Shown here: in pieces, positions 1 through 64,000 of the stretch | Numbering within the stretch: the stretch's first letter is position 1 | Layout of the letters: each line of letters opens with the position of its first letter | Assembly: GCA_951406725.2 (NCBI GenBank) | Contig: OX597825.1 | Coordinates: forward strand, 27,590,001 to 27,654,000 | Direction: 5' to 3' | DNA: 64,000 nt | Source of the DNA: Octopus vulgaris | Lineage: Eukaryota | The notes under the pieces: generated by a model | Told to the model about the DNA's origin: nothing | The model's database searches: none | What the model saw: the letters and a program-made list of their open reading frames with translations, nothing else | Translations under genes and position numbers: made by a program

Positions 1-271
1 GTATGTAAAAGGACCATTTAAGGCGAATTCAAAATATTACATTATATAATTAGGGCTTAGTAAAATAAATTACTTTGATAGTACAATTGTTTCATACAAA
101 GAATTGTATGAAACAATTGTACTAAAAACTAATCCATTCTTGTTGCTTCTTTCTCGTTTATAATCACCCCACATTACCGTATGGTTAACACCATATAGTT
201 TTCTGGTGCATCTAAGTTAAGTACCACATTCAAGTAAATTCATTGGAATTGACTTGAATCATAATTGCTTT

Positions 272-273
<2 letters not shown>

Positions 274-347
<74 letters not shown>
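274..347. repeat. (TA)n microsatellite
   Basis: Pure TA run. It is one of many TA/CA/TACA/GATA tracts (others near 4300, 5090, 5570, 5940, 15280, 16850, 24680, 26730, 43590, 49150) that produce the spurious YIYI ORFs. Confidence 0.98.
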
Positions 348-352
<5 letters not shown>

Positions 353-956
353 CATATATGTATATATGTATATGTATAAATATATATATACATATATATA
401 AATTTATATAGATAAGGATAAAATCGTTTTTTAAAATACCGATCTTATGTGGATAGCATGGGAATAAAAAACTCATAGCAAAGAATTATTAAAATTATAA
501 TTAAGTTATTATTAAAATTATAATCAAGTTTTTGCTGCTATATCTAGCTTGCTGCTATCTTGTAGATACTCTTAATTATAATCTATATGAATATATATGT
601 ATATATATACATACACATACATATGTGTGTACACATTAAAATACATGAAGATATATATTAGTATATCACGCGGTGTATCTGTGTATAAACACACACACGC
701 ACACACACAAGCCCACAAATTCTCTCATGCATGCAAAAACAAAAATATGCTTTGAGTTATGATCATAAATATTCACAGTTTTAAATATGGAGAAGTAAAA
801 TATAAACAATCAACAAACAGTGAGTCTCTTTACAGTCGTTACCAAATCTGACACTTCCTAAATACAATAAAATGTCTAAAAGTGTGCAACAAGTGTTTGA
901 AATAAATAGATTATAAAGGGAAAAAAACAAATGTCTACTATTTCCTATCAAGCAAA

Positions 957-1159
957 TAATGGTTTCAAGTTTAGGCACGAGGCCTGCAATTCCGGGAATG
1001 GAGTAAGTAAATTACGTCGACCCCAGCGTTGTACTGGTATGTAAATTATTGACTCCCAAAAGATGAAAGGCCGAATTTGAACTCAGAATGTAAAGACGGT
1101 CGAAATGCTGCTAAGCATAGTTTTCAACGTGCTAACGATTGTACTAGCTCGACGCCTTC
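957..1159 (-). mobile_element. tRNA-derived SINE, family A (degenerate)
   Basis: Reverse complement matches the intact copy at 42126 (AAGGCG..GAGCTGGCAGA..CGTTAGCACG...GTTCTGAGTTCAAATTC...CTTTCATC...CTGGGGTCGA). Confidence 0.85.
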
Positions 1160-1269
1160 AATATTCGCAATGTTAACATTTCGACTAATATCTGTGTGTC
1201 TGATCAGTCAATTTATAAAGCACTGTCACGTGCGATGGATAATGTAGCATATATATATTAATGGTTGTG

Positions 1270-1572
1270 TGACGACTATTGGCCTCTGGTTAGAGTATTG
1301 CACTTACTATCGCGAAATCGTAGTTTCAAATTCCGGGGCCATTTGGTATCTTCTGTCCTTGAACAAAAAACATGATATCAGGTTGCTTTGTTATCACTTG
1401 TCACCTGATATGTGATACACCGTACATTTGTTGAGACAACGTCAGTTTCATGGAAGAAGTGAGCTAGTGTAAAGAACAAACTTCAGATACCATAAAGAAT
1501 CCATTTTTGCAGGAAGTTCAACAAGTAAGAGCAGAACCGTCTTTCTTGTAGTGCGGAAGACTACCATCATCA
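1270..1572 (+). mobile_element. Old tRNA-derived SINE with CORE-like segment
   Basis: A-box-like TGGCCTCTGGTTAG, B-box-like GTTTCAAATTCC, then CORE-like TGTCCTTGAACAAAA and a CATCATC tail. Confidence 0.55.
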
Positions 1573-3149
1573 ATGTAATGACGGCTCGTATTCCATTTCC
1601 AGAATTGAAATAATGATTGAGTAATAAACTATAAAATTGTCAATAAACGCAAATAATATGGCAGAAAATCATCATCAAGACAATGCTTTAGTGTTTATAT
1701 AGGATATGATCTCATTCATTAACGTTTTAAATTCTATAAGAAAGAAATTCCGTTTCTAAATACAGGTTGGGTGTTGATGTGTTTCAGGTATTACAACATT
1801 TAATTCGGTAACTATGACTATTTCACCAACAACTGCTGGTCATCATTTGTGAATTTTAGGTAAGTATATAATCTACATAATCAACCACAGTATTTCATTG
1901 TGTATAACATATACGTCACCAGCAGCATGAATTGTGAGGTGAATTTCAGGATGCTTTGAACATAACACATATGGTTAGTTAACTACACCCTGAAAGGCAT
2001 TTCATGCAACATTGTATTGATTCTCTCATCTACCAGAAATTCTTTCTATTATAATTGAAATTTCTCACTTTGGGACAAAACTACGCATTTTCAATTCGTG
2101 GATAAAGTAAATTAAATCGACTTCCACTATTTGATATTTTCTTACTTGAAACTGTAGAGATAGAATGAAGCATTCAGTCGCCCTGCTGGGCTTTCGATTT
2201 AGTATGTAAAGGGGCAACAGCGAATAACTCTGTAATGTTGTGCTAAATATTCTAAAATTTTAGTTCTACATATCATTTTACACTGTGATTAAAAAAGAAA
2301 ATTCTTGTAAAATGTGCGGTCCTTTTCCCGCTCGTTTTCCTTCTTGATTTCAACTATCTAATAAGTGATACACATGGTCTCTGAGTCGTGAAAAGAGTGG
2401 TTCGTTATTCAAATATTCAGATTTGTTATTACTGAATCTTACGTTGTAGAACTGACACGCTACCTCAGATGTACTGAAGACTTCATATTTTACCACTTCC
2501 TTGGAAATTATATCCACACCAGTATTTGATATATTATTTTATCAAACATGGCTAATTGAAATATGAAGTTGATCACGGAGTAGGAATATAAATAATCGCA
2601 GTGTTAACGCTAAACATTTTGTGTGCAGCAGTTTTTTTTTTTAATATCAGCTATTCAACACTAGATGAATGATTAGATTAATCTATAATGTAAAAGATAC
2701 TGCAAATGATGGAGATCAAATATTAAATGGATTTGCAAAGTAGATAAACGGCGAGTGCAGATGTTTTAGCCTTCATGCTAAAACCCTTTACATGTGACGG
2801 TGGTTTAGAAAAAGTGCGGGCTAAAACTACGCGCCTTCACTGGTCAGTTAAAGTGAGACAGTGTCACGTGTCAACTTGCTGGGGATGCCTGCTGGAGCCT
2901 ATGCGGCAGGTATTTTAAGGAAAAAATTTGACAAGACAGTCAGTCACCGGCCGACACTCGCTGACGATACATCGAAGAGGCCAGGGAACAGAAGAAAGAA
3001 GAAGAAAGAAGACAAGCACCCAACACCAGAGCTGAAGACACCTCCGAAAGCGGGGCCCCGCCACGTCAAAATGGTAGAGAAGTAGGGGCCGAAACCGGAC
3101 GTGGTTTCTCCTGATGATGTCTTGAGCTAACTGGATCCTATAAAGGAGC

Positions 3150-3500
3150 TGTTGTGGTACTTAATTTATCGATACTGAAAGGATTAGAGGTACAGTCGAC
3201 CTCGGCGGAATTTCAACGCAGAACGTAGTGACAGGCGAAATGACGCGAAGTATTTCGTCCGGCGCCCTAACAATTCTGCCAGCTCGTCGACTTGTACATG
3301 AATATATAACACGATGTTGTTAATACTGGATTCAAACTTTAGCAGAAGACCAGCATTTTCTGGGGAGGGAGTAAGTCGACTGCATCGACCCCGTTGTTCA
3401 AGTGGTACTTATTTTATGAACTCCGAAAAGATGAAAAGCTAAGTTGACCTCGACGGATTTCGGACTCAGGACGAAACAACGTCAAGTATTTTACCCGAGG
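3150..3500 (-). mobile_element. Two adjacent family-A SINE copies
   Basis: Two passes through AGTCGACCTCGGCGGAATTT / AGTTGACCTCGACGGATTT (about 3150-3295 and 3322-3500), homologous to the 42126 copy. Confidence 0.8.
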
Positions 3501-3504
3501 TCTT

Positions 3505-3703
3505 CACGATTCTACCGTCTTCACAATTCCACAATCCCACCACCTTCACGATTCTACCAGCTCATCGCCTACACGATTCTACCAGCTCACCGCCTTCACG
3601 ATTCTACCAGCTCATCGCAAACACGATTCTACCAGCTCACTATCTACACGATTCTACCTGCTCCTAACCTTCCTGATTCCACTAACTAATCGCCTTCACG
3701 ATT
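3505..3703. repeat. 25-bp minisatellite (about 7.5 units) derived from a SINE 5' head
   Basis: Units such as CACGATTCTACCAGCTCACCGCCTT start at 3522, 3547, 3572, 3597, 3622, 3647 and 3672, with no spacers. Confidence 0.9.
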
Positions 3704-4318
3704 GTCTTAATATTCCTGTACAACTTGTTGTATGAGAGTGTAATAATAGTAAAAGAACAGCATATAAGGGTGTAGAAAAATATGAAATTAGAAGTTCTGC
3801 ATAAAGAGATAACGACTTAAAAATTCACTCCGTTGGCAGATGTTATAGTTCACACGGATAATACTTAATATTTCGTTTCAAGACACATTATATACTACTA
3901 GACTCATTATAACTTGCAATAGATCAGACATTCTTAGCTGGTTATCGTAATTCTACTACAACGTTCGGACACTCAATAATATTCGACACAACAGACATTG
4001 AAAGCTAGAAATAAAAAAGACTAACCACAATATACAGTATAAATCTCGGTTGAGCAGCATGGCCACAACGTATGTTGTTAGAGCCAAGTATGTAACCAAG
4101 GAACATAAATATTAAAGAAAATCGGTCAATATCAAGTGAAAAACGAATTCAATATTGAAATTTAGAAAGTTCGCTCTCACCTTTGATCACAGGAAACAGA
4201 ACAGTTCACAAGGAATTGGGTTTAATAAAATTAGCGTTTATTTATTTTTTTCATCTTTTACACAGGTAATATATATAAACACATACGAATACACACACTA
4301 CACACACACACCTATGTG

Positions 4319-4375
<57 letters not shown>

Positions 4376-4954
4376 GTGTATGTATATATATCTATATTCA
4401 TATATGTGCATATATATGTATATGTATATATATATACATATATGTGTGTGTGCGTGAGTGTGTGTACATATTGAATGGCTACTGTACAACGGAAAGAAAA
4501 GTCGAAAACCAATCTTGCTATAATTAATATTATTGATATGATTAATAATATAAAATGCGTCTTAGGGCCCGGAATTGGCAAAAAGTCTGAAGCAGCGAAC
4601 TAAATAACAGATAAATAATAATATTTTTTCATTAGACACAATGCTAAGAATATATTTTTTTTTATCATAAAAGAAAACAGCCGACTGAATAGAATGGCAA
4701 ATTATATTATCGAGCTGAAGGCGAGAAAGGGAAAAATGTGTGACTTCAAATACGATTTTATATTCAGAATGTAAAAGTGGATTTTGTCACATGTACATAC
4801 ATATATACATACATGCATACGTACGTCCATACCTACATGCATGCATACATACATACATACATACATATATACATACAGATCGCCATGTTGATTCACTAGC
4901 TTCTGCACGCATTTTTTTCTCTCCTTGTCTCTCTCCGTGTTTCTTTTCTGTGTA

Positions 4955-4992
4955 TCTTTCTGTTGAAGAGCGTAGGCTCGAAACGTAAAAGA
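4955..4992 (+). ncRNA. Minimal type I hammerhead-like motif (A6U core variant) in a PLE-type terminal repeat
   Basis: Stem I UCUUU/AAAGA; core CUGUUGA plus an extra A; stem II GAGC-GUAG-GCUC; GAAA; palindromic stem III ACGU; cleavage triplet GUA. Confidence 0.65.
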
Positions 4993-5694
4993 CTTGTTTT
5001 ATTTATATTCCTGAGCGCCATACTAATACAGTGGTTTGTTTGTATTCCACCTGTCTTCGACTTTTGTTTATTTTCATAAAGCTTCCCGTTATATACATAC
5101 ATACATACATACATACATACATACATACATACATACATACATACATACATACATGCATACATGCGTACATACATACACAGGTATATGAACGTAATCGCAC
5201 AAGAATCTCTGAATTGGATTTTTTTTCCTGTTATCTTCTTGGCCAAAAGTCTCTACATCTTCGTAGCTACTTCTCCGAATCCTTCGTCAACGTGGGATTG
5301 AAGCATAAAGGAAATATCCGAAACAATGATGGTAATCTCAAAATACCTTTATATTTCATGTCAGAAACTGAACCTCCATGATTGAGAGATATAACTCTTT
5401 GATGACAAAAGAATTTACAATTTTCTTCCTACTTCCTGGTACTGCTTATCTTATGATTTGACTTTAAAGAAAATTGTCTGATATTCTCGAATTCGCTTTT
5501 TCAGAGTTGGTTTGAAAATGTTGTTTTCGTTATCATACAAAATTAAATAATGATTTGACGCTTAAAGGATTATGTATGTATGTATGTATGTATGTATGTA
5601 TGTATGTATGTATGTATGTATGTATGTATGTATGTATGTATGCATGTATGCATTATGTACTTATGCATTATGTAAGTAGGTAAGTATGTATGCA

Positions 5695-5910
5695 TTGTGG
5701 CCAGTGCCCCCTGACTGGCTCCTATGCCGGTGGCACATAAAAAGCATCCACTACACTCTGGGAGTGGTTGCCGTTAAGAAGGTCATGGAGCTGAAGAAAC
5801 ATTACCAGATCAGATTAGAGCCAGGCGATGTCGCTGGCTCTCCAGTCCTCACTCAAACCGTCCATGGAAAACGGACGTTAAATGATGATCATGTTGATGA
5901 TGATGATGAT
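5695..5910 (+). mobile_element. 3' fragment of a SINE/LINE ending in a (GAT)n tail
   Basis: Non-microsatellite block ending CATGGAAAACGGACGTTAAATGATGAT, a retroposon-type 3' end. Confidence 0.55.
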
Positions 5911-5977
5911 GTATGTGTGAATACGTACATACATAAATGCATACATATATATATATATACATATATATACATGTATG

Positions 5978-6014
<37 letters not shown>

Positions 6015-6019
6015 GTATT

Positions 6020-6114
<95 letters not shown>

Positions 6115-6785
6115 ATATGTATATATATATAGAGAGAGAGATAGATACATAGATATACACAGAAACAGACAGAGACTGGGCAGTAAATAGACCACCTAAA
6201 CAAGGCGCCAGAGGCGCCTTGTTCAGGTGGTCTGCATCGTTCATAGACTTTTAATTTTAAAAGGCTATTTACTTTTTTCCAAAGGGTAAATATTCATATG
6301 TGTATGCAAACTGCCATTCCTCCAATGCAATTCTGATTATATGTAATAAAAAAATATCTGAAATTCATCTTTTATATGCATTGCAAGGAGAATAAAAACA
6401 ATCCGTTTAGCAACACGCACGTTTTTGATTACTTTGAATGAATGAGATGCACATCTCATATGCCAATTAATTTTATTGAAGCTTTCAGAATATTTTCACT
6501 ATTGTTAGCATTTGAAAGGACCTAGGCTGTACACAAAATCTTCTTCGCATTCACACTGTTTACAGAAGGCTCAATATCCATATTTACAAGCAGATCTGCA
6601 TTATTAATGGACTGATATTAAGAGGAATTTTGTGTTAGAGAGACCTCCCAATTAGGGTTGTGTATTAATATAAACGTATCCTTGAAAAAAATAATATTTG
6701 ACGACAATATATTATACATAGTTCAGTTTTACTTGTTTTGTGTATTCATTATAAATCGTTATACAGGTGTATATAATTATGTATA

Positions 6786-7861
6786 CAGTCATGGCAGAAG
6801 TATATTGACACTACATAAAACATCGTTTTGCGTTTATTTTAACTTGAAGAGGATTGTATTTTTTTATTACTTGACATTTTTATGTCTCAGGTTTATATGT
6901 GTCTGCTTAATTATGCCATATATAAAAGAGGCATCGGAACTGTCCGAATTTCAAAGAGCCCATATTGTGGGTCAATCTGAAGTTTGACCTAGTCAGATAA
7001 AAATCGCAGAAACCCAGAAAGAAGGAGTCCACATCATCTCGCCCAGATCGGCCAGAACCTCCTGACAGGAATCTTCACTTCGTTAAGAGGATAATCCTCA
7101 ATGCAAGGCCCCTGACGTAGCAGAACAAGTTGATATCAATCCTAGTGCAGCTGTCGGGTATCTCCAAAAATTAACGACTAAGGCAGAGCAGCAAGAAGGA
7201 GGCTACTTCTTCGACAAGCCTACATCAAGCGTAGGAATCATCGGGCTGCTGAGATGGTCACTAGCATTTTGGGACACTGTCATATTCTCTAATGAATCCA
7301 GAATTGCTCTATTTTCTGACAGTGGTCGAGTGTGTCTCTCTGGGGACTTTATGATAAAGAATTTGACATGGAAAGATTTCAGCCAACAGTGAAACTCGGC
7401 AGCTATTCTGTGATGTCTAGGGGGCAGTGTAAAGCAATGGTCGATAAGAGCTGGTGGAGTGTGAAGTAAACCTAATAAACTCAGATGAATATCTATCCAT
7501 ATTGCAGAAAGGACTCCTTCCAATCTTCTCCAATGGTCAAATGAGTAAAGACTTTTCATGGAAGATGTGGTCCTTATAACGTCGCTAAAAAGACCCAAGA
7601 TTAGTTGAAAGGGAATGGCATTAAACGGCTACCATGGCCCAGCCAGTCACCAGATATGAATTCTATTGAATGCTTCTGGGGAATAATGGACAGATCACTT
7701 CATAAAAAGAACAGGAAAGCATCACCAAACCCAAATCGTTTGTGATTACTCCATGAAATTTGGCAATAAATTCCTCAAGAGAAGATTTGTCATCTGATCA
7801 GAACATGTCTAACAGGGTTCTTGCATTGAAAAATGCAAAGGGTATGTCTAGTAAATATTAG
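6786..7861 (+). mobile_element. Decayed Tc1-family DNA transposon (transposase pseudogene 6913-7861)
   Basis: TA|CAGTC 5' end. Motifs ELSEFQRAHIVG, WDTVIFSNES (catalytic D->N), FMED, WPSQSPDMNSIE and C-terminal NAKGMSSKY*. Multiple stops and frameshifts. Confidence 0.9.
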
Positions 7862-8115
7862 ATATTCACATTATAGTAATTAGAAAATAACTTGCTTCTA
7901 TAATTTCAGATTTAAATACATTTTATCGATTATAAGGAACCGCAAAAGGAACGCAAGACGTGTGTGACTGTGAAATATGTTTTAATTTCAGAGATACATT
8001 TTGATAAATCTGATAAATCAATTTCTTTCATTCACTTTGACTACAATCTATGGGTCGTTGTCATGTGTTCTGGTAGTGGGTAGATCCAGCACACTGAGTG
8101 TGGAGCATGACATGA

Positions 8116-8632
8116 TCAATAACGTGTATGCCCTTCCTGGGTGTTCAAAATGGCCATACATCATCGGTACACGAAGTCCATGAGGTGGTTAAAAAAGACT
8201 TTGGCACCTGTGCCCACACCCCGAGGAAATCCACCTCCAGTTCCATACAAATTGTCTGTCTTGGGAGCCCCTGGTTCAGCTGTCTCTTGGTTTCATTTCA
8301 CAATGGTTTAATCGGGTCCATATCCTGGCTATTAGCCGACCACGACATGATTCTCATGTTGTGCTGACGCAGGAAGTTCATGGTGACGCTGGCCGTGTGC
8401 GAGGGAGCATTGCCCTGCTGGAACACGTGGCCATGGTGCTGCGCGAAGAAGGGCACAGTATGAGGTCTTAGGACCTGGTCAACGCAGCTCTGCACTGTCA
8501 TGCCATTCCCTCTGTCTCAAGCCACATTTTGGAAAGCATGGAGCCCAGTTTTATCATTCAGGCCTATAACACCCCAAAGTATGATGGTTTGGCCACCCAC
8601 ACGTCTCTCTCCATGACACATGCGGCTCTGTA
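8116..8632 (-). pseudogene. Second Tc1-family transposase remnant (C-terminal half)
   Basis: GGQTIILWGVIG, VDQVLRPHTVPFF..VFQQGNAPSHTA, WSANSQDMDPIKPL and C-terminal QEGHTRY*. Confidence 0.88.
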
Positions 8633-9864
8633 GTTCAAGCGAACTGCTAACCGTTTGTTTTCTTGGTAGAGTTTCAGCAATGGTGTCCTGTAATTTGCAT
8701 TAGCTTCTTTGCCAAGCGGGGAGGTCACGTTCTACAATAACTAACCTACGTGTTTTATCAATTCAGATAATATTTCGTACCCTCTAATTTACATACATCC
8801 AATTTTCTAACGGTAGTGTACATTTACTTTCAAGTAAACAGAATTTACTTCTAGGCCATGGATAGATCGTTTATCGAGAACTAGACACCCGGTGATGATA
8901 TAGTCGTTTGTGTCTTTAAGTTGGTTGCATAGTTTAGATTTAACATTAGCCTTTTGCTTTATTATCGTTTTCGGAAGGTTTTTGCGTATATTTATTTTTT
9001 GTGAAGTTACAATCATCCTTTTCGTTGTCCCCATTAGTGCGGAACTTTTGTTTACTCTCGTATTGACAGAGGTAGTCTGCCAACTCTTGCAGAATACTAA
9101 CCATGATAGATTTTTGTCTTCCTTCGTTTAATATTATTGTCACTTTGCTTTGATTTTTAACGAGCTTTGTTTAACATTTCTGTTATTTTGTCTTTATCTA
9201 ACTCCTTCTCCAACGGTTTTATTAGCTTCTAGTTTATACAACGTTATGTTGTTATGTGTACATGAATCTGTTGGTTCTTTGATTCGCTAAGCTTGTTAAT
9301 TGACAGTCCCAGTCAGAACAAAAAAATATAGAGGGCAGGGAAAAGGAAAATGATTGTTGACAGAAACAGAATCTATGAGAAATTCATTCACTAATGTGGA
9401 TAACACTGGTTTTTCATCATCTAACACTTTTCCTGCATTGTTATCGATATTTCCTACTTTGAATTGATTTGATTGATAAACTGACGTTGTATTGGTACTG
9501 GTTTGCTTATCAACGGTAGCTTTTCTTGTCTATCCAGGATTTCAGAAAATTGAATTAGATATTGGTTCACCGATCAGTGGCACCTGACATAACTGTGTAT
9601 GTTTATAAGTTCGCTTCGTAACTACTTTACTCTGGATTGGATCTCCCTGTACACACATTTTACAACTGAATTATATCAGTTAAGAACATTCTAAATTTCG
9701 CGGCTTGTATCTAACACTCCCATGGAGAATATTCTTCGTGGTTAGACAGGAACTTTTAAAGTTTAACACAAACACCTGTCTCAGAGTTTACTCTAATGCA
9801 CACATTCGAGTGACCAAGTCACATACAAGGCCAATTATTGGTTTTAACTTAGCATCTAAGTTTC

Positions 9865-9916
<52 letters not shown>

Positions 9917-10374
9917 TATCTATCTATCTATCTATCTATCTCACTGCCAGAGCATTGATAATTTACCAGTATTTTAATGTTAGTACTTCAAGTGATTCAC
10001 GTTTTTCCTAATTCCCACAACATTCTATTATATTTGCACTTTTGTGTAAGAAGTATTTTGCAGTATTACTTTTCAATCCTCAAACACATAACTTACAGCA
10101 CATCCCTTATTTTCCTTGATCACGAGATCAATATAATCTTAATTCTTTTATCGTTTTACGATTCCTAGAGCAATTCGCGCTTGTGGTTTTTATTGCATCT
10201 TTTGTAAATGCCTCCATACTAAACGGTTGCTTGAATAACGTTTTACTCCTGGTTACTTTCGACCTCATTATGAGTAGCCTCCAGTAAAAAAATCTCGACC
10301 TGTTTCCTTTGTCTTCACCTCCGCCCCTCTTCTTGTTGTTCTCAGCATCAACATCGTCGGCATAATAATCATTT

Positions 10375-10800
10375 TAATAATAATGGTAATAATAATAATA
10401 ATAATAATGATAATAATAATAATAACAACAACTTAGGCGGTCTCCGTGAATTTCAACTCAAAGTGTAAAGGAGAACGAATGTTCACGATTCTCTCAGATT
10501 GCTGCATACTTAATGATGATGATGATGGTGGTGGTGGTGGTGGTGCTGGTAGTGGTTGTCGTGGTGGTGATGGTGGTGGTACTGGTAGTGATGATGATGA
10601 GGATGATGATGATGATGATGAGAAGAAGAAGAAGAAGAAGAAGAAGAAGAAGAAGAAGATGATGAAGAAGAAGAAGAAGAAGAAGAAGAAGAGGATGAAG
10701 AAGAAGAAGAAGAAGAAGAAGAAGAAGAAGAAGAAGAAGAAGAAGAAGAAGAAGAAGAAGAAGAAGAAGAAGAAGAAGAAGAAGAAGAAGAAGAAGAAGA
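10375..10800. repeat. Compound trinucleotide tract: (AAT)n, (GAT/GGT)n, (GAA)n
   Basis: Direct reading; (GAA)n spans about 10620-10800. Confidence 0.97.
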
Positions 10801-11214
10801 ATTTAGGGAGGTTTCTGACTTGCAGGGAAAAAGGAAGGGTGAACCAGATAATATCCCATTTTCTCACCAAATTGTTCCTACTTTGCCCAGTATTGTCATT
10901 ATTATAATAATGGTGCCGCTTCTTATGCTCGGGGTGGAGGTATTCAAGTGATGTGTGTAGATCTTTAATTTTGCAATAATTGTAATAATTAGTAAACCTT
11001 TACCTAATTTATTTTCAAATATTGTATCCTTTATATAATATATTTTCCTATTGAATCCACTCTCCGTTAATGCTGTGTCAAAGAAGGATGCAAAGTTATA
11101 ATTTTTTTTCCCTCGCAGAGAAGTTAGAGATTCTTATCGACACACCTTTGACTACTCCATTAATAACACTTTGGGGATGATTTGATAAAGCGTGAATATA
11201 CTTAATGGTTTTAT

Positions 11215-11315
11215 TATAAAGAAAAATTCCGGGGCTCGATTTGCTCGACTAAAGGCAATGCTCCAGCATGGCTGCAGTCAAATGATTGAAACAAATAGAA
11301 AAATAAAAGAAAAAA
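11215..11315 (+). mobile_element. 3' fragment of SINE family C followed by (GATA)n
   Basis: GATTTGCTCGACTAAAGGCAATGCTCCAGCATGGCTGCAGTCAAATGATTGAAAC matches the 3' ends of the 30846 and 31975 copies. Confidence 0.85.
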
Positions 11316-11344
11316 TATATTATACAAGAGAGACAGAGGGAGAA

Positions 11345-11418
<74 letters not shown>

Positions 11419-12088
11419 TGATAGACAGACGCAAACATACATCAATTTAATTACTATAAGCTTTATGTTATATTGTCCCAAGGACATTCAAAATAGCCAT
11501 TTCAGTCGTCAACAATTGTTAATAAGAAACCAACTGAAGCGCAAGCATTTCTGCATGCACACCCATCATGAGGAACATGAATGTAAATTGCGTAATTTAC
11601 GGTCTATTGCATTTTGTAACTTGCATGTGTAGTGTTATGAGCCGTTAAAAAGTAGCTAATTGACATTTTTTTTTAAATGTTCTACGTAATGAGAATATTT
11701 AAGTAGAGAATGCTTGTGAGTGCACCGGAGATAAAAGATTTGATCGGTTTGTGAGTAGGCCAAAGATAACTGAATGCCTAAACGTCTACCGCAATTCAAT
11801 TGTGTAGATGTTCAGGTTCTCTGCTCTGTAAGTACATATATCACGTAGGCGAGCTTTTCATTTGTCCTTTTAGGATATATAAATTAGACAAGACCTTTAC
11901 TACGGTGATTTCGTTTCTTCCCCTCTCTCTCCATCTGTCTCTCTCTCTCTCATTATCTCTTTCTCATTATCTCTTTCTCATTCTCTCTCTGACTCTCTCT
12001 CTGCTACTATCTGTCATCTAGGTTTGTCTATTTCCCTTCTATTGTCAAAGAAACAGGCCATGTTCGAACCAAGACGTTGAGTGTCACA

Positions 12089-12300
12089 TCTATTATAGAA
12101 AACCCGTTCTGTCTGTCTGTGTGTGTGTCTTCTAGGATTTCGGACATCCTCCATCCGATGGCGCTCAAATTTGATATGTAGATACCGACGGTATCAGCGC
12201 GTGTATAATTCCTGAAAAAATTACAAAAATCGATTCCAGGTGAGAATGCGATCGATAAAGTGAATAAAATCGTTTTTCTTTGGAATAGAAAAAAAATCTA
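12089..12300 (+). mobile_element. Possible 5' end of a non-autonomous Helitron
   Basis: A|TCTATTATAGAAAA followed by (CTGT)n and CATCCGATGGCGCTCAAATTTG, resembling invertebrate Helitron 5' ends. No convincing hairpin-plus-CTAG 3' end found. Confidence 0.4.
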
Positions 12301-13543
12301 TCATTATTTCTTCTTTTGCTGGTGTCTGAAATTTAGGTAAAATCAGTGTTTCTCAAAGGGGAGACCTATGGGACGGTCGGACATGTTATTTTCAGAAAAT
12401 TCGGTTTAACCGTTTGACAACTCTTCACCGTCCATTGGACGGGGATGGGGGGTTGCTCGTTATTTATAAGACAAGCGTCTTAATTCCTATTTCTTTGGAT
12501 TGACTCCGCTATGGCAAGCAAATCTAATTTATTATTGGACATCAATAATTTCTGTCGGGCGATTGACAGTATAATCCATTTTCGATTAAAATATTAATTG
12601 GAACGTAATTAAGACAGTATTGGTCACATATTGATTCCGCAATTGCTCTGAAAATGGTTCAGTGTATTTTTTTTTATTTACTATGCATATATTTGTAAAA
12701 CTGTATACGTTGAGTTAATAATGTATTTTATTTCTAATTTATGAATGATTCGTACATTGTTGAACTTGCACATTGTTCATTAGGAATGATATGTAAGTAA
12801 AGAATTTGATTTAGTAGGTGGTGTTAATTTTAAATTATTTGATTGACACACATGTATAATTGGTCACTGTTTGTGTTAGAGTATATAGTGAAATGTTTTA
12901 CTACATAGTTCCAATCAAATAGCTGATAGTTATAACACTAGTTACAATCTTGCCTCGATACAAATCTATTTCGTTGCCATGCTACCATTATTTGATAATA
13001 TGATAGTTTGTTTTCATTTTAATAATGCTGACAACAACAATTTTAGAGTATATTTTGCGATTTGTGTAATTGTAGCCGTCATTGTAAATTAATATATTTT
13101 TACCTTCGAAACGAACCGTGAAAATGTTATGCATTTGGGAATTGGTGTTAGTAAGTGAACATATATATAATAAAATAGAATAATAAATGAAAATATGTGT
13201 ATGTACAAATAAGCTTAAGCATGTATAGACAGATACATATAAATATATTTATACAAGATTAATACCTATCATATTTGTATATTCCATATGTATGTGTTTG
13301 CGTGTGTGTTTATGTGTCTGTGTGTGTATGTGTGTATGTGTGTGTCTGTGTATGTTTGTGTCTGTGTCTGTTAGTGTAGACATTGTAATTACCATCAATG
13401 CTGTATTTTCGTCCTTTACCCTCTTTATTCTTTTAATTCTTTGTCTTTTCTTCACAATCATCCCCACATCATCATAATCATCATTTCCTTTCCTTCTACT
13501 CGTCATCAACATGTTTATCATCGCCGTCAATATCTAAGTCGGA

Positions 13544-13766
13544 TTCTTCTTCTTCTTCTTCTTCTTCTTCTTCTTCTTCTTCTTCTTCTTCTTCTTCTTC
13601 TTCTTCTTCTTCTTCTTCTTCTTCTTCTTCTTCTTCTTCTTCTTCTTCTTCTCTTTCGACACCGTGGTCGTCGTCGTCCTCGTAGTGTCCTCATCTTAAT
13701 CTTCACTAACCTCTTCGCCTTATTGTAATTACTACCACTACTACTACAACTACTACTACTACTACA

Positions 13767-13797
<31 letters not shown>

Positions 13798-13893
13798 CTT
13801 ATACTACTACTACTACTACAACAAATAATACTACTACCACTACTACTACTATTACTGCTACTACTACTACTACTACTTCAACTACTCCTTCTA

Positions 13894-13933
<40 letters not shown>

Positions 13934-13965
13934 AACTACTACTACTACTTCAACTACTACTGCTG
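13544..13965. repeat. (CTT)n and (CTA)n trinucleotide tracts
   Basis: (CTT)n 13544-13652; degenerate (CTA)n about 13730-13965. Confidence 0.97.
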
Positions 13966-15270
13966 CTGCTATCATCATTACTATTAACATTATTGTTGCA
14001 TGCACTGCAGCATCAACGTCATCAACATCGCAATCTACTTGATTCTTCTTATTTGCTCCATGTCTTAGTACATGCCTTCAACAATGTCAGGTGACGTTTT
14101 AGGTGTCAGCGTAAGCCTTCGTACATGTGTGTTTTACGTATTTGTACTACTTTATTTTTAAAACATATCGTTACAAACAAAAGCAAAAAGCAATTTCTAA
14201 AAATGGTAGAGAATGGATGGTGCATTGTTAAAATATTTGGAATGTTCTTTAAAAAATCATGATTTCCCTAAAGGTAATTTTATCAAATATATTCTACACT
14301 GTCTGTGAAATATTACGCTAGTATTTTATTAAATAGCGATAGTTTTTTCCTCAATTTTACTACGTGTATCTGTTTTAGTAGTTTTACTTATGTACGTATA
14401 TGTTTCTCTTAATTTTCGTATATTTCGATTATACATCTCCATACGCACAGATCGACGAGAAGTGAACAGTACAAGCATCAGATATAGTTTTATAAGCATG
14501 TATATATATATAGAGAGAGAGAGACACATATATCGATCTGAATAATCAGTCATGCGTAATTATATAAATCATTTCTAAAATTTAATTATATGAAGAGAAA
14601 TATGGATAGAAAAAATGTTTGTCTGCAAAACGTATGTATGTATCCACACGCTAGGAGACATAGATACACGCACGAACAAACATGCATAGATATGTGTGTA
14701 TGTATGTATAATTATATATATATATATATACATACGTATATAGATACATATACACTCACACACATACACACAGCACAAACACACGCATATATATAGATAG
14801 AGAGGTGGATAAATTCACACATAACCATACAAAAAATTATATGCATACATACAACTGTATATTTAAGCATGTATGTGTAAGTACACATTTGCAAACATAC
14901 AAACAAACACACATATACACACATATACACACGCACATGTATAGGTATGAACATATTGTGGCTCAGAATGTTAGCAGAGTCAAAGACAGTTCTCTCCTCT
15001 TCCAATAAATAGCATACATCCATTCTACATAACACCAATAAGATCTTTGCTTCGATTCACTGTATTTCACCATTTCACAGCCGTGTATAATCAAAAACAT
15101 CTTCACGAACCATGTACGTCCTGCATACACGAGTATATATATATATCTATATCTAAGTAAATATATATATATATCCATATACTAAGCAATAAAGGGTTTA
15201 GCAACGAATTGCCTTACCACAGACCGAATTTAGAAATAGCAGTCAAAGAGTTATAGCTATTTATATATAT

Positions 15271-15350
<80 letters not shown>

Positions 15351-15499
15351 CATATATCTATGTATATACTCATATATATATATATATATATATAGTCATA
15401 TATATATATATATATATTAATAAATGAAATAAAACATATGCATATATATAAACATATATGTACGTACCTACCTCTACATGTACATATACACGCATATAT

Positions 15500-15629
15500 G
15501 TGTACAGGACACCAAAGGGACGTCGAACACAAAGAGAAACGAAAACATAGACACAAACCAAAGGAACAGGACATTTTTTTAAAAACAACAAAAAATGGAG
15601 TACAGGACAATTAACACAACGAAATAACC

Positions 15630-15630
<1 letters not shown>
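15500..15630. repeat. Interspersed repeat; homolog in opposite orientation at about 37960-38075
   Basis: GTACAGGACACC..ACGT.GAACACAA.G.GAAACGAAAACATAGA is shared with the reverse complement of 37990-38072. Both copies abut (TA)n. Confidence 0.7.
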
Positions 15631-15661
<31 letters not shown>

Positions 15662-15665
<4 letters not shown>

Positions 15666-15935
15666 TGTTGTGTCTGGGGAGAGTCATTTTCTTTTTGTGC
15701 CTTATAACTTAACACACTCACCGGTAGATTTTCCACTTATTCCTTACTTTCATTTTCCTAAAATTTTCGTTGCGTCTTGCAACCTTTTCAATAGTCTTGG
15801 CTCTTATTGAAAATGTTGCAAGACGCAGCGAGAATTTTAGGAAAATAAAAATAAAGGATAAGTTGAAAATTTACCGGGAAGTGTGTTAAATTATAAGGCA
15901 CAAAAAAAATCACTCTCCTCCGACAAAACAGAATA
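15662..15935. mobile_element. About 270-bp fold-back element (inverted PLE-type terminal repeats) with a U3-A8 hammerhead fold on each arm
   Basis: Arms of about 130 bp are reverse complements centred near 15798. Minus arm 15758-15794 reads CUA-UUGAAAA-G-GUUGC-AAGAC-GCAAC-GAAA-AU-UU-UAG. Confidence 0.8.
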
Positions 15936-15990
15936 TGCTTCAACACACGAACTCACATAAAGAATCTAGCAAAACAAATACAAAAATGAA

Positions 15991-16033
<43 letters not shown>

Positions 16034-16041
16034 CACATATA

Positions 16042-16120
<79 letters not shown>

Positions 16121-16138
16121 TACATATATATATATATA

Positions 16139-16181
<43 letters not shown>

Positions 16182-16847
16182 GAAGAAGACAAAGAAAATG
16201 GTTTAATACATCTTTAATTGTAAGTTACGAATGTTTTGCAACGCCAGTTTGCGCGAAAATTCTAAATGAAAAAAGAAGTAATATTTGCACTGGAGAGGCG
16301 CTTTATCAGGCTTGCATCAAAAGTGTGCTACTATTACGTTGTGGGTCCTTCAGACATTGTTGTCAGGAAAATATTGGCAGGAAGCAGGAAAGATAAATTT
16401 AAAAGTGTAGATGGAAGTGTAAATTCATACCGAAAACGAATGATGAAGCCAAGAATGGCTCAGAAACCGTACCTAATCTTCGGGACCGTATTCCTCACTA
16501 CGAGGATAGTGAATCACAGCTAATAGATGGCGGAACTATGCCATAATGTGACCTATGAATACATAAAAAAAACTTCTACTAAAACAGTTGTTGTAAATAT
16601 TATGTGTTCCTTTGTTGTTCCTTTTATTACTACGCGCACCTTGAAACAAACCTCTTCTGGATTTGTGACTTAAATCGGATTTGGTACTTCAATATCTCAA
16701 TACCTGCACTATACTACCAACACATGATATTTCATTGTTTATCTTAATGCATGGTACTTAGCTGGTCCTGGCGTCCTGCGTGCCGTCGCACTTTGGCTCC
16801 AATTAAATTCTGTAAGTAATCTCACCCTCTCACTCTCTCTCCGTATG

Positions 16848-16904
<57 letters not shown>

Positions 16905-16979
16905 AAATATATATATATAGATAGATAGATAGATAGATGGATAGATAGACAGATATATATAGATATAGATATATACATT

Positions 16980-17037
<58 letters not shown>

Positions 17038-17132
17038 AATATATATATATGTATATATATGTGTATATTGATATATATATATACATACATACAAGCAAAC
17101 ATATATACTTGCATGCATGCATACACACACAT

Positions 17133-17194
<62 letters not shown>

Positions 17195-17895
17195 TGATAG
17201 ATGTATTTGTATATACATATAATTCTATGTAAGCTACACAGTTATATATTGATGTGGACTTGTATATTATTTGTTTGAACACATAACCATTTTGTACGTA
17301 TAGTCATATCTTTGTGTATATACGTGTCACACTTGTTCTGGTGATCATGTTGGTATTGATTATAATCTCAAATGAAAATAGATAAGAATTTTCAAGTCAT
17401 AGCTAAATGGAATAAGCGTCAGATTCAGCTGTGACTTATGTCATTGTTCAATATTATTTTGCTTACATCCGCCATTTTGTATACTTACTGCGATACTGTC
17501 ATTATAGTCTTCCTGACTTGCCGATTTGGCTTCCATTGTTGTATTTCTTGTTTCTATTCATGCTTGTTGTATTGTTGTTGTTGCTGATGATTACATTGTG
17601 CTTGATAATATTTTTGTTCTTGTACTTGTAGTGGTTGTCTGTTCGGCTTGTTCGACATGTTAAGATTTTGTATATACATTCATACATACAATCATACATA
17701 CATACATACACACATATACACCATATATATATATTTATATATATGTAAATATATATATACATATATATATATACATGCACCACACACTTACAAATACCCA
17801 CACACATACATCAGCATAGACACACGCCGAAACACGCGAACATAAAGTTTCGTATCTATAGGTTTATACATTTATTTGTATGTGAATGTGTGTGT

Positions 17896-17944
<49 letters not shown>

Positions 17945-19330
17945 TGTGTGTGTGTGTATGTGTGTGTGTGCGTGTGTGTAATCGTATATGCTCAATACTT
18001 TTTGTTTCCATTTCTTTGAAATGTATCATACCGTCACATTGAATGTCATTCATATTATTTTCTGGAACTGCGGTTAAGAAAAATTAAATTTTGTTCTAAC
18101 ATTCTTTCTACTTCTATTCTTTGTAACCTGACAACTTATTAAGGAGACATGTTGGAAAGCAAGATTCAAAGTTATTCATAGAAGTTTAGCACAATCGCTC
18201 AAAATATCTAGTTTTACGTAATACGAACTGCTTTGGGTAGACACACAAGAAATTTCGTAAACCGACATGCATTTTGAAACACAGAAAAACAAGGATTGAT
18301 TTAAAAGAAATACAGCAAATTTATACATCTCTTTCAACTTATTAACATATCTGAATTTTTTGCTGTTCAACACTAAGCTAACCTTGATTCTACTGAGCTG
18401 TGATTAATTTTATGATTAATTCTAACATACACTATTTTGTGGGTCACATATGGCACATATTTCATACTTGCCGAACTAACTCGTACAAGGGTACTGCGAG
18501 TATCACTGACATGTGAAATATATTTAATGTAACTTAATTTCATGTTTAATCCAACACCTTGAAATCTGAACAACTAGTGTGCTATGGAAATGCCTCCAGT
18601 GTTCTGTTTTCCTCTAAAATGCTTAAATGTAATTTTAGTTCAACTTGGCTGCTAAATCTAGTATGCCAAATGACCGGTCAGATGACCCTGCTGTGTTCGT
18701 TCGACATTTACGAGCCGTCAGATTATTAAAATAATGCAGGTGATTATATCCAGCCACTGAAAAATACTATGTGGTGCTAAAGTAATGCTATTTCTTTTCT
18801 CAACGTCCTTTGCGAATGTAAATCAATAGCGTACGGCAATCAATGTGATGGATTCGAATGCCGGTGTGAGCTCCGTGGATTTACAATCGCTCTGGTGTAT
18901 AAAATGCGTGGTAGTTTCGATCGAAAGCAAGACAAAATTTTATAGACTTAATGCTGAAACTTTTCACTTCTACATCAATTGTAGGAAGAGCAGTTAGGAT
19001 AGATTATCACAGCGAAAATTATCATGTCAAAGAATCCAGTTATTTCTCACATGCTACCTCTCTCTTTCTTCCTTTCTGTCATTCTTTCTTTCTATCGGTC
19101 TATCTTTCTTTTTTTCTAACTTTCTTTCTTTCATTCTATGTCAGTGTGAATGTATTGAATGGGTAAGTGAGCGTGTGTATATACAACAGATATATATCTA
19201 TACATATCCGTGTGTGTGCGTGTATGTGCGTGTGCGCGCGCATATGTATGTGTGTGCGTCTGTGAGGTGGGGGGTGTTTGTGTGTGTCTTGCAACCAATA
19301 TTCCGAATAAGATTATTTTGGAAGTAGCAA

Positions 19331-19363
<33 letters not shown>

Positions 19364-19399
19364 TACTACTACTGCTGTTGCTGTTGCAGCTGTCATTAT

Positions 19400-19560
19400 T
19401 ATATGTTTGGCTTTTGCTCGGTATTTGTACAAATTGACTCCAAGCTTCACCTAGAGACCTCAAATGACAATACGTTAGAAGTTCAAATATGTGTTATGAC
19501 TAGGGTGCCATATTTTGGGATTTACACAGAGTATTGTTCTAGGAAATGCCTCTTAAATCA
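19400..19560 (-). mobile_element. Highly decayed 3' end of an R4/Dong-type LINE
   Basis: Minus-strand GAGGTCTCTAGGTGAAGCTTGGAGTCAATTTGTACAAA resembles the 3' UTR at 55185-55220; weak IQK..L.T.HI-like remnant upstream. Confidence 0.4.
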
Positions 19561-19804
19561 TTAAAAAATTGGAAGTTTGTTTTGAAACTAATCTTATTAA
19601 AGATGGCAGTCTGACGTTACAATGTCCGTAAAAGGATCTTGCTGAGGAAAACCGTTTTTGTAGTTGTATTGTATAGTCTTTAGTTTACAAGACAAAGTTT
19701 TACTCATAGTTACAGCTTACATTCGGTATCACAATGTTAATCATGGATTTTTATGATATTAAATTATGTTCATTAAAACAACCCTATAATATGTTTTTAG
19801 ATTC

Positions 19805-19890
19805 ATTTGCATATAATGTATGGCACATCATATAATTTGCATATAATGTATGGCACATCATATAATTTGCATATAATGTACGGCACATCA
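19805..19890. repeat. 30-bp tandem repeat, about 2.9 copies
   Basis: ATTTGCATATAATGTATGGCACATCATATA repeated with one substitution. Confidence 0.95.
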
Positions 19891-20116
19891 GAGTTAACAG
19901 ATGATAGGATCAACCTTTCTCTACCGTGTTTTTCTGGAGTTCGTCTCTTTGATGGAAGTGATATTCCAATTCGAGGAATGACACCAGACATCTAGAATGT
20001 TCTCAGATGCTCATAGCTCTTTACTCCTCGGTGAGCACAACAGACAATATGCCAAAACTTCGATTGTCCTCATCCGATCCAAATATTTGACCGTGTGTCA
20101 AAATTAGAGAATAATG

Positions 20117-20198
<82 letters not shown>

Positions 20199-20399
20199 GA
20201 TAGACCTTGTGCCTAGAGTAGAAAGGATTATTATTATCGATTTGATCATGTAATTTTTTTAGACCGAAATTGCGAGTTGAAACCACCAACGTGTGGCCAT
20301 TTGTGATTCTTTTATCATGCGCTCCTTTAGGATATTTTGCGTTCCTAATAATCAATTTTTCGTCCTTTATATGAATTTCAATCCGTTTTCCCAAGTAAT

Positions 20400-23140
20400 G
20401 ATTTGATTTTTTTTTCTGATAGTAAGAAGTCTTTCTCTACCACTGCTTCAGTTCCAACAGTGATCCAAGTCAACACCATTTATCTTTTGATAATTTCTTC
20501 AGCTCATAGAAATCGTTGTTTGATTTGAAGAACCTTGAATTTATGCCGACCGTTCTGTTCGATCAAATTGTGTTGCTAGTTTTACATTGCTAGGCATCAA
20601 TAGTACGAAAAAGTTACCCAGGGTATCCTGAGTATCAATTGCTCACCACCCCATTAACTCCATTGAAATAGTTCGTTGTAATGCTAATTCAGAGGTTACC
20701 TCATCTTAGGTGAAGGAAAAACGGTGGTTATTAGCAAGCAGGTCCGGTGAATGTACCGCAGCCGGATGATTTGAAGGTTCGCGATAAGTAGATCTTGCGG
20801 ACAAAGCTCTATCTGACTATCTGAATACAAGACAAAAAGTAGTATTAGAATTTGCATACAAACGGAATAAACTTTGGGATTGTTACACAGTCTCTCAAAT
20901 TGTTTAAAAATCACTAGAATGTTGAAGCATACACTGATTAGAATAAAAAAGAATATTTTGTCAGGAAATAATAATGTAGCCTGCAATGGTTTTTGTGTAT
21001 TGCATTCCATCCCTTCTATTCCAGCATGTTATAGATGTGGACCTTCATGATGAGTCCCAGATGAAATACGGCTTGATGGTGATGACCTCAATGTAATTAC
21101 ATGCCTGTGTAAAAATGTGATATTTGCAGAATGAGCTTTCGAATTATGCCTGTAATTTGCAACAACAAAAGCAAACAAGTATTTATAGGAGTATTTCCCC
21201 AGCATAAGTACCCCGAAGCACGAAAATAATTGTCCTTTTCTGCCAACACTATTCTATAAACATGTAGTTTTCTCATGTAATGGAGTAATAGCAATACATT
21301 TGTTCAGTTACACACTTTCTTCAAAGATTCCGATTCTGTTATCCCGCATCATTGCAATATCTACAGATGTGGCCACTTCGAGAAAACGGGGACCCTTTAA
21401 TTGAATGAACTTGAAATTTCACCAATACCTAAGTTTGAGAAAAACAAAGTAGTGTTCATAATGTTTGATGGATTAATTCTGTCCTTGGGATAATAAAGGT
21501 TAAACTTCGAATGTTCTTCCTCATTCTATGGGCGTATCTTTTTTTCACATATCATTATTGACTTCAATTGTGAATTTAATGCTAAAGGCATTCTTGCAAC
21601 CAACTTTGTATTTAATACTACATTGAATCTTCTATATTATTCTTTTTCAGATAATTTATCCATTTTAATTATTGTAGTCCTATATAATTGTACCTTTCCT
21701 TCTCAATCTCCGTCACTACTTTCACTCAAGGAACAATATCCTACGTGCCAAAACTACTTTCTCTGTTTCCATTTTCATCATAAGCATTTTAAACCTTTTT
21801 ATCATAAATTCAATTCCGATATTTCTCTAAATAAATGAGCAGTGTTTACTAAAGCGTCCTCCTGGCTTTAACTCTTTAAATTTAAGAATACTTTATACTC
21901 GTCCATATACAAAAGATGCTTGAATTTAAATTGTTTCGTTCCCAATTCATACCCAAACCCTGTCTTTCACCATAACGCCATTACTGATGTCACGCACATT
22001 GAAAACAATAAAGTTCAAGGAATACTTTCTTCAAAAGTATTTCAATGAATTTGAATTCGTCCTTGTGGCTGTCTTCACGTTTGACAATTCAGTATTCAGG
22101 CGTGTGTTATACTACAGATAAAATTCGCTATTAGTCTAAAACTAACAGGTTCAGGCATTACATTCCCAACTACGTGGTGGTACCATATCCAATCATACAC
22201 ATTTGTGTGATATATATACGCTAACACCTCATTGTTATATTATAGTATCTTTTAGCCTCGCTTTGCCAATCAGTAACTTATTTATTGTCATTCTGTTGAT
22301 TTTTGTTCCTTTTAAAACCATCGTCTTCACTTACTAGTATTTGTTCGTTTTCAAAGAAGGAATATGTATTTTCGGAAAGTTCCTGCTCTGTAATTTCTAC
22401 ATATGTGAAATGTACAATAGTAAGCAGAACTTACTCACTATATTTCGTTTTGTCAGGTATGTCAAAAATTAAAATGGGTTTGCCTAGTCAACCACGGGCG
22501 TCAAATGCAATATCATTTAGGCAGTTAAGTAGCTGTAGAGCAATTATTTTCCACTAATTCTTAATTTAGTAACTTTCACTACCTTCATCACTACTTGGAG
22601 TTTTCTATTTCTGGCTCTAGGAAACTAGCTACTATCCAACGTTTTCTCAGTAGCAACATCACTTGACTTTTTCTAATGGCTTTTACCAGATTTGATTATT
22701 CTTTCGATTTAGTTTTTTTTTACATCATACTACTTTTCCTGTCTCCGACCCACTGTATCTAATGTCACCATCTAAATTTGTATTCTAATGATTTACCTAT
22801 TTGTACTGAATATAAGAGTTACCTATACTACCTTATTTGTTCATATCGTATAACTCTAATATTATTATTTTCCTTATAACCAATTTAAGACATTTTCCTT
22901 AGTTCGTGCTTTCCTTCTAGTTCAATACACTTCGTTGTCACTTCTCCCCTCCACTATATTCTCTAACATTCCTCTTTTCTACAATGACTCCCTATATTTA
23001 GTCTTCTTTTTATCATTTATTTTCTGCATGTATTTCTTGGAGCTCTTAACATGTTTTACACTACCTTATCGATGATAATAATATTAATTGCTTCAATCAT
23101 GTTCTTCCTAGTTAAATTTATTCGACCACTTTCACCTTTA
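20400..23140 (-). mobile_element. Decayed R4/Dong-clade non-LTR retrotransposon (RT plus C-terminal region)
   Basis: LLFSMCV..KTGFGYELGTKQFKFKHLLYMDEYKVF (a YMDD-type motif, about 21890-22010). Collinear remnants KTPSSD..Y*IK, WLT, DGFKR..LLIGKA, GIEGMEC.TQKPL and ITVGTEAVV. Boundaries approximate. Confidence 0.7.
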
Positions 23141-23967
23141 CATAATCTATATTTTACACGTTTCACCAATTTTGTAGATATGTTGAAATTGTTAAAAGCC
23201 GTAAGTTTTTGGGTCGCATCATTCAGTATTTGAATCGTTTACAAAGAGAGCGTGAGAGAGCGTCACGCTTTAATAAGATATTTTTAAACATTTCAAAAAT
23301 TCCCTGTATATATCGAAAACAGTGTTGCAAATCCCGCACGTTTATCAGAGACCCACGCGTACTTCCAATCAATCCATCGGGTGAACATACCTCAAAGCAA
23401 TTGCGCTTAATATTGACCTGTAGAAGCCTACGCGTGCTTTATATGGTACGATATTAAAGTTCATATGTACTTAAGGCGTTATATTTTTGTAGTTATGTAA
23501 ACCAGTGTCTGAGCTAATGTAAAAACAAGCTTAACACTTTTCTTCCTATTTCTTTCCTTACTATTCTGGTGAGGCCAATGGTATGAAATTTTTTCATATT
23601 TCCAAAGCCAGGACTTAACATTCAGATATGTATGTGTACATGTCCACGTTTGTGTGTGTGTTGTGTGTGTGTATGTGTATGTGTGTGTGTGTGTATTTAC
23701 ATACGCATATACATGTACATGTATTAAATACATATAAATGGAGAATTAGCATGTACAACTTGTTGCTTTCGTCATTTATATAAAATATATTAGTCGCAAA
23801 TATAAATCTACTGCAAGTCCAGGCATCGCAATGGTGGAAATTATCTATAAAAAATGACGAAATGAGGAATCCAGGTCAACACCAAACTACGTAACCGACG
23901 TTTATGTAACTGACAAATAATATGTCGACAAATGGAATATATCCATTTTCATTTCACTTCTATTATA

Positions 23968-24390
23968 TTTTCTCTTTTATTATTTATTTGTTACAAGTCA
24001 TTAAACTGCGGCCTTGCTGGGTCTGTGCCTTAAAAAAATTTTATTCGAATGAATCGACACCCAGTACCTTTCTTCCTGAAGCCGGGAACTTATTCTATCG
24101 GTCTTTTTGCCCAACTGGTAAGTTTCAAGGCCGCCAATATACCGACACGGATGGTGATGTGGACAAAGACAAAACAAAGGCATACACGCATACATATACA
24201 TGCATATATATATATATATATATATATACGATGGGATTCTTTCGGTTACCTCCTACCAAATTTACTCACACAGCTTTGGTCACCTTAGTGCTATAGTAGA
24301 AGACACTTGCCCGAGGTTCCACGCATTGGGACTGAACCCAGAATAACGTGATTGGGAAAGGAACCTCTCGCCATACAGTCACAGCTGCGC
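23968..24390 (-). mobile_element. SINE family C, full length, diverged
   Basis: Reverse complement of the head (GGGTTCAGTCCCA..GCGTGG.ACCT.GGGCAAGTGTCTTCTACTATAGC), internal TA tract and tail seen at 30846. Confidence 0.85.
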
Positions 24391-24676
24391 ATAATTGGAC
24401 AAGTTATATATATATATATTTATATATATACATGCACATTCATATTCTCCATATAAAATTAGTGTACATTCAAAAACAAATAAGTGACACTTAACAAGCA
24501 GCCTTACATGCTAGAAGGAGTAGTCAGAACGTCAAAAATCCACATTTCAGAGCAATTTCGAAGGAAATGAAAAGTAAAAACTTTTACCTTGATTTTACTG
24601 CCATACGGAGGTTTCGAACACTAGTTAGCAAATAAAATAATTTGCTAGGCAAAGTCTCATCTGTGGCTACGCCAAA

Positions 24677-24769
<93 letters not shown>

Positions 24770-25495
24770 GTTTTTTTAATTTTCTCCTGTTTACGGAATT
24801 GATCTTTATTTGCGGTAGAAGCTTTGGCTGTTATTTCTAGTGGGTGAATGGCCTATTATGGCCGTTCCTTAATTGTTAATGTTATATATATATATATATA
24901 TAATTATATATATATATATAATTATATATATATATATATATAATTATATATATTTAAACACAGAGAGAAACTGGGAGAAAGAGAGCAAGAAAGACAGCGA
25001 GAAAGAGAACGAGAGAGAGAGAGAGAGAAAAAGGAGAAAGAGAGCGAGGTGGAGGTTCAGCATTTGAATCTCCCACATTCGTTTCGTGTTAGAGATTATG
25101 TGTTATTGTCCAGGTTTTTATTCATCAATGGATTAGTCAGTGACAGGAGAACAATAGCTATATATCTTTCAAATTTTCGAGCGATGCCGAAACTAAAGTT
25201 TGCAGAAACCATATGTTATATATTGTCCTCTACTCATAGAACAACTTACAATATATAAACCAGCTGGACTTCGTATTTGTTGTCCAATAACTTTGTGAAG
25301 GTGTTGAATCAGGCGATTTTGAAATCTTATCATCAATTACTTGCATGTCATGATTTTTCTTTATTTTTTAATGTTCTCTTGGAATATAATTTGGGCCAAA
25401 TACGCTCGATTTCATTCAGTTAGTTTTCTCCTTCAGTGTATTTTGTTGCCCACTTTTTATCGTGTTATTGTGAGCATTGGATGACATCGCATTAA

Positions 25496-25715
25496 CCCTT
25501 TAGTGTTCAGATTACTCTGTTAAATGTAATACTTTTTCACTCAAATTGTTTTGAATTAATCATGCATTATTTTATAGCTTTGAGGTTTCAATGATGTGAT
25601 TGTTTATTTTTGGAATGTCAATGTAGGTGAGGTGTGAGAGGCTGGATCTGGCCAGTTTGAATATAAAACATGTAGAATATTTGGGCCTGATATGGCCGGT
25701 TTAAACACTAAAGGG
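25496..25715. mobile_element. 220-bp piggyBac-like MITE
   Basis: TTAA on both sides (25492-25495 and 25716-25719); perfect 12-bp TIRs CCCTTTAGTGTT / AACACTAAAGGG. Confidence 0.9.
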
Positions 25716-26740
25716 TTAAATCTACTACCTTTAATACAAACATAAACATGTTTTTCAATTGGCAGAATTGTGTAATTTTTACATAAAAACCCTCTATATT
25801 ACATTATAAACATTATAATATACATACCCAACACTTGTAATCCGATACATGAAATCTACTTAGTCGAGTTCAGTTTCGATTCTCGATAGAATATCTAATT
25901 TGTTGCATTACTTTCGAATATTTTTTGAACGTGGAATAGCATTTTAACTCAAGTTGTTCATTTTCCTTTTAATGTCGTCTATTTCAAGTTATGGAAATAA
26001 TAACATGGTTTAAATCTTAAGCAAGTCTCACTGCTCATAAAAATAATACATCTCTGTATTTATCGATCGATCGGTCATATCTCTGGGTCTACATGTGAAT
26101 AACCCCTTTCCAAATAGATTATGCTATATTTTGATTATCGTTCTGTTACAACTACATAAGTGACATGGTTAGAAATACAGGAATATTTCTTCTCCATAAT
26201 CTAAAAACATAAATATATGAAACTGAAGGAAAAAAAAATCACTGAATAAAACGTTGACAGTAGTTAAAACAGGACAGGTATGATAGGGTGAATAAAAGAG
26301 AAGAGAAAGATAACTTTTGAAATATAAAAGAAAAGAAAATTAATAGAAAAATACACGCCGGCACCTAAAGAAAAATTGAAATGGCGAACAAGATGGAAGG
26401 AACCACAAATAAAAATAAAAAGAACGCTAAAAAACATCAAAACAATTATGATATACATTCTGACAGAGAATCATATTCATAGCATATGAGTAGATTTCAA
26501 CTGAAAATGGTTGACACGCTAATGTAAGTACGAGCATCAACTGTCATGAAGAAGCTCGTATAGTAAAGATATAAATATATAAATAAGTAAATAAAGTAAA
26601 TAGGAATGAATAAAAAGGTAGATAAATAAAAGGGTTCATATTTCGCAGATAAAAGTCGGTCCTCTGTTTCTATTCTTTATAATCAGATATATGTGAGTGT
26701 GTGAATATGTGTTTTTATGATAGAGGTATGTGTACATACA

Positions 26741-26825
<85 letters not shown>

Positions 26826-26924
26826 GTGTGTGTGTAGAGAGAGAGAGAGAGCAAGAGAGAAAGAGAGAGATGCATACATACATACATATATACATACATA
26901 CATAGCCAGTCAGCCTGACAAAGG

Positions 26925-26997
<73 letters not shown>

Positions 26998-27026
26998 TAC
27001 ACACACACAGGCAGACATACAGATAG

Positions 27027-27079
<53 letters not shown>

Positions 27080-27169
27080 AGAAAAAGATGTCATTGAAGA
27101 AGTGAAGCGTATAAGATGAAATGACAATGGTTTTTTGGAAGTTCAATCTGTGTATTCAGCTTGACAGTT

Positions 27170-27632
27170 GTAGTAGAAGATGATAACAACGATAAGGATG
27201 GTGACGACATCTACGATGATGACGGTTATGATGATGTTGATGTTCCTGGTGATGATGATGATGATGATGACGATGATGATGATAATGACGAAGATTTTGA
27301 TCACAGAGGTGATGGTGGTGATAGTTGTGATGGTGACAATAATGATTAGGATCATGATGATGTTGATGATGATGATGATGATAATGACGATATTGATGGT
27401 CGTGTTAATGGTGTTGATGATGGTGGGAAGGAGAGAGAATGAGAGGGTGAGAATGGTGAGGGTGAGGATGGTGAGGTCAGTGATGATGATGCAAGTGTTG
27501 GAAGTGGTAACGATGATAAAAGATGATAATACAATGATAATGATGATACCGACAATGATGTTGTTGGTTGTGTCGGTGGCTTTGGTGATGATGATGACGA
27601 CGACGACGACGATGATGATGAGGATGATGATG

Positions 27633-27665
<33 letters not shown>

Positions 27666-27860
27666 GTGATGGTGATCATTTTGTTTGTGTTAGGGGTAAA
27701 GATGTTGCTGTTAATAATGTGGATGGCGCTGTCAGCAGTAGAGATGATGATGAGGAGGAGGAGGAAGAGGAAGTCGAAGAGGAGGAAGAGGAAGTCGAAG
27801 AGGAGGAAGAGGAAGTCGAAGAGGAGGAAGAGAAAGGGGAGGAGGAGGAGGGTGACGGTG
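27170..27860. repeat. Degenerate (GAT/GGT/GAG)n low-complexity tract with a 21-bp tandem repeat (about 3.5 copies) at 27758-27832
   Basis: Trinucleotide periodicity throughout; tandem unit GAGGAGGAAGAGGAAGTCGAA. Confidence 0.9.
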
Positions 27861-28137
27861 ACTTCAAAATTTGTGGCAATAAATATTATTGCTAGAGAGA
27901 GCAGTTGCTCACGACGTAGATTCTATGGTGTGTTTGAAAGTGATGAAAGAGAGAGGGGGCTAGAGAGGGGAGAAAGAGTGTGTGTGTGTGTGTGAGGGGG
28001 AGAGAGCAGGAGAGGTGGAAGAGAGAGTGGAAGAAAGAGAGAGTGAAAAAGAGAGGGAGAGAGGGACAGAAACTGAGCGACAGAAAAACTTAACTAAATT
28101 ATTTTCGATAAAATAGAGCATTGCCTGTAGTACTAAT

Positions 28138-28200
<63 letters not shown>

Positions 28201-28209
28201 CAGCAGCTG

Positions 28210-28266
<57 letters not shown>

Positions 28267-28631
28267 CAGTATGTGATGTAGGCCTATTTAGTTTTAGTTG
28301 ATGCTGTAATCTTATTAACGATTGTAGTCGCAGTACTAAGGGTATGATTATTGTTCTTGTTGTTGCTGTTGTTGTTGTTGTTGCTGTTGGTGGGGGTGGT
28401 GGGGGTTGTGGTGGTGGTGGTGATGGTGGTGGTTGTGGTGGTGGTTGTGGTGGTGGTGGTGGTCGTGGTGATGGTGGTGGTTTTGCCTCAGGAGATTGTA
28501 TTTTACTAAGTTTAAGAAGTGGGCGATAGGTGTGCGAGCAGGTGATCTTAATTAGCTTTGTTATAATTGTCACTGTTGATTTTCTTGTTATTGTTTAGCA
28601 TCATTTAGTTCATATGCAGGATTAGAGAGTA

Positions 28632-28872
28632 CAGTAAGCACTCGCCATATCGCGATTCACTTATCGCGGTTTATTATTTAAGCTTACGTCGATTCCTCCA
28701 TGGTATTGTTTGGCATTTAAAATAAAACAAATATATGCAAATTATAAAAATTATTATAAAAATATTATAAAAATAATATATAAAACAGTATAGTACTGTT
28801 TCTACTCCGCGGATTTTCACTTATCGCGGGGTGTTTTGGAACGTAACACTCTCGATAGTCGAGGGGTTACTG
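28632..28872. mobile_element. Tigger/pogo-like MITE
   Basis: TA on both flanks; imperfect TIRs CAGTAAGCACTCGCCATATCGCG versus reverse-complemented CAGTAACCCCTCGACTATCGAG; internal repeat of TTCACTTATCGCGG. Confidence 0.85.
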
Positions 28873-29661
28873 TATATATTAGTGTTTGGTGTGAAAATGG
28901 TGGGCCTGATTAAATATCGTAAAGGAAGATTATCACGTGATGAAGGAGTTGCTCCCACGAACGTGAGATCGGGGTTTCGAATCATAGACCGGTTGTGCGT
29001 TGGGTGCGTGAGCAGAAACACTAAATTTCACTCAGCAGTAAATAGGTGACTTGGTGATGGCTTGACGTACAAGAGTGAGACTCACACATTGCATTCAGCG
29101 ATCGTAATGCTGAACAGGGCGACTTACAATATGAATCCCGACTGGTTTGGATTTGTGTGTTCAACCACGTCGAAGACCATCATCATCGTCGTCGTCATTG
29201 TCATCATCAAGTTTTCTACTAGTGTTGGTGCTTTAGCTGAAGTGGAGCATATGGTGTAGTAGTTGGCTGCAGTATACTTTCGTATACTTAATTGTTAGGA
29301 CCTTGTGATGCGGCAGTTATCAGTGGAAATGATTGGTCTTTGTGATGTTGATACTGTTGTTACTGATATTATTGTCTACTTAACCTTAACATGCATCGTA
29401 CATGAGTTAATGTAGTGGCTGATGATACGCAGGCAAGGTTTAGAAACCCTGATCTCGACCCTACAACGTGAAATCATGAGGATTTCTCTTTAGAAGTCTT
29501 TGGATTAGTCAGGCATTCAGATAGCAAATACGTAAATTGAAATTAAGTCGGATGCACATCTGGTTGATTTTAACTGTCATCCAAAGGCGCAGCCTTCACA
29601 AATGATGTACCATCCAGAGTGTGCTTGGGAATTCTCTTCAGGGTACACGTACTTATGGAAT

Positions 29662-30046
29662 GGAGGCGCAATGGCCCAGTGGTCAGGGCAGCGGACTCGC
29701 GGTCATAGGATCGCGGTTTCGATTCCCAGACCGGGCGTTGTGAGTGTTTATTGAGCGAAAACACCTAAAAGCTCCACGAGACTCCGGCAGGGGATGGTGG
29801 TGATCCCTGCTGTACTCTTTCACCACAACTTTCTCTCACTCTTACTTCCTGTTTCTGTTGTACCTGTATTTCAAAGGGCCGGCCTTGTCACTCTCTGTGT
29901 CACGCTGAATATCCCCGAGAACTACGTTAAGGGTACACGTGTCTGTGGAGTGCTCTGCCACTTACACGTTAATTTTACGAGCAGGCTGTTCCGTTGATTC
30001 GGATCAACCGGAACCCTTGTCGGCGTAACCGACGGAGTGCTTCCAC
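29662..30046 (+). mobile_element. Young tRNA-derived SINE (family D, tRNA-Arg-like head) with an 11-bp TSD
   Basis: A box TGGCCCAGTGG, B box GTTTCGATTCC; perfect TSD ACTTATGGAAT at 29651-29661 and 30047-30057. Confidence 0.93.
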
Positions 30047-30845
30047 ACTTATGGAATACGCAGCCGCTTACATGTTCAATCAGCGAATCGGACGTTCCAT
30101 TGATTGACCAACTCAATCTGCATCATCATCCAAACCGACGGAAAATCTGTCCTGAATAGCGTGTTACTTTTAATTCTTTATCACTACTACTACTGTAGTG
30201 AAGAATATATATATATATATAAATATTATCAAAAACAATCCAAGTTGGGACAGCTTTAGGAAATACTGTATCTACCAGTATTTTGCTGCATACAAGTTTT
30301 CCTACCTTTCAAATGGCGGGATATATTGGATTTGATAGTCCTAGTTAGACTGTGTACTGCCTTGAATCACGCTGATATGATCATGCTGTTATTATACATT
30401 CTAATACTGTATATCGAAGTACTATATTAAATTGCGCATGGTGTTTGATGGTGTTTGAATCGTGTTTCTATTCAATTCCTTTAGATAAAGAATAAACTTT
30501 GGCGGAATCATTTAGTTGTAGAATTTATAGAGTCTTACATTTTTTCATGAGTTCGAATTCACATTGTATTTCCTCAGGACGTGGCTATAATAAAATACCA
30601 GTGAAATGGTGAGGTCAATTTAAAGAAAATAAACTTCCCAAATCGGAGGTCTTGCAGGTATGGTTGAAATCTAAACAGAATTAACGCTATTTGCTGGAAA
30701 CATGGTTCTCAGTTTCGTTAGAATACGAGACCAAAGAATGTGAAAATATATATTAGGAGATGCGAACCGTTTTTTCTCACATGAAAGAAAAAAAAACGAC
30801 TGAGTTAATTCTAATTTGTAAACAGGAAATATCTAATTTCTAAAC

Positions 30846-31231
30846 AGGCGTAGAAGTGGCTGTGTAGTAAGTAGCTTGCTTACGAATCAAATGGGTCCGG
30901 GTTCAGTCCCACTGCGTGGCACCTTGGGCAAGTGTCTTCTACTATAGCCTCGGGCCGACCAAAGGATTTGGTAGACGGAAACTGAAAGAAGCCCGTCGTA
31001 TATATGTATATATATATATATGTGTGTGTATGTGTTTGTACCCCCAACATCGCTTTACAACCGATGCTGGTGTTTTCACTTCCCTGTCACGTAGCGGTTC
31101 GGGTGAAGACCGATAGAATAAGTACTAGGCTAACAAAGAATAAGTCCTGGGGTTGATTTGCTCGACTAAAGGTGGTGCTCCAGCATAGCCACAGTCAAAT
31201 GACTGAAACAAGTAAAAGAGTAAAAAGAGTA
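30846..31231 (+). mobile_element. SINE family C, full length
   Basis: tRNA-like head, CORE-like ACCTTGGGCAAGTGTCTT, internal (TA)/(TG) tract, tail GGTGCTCCAGCAT..GACTGAAACAAGTAAAAGAG. Confidence 0.92.
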
Positions 31232-31974
31232 GGAAATGGAACTCTTACGGAAAGCTTTATTCCTGACAGTGATTAACACTTCTCCACGGTTCGGATAAAA
31301 CTAAGCTGTCAGAGAGAACACTGATGAGAAAGTATTTTACTTTAAGTCTATACTAGTTTTACTGATTGCTATAGTAATTGCTGGGTTTGCTTTTTGTTAA
31401 TTAATTTACTGGAAGGCGGAGTCTTGTCAATGGCTATTAACTTTACAATTAGACGCGATGCTGAGATAACCGCTGACAGATCTGTAACACACGGAATAAC
31501 ACTTGTAGTGATTTCTCAGCTTGTTACAAATATATTCGTAGATGTGGATCCTGTTTTTGTTGTTGCTGTCAGGAGTAAAGATAATTTTATTGAGTTTCGT
31601 TATTGTTGTACGTGTGTGTATGTTGGTACTGCAGTGTTCTTGATGATGGTAGCGATGGTAGCGATAGCATTGACTTCGTCATGTGAGTCGTCATAATTGT
31701 TATTGTCATTGTGGTGGTTGCTGCATATTGTAATCGTGGTGGGGACCCTAGTGGCGATGGCTGTGAGGATTATGTAGTCATTGCATTTCGTTTTCACTCT
31801 TGTTCATGTCATTGATGGTTTATTGTAGTTACAATATTAGTATCTGTTGCGGTTGCGGTTGCGGTTGCGGTTGCGGTTGCTACAATTTAGGCCCAATTGA
31901 ATCCGAGTAGATCAAACTATGATCAAACATTCTAGACATGACCATCCCGATTTGTTCCATTCTTATGTACACAT

Positions 31975-32134
31975 AGGCGTAGGAGTTGCTGTGTAGTAAA
32001 TAGCTTCCTTACCAACCACATGGTTCCGGGTTCAGTCCCACAGCGTGGCACCTTGGGCATGTGTCTTCTACTATAGCCTCGGGGCGATCAAGTGAGTGGA
32101 TTTGGTAAACGGAAACTGAAAGAAGCTCATCGTA

Positions 32135-32171
<37 letters not shown>

Positions 32172-32395
32172 ATGTATATGTTTGTGTGCCTGTGCTTGTC
32201 CCCTTCCAACATCGCTTGACGACCGATGCTGGTGTGTTTACGTCCCCGTAACTTAGCGGTTCGGGAAAATGGAACGATAGAATAAGTACTAGGCTTACAA
32301 AGAATAAGTCCTAGGATCGATTTGCTCGACTAAAGTTGGTGCTCTAGCATGGCCACAGTCAAATGACTGAAACAAGTAAAAGAGAGTAAAAGAGA
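31975..32395 (+). mobile_element. SINE family C, full length
   Basis: High similarity to 30846-31231 over its whole length. Confidence 0.92.
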
Positions 32396-32974
32396 AATAG
32401 TTCACGACTTTACTTTTACAAATAAGGTTGGGTGGGATTCAACAGAGCTTTCGCTGTTATATCGAGAACATCGAGCACCTCTTTCAGTGGAGATGTTGCA
32501 AAGAGGGGTAATTATGGCATTGCTGTTGCTATTGATCTCGTTAATGGTGGTTTATGATAACCCCTAATGGTGATGATATTACTGCCGCTGAATATTTTCT
32601 CAGTTAATAATATTGATAAATATAAACTGTAGTTTCATCAGAATTCTCTGATTATTCTAAAAACGAAAGGGTCTCTGCAGATTATGTTTTTGCTCCTGCC
32701 CTAACTACGATTATCTTCGCAGAACCTGTGTTCAGGTTAGATGGTAGTTAAGCTAACCATTACTTCGGTGGTTGTTGAGCGCGTTTGATGTTAATGCTGG
32801 ACGCAGTTCTTTCCGACTGACGGTAACTTGTGTGTGGATTTCCAGTCTATGTTTACTGCTCTCCTTAATAAAAGTAAAAGGCTTCATTGTCTTGTGAGAA
32901 ATTTGTTTCGTAGGAAATCTCATACTAACTTCGGAGTGAATTACTTAAAAGCAATCTGGACGCGGCACTCTTTC

Positions 32975-33211
32975 GGCAGCGCATTGTGTCTTTGAGCAAG
33001 ACACTTTATTTCATACTGCTCCAGTCCACTCAGCTGGCGAAAATGAGTAGTACCTGTATTTGAAAGGACCTGCCTTGTCACACTTAATCTTCCTGAGAAC
33101 TACTAAGGGTACACGTGTCTGTTGTGCCCAGCGACTTGCACGTTAATTTCAGGAGCAAGCTGCTTTTTGATCATATCAGCTGGGGCCCTCGCTGTCGTAA
33201 CCGACGGAGTG
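32975..33211 (+). mobile_element. 5'-truncated SINE combining a family-E core with a family-D tail
   Basis: TTGAGCAAGACACTTTATTTCATACTGCTCCAGTCCACTCA as at about 58533; GTACCTGTATTT..GTAACCGACGGAGTG as at 29860-30040. Confidence 0.8.
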
Positions 33212-33215
33212 TTCT

Positions 33216-33255
<40 letters not shown>

Positions 33256-33263
33256 CACACACA

Positions 33264-33309
<46 letters not shown>

Positions 33310-34423
33310 TGTATGTAGTATATGTATATGTAAATGTATATGTGTGTGTATGTGTGTATTTTATGAATGGAAGAATTGAGCGGGTGCACTGTTCTAGGTA
33401 TGTACGCAAGAGTTATTTGTAGTAGTCTTTGAATTATGTACTAATTGTAGTCGTAGTAGTTGTATTTATAATACAAGAATTACAAGAAAAACATAACTGT
33501 TTTTGACACCCGTGTATACAAAGCAAGCCGTACATATTTTGCTGTAGTGTTGTTTTGTATATTGTCAGGTGGATTTTGATCTGATATGGGGAGATGTAAA
33601 AGTAGTTAAGGCGAGGTTTGTGATGTTGATAGTGTAGAAAAGAAAAAATAAATAGAACTGCTTTGAGAGAAATGTGTAGTACGCTTCAGTTTTGTTTTTA
33701 TGCTTCTTGTTTTTCTTAAATGTAACTTTAGTTCAAGTGATATTTGTTCTAGTGGTTGCACCGATCTTGTCTTCTTTTTAGTAATATAAAAATGAATAAC
33801 GTAGTATTTGCGATTATCTTTCTAAGAATAGGAAAAAGAATGAAATATAACTGGTTATCAGAGAACTATGTACTTTACTTTTCTTTGTAGGTAGATAAAA
33901 TAGCGGGCATAGTGATGCTGGTTTTAATAGTTTCGGTAGTAGTTTTGGTGGTAATGGTGGTATCAGGAAGAGAAAAATGATAAGGATATAAAGCTATCTT
34001 TAGCAAAACCGTACAAAGGAAAATAAAAGAAAGACCGTCACAGCAGGCCTTAGCTTTAAATGGTGTGTTACTAGTGGGGGGTTGTTTCGTGAAGATAATT
34101 GTAGTCTTCAGTATTGTTGTTGTTGTTGTTGATTTGTTGGTGATGTAAACATGATAGCGATGGTTGCGACTGAGCCAATGTTGCTGATAAAGAATAGATA
34201 AAGAAATATAGCTGCCTTTGACAGAACGATATATAAAATGTGACACATCTGTCATCTGTCAGAGTGGGCCAATCGCTGGCAACCAATACTTCCTGTTCGG
34301 GTTTTCTGATAGATATCGATTGCGAAGTCTCATAGATGTATACATATGTAGTGTATGTATATATACATATGTATGTATGTTATATATATATATATATATA
34401 TAAGGAAAAATATCGGGTTCTAA

Positions 34424-34460
<37 letters not shown>

Positions 34461-35334
34461 AGTATGTATGTATATATATACATATATATATACAGGGAAA
34501 TCATTGTAGTGATGAGAGCTTTGTTGTTGTTGTTGTCGTTCCTTTTGATGTTGATTGGTGGTGGACTGTGAGTTGTGTTGGTACATTTATTGATAATGCA
34601 TTGATATTGATTTTAGTGATGACAGTGATATTAGATGTGTGTCTCATATTGCTTGCTTTGGTTGTATTAGTGACAGTAATTTTAGTACACTGTGGCAACC
34701 ACCACAGATATGTTTATAGTAGTGGTAGTTTTGTTATTATATTTTTAGCGATATTTTGCCATGAAGTAGTCCTGATTGTAAAATCCTATGGCTACGACCG
34801 AATACGTACGAAACAAATGTCCATCGTTGAAGTTAAACATACGTCTTTGTACAGCCAAGGACCATGTTGCACTCACTGAAATATACCGGTGGATTACATA
34901 GATTGTTGTCAGGCAGCCCTGATCACAAAATAAATAAATAAAAGTTCTTTCCTTTCATACTGCACTGCAGTTCGTTCGTAGATTCTGATGACAACCATAT
35001 CAATGGCGGCCTGTGGACTTGATAAGAGGGTGACATTTCTACTCTTCAGAATAACTATTTCTCATGTGCACCCCTACACTGTGTTTGTTCGAGAGAGCAG
35101 CGAAATGTTAGCTGTTTTATATTCCTTGCAGTTTACTACCTTTTGTTGGGAAGAGATTCAATGGTTACAGAGAATTTCCTAAGTTCATAATAGAATCAAC
35201 ATATTACTTTTTGCATCTGTTGTCCAAGTATTGAAGCGATTACTTTACATGTATGTATGTATTCTTTTGCTTTTTAAATAAAAATTCTGTCTTTCCTTTC
35301 AAGCAGTAACGGAATTTTATATAATGCTTAATAT

Positions 35335-35552
35335 TCTGGATTTGAATTCATTCTAATTTTAGCACAAAGTCAGTGATTTTGATGAGGAACAGGACAATTA
35401 AATCGATCCCACTACTTGACTGGTGCATTATCTTATCGACTCCGACAGGTTGAAAAGCAAAGTTGACCTCGAGAGAAATCGAACTCAGAACGTATAGAAT
35501 CGGAAAAAGTGTCAGTAAACTTTATATCCCAGAGCTAACGATTCTGCCAGCT
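35335..35552 (-). mobile_element. SINE family A
   Basis: GAAAAGCAAAGTTGACCTCG..GAACTCAGAACGTA..CTAACGATTCTGCCAGCT. Confidence 0.8.
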
Positions 35553-35834
35553 TTTGGGATTATTTTTTGCGGTTACAAGAAAGAACAGAGAAAATGGATT
35601 TTACAAGTAATATCTTAAGTCTGGTGTTGACGGGCCAGCTTTCTAGGTGATTGAAATATTCTGAAATAGTTATTTAGAAATTATTTTAGAAAGATGTAAG
35701 GGGGGTGGTCACCATGCACATTGCGTATAAGGACGATGAAATGAAGAAGGAGATCCTTGACTTCGTAAATATTGATGTTTCCTATCCTTATGTGAATGTA
35801 CTGTTCAGTTTCTAGACATATCTAAAGGCATTAC

Positions 35835-36123
35835 GGTGATGTACTTGCATAGCAAATGACCTGATCGGAGATCGTGTGCTGGAACGAAGACAATTGTAGT
35901 GTGTAAGGTGTTTATAAGACACTTAAGAAACACACAAAACAGTTAGATTCACTTCAACATTTAAATTTATGTTGCCAAAATATTTTCGTTGCTTTGAGAC
36001 CGCAACCTGTTCACTGACAGAATACCGAGATGCAGAACGGAATTTTTGTCAGTGAACACACAAAGATCTAACGGCTTTTGTGTGTTTCTTAATTGTCTTA
36101 TAAACACCTTCCACGCTGCAATT
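35835..36123. mobile_element. Fold-back element of PLE-type repeat family B with a G3-C8 hammerhead fold
   Basis: Inverted arms (AAGGTGTTTATAAGACA.TTAAGAAACACACAAAA and its complement), with an internal deletion in the right arm. Homologs at 45303-45431 and 59241-59417. Confidence 0.8.
35973..36019 (-). ncRNA. Type I hammerhead fold with a G3-C8 core
   Basis: UGUCA-GUGAACA-G-GUUGC-GGUCUCAAA-GCAAC-GAAA-AUAU-UU-UGGCA: 5-bp stems I and II and palindromic stem III AAUAUU. Confidence 0.7.
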
Positions 36124-36409
36124 ATCTAATTAAGGGGTTTTCTCTGTTTATATTCCCGTTACAATATGAAAATATTGTGATGTCTGATAGGTATTGCCTT
36201 CTTGTTGAACTTGCTATTATAGACTGCCAATTTCTTATTTATTCTTTTCACGTCAATAAAAAAAATTGCCCGTCGAGTTCTGGTGTCGGTTTACTTAACT
36301 GAGTCATCACCAACAAATTTCGAACATTGTACCGAGGTCAGAGAGAATTCTTATTAATGTCATTATGATTATTCCGCACACACAAACATACACACCCACA
36401 CACAGCTAC

Positions 36410-36478
<69 letters not shown>

Positions 36479-37235
36479 AGACATAAAAAGAGAGAAGTGG
36501 GGAGACACCAAGATATATAGACAGATAGATATTTCTATATCCATTATATCTACTTCACTCACAATGCAGGTGTGTGTGCGTTTTTTAGTATGTTAGTATG
36601 TGTAGATGTATGTACACATAAGTACATATATATATATTAGTACATTTCAATACACACGGACACACACATACACACACTGGCACACACACACACTAACAAA
36701 CACAGTGCATCGCATAGGAGAAAGAACGTGTGAATAGTTAAATATAATTTAGAATACGTCTTCGTTTAACAAGCGCAAGGACGTAAATTATATTCCCGAA
36801 GGATCTAGCATATGTAGCTGTAAGGCTATCTTAAATTAATCCAGGTGTAAATATTCCGCTATTAGCGTCTTAAGCGATTACTTCAGCTGCAATGCTTCAG
36901 ATAATTACCTCCCTTACCGTAGTATCACACGCCATTTTGAATTGTTGTCAATTATAGTGGGTAGGTTTTTTTTTCCTCCTTGTATCTGAACTGTAAAACC
37001 TTAAACTGACTTACAGGGAAATTAATAAGAATGCTGAAATGCATATGGCCTTTAAATATCTACAACTTGCATGATGTATGCGTATAAAGAAACACACAAA
37101 AAAATCCATACACACGCATAAAAATGTACAAGCAGTTATCAGTATTTAGATATATGAGAGTGTGAGGAAGAGAGGAAGAGAGAGCGCAACACACACAAAT
37201 ATGTATTCCTGCTTGTAAATATATATATATATAAC

Positions 37236-37323
<88 letters not shown>

Positions 37324-37392
37324 CTATCTATCTTTCTATATAAAAAAAAATCTGCAGAAAATTTACCGTGAAACGTATCGTTCTACATATAC

Positions 37393-37441
<49 letters not shown>

Positions 37442-37626
37442 TGTGTGTATGTGTGTGTGTGTGTGTGTGTGTATAATATATATATATATAATATAATATT
37501 ATATATATATTTAAACAATGGTGGGGTAGAAATTGATATTAATTAATTAAAACCTGTGGCTTAGCATATTTAAGAAATCCGAAGATTAAAAATTATATTG
37601 TATACAAAATTAAGAGGAATGACTGC

Positions 37627-37883
37627 AGGTGGACTCCAAATATGCTAAAGATAGACGCTAAATCGCCTAACCACGAATAGTGGGTTCTCAAAAAAAAATT
37701 CAGCAAAACGCCAGAATGTAAATAAAAATGAGCAAGACAATTGAAAATATATGAAAATATACCTAGATTTTGATTTTTTTTCCTCATTTTTACGTTCTGA
37801 CGTATTGCTGAAATTTTTTTGAGAACACACTCTTCGTGGTAAGGCGTTTTGACATCTATCTTTAGCATATTAGGAGTCCACCT
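37627..37883. mobile_element. About 257-bp fold-back element
   Basis: Arms of about 105 bp (AGGTGGACTCC..ATATGCTAAAGATAGA..GTTCTCAAAAAAAA.TTCAGCAA) inverted around a roughly 50-bp spacer. Confidence 0.8.
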
Positions 37884-38071
37884 TGGTGTTCATATATATA
37901 TATACCTTCGAAACACGCATTGAGTCGAAACAGGGGCAGCTGATGAAGTGGAATATGCCTTGTATTGTTTGTCTTTTACTGTTTTTTCGCTGTTAAAAAA
38001 AGTCCGTTTCCTTGTTTGATTCTATGTTTTCGTTTCACGTTGTGTTCTACGTTTATTTGTGGTGTCCTGTA

Positions 38072-38107
<36 letters not shown>

Positions 38108-38153
38108 TGTATGTATACATATAGATGTATATGTTTTATTTATTAAATTGTTG

Positions 38154-38207
<54 letters not shown>

Positions 38208-39102
38208 ATATATAGAGGATGCGGTGAACATGTTGTCGTCTAAATTAAGCAAAAATAAAAATAACACTGACATCCCATCTTAATAGTTACACTTTCCAAA
38301 ATTACATTAAAATATCTTGAAATACTAATGTGTAAATTTATTCAATAAAATCGCTATTCGTTTCAAACAAGACAATATACACGTGGTTATCGTGAAAAAG
38401 TATAAATCTGACTTATTTTTGTATGTAGACGGGCGGATCCGCTTTGTGTATGTACAATGATTTGTATTTATATTTCTCGTTTAGTGTATTGCCGAAGAAA
38501 AAATGCCTGTTTTGTGACTTTAATCCAGAAATTAGACCCAGTTAACAATTAACATGTTAATTAATTTAATACTTTTTCACTCGCCCGAAAGGAATCCTGT
38601 GTATAACTTGAAGTTTTTCGGTATTTGAGACCCTCGTCATTTTCAAATATATATTTATAATTATTAATTTAATTATGTGTGTGTGTGTTGTATGTTGCAA
38701 CAATATACATATAGATTCATACTTTCATAGGTTTCGGCCAGTTCTGGCTCAGGCCATGTTTAACTTAATTGCACCACCTGGTAAAATCATTCATCTCAGG
38801 AATATGACAACATGGCCCATTCGAGTAGAGAGTTATTGTTTACGGAGAAATATCCGGGTGTAGGAGGTTTATCTGCGACTTTATGAATGCATTTGTCCAA
38901 AGATTTCTTGAAATTTATGGGGTTTGTCTCTGATTTAATATTTTGTTGCAACGTTAAAGAGAGCAGGGCCATTTGAAGTGGAATAATTATGCTGTATTCT
39001 TATTATGTGATGCGACTATGCTTTATGTTGCAAAAAGGTACCACGGGGCCCGAGTCTTGGGTTTAAAAACAGCAACAAAAAGCAACAACAATATTAATAC
39101 TA

Positions 39103-39161
<59 letters not shown>

Positions 39162-40949
39162 AAGGATAATAATAAGGATAATAATAATAATATTTTCTCT
39201 CTCCTCCCTCCCTCTCTTTCTCTTTTTAACTTATATAATGATAGCATAACCCTTGATATATGTTTTCTTGCCCGATACTTTATTGTTCAGCGGCAATATC
39301 TCCTTGGAGCTTCCAGGGATGTATATATCTACCAAAAATGTTTACCGGAATGACTTCATAATATTTCCTTTACCTATGTGATGCTTTTACAGTTTGGGAT
39401 TGCTAACTTAAACCCAAATAAGTGGGATTAGCATTTAACCCTTGAGTGGGTACATAAGATTGTAAATGAAAATGTTTACCAATAGTGAACGAATACGTCT
39501 GATGTTTTTCCTCTATTATATTTACACCGACGATATAAGTCACACGAAATGAAGCGATTCTACGATTATGAGCATGCTAAATAGATATAAGTGGAGTTAA
39601 AAATCTGATGCACAGAATTTCAAACATTTTTCATTTTCTCATGCATAGAGAAGTGAGAGACGTTAAGAGCCAGTGCAATTTCATAAGAAATTTGATAACA
39701 TATAATGCTGATTTCATAACCAATTAGAAAGATTCCTATAAAAATATATCCTTAAAGAATGGGAAAGTAAGATGTAATGTATGTACAGCTGAAAACAAAT
39801 TCAGAAACAAAAACAAAATAGAGAGAAGGGGAAGGAAAGAGAGAGAGAGAGAATTTCTAATTCCGTTAAATACTTTAATATAAAGTCTGAAAATATTACA
39901 GCGCCTTGAATCTCAACTTCACAGCTACAGAAATGTTTAATTTCTAATCACTATCAGAGGAAAAAGAGCTTTCCATATAGGTGTCGCTCCTTTCCTGACA
40001 TCATACAATTTTACCACAAAACTTAAACGAGTCATATTATCATATTTAAAAATATTTACTCACCGTATGCACTGGATTGATTAATAAGTAAATGTAGGTC
40101 TGTATATTCAATTACATGAGCGTAGGGGAATATTTCGGCATTTTCTAATACTCTAAAAGTACACATGAAATGATTTTTTTGCTCGCTGTGCATTGGTTGT
40201 TTCGTTTATTTCTATTTTTAGTGATATTCATGCTTTTAGTCGAATTTTCTTTAACTTACACCCATTCCAGTATCTATTTCTATCAGTTGCTCAACGATAA
40301 ATTCAGGATTTTTCTTGCTTTTGCACTTATTCGCTATTCCTTTTGTTATCTCCATTCGTTTGCTCAAAATCCACTTTAACACTGAAGACTTTAAGTTAAT
40401 ATTATTATTCATATCTGTTTTTGAAATACTACAAAAGTTGAAAGAAAAAATATCATATATAAACATAAATCTGGCGCCGCGTATATTTCTTGCAAAACAG
40501 TATGCACAACCGGAAAATTATGTTAGTTCAAATACACCGGTATGCTTGAGGAATCATTTTTTCTCCCAAAATGGCATGTAACTCAGTGGTTTAATATATC
40601 TTCTATAAAGAACCGTGCAGCTCTTTCTTTGTATAGATACGTATATGTACAATTAGATACATACATCTACATAAGTGTATGTACATATGCGTAGGTGGCT
40701 ACGCTTGTGTCTTCCTATGCGTGTGTCTACATACTTATAGAGACCACATATGCATATAGCATTAATCCTCACACACTGCACATATTTATTTAACCATTAA
40801 TATGCCTATGTCTTTCGTTATATATGTATGTATATAAATGTGTGTGTATACATATATATACATACATATATTTGTGCATGTGTGAGTGTGAGTGTATATG
40901 GCATGTGTGTGTGTGTGAGTGTATGTGTGTCTATATATCAACACACACA

Positions 40950-40980
<31 letters not shown>

Positions 40981-42104
40981 GTATATATATATATGTGTGT
41001 GTGTGTGGGTGTGTGTGTGTGTGTGTGTATACATGCTGAAATGAAATATCTTTGAACACATAAAAATGTTCATAAAATATACGCGCTCATATAATTTAAT
41101 AGCTGTTGATATAAGCATTATATTTTTACACACTGATTTTCCATAAGGGTAGATGTACTTCTAAATATTTTAATACAATGCATTGAATTCCCAGAGCTAA
41201 TTTATTCAGATACTACAAAGCTAGTAACTCGTAAACAAGCAGGTAATGATGAAAAAGGTAATTGTGTTTTAAGGTTTCTCATTTAAACATTGGTTTAAAA
41301 TACATCCATCAAACTACTCTCTCTGTTAATTTAGGTATAAAGCAGCCTATCTCTCCCTATCTCTCACCATCTCTCCCTCTATTTATATCTATCTATCTAC
41401 CTATCCATCCTATCTTATCCTATCTGTGTGTCTCTCAATCTACGTATCTCTTTGTGTCGTTAAACATATATTTACTGACACAAGCACACACCATGTATAG
41501 GTAGAGTGATAGAACAATTTAAAACGTGCTTCCACACTAGGCTGACAAACATATAGTGGCTACATTAGAAGACACTTGCGCAAGATTTACGCGCACTTTC
41601 CATGTATATTACGGTTTTCCTTTTTGTGTGTGCGTGTGTATGTCTGTTCGTGTGTGTCTGTGCATGTGTATGTATGTGTATGCGTGTGTATATTTCTGTG
41701 ACACGTGCATGAAATCTGAGGAAGTTAAACAACGATCAAACCATTTGAGGTTTTCCGTTTTCTTTCTAACCTTTCCAGTATAGCGAAAGGTAGAACGACA
41801 CAAATATGCTATTCCTCATTTCAAGATAGTTAAGTATAAATTCGTAACTAATTGACTGGAATATAAGCAAGTTCAATCATATAGACACTGGGAGGTCTAA
41901 TCGAATGTCTTCTCTTTTGGCAACTTCCTATATAAACAGGCGTACGTGCGTTCATTATATAAGTCGGGTTTTCATATCCAGAGCAAATGCGCGTACGTTT
42001 TACGCAAGTGTCTTTAATGAAGCTGCTTTGTGAGTGTATTGTGGAAGCAGGTTTTAAATTTATCTATTTATCTACCTATTTACGCGTGTCTCCTTGTGTG
42101 TGTA

Positions 42105-42873
42105 CGGGTGTGACTGTGTGGTAAGAAGGCGGGAGCTGGCAGACACGTTAGCACGCCGGGCGACATGCGTAGCCGTATTTCGTCTACCGCTACGTTCTCA
42201 GTTCAAATTCCGCCGAGGTCGACTTTGCCTTTCATCCTTTCGGGGTCGATTAAATAAGTACCAGTTACGCACTGGGGTCGATATAATCGACTTGACCCGT
42301 TTGTCTGTCCTTGTTTGTCCCCTCTGTGTGTAGCCTCTTGTGGACAGTTAAGAAATAGGCATTTCATCTGCCACTACGTTCTAAGTAGAGGCAGAATAAG
42401 TACCAGTTATGCACTAGGGTCGATGTAATCGACTTAGTCCCATTGTCTGTCCTTATTCGTCCCCTCTATTGGCTGTCCTTATTTGTTCCCTCTATGTTTA
42501 GCCCTTTGTGGGCAATAAAGAAATAAGAAATAAGAAGTTTGCTTCCCAACCACATGGTTCCGGTTTCAGTCCCTCCGCGTGGCACTTAGGGCAAGTGTCT
42601 TCTATTAGCCTCGGGTAGACCAAAGCCTTGAGAGTGGATTTGCTAGACGGAAAGGAAAAAACATGTTCATATTTATGTGCGTGTGTATGTCTGGTGTTTA
42701 TCCCCCTACCGATGCTTGACACTTTGTTGGTGTGTTTAGGTACCACAATGATTCGGCAAAAGGGACCGAATGAATAAGTACTAGGCTTGCATAGAATAAG
42801 TCTTGGGGTTGATTTGTTAGATTAAAGGCGTTGCTCCAGCATGGCCGCCGTCAAATGACAGAAACAACTCAGA

Positions 42874-42880
<7 letters not shown>
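42105..42880 (+). mobile_element. SINE family C interrupted by a family-A SINE with a duplicated 3' part (about 42126-42530)
   Basis: The family-C head GTGACTGTGTGGTAAGAAG resumes at TAAGAAGTTTGCTTCCCAACCACATGG; TAAGAAG is duplicated at 42122-42128 and 42531-42537. Confidence 0.88.
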
Positions 42881-42911
<31 letters not shown>

Positions 42912-43334
42912 CGAGAGTGAGAAAGACATGTGTGTATGTGCACACACATACATGTAGTGTATAGAAACGGTTTTTATCCGAACTGCGTCTTAGTGGTGGA
43001 TATATTTATGTTCATTGTAATAAAATGTATATATGCACGTGTTTTCTTTTAAATGATACAGAAACAGAATTTGAAATTTTAGGTGAATGTTATTCGTATA
43101 TACTTTACATATCATGGTACATGTGCTTCATCATAGTAGAGGAGTTACAAAGCTATGCATGTAGACAGAAAGATTTATAGAAACCGTTATACGCACTTCT
43201 TCAGAGAAGGAAATCTTTGAATCTTTGTCCAAAGAATTACAGATTGAAGATTGTACACGTCTTTCTTGTAGACAACCTATCGTCTAATGAAGCACATAGG
43301 TTTTACAAGTCATTTGATTCATATATTTTCTACC

Positions 43335-43585
43335 GTTTATTTGTTTCAGTCACTGGTTACAGTACTACGGCACTGCCTTGAAGGATATTTTGTCGAATAG
43401 GGCGAGCCCAGTTACTGCTTTTTACACCTGATATTTATTCTATCGCGTCTTTGGCTGTCAAATAGTGGGTGGGGCCAAACACACGCAAAGGCACAAACAA
43501 CGCACAGACACGAACACAAACACACATACACACACATATATGTATTTATATGTGTGCGAGGGTATACATAGATGTGCGAGTGTGC

Positions 43586-43654
<69 letters not shown>

Positions 43655-43880
43655 TATTTATATATATAATATAAATATATTATATATATATATATATATA
43701 TAATATATATAATATAAATGACAGGTTTATTTCAGTTTTTGTCTATGAGATCCACTCACAAGATTTTAGTCGGCACAAGGGTATGACACAGAACAATTGC
43801 CGGAGGTTCCTGGCCGTGGGATCGAACCAGGAACTACATCGGTTGAGAAAAACTTCTCACCATACAACTACGCCTGGGCC
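43335..43880 (-). mobile_element. SINE family C, old copy with an expanded internal microsatellite
   Basis: Reverse complement of the tail (TGTTTCAGTCA) and head (TTTCAGTTT..ATCCACTCACAAG..GTCGGC; GGGATCGAACC). Confidence 0.7.
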
Positions 43881-44515
43881 TGTATGCATGAGTGGTGTAT
43901 TTATGTGTGCTTTTCAGTGTCTGTGTGTCTTTGTGTGGATGCATCTGCATGTGTTTGCGTGTGTCTGTGTGAGTGCGTATGTTTGCATATGTGTGTCTGT
44001 GTAAGCATATCCGTGTTTGTGTATGCGTGTTTTTATGTGTGCATATGTGTATGTATGTGCGCGTGTGCATGTAGCTATGCGTGTACTTCGGTAAATAAAA
44101 ATTATAGAAAATATTTATTGGAATTTAAAGTATTAGAAAAAGCGTGAAATGTGTCATATGGTGTAGGAGAAGATGTATGTGCGTGCATGTGTATGTGTGC
44201 TTAAATGTTTGTGTGTGAGTGTGTATTCGCGCTTAACTGTTTGTGTGTGCAAGAGGGAAGTGAGAAGGAACGTTTCTTAAAATAATAAATACCTTCAGGC
44301 GGTAAACATGAGAAGTTGGGTGTGTGGTAGAAAGATAGAAAAATAATTAAATGTACAATTGAGTTCACTGATGAAACATAAATACATACAGAACGGAAGA
44401 AGAATTTGTTTTTAACGCCGAACTACTTTAGAAAAGCTATTGATTGCAGAAAAAAACATAAATACGTAACACACAAACATAGAAAAAACCAGCATGCATA
44501 CATATATGTAAGCGC

Positions 44516-44555
<40 letters not shown>

Positions 44556-45233
44556 TTATTTGACGTACCAGTAGATCTTCACTGTTGCGCTCTAGCTTAC
44601 AACTTCATTTAGAACTTGGATTATGAATTTGCTACATTAACCTCTAAATCTGCAAGGAGAATTTGTATAATCACTTTAATAAGCTATCGTCAACATTTCC
44701 ACGCAGAATTTTCCTTTCTTTTTCTTTTTTTTTTTCTCTTTTTTTGCATGTTATTTCATTAATGGAAATATGGTACCATTCGCTATTCCTGTTTCTGTAT
44801 GTTATTTAAGGATCTTCGTGAAGAATTTTCGGATTGCAATCAAAATTCCAATCGTGATATGATCTACGGTCTGCTTTTAGGTAATATCCTTGTAGTAATT
44901 TAAAAATGAACAAAAACATCTTTTACGATGAACATATCTTCATGCATACATACATTCAAAAACACACGCATACACACACACAAACATACATATAGGCATA
45001 TTTATATGCATATATATATATACATATATATCTATATCTATGTATACATACACGTATATATACATACATTTATATAAATGTTGATTTACTTATATGCATA
45101 TACATACGCACATATTTACATGTATATATATATATATATATACATAATGAAATTAAAGAAGGAAAATGTGTATTCATAGATGTGTGAGTGTGCCTGTATA
45201 TATATATATACATAAATATATGCACGCGCATAA

Positions 45234-45298
<65 letters not shown>

Positions 45299-45302
45299 CG
45301 AT

Positions 45303-45431
45303 TTCAGCGTAGAATGTGTTTATAAGCCATTTAAGAAACACACAAAAAGCGTTAGATTCACTTCAACACTTAAATTTAATTTGTGAAAATATTTTCGTCG
45401 CTTTGAGATCGCGTCCTGTTCACTGACAAAA
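45303..45431 (-). mobile_element. Single arm of repeat family B with a degenerate G3-C8 hammerhead
   Basis: UUUGUCA-GUGAACA-G-GACGC..GCGAC-GAAAAUAUUU-UCACAAA, with one mismatch each in stems I and II. Confidence 0.75.
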
Positions 45432-45649
45432 CGTCGTGCTGATGCAAAAACATTTTTCTTAGGAAAATACGTATTTAAATAACTTTTAATGTCATCATTA
45501 ACGTAAGCGAAACAGGTCGACAAGCAGAATTTAAAATATATTTACAAATATATTAGAACTCAGTAAAGCGCCTGCTATTTCCTTCTTTAATTTATTATAT
45601 ATATTACAACTCACCACTTGGGGATAATCGAAAATCTTCCCTTTCTGTT

Positions 45650-45711
<62 letters not shown>

Positions 45712-45815
45712 GAAAATGAGGTAATCAGATCGGATGGTTCATATTTATAGATATTTATTTATATATTACATTTTTTACATATATATCTATCATATCATTC
45801 AGATCATATCATTCG

Positions 45816-45862
45816 GATTATTAGCGCTTTCTCCCAATCCAGTGGGGTTTTCAAATCAAATC
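45816..45862 (-). ncRNA. Type I hammerhead fold with a U3-A8 core
   Basis: GAUU-(UG bulge)-AU-UUGAAAA-C-CCCA-CUGGAU-UGGG-A-GAAA-GCGC-UA-AU-AAUC; the first pair of stem II is mismatched. Confidence 0.55.
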
Positions 45863-46629
45863 AATTCCTTTGTGGGGAATTTGAACATTTTATAGAGTTT
45901 CGTAGCAGTGGGGAGGAATAAGACAGTATAAGAGGGTGAGGAGGAAGTGAGACAGAGAAAACATGTGTGTATATGTATGTGTGTGTGTGTGTGTGCGTTT
46001 GTATCTGAGAGGGAAGAAGAAGTATTTCCGTTGGCCTGCTGGACCCCCTATGGTTTTCTAAGAATTTTGGTTCTCTGTCTATTCTGGTGTCACTGAGTGT
46101 GTGGTGTGGGTAGGCTGGCCGGACAAATGTCATTTGGGGGTCATACTTTCTATGATCGTTTTGTGGAAGTGTGTGTGTGTCTCTCTGTGTGTCCGTGTGT
46201 GTTTGTGTGCGTGTGTGTGTGTGTGTCTCTGTGTGTTTGGAGAAGGGGAGAGAGACAAAAAGAGAAAAGGGAAAATAAAAAAAAAAATTTTTTTTTTAAA
46301 ATTTTTTTTAAATTAAAAAAAATTTTTTTTTAAATAAATAAAAAATAAATTAAAATAAGGGAGGAAGTGGAGAAGAAGAAAAAAATATTTTTGCGTGTTG
46401 ATATTTATACCAATACATATATATACACACACAGACTTATACATAGAATATTTGAAAAAAACCTTTTTATCGGTTCAAAATGAACAACCAAATTACACCA
46501 TCTTGAAAATTGTATATCATAGGAAAGTTAAAATTAAAGTGACAATTAAAAGGTAAAGATGGAAGTAAATTATAAAGATAATAATATAATATAATGTATA
46601 TAACAGGCAATACACATATACACACACAC

Positions 46630-46675
<46 letters not shown>

Positions 46676-46786
46676 CACACACAGACATATACTAAATGTT
46701 CTACTATATTAGATTGTAAATCGAAAGATGCGTCCTTCAATGTCACTATATATATATATATATATACATGCTTACATGTAATATAT

Positions 46787-46835
<49 letters not shown>

Positions 46836-46884
46836 GTATATATATATAATTATATATATATGTACGGGATGAACAAATTTTGCA

Positions 46885-47085
46885 CTTTTCAAATTATGGC
46901 ACAACGACTGCAATTTCGGGTAGGTGTGTTAGCTCATTACCCCAGTAGTTCTTTTATCGAACTCCTGAGGATGAAAAGCAAAGTCGATCCCTTGCAGTAG
47001 TTGTACTCAGAATGCTAAATCAGAAGAAATATCCCCAAGCATTTTTCCGTTGAAGCAAGGATTCTACCAGCACGCTGCCGCTGCA
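46885..47085 (-). mobile_element. SINE family A, diverged
   Basis: GGATGAAAAGCAAAGTCGA..ACTCAGAATG..GATTCTACCAGC. Confidence 0.7.
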
Positions 47086-48204
47086 ATTATCGAGAGGAAC
47101 GACATTATTGTGACGAATGCCAGGCAATTGGATAGTCTTTGCTTGATTCTGAAACGTTCATAGCACGAAAATGGATAACGAATATCGTCCAAGATCGAAA
47201 ATTGCAAATATATCGAATCTGGGGGAGCAGAAAGAAAGAAAAGGAAAGTTTACAGAACTTCTGACTAAGTTCAAAAGTTATTGTGTTTTCTTTGGCTCTT
47301 CTATTAATTCTTCCCCAAAACATATTAGTCAAATTTGTTTTTTGCTATTTTTATCCCTCCGGAATAAATTTAAGCACCTCTGGAATACTGGCATCGATGA
47401 TATCGATTACTCGCCCTCTTGGCATTGCTAAGATAAAAAAAAATTATATTATTCAATTATGAACCACACTTCAATATTAATATACTATTCGTTTCCCTTT
47501 TCTTTCAGGCATCTATTAACCTCCAGGTTATTGTAATTTAATCTGCTCTGAAACCTAAGTTCGTTTTCCTTGTACTTATCTGGCCCTTACTCATCTTTTT
47601 CTCTAACTTTTAAGTATGATTGTTATTCCCAAATTAACTAGAAAATTGCTTCTTTTTTCGTACACTCATTTGTGTCTGAAGAATATTTACTTTTGTCATG
47701 AACGAACATTAAATCCCCTATGCATTACCATCTACAGTCTTGGAATTCTGGATAACAATCACGCGGTTTCCTTTTGCCACCACTCCGTCGTAGTGTTTCT
47801 CATTGGCAGTGGAATGAAGTAACTGAAATTAAAACTTTCACTCTAAAACACCACACACCATCCCGAGTTTGAAACCGTGATCTCGCATGCAATACCCCCA
47901 AGAAAGATGTTCTCAACAAGCGAATCACTGGGATGCAAGCGGCCATCAAGTGTCTATCCGGTCGTCCCGGTGATATTCCCTCTATAAATACAATGATTTT
48001 TTTCTTTAATTGATATCTTTTCAATTCATTTGGTACGCTCCACTAAAAAATCCAGGTCTTGGATCTGACCCGCATACTAAAAGGTTTGAGAACCATCTCC
48101 CTTGACATTAGACCACGTTTCATATCTTATTTTATACACTCGATCTTGTATTTAGCTGCTTATGTTTATCAAAGTAATTTTATCATTTCATTACTTTAAG
48201 GGGA

Positions 48205-48415
48205 CAAGTTGGAAGAATCATTAACATGCCTAGCAAAATACTTAGCTGTATTTCGTCGTGTCTTTACATTCTCAGTTGAAATTCTGTCGGAGTCGAATTT
48301 GCCTTTCATCCTTTCGGATACGATAAGTTAAGTGCCAGTTGAGTGCTGGGGTTGATGTAATAGATTCACCACTTTCCCTGAAATTTCAGGCTTTGTACCT
48401 ACAGTAGAAGGGAAT
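48205..48415 (+). mobile_element. SINE family A, diverged
   Basis: GTATTTCGTC..TTTGCCTTTCATCCTTTCGG..TGGGGTTGATGTAAT..TTTCAGGCTTTGTACCTACAGTAGAA. Confidence 0.8.
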
Positions 48416-48964
48416 ATTTCACTACTTTGAATATTTTCTAACATAATCCTACGTTTCTTAAACTACTCTTATTTCAGCGGTAACGAAAACCATATCTAAT
48501 ATCAATTCAAATATTTATTCAAATCGTTATACTATTTTCCTATGAAATAGTTTGACAAAAATTTATATATTAGAGTTAACTTTAGTGATCTGATCCCAGT
48601 TACGCGTCACAGAGACCTACAGTTTGCCTCCCCAAGTTTTAACGACGCTTCGCTTTTACCTGAAGATGAAAAATATCTTAAATATTAAATTCTAAACCGC
48701 TATGACAGATTTCCTACTTTTCTACCAGATATTTACACATTATACACCACATACACACACAGACTCACACACTCATGATGAATTGTACTCGAACCAAGCC
48801 CGATATTTATTGTATCGATCTTGTCTGTTGAACGGCTACGTTATGGGTAATGTAATCACACCAACAGTAGTAGTCAAGCGGAGACGGGAGCAAAATACAG
48901 ACAGAAAGAAACACACGCATACAAGAGTGTGTCTGTGTGTGTGAATATATGTATACGTTTCTGT

Positions 48965-49138
48965 GTGGGGGGTGCGTGCCTGTGTGTGTCTGTGTAGGAA
49001 GGGTTTCTTCCAGTTTCCATCCACCAAATCTGCTGAAAGGTTTTAGGTTGGCCTGAAGTACGACATTGTAGGACTGCACACAGAACCATATGGTTGCGTG
49101 GAAATTTTCATACACCCACAACCACGACTTCGCCTGCA
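48965..49138 (-). mobile_element. 5' half of a family-C SINE, diverged
   Basis: TTTCTTCCAGTTTCCATCCACCAAATC..GAACCATATGGTTG..CCACGACTTCGCCT. Confidence 0.65.
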
Positions 49139-49150
49139 TACATAAATATC

Positions 49151-49228
<78 letters not shown>

Positions 49229-49345
49229 TATATAAATATATATATATGTATATATATAAATATATATATGTATATATATATATAAATATATATATATATA
49301 TGTGATGTATATATATATATATATATGTATATATATGTAAATATA

Positions 49346-49393
<48 letters not shown>

Positions 49394-49949
49394 AGTGCAC
49401 ATATGTGCGTGTTCTTGCGCTTGCTGACTGAAGGGGTAGACAAAGTCAAATAATAAAACTGACGTGTGTGTTGGCATAATGACGCATAAAATTGGTAGTT
49501 TTCCTAAAACGAAACACCTATTCTACAATTAAATACCTTATAGCTTTCCAAACCTAATTAGTTTTCCTTTATTTTCCTAATAGATTCAAGCAATTCATAA
49601 TTGAAACCACGAACTTAAACAGATATCAGGACAGATTCCAATTATATGTAAGAGATTGCAAATATACGTACATAAATACACACACACGGACAGCCACACA
49701 CACACACACGCATACACACACATAGACAAACGCATAACATATATATGTATATGTATGTATATATATTTTTATGTGTTTATATATATATACATATAAACAC
49801 ATATATGTACATATATATATATATGCATATATATATACATACACCTATACATATATGTATGTCTGTATATATACACACATATATATGTATACATACATAA
49901 ATATATATACACAATACACACATATACACATGTTAAATAGATAGATATA

Positions 49950-49983
<34 letters not shown>

Positions 49984-50023
49984 ATATGTATATATTTGTA
50001 TGTATATGCATATATATTTGTAC

Positions 50024-50070
<47 letters not shown>

Positions 50071-50238
50071 TATTTTTGTTTTGTAAACCACGCAGCTTTG
50101 CTTCTCGTGTGAGCCTGTTACGTGTATCTTCTTACTATCTCTGTATATACATACATGCACACATACATACATACATACATATACGCATATTATATATATA
50201 ATATTCAAATATATCATATAGATATAGATATATATATA

Positions 50239-50289
<51 letters not shown>

Positions 50290-51097
50290 GTATAAACATG
50301 TGTATGTATGCCTGAGAATATGTATGCAAACATGTACACACGCACACACATATATATTCGTATATATGTGTGTGAATGTGTATGTGTGTATATATGTATG
50401 TAATGTATTTATATGTTTGTGTGTAGTGAATATGCGCATATGCGTGTGACGTGACTTGGACCGTGTACCTTCTCTTTTAAAATCTCACCACCACCTACGT
50501 TAACAATAACAACAGCAGTACTATCTCTAATACCCCATTATTTCTCTATCTCTCAGAACCAAGTTCTGTATTGCTGCCAATCTCGGAAGTTTCCGTTCGT
50601 GATTTTGACTGACGGCTGTTGGGGCTAATGCGTTGATATGTCAATATTTTATATTAAACATGTCATAAAGTGGAAATATGTAATTAACATGCGCAGTGAA
50701 CCTTGTTCAATGTTCTTTGATTTTAGCCGCTCCACTTATATACTAAGCCACGACTTTCTTTAACGAGACAACCAAGTGATAACTTTCTTTGTGAAGTTTA
50801 ACGATCACAGCCAAATGATGCCGAAGATGATATAAGCGTCGTAATGAATATTCAGAAACGTTCATACACTTTGTATTGCCATTCTATGTAGTTTGTATGT
50901 TGCGGCCTGTTTTTTAGTTCCCTGTCGGTCTTTGTCGTGTAACCCTAAGAGGAGCGTGTGTCCAAGACAAAGCAATCGTGTTGGTGCCAACATTGTCCTA
51001 GTGATTTGTTTTTATGTAAATCTGAGTAGTTTTTCAGCTAAAATTGTAATATATTTTTCTATCTAAATGTTTAATTATATATGCGTGCATGAAAGTG

Positions 51098-51165
<68 letters not shown>

Positions 51166-51170
51166 CATCT

Positions 51171-51205
<35 letters not shown>

Positions 51206-51282
51206 GATACAGAGAAACACAGACACACATACGTACACACTCATACATATATATTATATATATATATACATATATATATATG

Positions 51283-51324
<42 letters not shown>

Positions 51325-51332
<8 letters not shown>

Positions 51333-52166
51333 ATATAGAGGGCATTATACATACATGCCAGAGGGCATTATACATACATGCCACACGCTAAGAGGGACAA
51401 TTAGTCATTTCTACCAAAAATATTACATTTTTTTTTAAATGTCTTACTTTGAAAAATTGCATTCGGTGGGATTAGTAATATTTTTGGTAGAAATGACTAA
51501 TTGTCCCTCTTAGCGTGTGGCATGTATGTATAATGCCCTCTGGCATGTATGTATAATGCCCTCTATATATAAATTAATATGTTCAATAAGAAATAATTAT
51601 TTTCGAAATTTTTTCTCTTATGAGGTTTTCACGCTATCTACCTGACAATTTCTTGTTAAGTTTTCCTTATTAAGTAGTTGTCCTTAATTGCTAAATTTTT
51701 ATTCCGAAAAAACTTCTCCTTTTCCGAAATGCAATTCGTAAAAGTCTGCCATTTACCGGATGTAATATATGTAAACTCACCCATGTGCTTCGTTGATGTT
51801 GATCAGTTAGCTGATCGGCTTAAGCGAGGCAGGGTCGTTTATGTATGATACATCCAGGCCTGCTGATGAATACGTAAGTATGAAATCACTGTGATACAGG
51901 TCTATATTTTTTAAATGTCTTACTTTGAAAAATTGCATTCGGTGGGATTAGTAATATTTTTGGTAGAAATGACTAATTGTCCCTCTTAGCGTGTGGCATG
52001 TATGTATAATGCCCTCTAGCATGTATGTATAATGCCCTCTATATATAAATTAATATGTTCAATAAGAAATAATTATTTTCGAAATTTTTTCTCTTATGAG
52101 GTTTTCACGCTATCTACCTGACAATTTCTTGTTAAGTTTTCCTTATTAAGTAGTTGTCCTTAATTG

Positions 52167-52169
<3 letters not shown>
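51325..52169 (+). mobile_element. Young ORF-less PLE-type / retrozyme-like element: inverted repeat fragment plus two 263-bp direct repeats plus a hammerhead
   Basis: 51431-51693 matches 51907-52169 (period 476, one substitution seen); 51325-51426 is the reverse complement of 51475-51576; (TA)n on both sides. Confidence 0.85.
51856..51903 (+). ncRNA. Canonical type I hammerhead ribozyme
   Basis: Stem I AGGCCUG/CAGGUCU (7 bp, one G-U); core CUGAUGA; stem II AUAC-GUAA-GUAU; GAAA; stem III AUCA-CUG-UGAU; triplet AUA, predicted cut after 51896. Confidence 0.9.
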
Positions 52170-52202
<33 letters not shown>

Positions 52203-52489
52203 GCACACATACACACACTCATAGAGAGTTCGTAACCCGCCTTCAGCAATACCAGCCCATTTTGCAGCAGCTAAATTGGACTTTGTGTGTTCGTCCATTC
52301 CGTACGTAATCTGTGACTGAATAAGCCGGGTTACTGTTAGAAGCCGGCGAAACTTTAAATCACATGGATCCGAACCACACTGTTTTATGTAATTTATATA
52401 TAACTCCTACGAAATGCGCTGAATGAGCTTTTCCTTAGTTGTTCATTCCCTTGTGTGTGCGTATGTTTGTGTGTGTGTGTGTCTAAAGG

Positions 52490-53286
52490 AAATAAGTAAC
52501 AAAGATTTCAAGATATTTGTGCATTACGGCCGTTTCAGGCGGCTCTATTTTATCGAACAATACATGCATTGCTTTAATTTGAAATCTGCCGCCTTCATCG
52601 GATGCAAGTTATAAGTTATCAACAGACAGCATACTGCATTATAATTTTTAGCAAATATATCATTAGAGCTACAAAAGGAAATAATTGTGTTGTAGCAGAA
52701 TAAATTTAGTCCTTTATTTTCTATTTCATGCCCCATTTAACTCTTAATAAAAGATTTTATGTCACATCCTGAGCATTTACCAGTCTCTGACTGACTTCTT
52801 CTGAGATTTGTTTATTTGTGTGGTCAAGGCAATATATAGCCATAGTGAAATAAGTTTCGGGTGAATATCCGACAGTATTTAATTTATTATCAGCAGCTAA
52901 AACTTCAATGTCAACTTTTGTTGGTTTTACTTCTTATTAGACGAAATTTACTTGATGCATTAGATCTTTTGATGGTGATAAGGGATAAATGAAAATTATA
53001 GCTAAATTACCACCTCATGACCTCCGTGTTATCCTCTTCTGCCACTCCAAATGATAAATTGGCGCATTCTTTCTAAGTTTATTCTGCTATAATAGTAGCA
53101 GCATGGAATTCTTTGATTCTCTAGCTCTGATGATGTATTTGCAAAAAGTTATAATGAAGTATCCTGTCTGTTGAAAACCTATACTTTGCATCTGAAGATT
53201 GGTGTAATGCTTGCATTGTTCGATTAAATGGAGTCGCCTGAAACGACCATAATGCTTTAATACATTGACATCTTTGTTACTTATTT
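52490..53286. mobile_element. Diverged inverted pair of roughly 215-bp PLE-type repeats, each with a damaged hammerhead
   Basis: 52490-52709 aligns with the reverse complement of 53073-53286; HHR folds at 52520-52606 (-) and 53187-53255 (+). Confidence 0.8.
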
Positions 53287-53752
53287 GCTTTTTATTCACC
53301 TTACTTCGAGCTGTGCGGATAATACCGATCTTACTTGGTACATCAACGTAAGTACCTAATTCAACTTAATCTTAATTATTCATATATGTATATTTATAAT
53401 TTTTGTATTTGATTCTCAAGATTCTCGACATGAGGTTGTGTGTTCAGCAAATAAACAAATCTCTTTATATCTTGGAAGTGATTTTGCGCCAATAAAAAGC
53501 ACAGACAGACGCGCTTTCTCTCTCTCTCTCTGTCTCTTACTTATATACACGCGGAAATAGGGATATAAACATAAATATATACATATACACATTCATATAC
53601 ATATGTCCAGAAATTCACCTATATGCATAGATACATCCATGCACTCGTGCATACATATATATGTATATGTGTATATATATATATATATTAAATATGTTAT
53701 AAAATACATACATATACCTACATATATATATATATACATACATGCATATATA

Positions 53753-54050
53753 TCTTTTATTTTTTATCGTTTACTGGTTTCGGTCCAAGGCTAAGTTCAT
53801 GCTGGTGCACCACCTGTAGTTGCTCGGTGTTGTTTCAATATTGCTTTTGGTGAAGTAGTGAGTTGGACGGAGCTACTCTTCTTTGCGTATCCTACTGCGA
53901 TGTGGCTTTATACGGTATCTCAGATAGGGACCTGTCCAGACGTTCCTTGAAAACTTCCACATGAACACTATGTAGATCTCTAAGGTTGCACAATTGCGGG
54001 CCCTGAAACCCAGACTATTACAGTATTACGTCCTTATTTTAGATGAGATG
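53753..54050 (-). mobile_element. 3' end of a CR1-like LINE
   Basis: SSKIRT*YCNSLGFR/GPQL..LRDLHSVHVEVFKERLDRSLSEIP..SNSLLHQ, then tail GGTGGTGCACCAGCATG..CCGAAACCAGTAAACGATAAAA. Clade assigned by recalled similarity. Confidence 0.7.
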
Positions 54051-54053
54051 TTT

Positions 54054-54096
<43 letters not shown>

Positions 54097-54184
54097 ATGT
54101 GTGTGTGTGTGCGTGCATGTGTGTATGTATGTATGTATGATTGTATTATCTATGTATCTATGTATGTATGCATGCATGCAAGTA

Positions 54185-54237
<53 letters not shown>

Positions 54238-54431
54238 CCTGTTTCTAAATATCTGTTTTGCAATTACTATACATGCATCGCATGCGTCTCTAACTGGCTC
54301 TCAATTTAAGAGCCATTATTTAACTGCATCATCATGTCTATTAGTATGTTGTCTGCTTTTTTGTGTATAGATATCGGCCATTATAAATTCACTTAAGCAT
54401 ATGACTCTCCCTTTGTCCGTGGGCAAAATAG

Positions 54432-54527
54432 ACCGCGGCGGAATTTTGAACTTCAGATCATGCAGACGGACGAAATGTCGTTAAGCATTTGGCCCGGTGT
54501 GCTAACATCTCTGCCATCTCACTGCCT
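54432..54527 (-). mobile_element. 5' fragment of SINE family A
   Basis: GGCGGAATTTTGAACTTCAGA..GACGAAATG..AAGCATTT.GCCCGG.GTGCTAAC. Confidence 0.75.
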
Positions 54528-54553
54528 CAATAATAACAATAATAATGATGGTG

Positions 54554-54626
<73 letters not shown>

Positions 54627-54628
54627 TG

Positions 54629-54695
<67 letters not shown>

Positions 54696-54703
54696 TGATG
54701 ATG

Positions 54704-54775
<72 letters not shown>

Positions 54776-54779
<4 letters not shown>

Positions 54780-55279
54780 GGTAATGGATGAAAAGGGGGA
54801 AAATCCCCTGGGAGTTTGACTTCCAGAGAAACAATGTGTTAGAGCACCGATGCCCAGATATAGTGACCTTTAGGAGGGATAAACAAGAGTGCCTAATAAT
54901 TGATGTGGCAGTGCCAGGAGATCGACATATTATCATGAAAGAAAGGGAAAAAAATTGATAATTATGGAGAACTGAGAATGGAGATCGCTAAGATGTGACA
55001 GCTACGAGAGTCGAACATAAAGGTTAACCCTATTGTCATCGGAGGGTTATCACTATTGTCATTCAGTAGCGCCTAATCTGAAACAAAAAAACATCTGAAA
55101 ACCTTCGAAATACCCTACAGTCTAGATGTATTGCAAAAGCTCGTATTACCTGGAACTGCAGACATAGGGCGTAAAGTACTGCCTCAGGTCCTTGTTATGA
55201 CTTGACAAATAGTACAAACCCCCGGTAGACACAATATCTTCAATCAACAGCCCCACGATATTGTACACTGTGTGACATC

Positions 55280-55280
<1 letters not shown>
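54776..55280 (+). mobile_element. 5'-truncated R4/Dong-clade LINE (restriction-like endonuclease domain plus 3' UTR) embedded in (TAA)n
   Basis: KIPWEFDFQRNNVLEHRCPDIVTF..ECLIIDVAVPGD..MKEREK..YGELRMEIAKM*..PIVIGGL..LQKLVLPGTADIGRKVL, a PD-(D/E)xK-type domain. (TAA)n at 54530-54775 and 55281-55484. Confidence 0.9.
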
Positions 55281-55320
<40 letters not shown>

Positions 55321-55361
55321 TAATAATAATAATAATAATAATAACAACAATAATAACAGTA

Positions 55362-55419
<58 letters not shown>

Positions 55420-55424
55420 TTATG

Positions 55425-55486
<62 letters not shown>

Positions 55487-55610
55487 GAAGAAGAAGAAGA
55501 AGAAGAAGAAGAAGAAGAAGAAGAAGAAGAAGGAGAAGAAGAAGAAGAAGAAGAAGAAGAAGAAGAAGAAGAAGAAGAAGAAGAAGAAGAAGAAGAAGAA
55601 GAAGAAGAAG
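55281..55610. repeat. (TAA)n followed by (GAA)n
   Basis: Direct reading. Confidence 0.97.
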
Positions 55611-58444
55611 GGCAACAATAGAAAAACAAGAAGATATTGCTTTCGTAACATGGTGCGCTAATTTCCATTACCTACGTTTCATTTTTCGAGGGGAACTCGA
55701 ATTAAATAGAACTTCGGATATGCTCAGACATATTCGCAATTTGGTATTAGACTGTGTACTCACTTTGTGTATAACACAGTCTCTAATTGTAAATAGTAAA
55801 TTAAAGATATAGTTTCCGAAGTGCAAATGGAATTACATATGCAATATTTTTTTTTTGCATATTCCGCATTTCACATTGTCTTTTAAGCGTTGACCGGACT
55901 GTTTATGTTTAAATATTTTGATATCACGCCGTCTCTCGTTTGCCTTTACATATAAACAACAATGGAATTGTAACAAGTTATTCGAGGCTCTAGAATATTA
56001 ATTAGCCCATAAGAAATTTAAAACAATACACTGTTTCGATGAGTGGGTTGCATTCTTCTACTTACCACGTGTTGGAAATCCTTCGTATTTTCATGACAGA
56101 TTTTAACGCGTATTTCTTGCAGAAGCCGGACTAATTGTGAACCTTGACCTCTCTCATTTTTAAAAGCACCTTTTCCATTGAAAGAGATTATATAACATTC
56201 AAAGGTTTTGAATAGAATTAATAGACGCTTTTTTGCGTGGGGGAAAAAGCTTGGTGCAAACAAATCGAATCCAGCGATTCAAATGTCAGTGACGTGACAG
56301 AGCTAATAATAAACAGATTTTAAAAAAAAGAAATTCATGCGCAGTACAAATAAGATATTTATTTAAATTTCAACGAAGAAGAACACGAAAGAGGAAACAA
56401 GAAAATCTGAAATGTATTTTAAATTTTTTTCATTAGGTAATTCTTTATTGTGGCTGTGATATTCGAATCAAAATTTTGAGATCCTGAAATTAATTCAAAT
56501 TTATTTACAATGTACTTCATTGCTTCAGTTGAATAGACCATTTTCTGCTACAAGAGTCTTTCTCTCTTTGTATATTTCTAACAGAAAATTTCCACAATTT
56601 CTATTTATTGCAAGTTTCAACAGATCGTTTTGTAAAAATCAAAGACGCGAAGACATATTTCTTTTAAATTCTTTCCAATGATTCTCTTGTCCAAGCACTT
56701 AAAATACGTTGCATTACAGGAAAATGCACTAAAATATAAAGACAGTATACACTTGTCTATATTATTTACATTTGCATTTATATTTCAAAAGTTGTATTCA
56801 CATGCAAAAAATAATAGATAACAGTAATGGGTTATTTTAAACATAATACAACAATATTCCCATACTCTACCATAAGCCTGTAACAATAAGCCTCCTTAAT
56901 TTTACAAACTATAATATAGTTCTATACATAATACACCCCGGAGATATTTTACATTAAAAATATACTTACAGAATGTCAAATGAATAAAAAAAAAATTATA
57001 TATTATATAATATAGTGACAGAAACGACTAGCAGTATCTAACAGTAACTAACTGTATCCATGCATTCTGTAGAAAAATGTCCGTCTAGTTACTCTTAAAA
57101 TCTTAACGAATCATGGGACATGTCAAATCAGTTTGTCGCCATGGTAAAGACTATAGATATAATGCTTTATGCATCAAGGCACATCCACTTAGCCAACCGT
57201 TAGAAAAAAGGTTCAAGTTCCTGTTATATCAAAGCCTCAAAGCTAAAAATGTGTTACTCAGGTTTGAAAAATGAAAGTGTATATTGAAATAGACGTAACG
57301 TACATACACTAATTGATAAATAAATATAATGATATAGGCGGAAAGCACCCTATTGTTGAGTGTTGATCTTCCAATGCAAAATACTGCAGGGGCTCACCCA
57401 TCTTATGCAGTAAATTGAAAATACTCCTTTAAATGTGGTTATGCATGCAATAAGTTAGATCGTTATCACGTATCACGTACAGGAACCCCGATTGCATTTT
57501 TACTAAGTAGTCATAAGTATTCTTTCCGGCTGTTTGTCTGAGACATAATGTTGTTATTCAACATGCCTGATTCCTTCTGCGTTTCCATGTATACTAATCC
57601 CTATTACTATTGATATGTGACAAAATTATACTTCTCTAGAGAGGACTAATAACACCAAAACACGACCTTTGTTTTCAGGGTCGTCTTAAACGCTGGATTC
57701 AATTAAACGACAGATCCACCCAAACGCATCGGATTTTGAAGTTTTTCAAGTATAAGATTAACTTATTTTAAAGGTGAAGTTGCCTTCCCAGCATGTTTTG
57801 TTTTCCAGATAGGAAATACTCGTAGATAAGTTTGTGTATTTTATTTTCATTGGTAATGTCCAGCGTGCACACGCGTGTGAGTTGTGTGACTGCATGTGTG
57901 TATGCGCGCGCACGTGTGTGTGGTTGTGCGTGTGTGAATATACATATATGTATGTATATATAAAATTCTCGTATATTCCAAATATATATGGTAAATGAAA
58001 GACGGAAGATGGAATATACGAGAAACTTTATTATTAATCACGACAATTGTTTTGAAACTGGACACTTAACAACTAGCTCAGGGGTATCGGGCGGTGCGAT
58101 GTGTCTCATCGAGTGATAAATAGATACATTTCCGCAATGTATCTTCTCATTTCGTAAGGAAAAATGCAGCAAAACAAAGGAAATATTTTTATTTATACAG
58201 GTAGACGCCAAAAAGAAACGAACACACAACACAGCGAGAAAAGTATTTAAAATAACCATTCACGGACAGGATTTTTAAGCGCCCTCACGCAAGTTACATG
58301 GCGCATGTACACTCGATCAGACAAGCACCCACAAAAATGCAAGCGTACGCACACGTGTGGATAGGTGCTCACACGACTACAAAGAGAATTAAATAGCCCA
58401 CTTGGTGTTTATAAGAATTTAATTCACCTTAGTGTAAATTATGT

Positions 58445-58710
58445 GGAGGCGCGTGGCTTAGTGTTTATGGTGCCAGCATCATGATCATAAGTTTGTGGTT
58501 TCGATTCCTGGACCGGGCAACGCGTTGTGCTCTTGAGCAAAACACTTCATTTCACGTTGCTCCAGTCTACTCACCTGATAAAAATGAGTAACCCTGCGAT
58601 GGACTGGCGTCCCGTCCAGCAGGGGATCTCATACGCCATAGAAACCGGGAAACCGGGCCCATGAGCCTGGCTAGGCTTTAAAAGGGTGCATTTATTATTT
58701 AATTATTATT
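58445..58710 (+). mobile_element. tRNA-derived CORE-like SINE (family E) with an approximately 14-bp TSD
   Basis: GGAGGCGCGTGGCTTAGTG..GGTTTCGATTCC..CTTGAGCAAAACACTT..CCCTGCGATGGACTGGCGTCCC; flanks AGTGTAAATTATGT (58431-58444) and AATGTAAATTATAT (58711-58724). Confidence 0.88.
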
Positions 58711-59240
58711 AATGTAAATTATATAAACAATTATTCAAATTCACTCCCATCGCATTGTGCGAAAGTATATTTACATGCGTGTAAGCATCTTGATAGTCTT
58801 TCAGAAATTCCATTAATGATCTGCTCATTGGTCCACAGAATATACAATGTTTTCAAAGGAGCAGAGCCGGAATCTCCCAGAAAAGATATTGCATGGTTTT
58901 GCATGCATTTCTATGGACCAAGCTATGTTATACATATTTTTGTCTTCCTTCAGTCTCCACACAATCGGCCAAAGATGCTGAATGTTTTGTATTGATGTTC
59001 TTGAAGCTGGCAACATGCTTGAGATAAGGATTCTGATATGAAACAGCCGCTGTCCCAATAAAAACATACGGCCCTCCACATGTATGCACGGTACATTCAT
59101 ATTCAAGAATTGTGCTCAAACAGAGCTTCATCAATGAGCATTTTGATTTTTCACTGCATGAGCATTTTATCATTTTTGTTTGTATATATGGCATTTCTAA
59201 CTTCATTTTCGACCTTTTTACCATGTAAGCTATAAAGTAA

Positions 59241-59417
59241 CAATTGCAGCGGATTATAGCGACGAAAATATTTTGACAAATTAAACTTAAATGTTGAAGT
59301 GAATCGAACGGCTTTTGTGTGTTTCTTAAATGGCTTATAAACACCTTCCACGCTGCAATTGTTTTCGTTTCAGCACACGATCTCAGATCAAATTACCTGC
59401 TATGCGAGTACATCTCC
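59241..59417 (+). mobile_element. 5'-truncated family-B insertion with a 12-bp TSD and a short 5' inversion
   Basis: GCTATAAAGTAA at 59229-59240 and 59418-59429; CAATTGCAGCG (59241-59251) is the reverse complement of 59351-59361. Confidence 0.85.
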
Positions 59418-61064
59418 GCTATAAAGTAAGCATTTCTATTATTACAATTTGGCCGTATTTGATGCTTTTCATTGCGGTATACATTTCCTTCGTTGGCATT
59501 TAGATGCTTGCTAGATCCAGTAGCCCGGTTATTGAACTGTTGTTGTATTTTACTATTGATTATGCAGTGGATAAGCTGCTCTAAATTAGCACAATTAGAG
59601 TAGGATACCTTCATGGTGTGCCGATTAAAAATAACATATCTATTAGATTGAAGAAAAGATTTGTCCAAAGCGGCAAAAAAACGTTCCAGCTACTTGTTTG
59701 TACATGTGTGTGTGTACGTGTGTGTGTGTGTGTACGTGTGTGTGTGTGTGTGTGTATAATACAGAAGCTACTTCAGATTGATCATATATTCTACTACCTA
59801 CAGAATAGGTTGTATAAAATATACCAATACTTGTAAACATATCGCTGTATTTATATTAAGATACACATTTACATTATGAGGATAAATAAGAATAAACGTG
59901 AGAATATAAGAATATTTCTACTGTAAACAAAACCAATTGTCTAGATGCTTGTTGCTCGGATTTTTCTAGCTTGAAATGTCAAAATATGTAAGGTTATTTC
60001 ATTAATATTACTTTCTGTGTAACGTTTAATGTAGTCAATACGTAACAAAAAAGCATGGCAGTGGTACTTTGACTTGGTCAAAATAACAAACAGAAGATTG
60101 TTTACTGAACTGAAATATAACTTATACCATATTTACATTGGTTTGCTAGGTTCATGATGTGAAATTGTATTCAAAGTTGGTTGTATCCGGAGAGGGTCAT
60201 TATGCCAATAATAAACATACGCACAATTTCTGTTTCACTTCGTTTATTATCATTAGTCAGTACTTTACCAATAACCAATTAACTAATCGATGGTTTGAGT
60301 ACCCTTTCGGTCAATCAGTGTACCGTCTAACTTGGCCAAACTGCTTTCCTCTCCACCCGCTATCTCCTCAAAGTCATGCCCTCATTATTGCATATCTATT
60401 TTAGGTCTGTCTACCTAGAATGTTGCTGAACATTTTTGCTGTTTAACATACATATGCAAGTGAGCCTCAATATTTTCCCTTGCTAATTTCCCATATTTCT
60501 CACCCATTTTCTGTTTCCAAACAAATTCTGCTTCCCTAACGAAATCGAGAGTACCCTCCGATATATATTTCATGACCAAGAATCATATTTCCTAAATATT
60601 CCCCGGATTTTCCCCATTAATGCTTTATTTTCCGAAAACAACACTTTTGTCATTTTTACTGAAAACCTATTCTTTTCTTTTCAACGCAAAACCTCCATTC
60701 ATACCCAAAAGGATTTTTATATATTCATATTATAATGATATGATTCTCCTGTGAAAGTTGTTGTAGTGCTAAATGAAAGAGAACGAAAACCCCACACAGC
60801 TCTTCCACAACGTCATTACTGTTTTGGCTCCTGGCGGATGCGAAAGCAATTTATCACAGTCCATTCCTATTGTACTATTTTCCATAGTTTGACTAAGGAA
60901 TTAATTTGAATGTCTTTACCAGAAATTGTTCCTTTCTTGGATTAAATATCCTTTAACAATCATCATTGATATTGGCATTTCTTCTATATTTCGCCATTTA
61001 TCTGTTTTCATAATCATTCACCAAACCCTCTATCTGTCTATAAAGCTGACTCTCTTTATTTCCT

Positions 61065-61097
<33 letters not shown>

Positions 61098-61281
61098 ATC
61101 TATCTGTCTTTCTTTCTTTTTTTCTATCTATTTATCTATTTTTCTACCTATGTAATTATTAATCTACCTATCTGTTAGCCTGTCTATCGATTTAATTTTT
61201 CTTTCTCCCTTGCACTTTCTTTCTCTCCCTAGCCCTCTCTCCTCCTCTCCCTGTTTCTCACTGTTTCTCTCTCTCTCTCTC

Positions 61282-61323
<42 letters not shown>

Positions 61324-61389
61324 TATTGTTTGAGATAGGAATACATAAGTGTGTATGTATGTATATTTATCTATCTATCTATCTATCTT

Positions 61390-61447
<58 letters not shown>

Positions 61448-61716
61448 CATTCACACACATATATATATTCCTATCTCAAACAATATCAACTACACTGTTT
61501 TATATTCATATATGCTGTACAAAATACGCGAGCAAGGACTTACACGTACACAGATGTTGACATATATGTAAGAGCAACATGTAGAGAGAAGGTGTGAGAG
61601 TGGAGGAAGAGAGAGAGGGGGAGACATCTAAACATACTCATATACATTTATATATACATGTATATGAATATATATACATATATTTATGTATACATGTGCA
61701 AATATATATACATACA

Positions 61717-61752
<36 letters not shown>

Positions 61753-63377
61753 TTCAGTGAGAGTTAGAGGTTGGAAATCGAACCAGCTACTATCTATTAT
61801 ACTGCTAGTAGTGTACCCAACTATTAACACCCAAGTGCTGTTTACTGCGTGGCAATTTTACTTTTGAGCGTAATAAATGTGTGAAGGTAAAAAGTGGTTC
61901 ACCCTTAATGTATACGGCAAGAATTCTATGAATTACTGGTACATATGTATGTTATACACAGTCTTTACACATGTATATATTCTCATAAATGTTTTAGAAT
62001 AAATAAATAGACATAATGTTATGTCTAACAGTTGTTGTACACTCTTTCTGTATCCCCTCAATTTTCTTCTTGCCGTGTGTATATATATAAAGTGTTATAA
62101 GGATTGCGTCTTACCTCTGCAAAATTGCAGAAGTAATGTTAGTTAACTTGTTATCATGATTTCGAATTTAGAGCCAAAAATACACTTGATTCTCTACAGC
62201 TTAGTCTACAAGTAGCAAATTCACGTATCAAAGTGTAATTTGGCGCTAAATTCGAAACCATGATGTCAAGGTTCCATCTTGCATTATTGCAGCGGTAAGG
62301 GGAAATAATTATTTCACTTAAGTTTTTTTTCTCAGCCATGTATATGAGTATATAGTGTTAATTTTTGTGGCTTCGGAGTATTTTGACTCTTATTTTCAGC
62401 AAAGTAGTTGTTTAAAACAGAGCCTTTATTATATAAATATATATATATATAAAATACAAAATGGGACAAGAACATAAAACAGTTAGGTGATACAAAAAAG
62501 GGGACAATAAAACATCCAGATAGACGATACAAAGAAAACAAGGACAGGTCATTCGTTATTTTTCCTCAGTCGAGATCCAGATTATCTTTGCAATTTCGGC
62601 TGGTAATACTCGAGATTGCTCCAATCTGGCCAGCCCCAAGGAAAATCTAAGCTAAGAGCTTTAGATCCCTTGGAAGAAGGCAGTGAATGCATACGAAGAC
62701 AAAGACTGAAAAAATGGAGTGTGTTACACAAATGCAAATAACAGGACATAACAACAGATGTCTTTCGACTATGGACGAATTATATGAAGCTGGCGTGTCT
62801 GAAAGTATAGCCTTACGGCAGGGATGCAATATTTAACAGGCACAGGGAGGAATGTAGATTTTGCCCAGACAGCGGTCGAATCAAGAAAGTAGGTTAGGCT
62901 TGGCCGAACACTGTCACGTGGGGAGAGAAGAGACAGAGGTAGAGGCAGAGGGACAGAAGAAATAAGGAGGGGTACGAAAAATGACAGGGACACAATGAGA
63001 TGAAAAGAGGAGGGAAAGTGAGCATGAAGAAAAGGCAAGAAAATGTGAGAGAGGGGGAACGAAAGAAGGAAGTAAGTGTGAAAGGGCTGATAAAAAGAAG
63101 GAAAGAATAAAAGAAAGGAAGAATAGAGTCGTACATGATTTAGATATATATATATACTTACATATAAGAGTCCAAAGTGTACGTACGCCGCCATATATAT
63201 ATATTAGGGAATAACAATTCTGGCCTCACATGGATACGAATAAATTGAATTATTCTCGATAACAAAATATGTCAGTTAGAGATAGAAGTCCCCATGCAAT
63301 TCATCAAATCCTAATATACATCACACATATCATAGAATTTTATTGTAATACTTACTATTTCAGTTCCAAATTTCTCT

Positions 63378-63468
63378 TCTACACGTGTTTCATGAGGTGC
63401 GCTTAACGTTTCCGAGACCCCCAGTCTTTTTCAGAAACATGTCTTTGCTGCAACCCCAATCATCAGGA
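63378..63468 (-). ncRNA. Degenerate hammerhead fold with a second hammerhead-like motif nested in loop II
   Basis: Outer: CUGAUGA, stem II UGGGGU/ACCUCA, GAAA-CACGUG-UA. Inner (63401-63438): GUUU-CUGAAAA-AGAC-UGGGG-GUCU-CG-GAAA-CG-UU-AAGC. Confidence 0.45.
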
Positions 63469-63594
63469 CTCTCCATAACTTGTTTATAATTCTATAACTA
63501 TTGCTATACCTTTACATTTTATCAGTTACCAATGTAACTAACAAACATGCGGGATTACAAATATATATGTATATATATATGTATATATATATAC

Positions 63595-63644
<50 letters not shown>

Positions 63645-63650
63645 ATATGG

Positions 63651-63708
<58 letters not shown>

Positions 63709-63718
63709 CAGATAGATA
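63651..63718. repeat. (GATA)n microsatellite
   Basis: Direct reading. Confidence 0.97.
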
Positions 63719-64000
63719 GGTTTTATGCGTGTGAGGGTTGGTGCTTGCATAAAAGTACGTTTTGACGCAGAAATATCTACTAAATTTATTCAAATCGTAC
63801 AGGAAAAAAATATTAACCCATTGGCAATTGTAACCGACTGAGTATATCAAAGGGAAATAATTGTGCTAGGCATTTGTTTCTCAAAACTCTCAAAACTCTC
63901 GAAACAGAAGATAGTTTCAAGAAGTCAAATTTAATCGCTGTTTTTGGATATAATCCATCGACTGCCACGAAATTCCAGTCACTTGTCACTCTCACTAATT

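What the first reader, a model, noticed from the sequence alone, without database searches (positions are those of the whole stretch)
4955..63468. Dense, diverse hammerhead repertoire with covarying 3-8 core pairs across PLE-type repeats
Seen: more than ten type I folds in apparently unrelated repeat families. Cores are C3-G8 (51863, 4960, 52601, 63466), U3-A8 (15791, 15807, 45854), G3-C8 (36014, about 45423) and possibly A3-U8 (45494). Most have a short palindromic stem III, and several have an extra base after A9. Established: positions 3 and 8 form a tertiary Watson-Crick pair in the active hammerhead, and compensatory swaps retain activity; PLE terminal repeats carry minimal HHRs proposed to cleave as dimers. 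Inference: a radiation of non-autonomous ribozyme-bearing retroelements invisible to CUGANGA pattern searches. Different stem III palindromes (ACGU, AAUU, AAUAUU, AGCGCU, ACGGCCGU, ACAAUUGU, ACACGUGU) could act as family-specific dimerisation codes. I cannot tell whether these families are already catalogued.
Basis: partly seen in the sequence, partly recalled or inferred. Interest (0 to 1): 0.8.

Follow-up and report, generated by a model that had tools for sequence, protein, structure and literature searches.

The report
Penelope-element hammerheads with all four pairings
The window holds ten hammerhead-type RNA motifs from eight repeat families, which are end-pieces of Penelope-like jumping genes (shown for two families, likely for the rest), a known kind; across families the two paired core letters occur in all four matching combinations, two of which I did not find described in nature, and the motifs likely still cut RNA slowly, which is untested.

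Summary
The ten named sites are real type I hammerhead motifs, not chance folds: 38 strict hits in 1.21 Mb of this genome against 0-7 per shuffle, with 33 of 38 Watson-Crick at 3-8. They form 8 repeat families (at least hundreds of copies each), and each family fixes one pair: C-G (4), U-A (2), G-C (1), A-U (1). Three window copies are decayed. The density is ordinary for this genome. Two families sit firmly, and one probably, at the 3' end of RT + GIY-YIG Penelope-like elements, so most sites are truncated stubs, not a non-autonomous radiation; one 476-nt non-coding unit does look non-autonomous. Penelope minimal hammerheads, U3-A8, the extra base after A9, palindromic stem III and multi-family repertoires are published (PMC4209133). 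I found no natural G3-C8 or A3-U8 families in the papers I could read; three key papers were unavailable. The palindrome 'code' is not family-unique (9 of 28 palindromes shared). Hint of cutting in vivo: 2 of 28 A3-U8 and 1 of 27 U3-A8 loci begin exactly at the predicted cut; a pooled tally shows no spike. The scan has noted these variants before on other pieces of this genome.

The parts
4955..4992 (+). Family B hammerhead: C3-G8, fixed A6U, extra A after A9, stem III ACGU, in a repeat copy at about 4876-5095; probably the 3' end of an RT + GIY-YIG PLE
   Evidence: 483 candidates; U6 in 25 of 25; sense PLE protein hits upstream in 2 of 25 loci
15758..15794 (-). Family E hammerhead: U3-A8, extra G, stem III AAUU, stem I 3 canonical pairs; one arm of a palindromic stub at about 15645-15936
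   Evidence: 418 candidates; U-A in 30 of 30
15802..15842 (+). Family E hammerhead, opposite arm of the same palindromic stub; A14G in this copy
35973..36019 (-). Family F hammerhead: G3-C8, extra G, stem III AAUAUU; stub with a partly deleted inverted arm up to about 36123
   Evidence: 2041 candidates; G-C in 28 of 30
45382..45430 (-). Family F hammerhead, decayed copy (one mismatch each in stems I and II)
45490..45522 (+). Family H hammerhead: A3-U8 family, 2-bp stem II with GAAA loop, stem III ACCGGU; this copy is decayed (G5C). 3' end of an RT + GIY-YIG PLE
   Evidence: 1568 candidates; A-U in 29 of 30; sense PLE hits upstream in 11 of 30 loci
45816..45862 (-). Family G hammerhead: U3-A8, stem III AGCGCU, stem I 2 pairs + bulge + 4 pairs, C.A at 10.1-11.1; young family; lies about 1.2 kb downstream of a PLE ORF in long copies
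   Evidence: (1063 candidates, 11 hits 100% identical over 101 nt)
51856..51903 (+). Family A hammerhead: canonical C3-G8 core, 7-bp stem I, 4-bp stem II, near-palindromic 11-nt stem III; predicted cut after 51896
   Evidence: (654 candidates)
51320..52178 (+). Family A element: non-coding 476-nt unit as a partial tandem (51431-52178) with an inverted 5'-truncated piece (51320-51426), between TA microsatellites
52520..52606 (-). Family C hammerhead: C3-G8 with family-wide U4C, long loop II, stem III ACGGCCGU
   Evidence: 389 candidates; C4 in 26 of 30
53149..53291 (+). Second, internally deleted and decayed family C copy, inverted relative to 52601
63378..63468 (-). Family D hammerhead: C3-G8, long loop II, stem III ACACGUGU, only 2 canonical pairs in stem I
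   Evidence: (232 candidates)
59249..59383 (+). 3' half of a family F copy (no core)
79..162 (.). Inverted pair of 3' halves (GAAA + ACAAUUGU + stem I 3' strand, no core) of a further hammerhead family whose full form is in locus L011

Best explanation
The motifs are minimal type I hammerheads carried near the 3' ends of Penelope-like retroelements (shown for families G and H, likely for the others), and they likely act as slow ribozymes that cut only as strand-swapped dimers or with help from the element's protein. Most genomic copies are 5'-truncated or inverted stubs (shown). The element's RT probably primes at nicked AT-rich DNA, starts 130-200 nt downstream of the ribozyme, copies mostly uncut RNA through the hammerhead, and often stops just upstream of it (inferred from copy ends and PMC11167929). 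The 3-8 pair, which forms in the active core, has switched by double changes in master lineages and is then fixed per family (shown between families); inserted copies decay neutrally (shown for B, C, H). Palindromic stem III is what a homodimer needs; its variety is probably drift under that constraint, not a selected code. Family A is probably a non-autonomous, retrozyme-like unit moved by PLE enzymes.
For: Enrichment over shuffles and 3-8 complementarity. Family majority pairs, seen again in copies picked by downstream sequence only. RT + GIY-YIG ORF upstream on the same strand: H 11 of 30 loci, G 3 of 25, B 2 of 25; shared DNA reaches -1136 (H) and -1311 (G) from position 3; 349 homologues of the ORF beside G, many with PF00078 + PF01541 in one protein. 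Two clustered 3' ends about 55 nt apart in E and F, inverted 5' pieces and microsatellite targets, as described for PLEs (passages of 10.1101/2021.04.23.441226; PMC11167929). Stem III a perfect palindrome in 8 of 10 hits of a scan that did not require it. Swapped-dimer energy per strand below the monomer hammerhead fold in 5 of 7 families evaluated. Copies starting exactly at the predicted cut: H 2 of 28 loci (L380, L386), G 1 of 27 (L360).
Against: No cleavage was measured. The pooled tally of 249 5' ends has 1 at the cut (its filters missed L360 and L386), F has 0 of 25 loci there, and no family A 5' end falls on the cut (nearest 9-10 nt away). A6U (family B) and U4C (family C) are fixed in successful families although changes at these positions lower activity (PMC3088659 passages: A6C, U4C). 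Stem I has only 2-3 canonical pairs in D, E and G; the E dimer is not favourable and the B dimer gives no gain. No sense, contiguous ORF was tied to A, C, E or F, and to D in only 1 of 25 loci. In the one PLE studied in vitro, hammerhead mutants did not affect insertion (PMC11167929).
Confidence: 0.72

Rival explanations
1. The folds are PLE-borne hammerheads kept for their shape (binding of the PLE protein, or a signal for RT or translation), and several families no longer cut.
For: Fixed A6U and U4C; very short stem I in D, E, G; nearly all copies run through an uncut ribozyme; catalysis was dispensable for insertion in vitro in PMC11167929.
Against: The 3-8 pair is a feature of the active core (PMC3884650 introduction), and it is kept in 40 of 42 lineages; three loci start exactly at the predicted cut; N7 varies freely while G5 and A9 stay.
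Confidence: 0.17
2. One reading: a radiation of non-autonomous ribozyme retroelements whose stem III palindromes were selected as family-specific dimerisation codes.
For: Family A is a non-coding 476-nt tandem unit; E and F never extend more than about 35 nt upstream of the core before folding back; stem III plus stem I are compatible in only 8 of 1560 ordered heterologous pairs.
Against: G, H and probably B are ends of ORF-bearing PLEs; 9 of 28 palindromes are shared, ACCGGU by 4 lineages; incompatibility follows from sequence divergence alone, and no test here shows selection for it.
Confidence: 0.1
3. The folds are chance matches in AT-rich, hairpin-rich repeat DNA.
For: A loose descriptor gives 53 hits per shuffle against 110 real; no hammerhead is among the 150 best Rfam matches listed.
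Against: About tenfold enrichment with strict descriptors, 87% against 33% Watson-Crick 3-8 pairs; the family of the decayed 45494 copy restores G5 and both stems.
Confidence: 0.01

Closest known systems
Minimal hammerheads (min-HHR) and palindromic-helix-III variants in pLTRs of metazoan Penelope-like elements, Cervera and De la Pena 2014, PMC4209133 (read: main text parts 1-2 of 4; supplement file 2 parts 1-2 of 3; file 1 not searchable)
   Same: Type I topology, short helix I, extra base between 9 and 10.1, palindromic helix III, several families per genome, mostly single truncated copies, opposite-strand pairs, U3-A8 families, a 450-bp tandem non-coding family in Drosophila willistoni.
   Different: Its alignment of 56 motifs shows C3-G8, U3-A8 and one U3.G8, no G3-C8 or A3-U8, no fixed U4C or A6U. 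Here stem III palindromes reach 8-12 nt, loop II reaches about 55 nt, and one family has a 2-bp stem II.
Poseidon element PAc of Anolis, Frangieh et al. 2024, PMC11167929 (read: parts 1-2 of 4)
   Same: Hammerhead upstream of two internal RT start sites (tail), AT-rich targets, uncut RNA as main template; G3-C8 partly rescues cleavage as a laboratory mutant.
   Different: PAc has C3-G8 and no reads ending at the cut were found; here G3-C8 is a natural family trait and a few genomic copies begin at the predicted cut.
Natural core variants, Perreault et al. 2011, PMC3088659 (passages)
   Same: Natural U3-A8 covariation, tolerated U4C, a low-activity change at position 6, 2-bp stem II.
   Different: Rare single cases there; here fixed in repeat families of hundreds to thousands of copies.
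Animal non-LTR retrozymes, Cervera and De la Pena 2020, PMC7229834 (passages)
   Same: Non-coding tandem units with a type I hammerhead; PLEs proposed as their movers; 16 hammerhead families in one coral genome.
   Different: Family A is 476 nt (published range about 170-400), occurs as about 1-1.6 units with PLE-type inverted pieces rather than long arrays; circular RNA not shown.
Small PLE-associated hammerheads that cleave as dimers, Lunse et al. 2017 (paper not held; seen only as a citation and summary in PMC6765202)
   Same: Shortened palindromic stem III, PLE association, dimer model.
   Different: Could not check whether it lists G3-C8 or A3-U8 variants.

Membership tests
PLE minimal/variant type I hammerheads (PMC4209133) | Type I order: stem I, core 3-9, stem II, GAAA, stem III, UH, stem I | tested here: met
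   All 8 families; stem I only 2-3 canonical pairs in D, E, G
PLE minimal/variant type I hammerheads (PMC4209133) | Short or palindromic helix III | tested here: met
   8 of 8 families; 8 of 10 hits in a scan not requiring it
PLE minimal/variant type I hammerheads (PMC4209133) | Unpaired base between positions 9 and 10.1 | tested here: inconclusive
   Present in B, E, F; absent in A and H; in C, D, G the first stem II position is often a mismatch (U.U, C.A) instead
PLE minimal/variant type I hammerheads (PMC4209133) | Located in the terminal repeat of an RT + GIY-YIG element | tested here: met
   H 11 of 30 loci, G 3 of 25, B 2 of 25 with sense PLE hits upstream; homologues carry PF00078 + PF01541
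PLE minimal/variant type I hammerheads (PMC4209133) | Same, for families A, C, D, E, F | tested here: inconclusive
   D 1 of 25 sense; C 1 of 30 antisense only; E 0 of 30; F 0 of 30 upstream; A 1 of 30, beyond its shared sequence; flanks only about 1.5 kb
PLE minimal/variant type I hammerheads (PMC4209133) | Self-cleavage, weak and as dimers | not testable with these tools
   Only indirect: energies and three loci starting at the cut
Endonuclease-positive PLE insertions | 5' truncation with inverted copy, optional 3' tail, AT-rich or microsatellite targets | tested here: met
   two 3' end clusters are clear in E and F, blurred by microsatellites in the others
Animal non-LTR retrozymes (family A only) | Non-coding tandem unit of about 170-400 nt with one type I hammerhead | tested here: inconclusive
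   476-nt unit, partial tandems up to about 1.6 units, no long arrays among 30 loci
Animal non-LTR retrozymes (family A only) | Abundant circular RNA | not testable with these tools
   Only contigs of runs not on record as RNA were available
Rfam hammerhead families | Covariance-model match | tested here: inconclusive
   None among the 150 best of 369 matches listed; 219 lower ones not shown

The most novel reading that the evidence does not exclude
One animal genome carries about 80,000 intact hammerheads in dozens of PLE lineages that use all four Watson-Crick 3-8 pairs as working ribozymes, including natural G3-C8 and A3-U8 cores otherwise known as laboratory mutants; copies that begin exactly at the cut record in-vivo cleavage by the A3-U8 ribozyme, and family A is a retrozyme moved by PLE enzymes.
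Probability: 0.4. Interest if true: 0.58.

Novelty: new variant of a known kind. Interest (0 to 1): 0.38.

Why it matters
The role of hammerheads in Penelope-like elements is open: they cut poorly in vitro and were dispensable for insertion in the one reconstituted system. A genome where the active-site 3-8 pair has been swapped in all four ways, in families that kept multiplying, offers natural mutants to test whether catalysis is what selection preserves. It also shows that CUGANGA-only surveys miss about four in ten intact motifs here. Family A offers a test of the proposal that PLEs move retrozymes. The general phenomenon is already published, which caps the surprise.

Tried and rejected
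Rfam scan: only microsatellite and hairpin matches to miRNA families among the 150 listed. The repeat finder on the window: swamped by microsatellites. Pfam and NCBIfam on ORF fragments: only sub-threshold RVT_1 and GIY-YIG hits; the PLE call rests and on motifs (the clade labels Neptune and Hydra are from recalled motifs and passages of 10.1101/2021.04.23.441226, not from a tree). Expression of family A: no RNA holder listed; four runs laid were contigs of guessed kind, which cover the unit and show head-to-tail joints that genomic tandems also give, so no conclusion. Within-family covariation: rejected as a test, since the core is no better conserved than flanks in B, C, H and stem variants look like CpG decay. 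A general spike of 5' ends at the cut: not seen (1 of 249). One cluster of 17 hits with an apparent A3-U8 core comes from the flank of family A with an 80-nt loop and was dropped as false before the lineage counts. Literature searches for natural G3-C8 / A3-U8: 2 papers; 0; 2; 0. The single 'G3-C8' mention in PMC3884650 was not among the passages shown. Lunse 2017, Arkhipova 2017 and Przybilski 2007 are not held, so the not-in-print claim is weak; supplement file 1 of PMC4209133 could not be searched.
Full report
Setting. The window is G000:C12:27590001-27654000 of a 2.8-Gb genome in 227 contigs, 34% G+C and rich in microsatellites. It is probably a cephalopod genome; that is a guess from composition and from earlier notes of this scan, not tested. 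The window holds no long real ORF.

Observation. Each of the ten cited coordinates is position 3 of a type I hammerhead frame. I searched the genome with each site. Candidate counts, which are lower bounds, were 654 (A, 51863), 483 (B, 4960), 389 (C, 52601), 232 (D, 63466), 418 (E, 15791/15807), 2041 (F, 36014/45423), 1063 (G, 45854) and 218, later 1568 with a better query (H, 45494). Only the best 25-30 loci per family were aligned. The 3-8 pair is fixed per family: C-G in A 11 of 11 distinct contexts, B 24 of 25, C 27 of 30, D 25 of 25; U-A in E 30 of 30 and G 20 of 20; G-C in F 28 of 30; A-U in H 29 of 30. These loci were picked by likeness to a query containing the core, which favours conservation. 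Two checks reduce that worry: the H query carried G5C, yet 27 of 30 loci have G5, and loci picked by downstream sequence alone show the same cores for F, G and H. Family B has U at position 6 in 25 of 25 loci and family C has C at position 4 in 26 of 30.

Chance. A descriptor that left positions 3 and 8 free gave 38 hits in 1,214,000 bases (the window, 150 kb beside it, and 100 stretches of 10 kb at round-number places), 33 Watson-Crick: C-G 19, U-A 10, G-C 4. Twelve local shuffles gave 0-7 hits each, 14 of 42 Watson-Crick; reversed sequence gave 4. A relaxed descriptor gave 63 hits (54 Watson-Crick) against 4-10 per shuffle. Scaled up, this is roughly 80,000 intact motifs in the genome (my extrapolation). 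The window has 2 strict hits and 2.0 are expected, so it is typical. Clustering all held sequence gave 42 lineages (clusters of two or more, or single hits scoring 11 or more, one false cluster dropped): C-G 29, U-A 8, A-U 2, G-C 1, non-Watson-Crick 2, both singletons. Permuting position 8 gave a mean of 22 and a maximum of 34 against 40 observed. Lineages share ancestry, so the number of independent swaps may be as low as three. Within families the core is no better kept than its flanks in B, C and H: inserted copies decay, and covariation exists between families. E and F share the extra G, a nearly identical stem II and an AU-rich stem III, and differ by U-A against G-C, which is probably one double swap.

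What carries them. An ORF 1.2 kb upstream of family G in L228 encodes RT followed by a GIY-YIG domain in frameshifted pieces; its 349 longer homologues are 600-900-residue proteins, many with PF00078 and PF01541 together, the layout of endonuclease-positive Penelope-like elements. PLE protein matches lie upstream on the same strand in 11 of 30 H loci, 3 of 25 G loci, 2 of 25 B loci and 1 of 25 D loci; none does for C, E or F, and the one for A lies beyond its shared sequence. DNA shared between copies reaches -1136 (H) and -1311 (G), into the ORF; for B it reaches -726, just short of the protein hits. All families show variable 5' ends, inverted 5' pieces and 3' ends at microsatellites; E and F have two 3' end clusters about 55 nt apart, the PLE tail (PMC11167929; passages of 10.1101/2021.04.23.441226). 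E and F are mostly palindromic stubs with a fixed centre 12-30 nt upstream of the core. Family A is a young non-coding 476-nt unit in partial tandems of up to about 1.6 units with inverted pieces, like the 450-bp tandem family of Drosophila willistoni in the supplement of PMC4209133 and like animal retrozymes (PMC7229834).

How it likely works. By analogy with the Anolis element (PMC11167929), the PLE protein nicks AT-rich DNA and starts reverse transcription at one of two sites downstream of the ribozyme, mostly on uncut RNA. Many copies stop just 5' of the ribozyme: 20 of 34 G arms with starts at or before +4 lie between -45 and -35 from the cut. A palindromic stem III cannot close in one molecule but pairs fully between two; the swapped dimer is lower in energy per strand than the monomer hammerhead fold in A, C, F, G and H, equal in B, and unfavourable in E (D not evaluated). 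To look for traces of cutting I took 80 loci picked by sequence downstream of the predicted cut. Two of 28 H loci begin exactly at the cut: in L380 a piece of the element's own RT region is joined to it, and in L386 both arms carry the same foreign sequence before it. One of 27 G loci does (L360, both arms), and L365 is compatible within a 3-nt microhomology; 0 of 25 F loci do. For H, 2 of 19 loci with an end inside the fetched stretch at one named position out of about 150 has a chance near 0.007 (hand calculation, three families tested). Against this, a pooled tally of 249 5' ends had one at the cut and family A none. I read this as a weak hint of rare cleavage.

The dimer code. Among 40 Watson-Crick lineages there are 28 palindromes; 9 are shared, ACCGGU by four lineages. 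Of 1560 ordered heterologous pairs, 38 are compatible in stem III and 8 also in stem I. Families are therefore mostly unable to cross-pair, but the palindrome alone is not the identifier, and divergence explains the pattern without selection.

What is known. PMC4209133 already reports minimal hammerheads in PLE terminal repeats, thousands per genome in up to eight families, the extra base after A9, palindromic helix III, opposite-strand pairs, U3-A8 families and weak dimer cleavage. PMC3088659 reports natural U3-A8, U4C and A6C. G3-C8 is a laboratory rescue mutant in PMC11167929. I found no natural G3-C8 or A3-U8 family in those texts or in four targeted searches, but Lunse 2017 and Arkhipova 2017 were not available. 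Earlier notes of this scan describe G3-C8 and A3-U8 families on other pieces of this genome; they are unchecked notes and not independent support.

Verdict. Observation largely right, with corrections; interpretation partly right. A new variant of a known kind: PLE hammerheads with all four 3-8 pairs. Interest 0.38.

Noticed in passing
window 37905-37960 (+): A repeat family with hammerhead pieces in another order: CCUUC-GAAAC first, a GUC or GUA triplet next, then CUGANGA (N7 varies) followed by a G-run that can pair with the CUUC. At least 8 further copies in held loci.
   Followed up: partly
window 63368-63482 (-), family D: Beyond its two canonical pairs, stem I can be drawn as tandem G.A pairs, a 3-nt bulge and a further 6-bp helix, the layout of a kink-turn (pattern recalled, not from a call). 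About 6 of 25 copies carry A at the first G.A position, which does not fit. Family E also has a tandem G.A after its 3-bp stem I.
   Followed up: partly
families C, D, G: The first position of stem II (10.1-11.1) is often a mismatch (U.U or C.A) rather than a G-C pair preceded by an extra base.
   Followed up: no
window 10433-10999 (-): Fragment of a PLE-like ORF interrupted by long trinucleotide microsatellites; similar by eye to ORF pieces in L154 and L134.
   Followed up: no
L002-L030, family F centres: The centre of the palindromic stubs occurs as an asymmetric form and as a perfect palindrome, and the two arms end independently at either tail position, which suggests two separately primed cDNAs joined at the centre.
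   Followed up: partly
window 45297-46160: Three hammerhead families (F, H, G) lie within 450 bases of each other, suggesting repeated insertion into one AT-rich spot.
   Followed up: no
L346-L371, family G: Many short copies begin at 40-45 nt before the cut, right at the 5' edge of stem I and directly after a TA microsatellite.
   Followed up: partly
window 3514-3703: Tandem array of a 25-nt unit, 7.6 copies.
   Followed up: no

Follow-up and report, generated by a model that had tools for sequence, protein, structure and literature searches.

A young non-coding hammerhead family of Octopus vulgaris inserts mostly as head-to-head arms with one of each of two fixed ends and is likely mobilised by Penelope-like elements

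The closest described relatives of the element analysed here are the animal non-LTR retrozymes, for which an AT-rich, non-coding unit containing a single type I hammerhead, tandems both partial and long, and the coexistence of Penelope-like elements (PLEs) have been reported (PMC7229834; bioRxiv 10.64898/2026.07.22.740005), all of them features that the octopus family shares. How retrozymes are mobilised is left open in these two accounts, as is, in PMC8557442, the way in which PLEs form their tandem and inverted ends. A similar resemblance exists with the EN+ Neptune PLEs, in which a partial tandem is accompanied by an inverted 5'-truncated copy, with a "tail" at one end, microsatellite targets and two internal end sites (PMC8557442; PMC3846280; PMC11167929 for PAc), and for which the occurrence of the tail at one end only has already been stated qualitatively (PMC8557442; PMC3846280). 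Neptune elements are further marked by a CX2-5CxxC linker and a microsatellite bias (PMC8557442). In vitro, a purified PLE protein, modelled as a dimer, cuts AT-rich DNA, extends both strands and starts at two internal sites of the RNA (PMC11167929). Finally, non-autonomous PLEs of the MRC1 type from Chlamys are, like the octopus family, non-coding and occur with pseudo-LTRs and as head-to-tail multicopies (PMC8557442).

The element under study occupies positions 51325 to 52169 of the window, i.e. the whole 64-kb stretch of O. vulgaris DNA that was analysed, and is embedded in (TA)n, with a left TA-rich target tract at ca. 51240-51324 and a right one at 52170-52199. The left arm (51325-51426, reverse strand, 102 nt) matches positions 45-146 of a 476-nt unit, read as reverse complement, without any mismatch, and the right arm (51431-52169, forward strand, 739 nt) corresponds to 1.55 turns of the same unit, with four nucleotides at the head-to-head junction (51427-51430) belonging to neither. 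The right arm starts with a first 263-nt repeat (51431-51693, unit 1-263), continues with the remainder of the unit (51694-51906, unit 264-476; 213 nt of unique sequence), in which a long predicted hairpin (51758-51855) precedes a type I hammerhead motif (51856-51903), and ends with a second 263-nt repeat (51907-52169). Both repeats, one 476-nt period apart, differ by a single mismatch (51542 G vs 52018 A); the left arm, which falls within the 263-nt repeat and not upstream of it, has the G at this position, like the first repeat. Its outer end, named S1, lies at unit 141-146 (first pass 51571-51576, second pass 52047-52052), and that of the right arm, named S2, at unit 263; these are the putative first and second start sites of the reverse transcriptase (RT), and the predicted RNA domain around S1 (51486-51642) is a candidate protein-recognition element. 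The original prediction had described near-identical 263-nt repeats, a 102-nt inverted piece, about 210 nt of unique sequence and (TA)n on both sides, an architecture that is borne out here, as is its non-coding nature, since the longest ATG ORF of the unit (GC 34%) is of 43 aa. Beyond the assembly, the unit was present in contigs of 20 of the 24 sequencing runs listed, from 7 studies; none of the contigs examined from independent runs spans the window locus, so that support from runs extends to the unit, not to its arrangement at this place. Elsewhere in the window, short frames at 7087-7628 resemble what we take to be a relic of a Tc1/mariner transposase.

Searches of the 2.8-Gb assembly placed this element, as one of many copies, in a young non-coding family with a hammerhead motif, hereafter family A. 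The unique part had 938 candidate matches genome-wide, the best 40 of which are 97-100% identical, and two exact 27-mers, one of them covering the hammerhead core, had 119 and 253 matches, respectively, with none for the reversed-pattern controls; the many independent copies that the original prediction had called for were thus found. The mean difference between insertions of family A is 2.4%. A clan-wide hammerhead pattern matched 1,641 times (control, 0) and two related groups were recognised, a sister subfamily (51 matches, local identity to family A of 76-94%) and an older subfamily that is ca. 70% identical (1,660 candidates). Family A is recognisable by a 23-nt stretch duplicated in tandem immediately upstream of S1 (51518-51563), of which both subfamilies have a single copy. 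Two or more units in a row that each carry a complete hammerhead, which is the preprint's criterion for an "active" retrozyme and is applied here at the family level, occur at loci L029, L079 and L101 and in a 31-hammerhead array. None of the runs listed with the unit is recorded as RNA. Contigs from runs guessed to be RNA do contain the unit, and one of them closes on itself round it, but genomic tandems would produce this just as well, and such contigs were not taken as a sign of expression.

Non-LTR retrozymes are characterised by a short tandem unit with a GC content under 45%, and family A, with 476 nt and 34%, appears to fit this already known kind while being itself a new family. The unit is longer than the 170-400 nt given for invertebrates but lies inside the 51-972 nt of the preprint (bioRxiv 10.64898/2026.07.22.740005), and its RNA is predicted to be highly self-paired, as in other non-LTR retrozymes. 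Family A mostly occurs as dispersed two-armed (TA)n insertions with fixed ends, for which no description was found in the retrozyme texts consulted, and its unit has no homology to the PLE terminal repeats that were tested. The original suggestion of an undescribed system is not supported, for both non-LTR retrozymes and their link with PLEs had already been published (PMC7229834; bioRxiv 10.64898/2026.07.22.740005).

The hammerhead of the window copy comprises a helix I of 7 bp, a CUGAUGA core, a helix II of 4 bp closed by a GUAA loop, GAAA, and a helix III formed by an 11-nt palindrome, with cleavage predicted after 51896. It matches the layout of the canonical metazoan type I motif, in which helix I has about 6 bp and helix II has 4 bp, helix III being weak and palindromic (PMC4209133), except that at the base of helix II the G10.1-C11.1 pair is replaced by A-U; other subfamilies have G-U or G-C there. 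It is the sole match of the core descriptor in the 64-kb window, and the full descriptor was matched in one of 100 local shuffles. Rfam returned nothing at gathering score and no hammerhead family at E<=10, the only hits being hairpin look-alikes below the cut-off. When folded as a single strand, helix III of the lone motif is not predicted, and co-folding of two copies yields a full dimeric hammerhead; the palindrome predicts activity as a dimer. The window copy has one hammerhead only, so that release of a monomer from this copy by itself is not expected.

The circular unit has a predicted folding energy of -136 kcal/mol, compared with -89 +/- 6 in 60 shuffles (z=-8), and among the 38 full units, 20 of which were aligned, double changes occurred at 8 of 131 predicted pairs, including helices I and II of the hammerhead, these being few events between subfamilies, not independent samples, for a structure derived from one member. 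In the older subfamily, helix I is wholly different but still paired, and the palindrome of helix III is retained. S1 is enclosed by predicted helices (51486-91/51637-42 and 51511-17/51630-36, plus a GGCAT/ATGCC hairpin) in which 98% of the pairing is kept across subfamilies, with two compensatory pairs among 9 sequences. Fold energy and compensatory pairs in the hammerhead and other stems together suggest that the unit RNA is under selection at the RNA level.

The insertion pattern was analysed for 90 insertions at 88 non-redundant loci, picked among the listed matches of the unique part and of the two 27-mers; this choice by similarity to the window copy, partly via the hammerhead, favours young copies and long arms. 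Five duplicate loci, together with overlapping loci from the second 27-mer, were dropped before counting, and L017, which has the same right flank as L008 and hence is no independent locus, is single-armed and outside the scorable set. Two arms were found in 64 insertions, always divergent (head-to-head), and one arm in the other 26. Of 154 outer ends, 142 lie at S1 (unit 141-146) or S2 (unit 263-266), 71 at each, these sites being about 118 nt apart. Among the 52 two-armed insertions that could be scored, 51 combine one S1 with one S2 end, the window copy included, and in the remaining one both ends are at S2 (P=1.2e-14). In each of the 12 two-armed insertions that were not scored, one end lies away from both sites. 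Single-armed copies also end at S1. Flanks are TA-rich on both sides in 57 of the 90 cases, on one side in 28 and on neither in 5, according to a crude 30-nt score, and target-site duplications are unreadable within (TA)n. The same pairing of ends occurs in an unrelated 353-nt hammerhead family, family B, in which all 12 clean two-armed insertions have mixed ends (19 loci, with also one complex and six single), and in coding Neptune-type PLEs (8/8 two-armed insertions among 37 loci). Copy count and insertion architecture thus support the original view of a young, hammerhead-bearing, non-autonomous element of PLE type with a 476-nt unit and many independent copies.

Family B itself (L061:3558-4765, L263-L292) is younger, with 2,554 candidates, the best at 99%, arms of up to six units and (TA)n targets; its two end sites are separated by about 45 nt, and two insertions at L061 join it to family A. 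The same TA tract contains a third insert, likewise small and with inverted arms, family C (L061:5500-5885; also L105:2889-3013), with no hammerhead seen in the piece. Further hammerheads were observed, namely a family with a long helix II (L161:2551 and 3014, with a 463-nt spacing; L226:670-770; L063:6730) and two more motifs with a 6-nt palindromic helix III (L065:358, L074:6439, L080:2125, L034:595-720).

Taken as a whole, family A probably represents a young, (TA)n-landing non-LTR retrozyme that a Neptune-type PLE mobilises in trans; the enzyme of this PLE would cut both strands and prime twice on the same, probably circular, RNA. Loci with at least two hammerheads would give rise to multimeric RNA, which would cleave itself through dimeric hammerheads and be ligated into a 476-nt circle, a step in which our confidence only slightly exceeds our doubt. 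The RT-GIY-YIG protein, very probably that of a PLE, would bind the RNA near the S1 domain and cut (TA)n on both strands. It is then quite probable that cDNA starts at S2 from one DNA end and at S1 from the other; each cDNA would run for a random length through the hammerhead and round the unit before the two inner ends are linked, in many cases through 1-5 nt that they have in common. As a more tentative extension, which we would not yet hold as probable, a dimeric enzyme may sit on one circular retrozyme RNA, its subunits occupying S1 and S2, respectively, prime from both strands of a cut (TA)n tract and read round the circle. This rule would be common to coding and non-coding passengers and would involve recognition of RNA shape, not sequence, and the copies would then document how PLEs come by their inverted ends.

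As regards the template, the first repeat of the window copy does begin 10 nt past the cleavage position one period upstream, as originally pointed out, but this is not a feature of the family. Indeed, its reading as the sign of a self-cleaved template amounts to chance, since only 2 of 154 inner ends fall within unit 462-472, with 3.55 expected. Inner ends are scattered round the unit, those within 12 nt of the cleavage site numbering 9 of 154 before refinement (8.1 expected), and at most inner junctions the two arms overlap or sit a few bases apart. Furthermore, the cleavage site is crossed 141 times by 111 arms, including that of the window. Scattered inner ends and arms crossing this site indicate that the linear cleaved monomer, one of the forms initially proposed, is not the template, which would be a circle or an uncleaved multimer.

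In the second case, priming at both ends would take place in the same family on an uncleaved linear multimer transcribed from tandem arrays, the hammerhead acting elsewhere or slowly. This is possible, if rather unlikely. An array able to supply such a long RNA does exist: in a two-armed insertion extending from L323:2140 to L324:7745 (G000:C1:64.640-64.655 Mb), the right arm ends at S2 after 31 hammerheads and about 15 kb. Moreover, insertion of PAc in vitro does not depend on hammerhead cleavage (PMC11167929), and no ligation scar was seen at the unit junction, a private indel next to the site being present in only 1 of 138 junctions. The preferred reading is also weakened by the lack of in vitro cleavage in eight of nine dimers of frog retrozymes (bioRxiv 10.64898/2026.07.22.740005). 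On the other hand, 11 arms exceed 900 nt and occur in several haplotypes, which is easier to understand if length is regained at each round and argues against an uncleaved linear template. Compensatory changes preserve the hammerhead as well as the fold of the whole unit, and retrozyme RNA of coral, mussel and axolotl exists mainly as circles (PMC7229834).

The 31-hammerhead insertion might supply multimeric RNA and might connect insertion with satellite. Examined for rolling-circle copying, it keeps the S1/S2 rule but has nested shared variants: 30 units were compared and 10 variant events found, 3 of them private, with nested variants common to non-adjacent units, which indicates that later expansion, conversion or assembly error contributed. 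When between-unit differences were inspected for recurrence, as a possible trace of linear templates, 116 of 139 types were seen once, and most of the others coincide with a base run or the end of an arm. At five loci, the turns or arms of a single insertion differ by C/T at unit position 293 (window 51723), which borders a base run and is perhaps a hot spot of reverse-transcription slips or an alignment effect.

Minor alleles at 30 shared polymorphic columns were shared vs discordant in 145/15 comparisons between turns of one arm, 140/11 between arms of one insertion and 5919/42184 between insertions. Both arms of an insertion were thus probably copied from one template, and often by independent syntheses, as judged from their extents. 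Shared variants could also reflect gene conversion after insertion, or two RNAs that a single source locus had produced, but both possibilities account less simply for the one-of-each rule. At L061, an arm of family A runs into the 353-nt family B over 3 shared bases, a template switch suggesting that the two families share their machinery.

A single priming at S2, after which the cDNA would fold back and copy itself and the endonuclease would trim the duplex at the TA-rich S1, is close to self-priming and EN-resolution ideas already in print (PMC3846280; PMC8557442) and is improbable as an account of the family. S1 is TA-rich, as is the target; the S1 arm is contained in the S2 arm in 26 of the 51 mixed pairs, among which is the window copy; and near-perfect palindromes, with inner ends within 10 nt of each other, are in mild surplus (6/51 vs 2.25 expected, P=0.024). 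Containment in the opposite direction, which this scheme does not provide for, accounts for 5 more pairs, so that 31 of 51 are compatible with fold-back in one direction or the other. In the remaining 20, neither arm lies within the other, and 5 of these have no shared sequence at all, which excludes fold-back copying as the general route. In addition, the lengths of the two arms are uncorrelated (rho 0.02, n=51) and S1 terminates single-armed copies as well. Fold-back may hold for a minority of insertions.

Two independent starts, one at each site, thus remain the preferred reading, and the insertion signature makes a PLE the likely class of the mobilising enzyme. At least three young families with intact RT+GIY-YIG frames of 781-784 aa, 65-71% identical to each other and ending in (TA)n, occur in the genome. 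These three have a CX4CX2C linker, an upstream ORF, variant hammerhead-like cores and two end sites ca. 30-40 nt apart, the linker being that expected of Neptune-type elements. In their representatives (L065:1244-6460, L224 and L239), the upstream ORF, of about 440-480 aa, overlaps the RT frame and has no clear Pfam family, and the cores are U3-A8 variants. By comparison, family A has no ORF and a CUGAUGA core, and its tail of ca. 118 nt exceeds both the 30-40 bp of published PLEs (PMC8557442; PMC3846280) and the ca. 30-40 nt of the coding PLEs of this genome. Coding PLEs also form head-to-tail tandems (L240), so that tandems alone are no proof of a circle.

It is very improbable that the piece is merely the terminal repeat of 5'-truncated copies of a coding PLE with no independent life. 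Its layout is that of PLE pseudo-LTRs with an inverted upstream copy (PMC8557442; PMC3846280), and the comparison covered the three young PLE families and 30 GIY-YIG loci, a part of those in the genome; with these the unit shares no sequence, and no chimera of family A with a PLE was found. What lies upstream of the repeat, at a 476-nt period, is the unit again, never an ORF. Young PLE coding sequence is joined to none of the 90 insertions, nor to the copies at 22 sister-subfamily and 21 clan loci, so that the case originally named as refuting, a terminal repeat of a coding PLE without independent copies, did not materialise among these loci. Since the RT+GIY-YIG ORF between pseudo-LTRs is absent from the family copies, they are not autonomous EN+ PLEs. 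The Chlamys non-autonomous PLEs are described as generally resembling an autonomous family at their 3' end and as mostly devoid of canonical hammerheads (PMC8557442), unlike family A, which has a hammerhead and for which no partner was found.

PLE relics, 30-60% identical, lie near five of the insertion loci. Three candidate associations with coding sequence were rejected: three hammerheads at C1:70.536-70.539 Mb, which might have bordered a coding PLE, belong to distinct insertions within a single TA tract; the match at L038 beside a GIY-YIG relic is a separate insert of the older subfamily; and the 311-aa ORF adjoining the sister-subfamily copy L186 interrupts that copy. The latter reads like, and presumably is, the 3' part of a LINE-type RT.

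An assembly artefact or chance motif, which the microsatellite flanks and the want of a contig across the locus in the runs examined might suggest, can be practically dismissed, given that dozens of loci follow one rule while differing in haplotype, that the unit is present in runs of 7 studies and that the reversed-pattern controls gave no match.

The kind of family described here is known; what is new is the rule by which its ends are paired, together with the tests against fold-back. Neither a count of S1 and S2 ends nor a two-primer model was found in the literature searched, which consisted mostly of material outside subscription journals and supplements. The use of one end of each type, by arms that appear to have a template in common but in many cases were not copied from one another, ties the two starts and two strands observed in vitro with a purified PLE protein (PMC11167929) to a genomic structure, and argues against fold-back as a general route. 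Finally, young passengers and intact candidate enzymes occur in one and the same genome, which makes the question of how such elements are mobilised directly testable.
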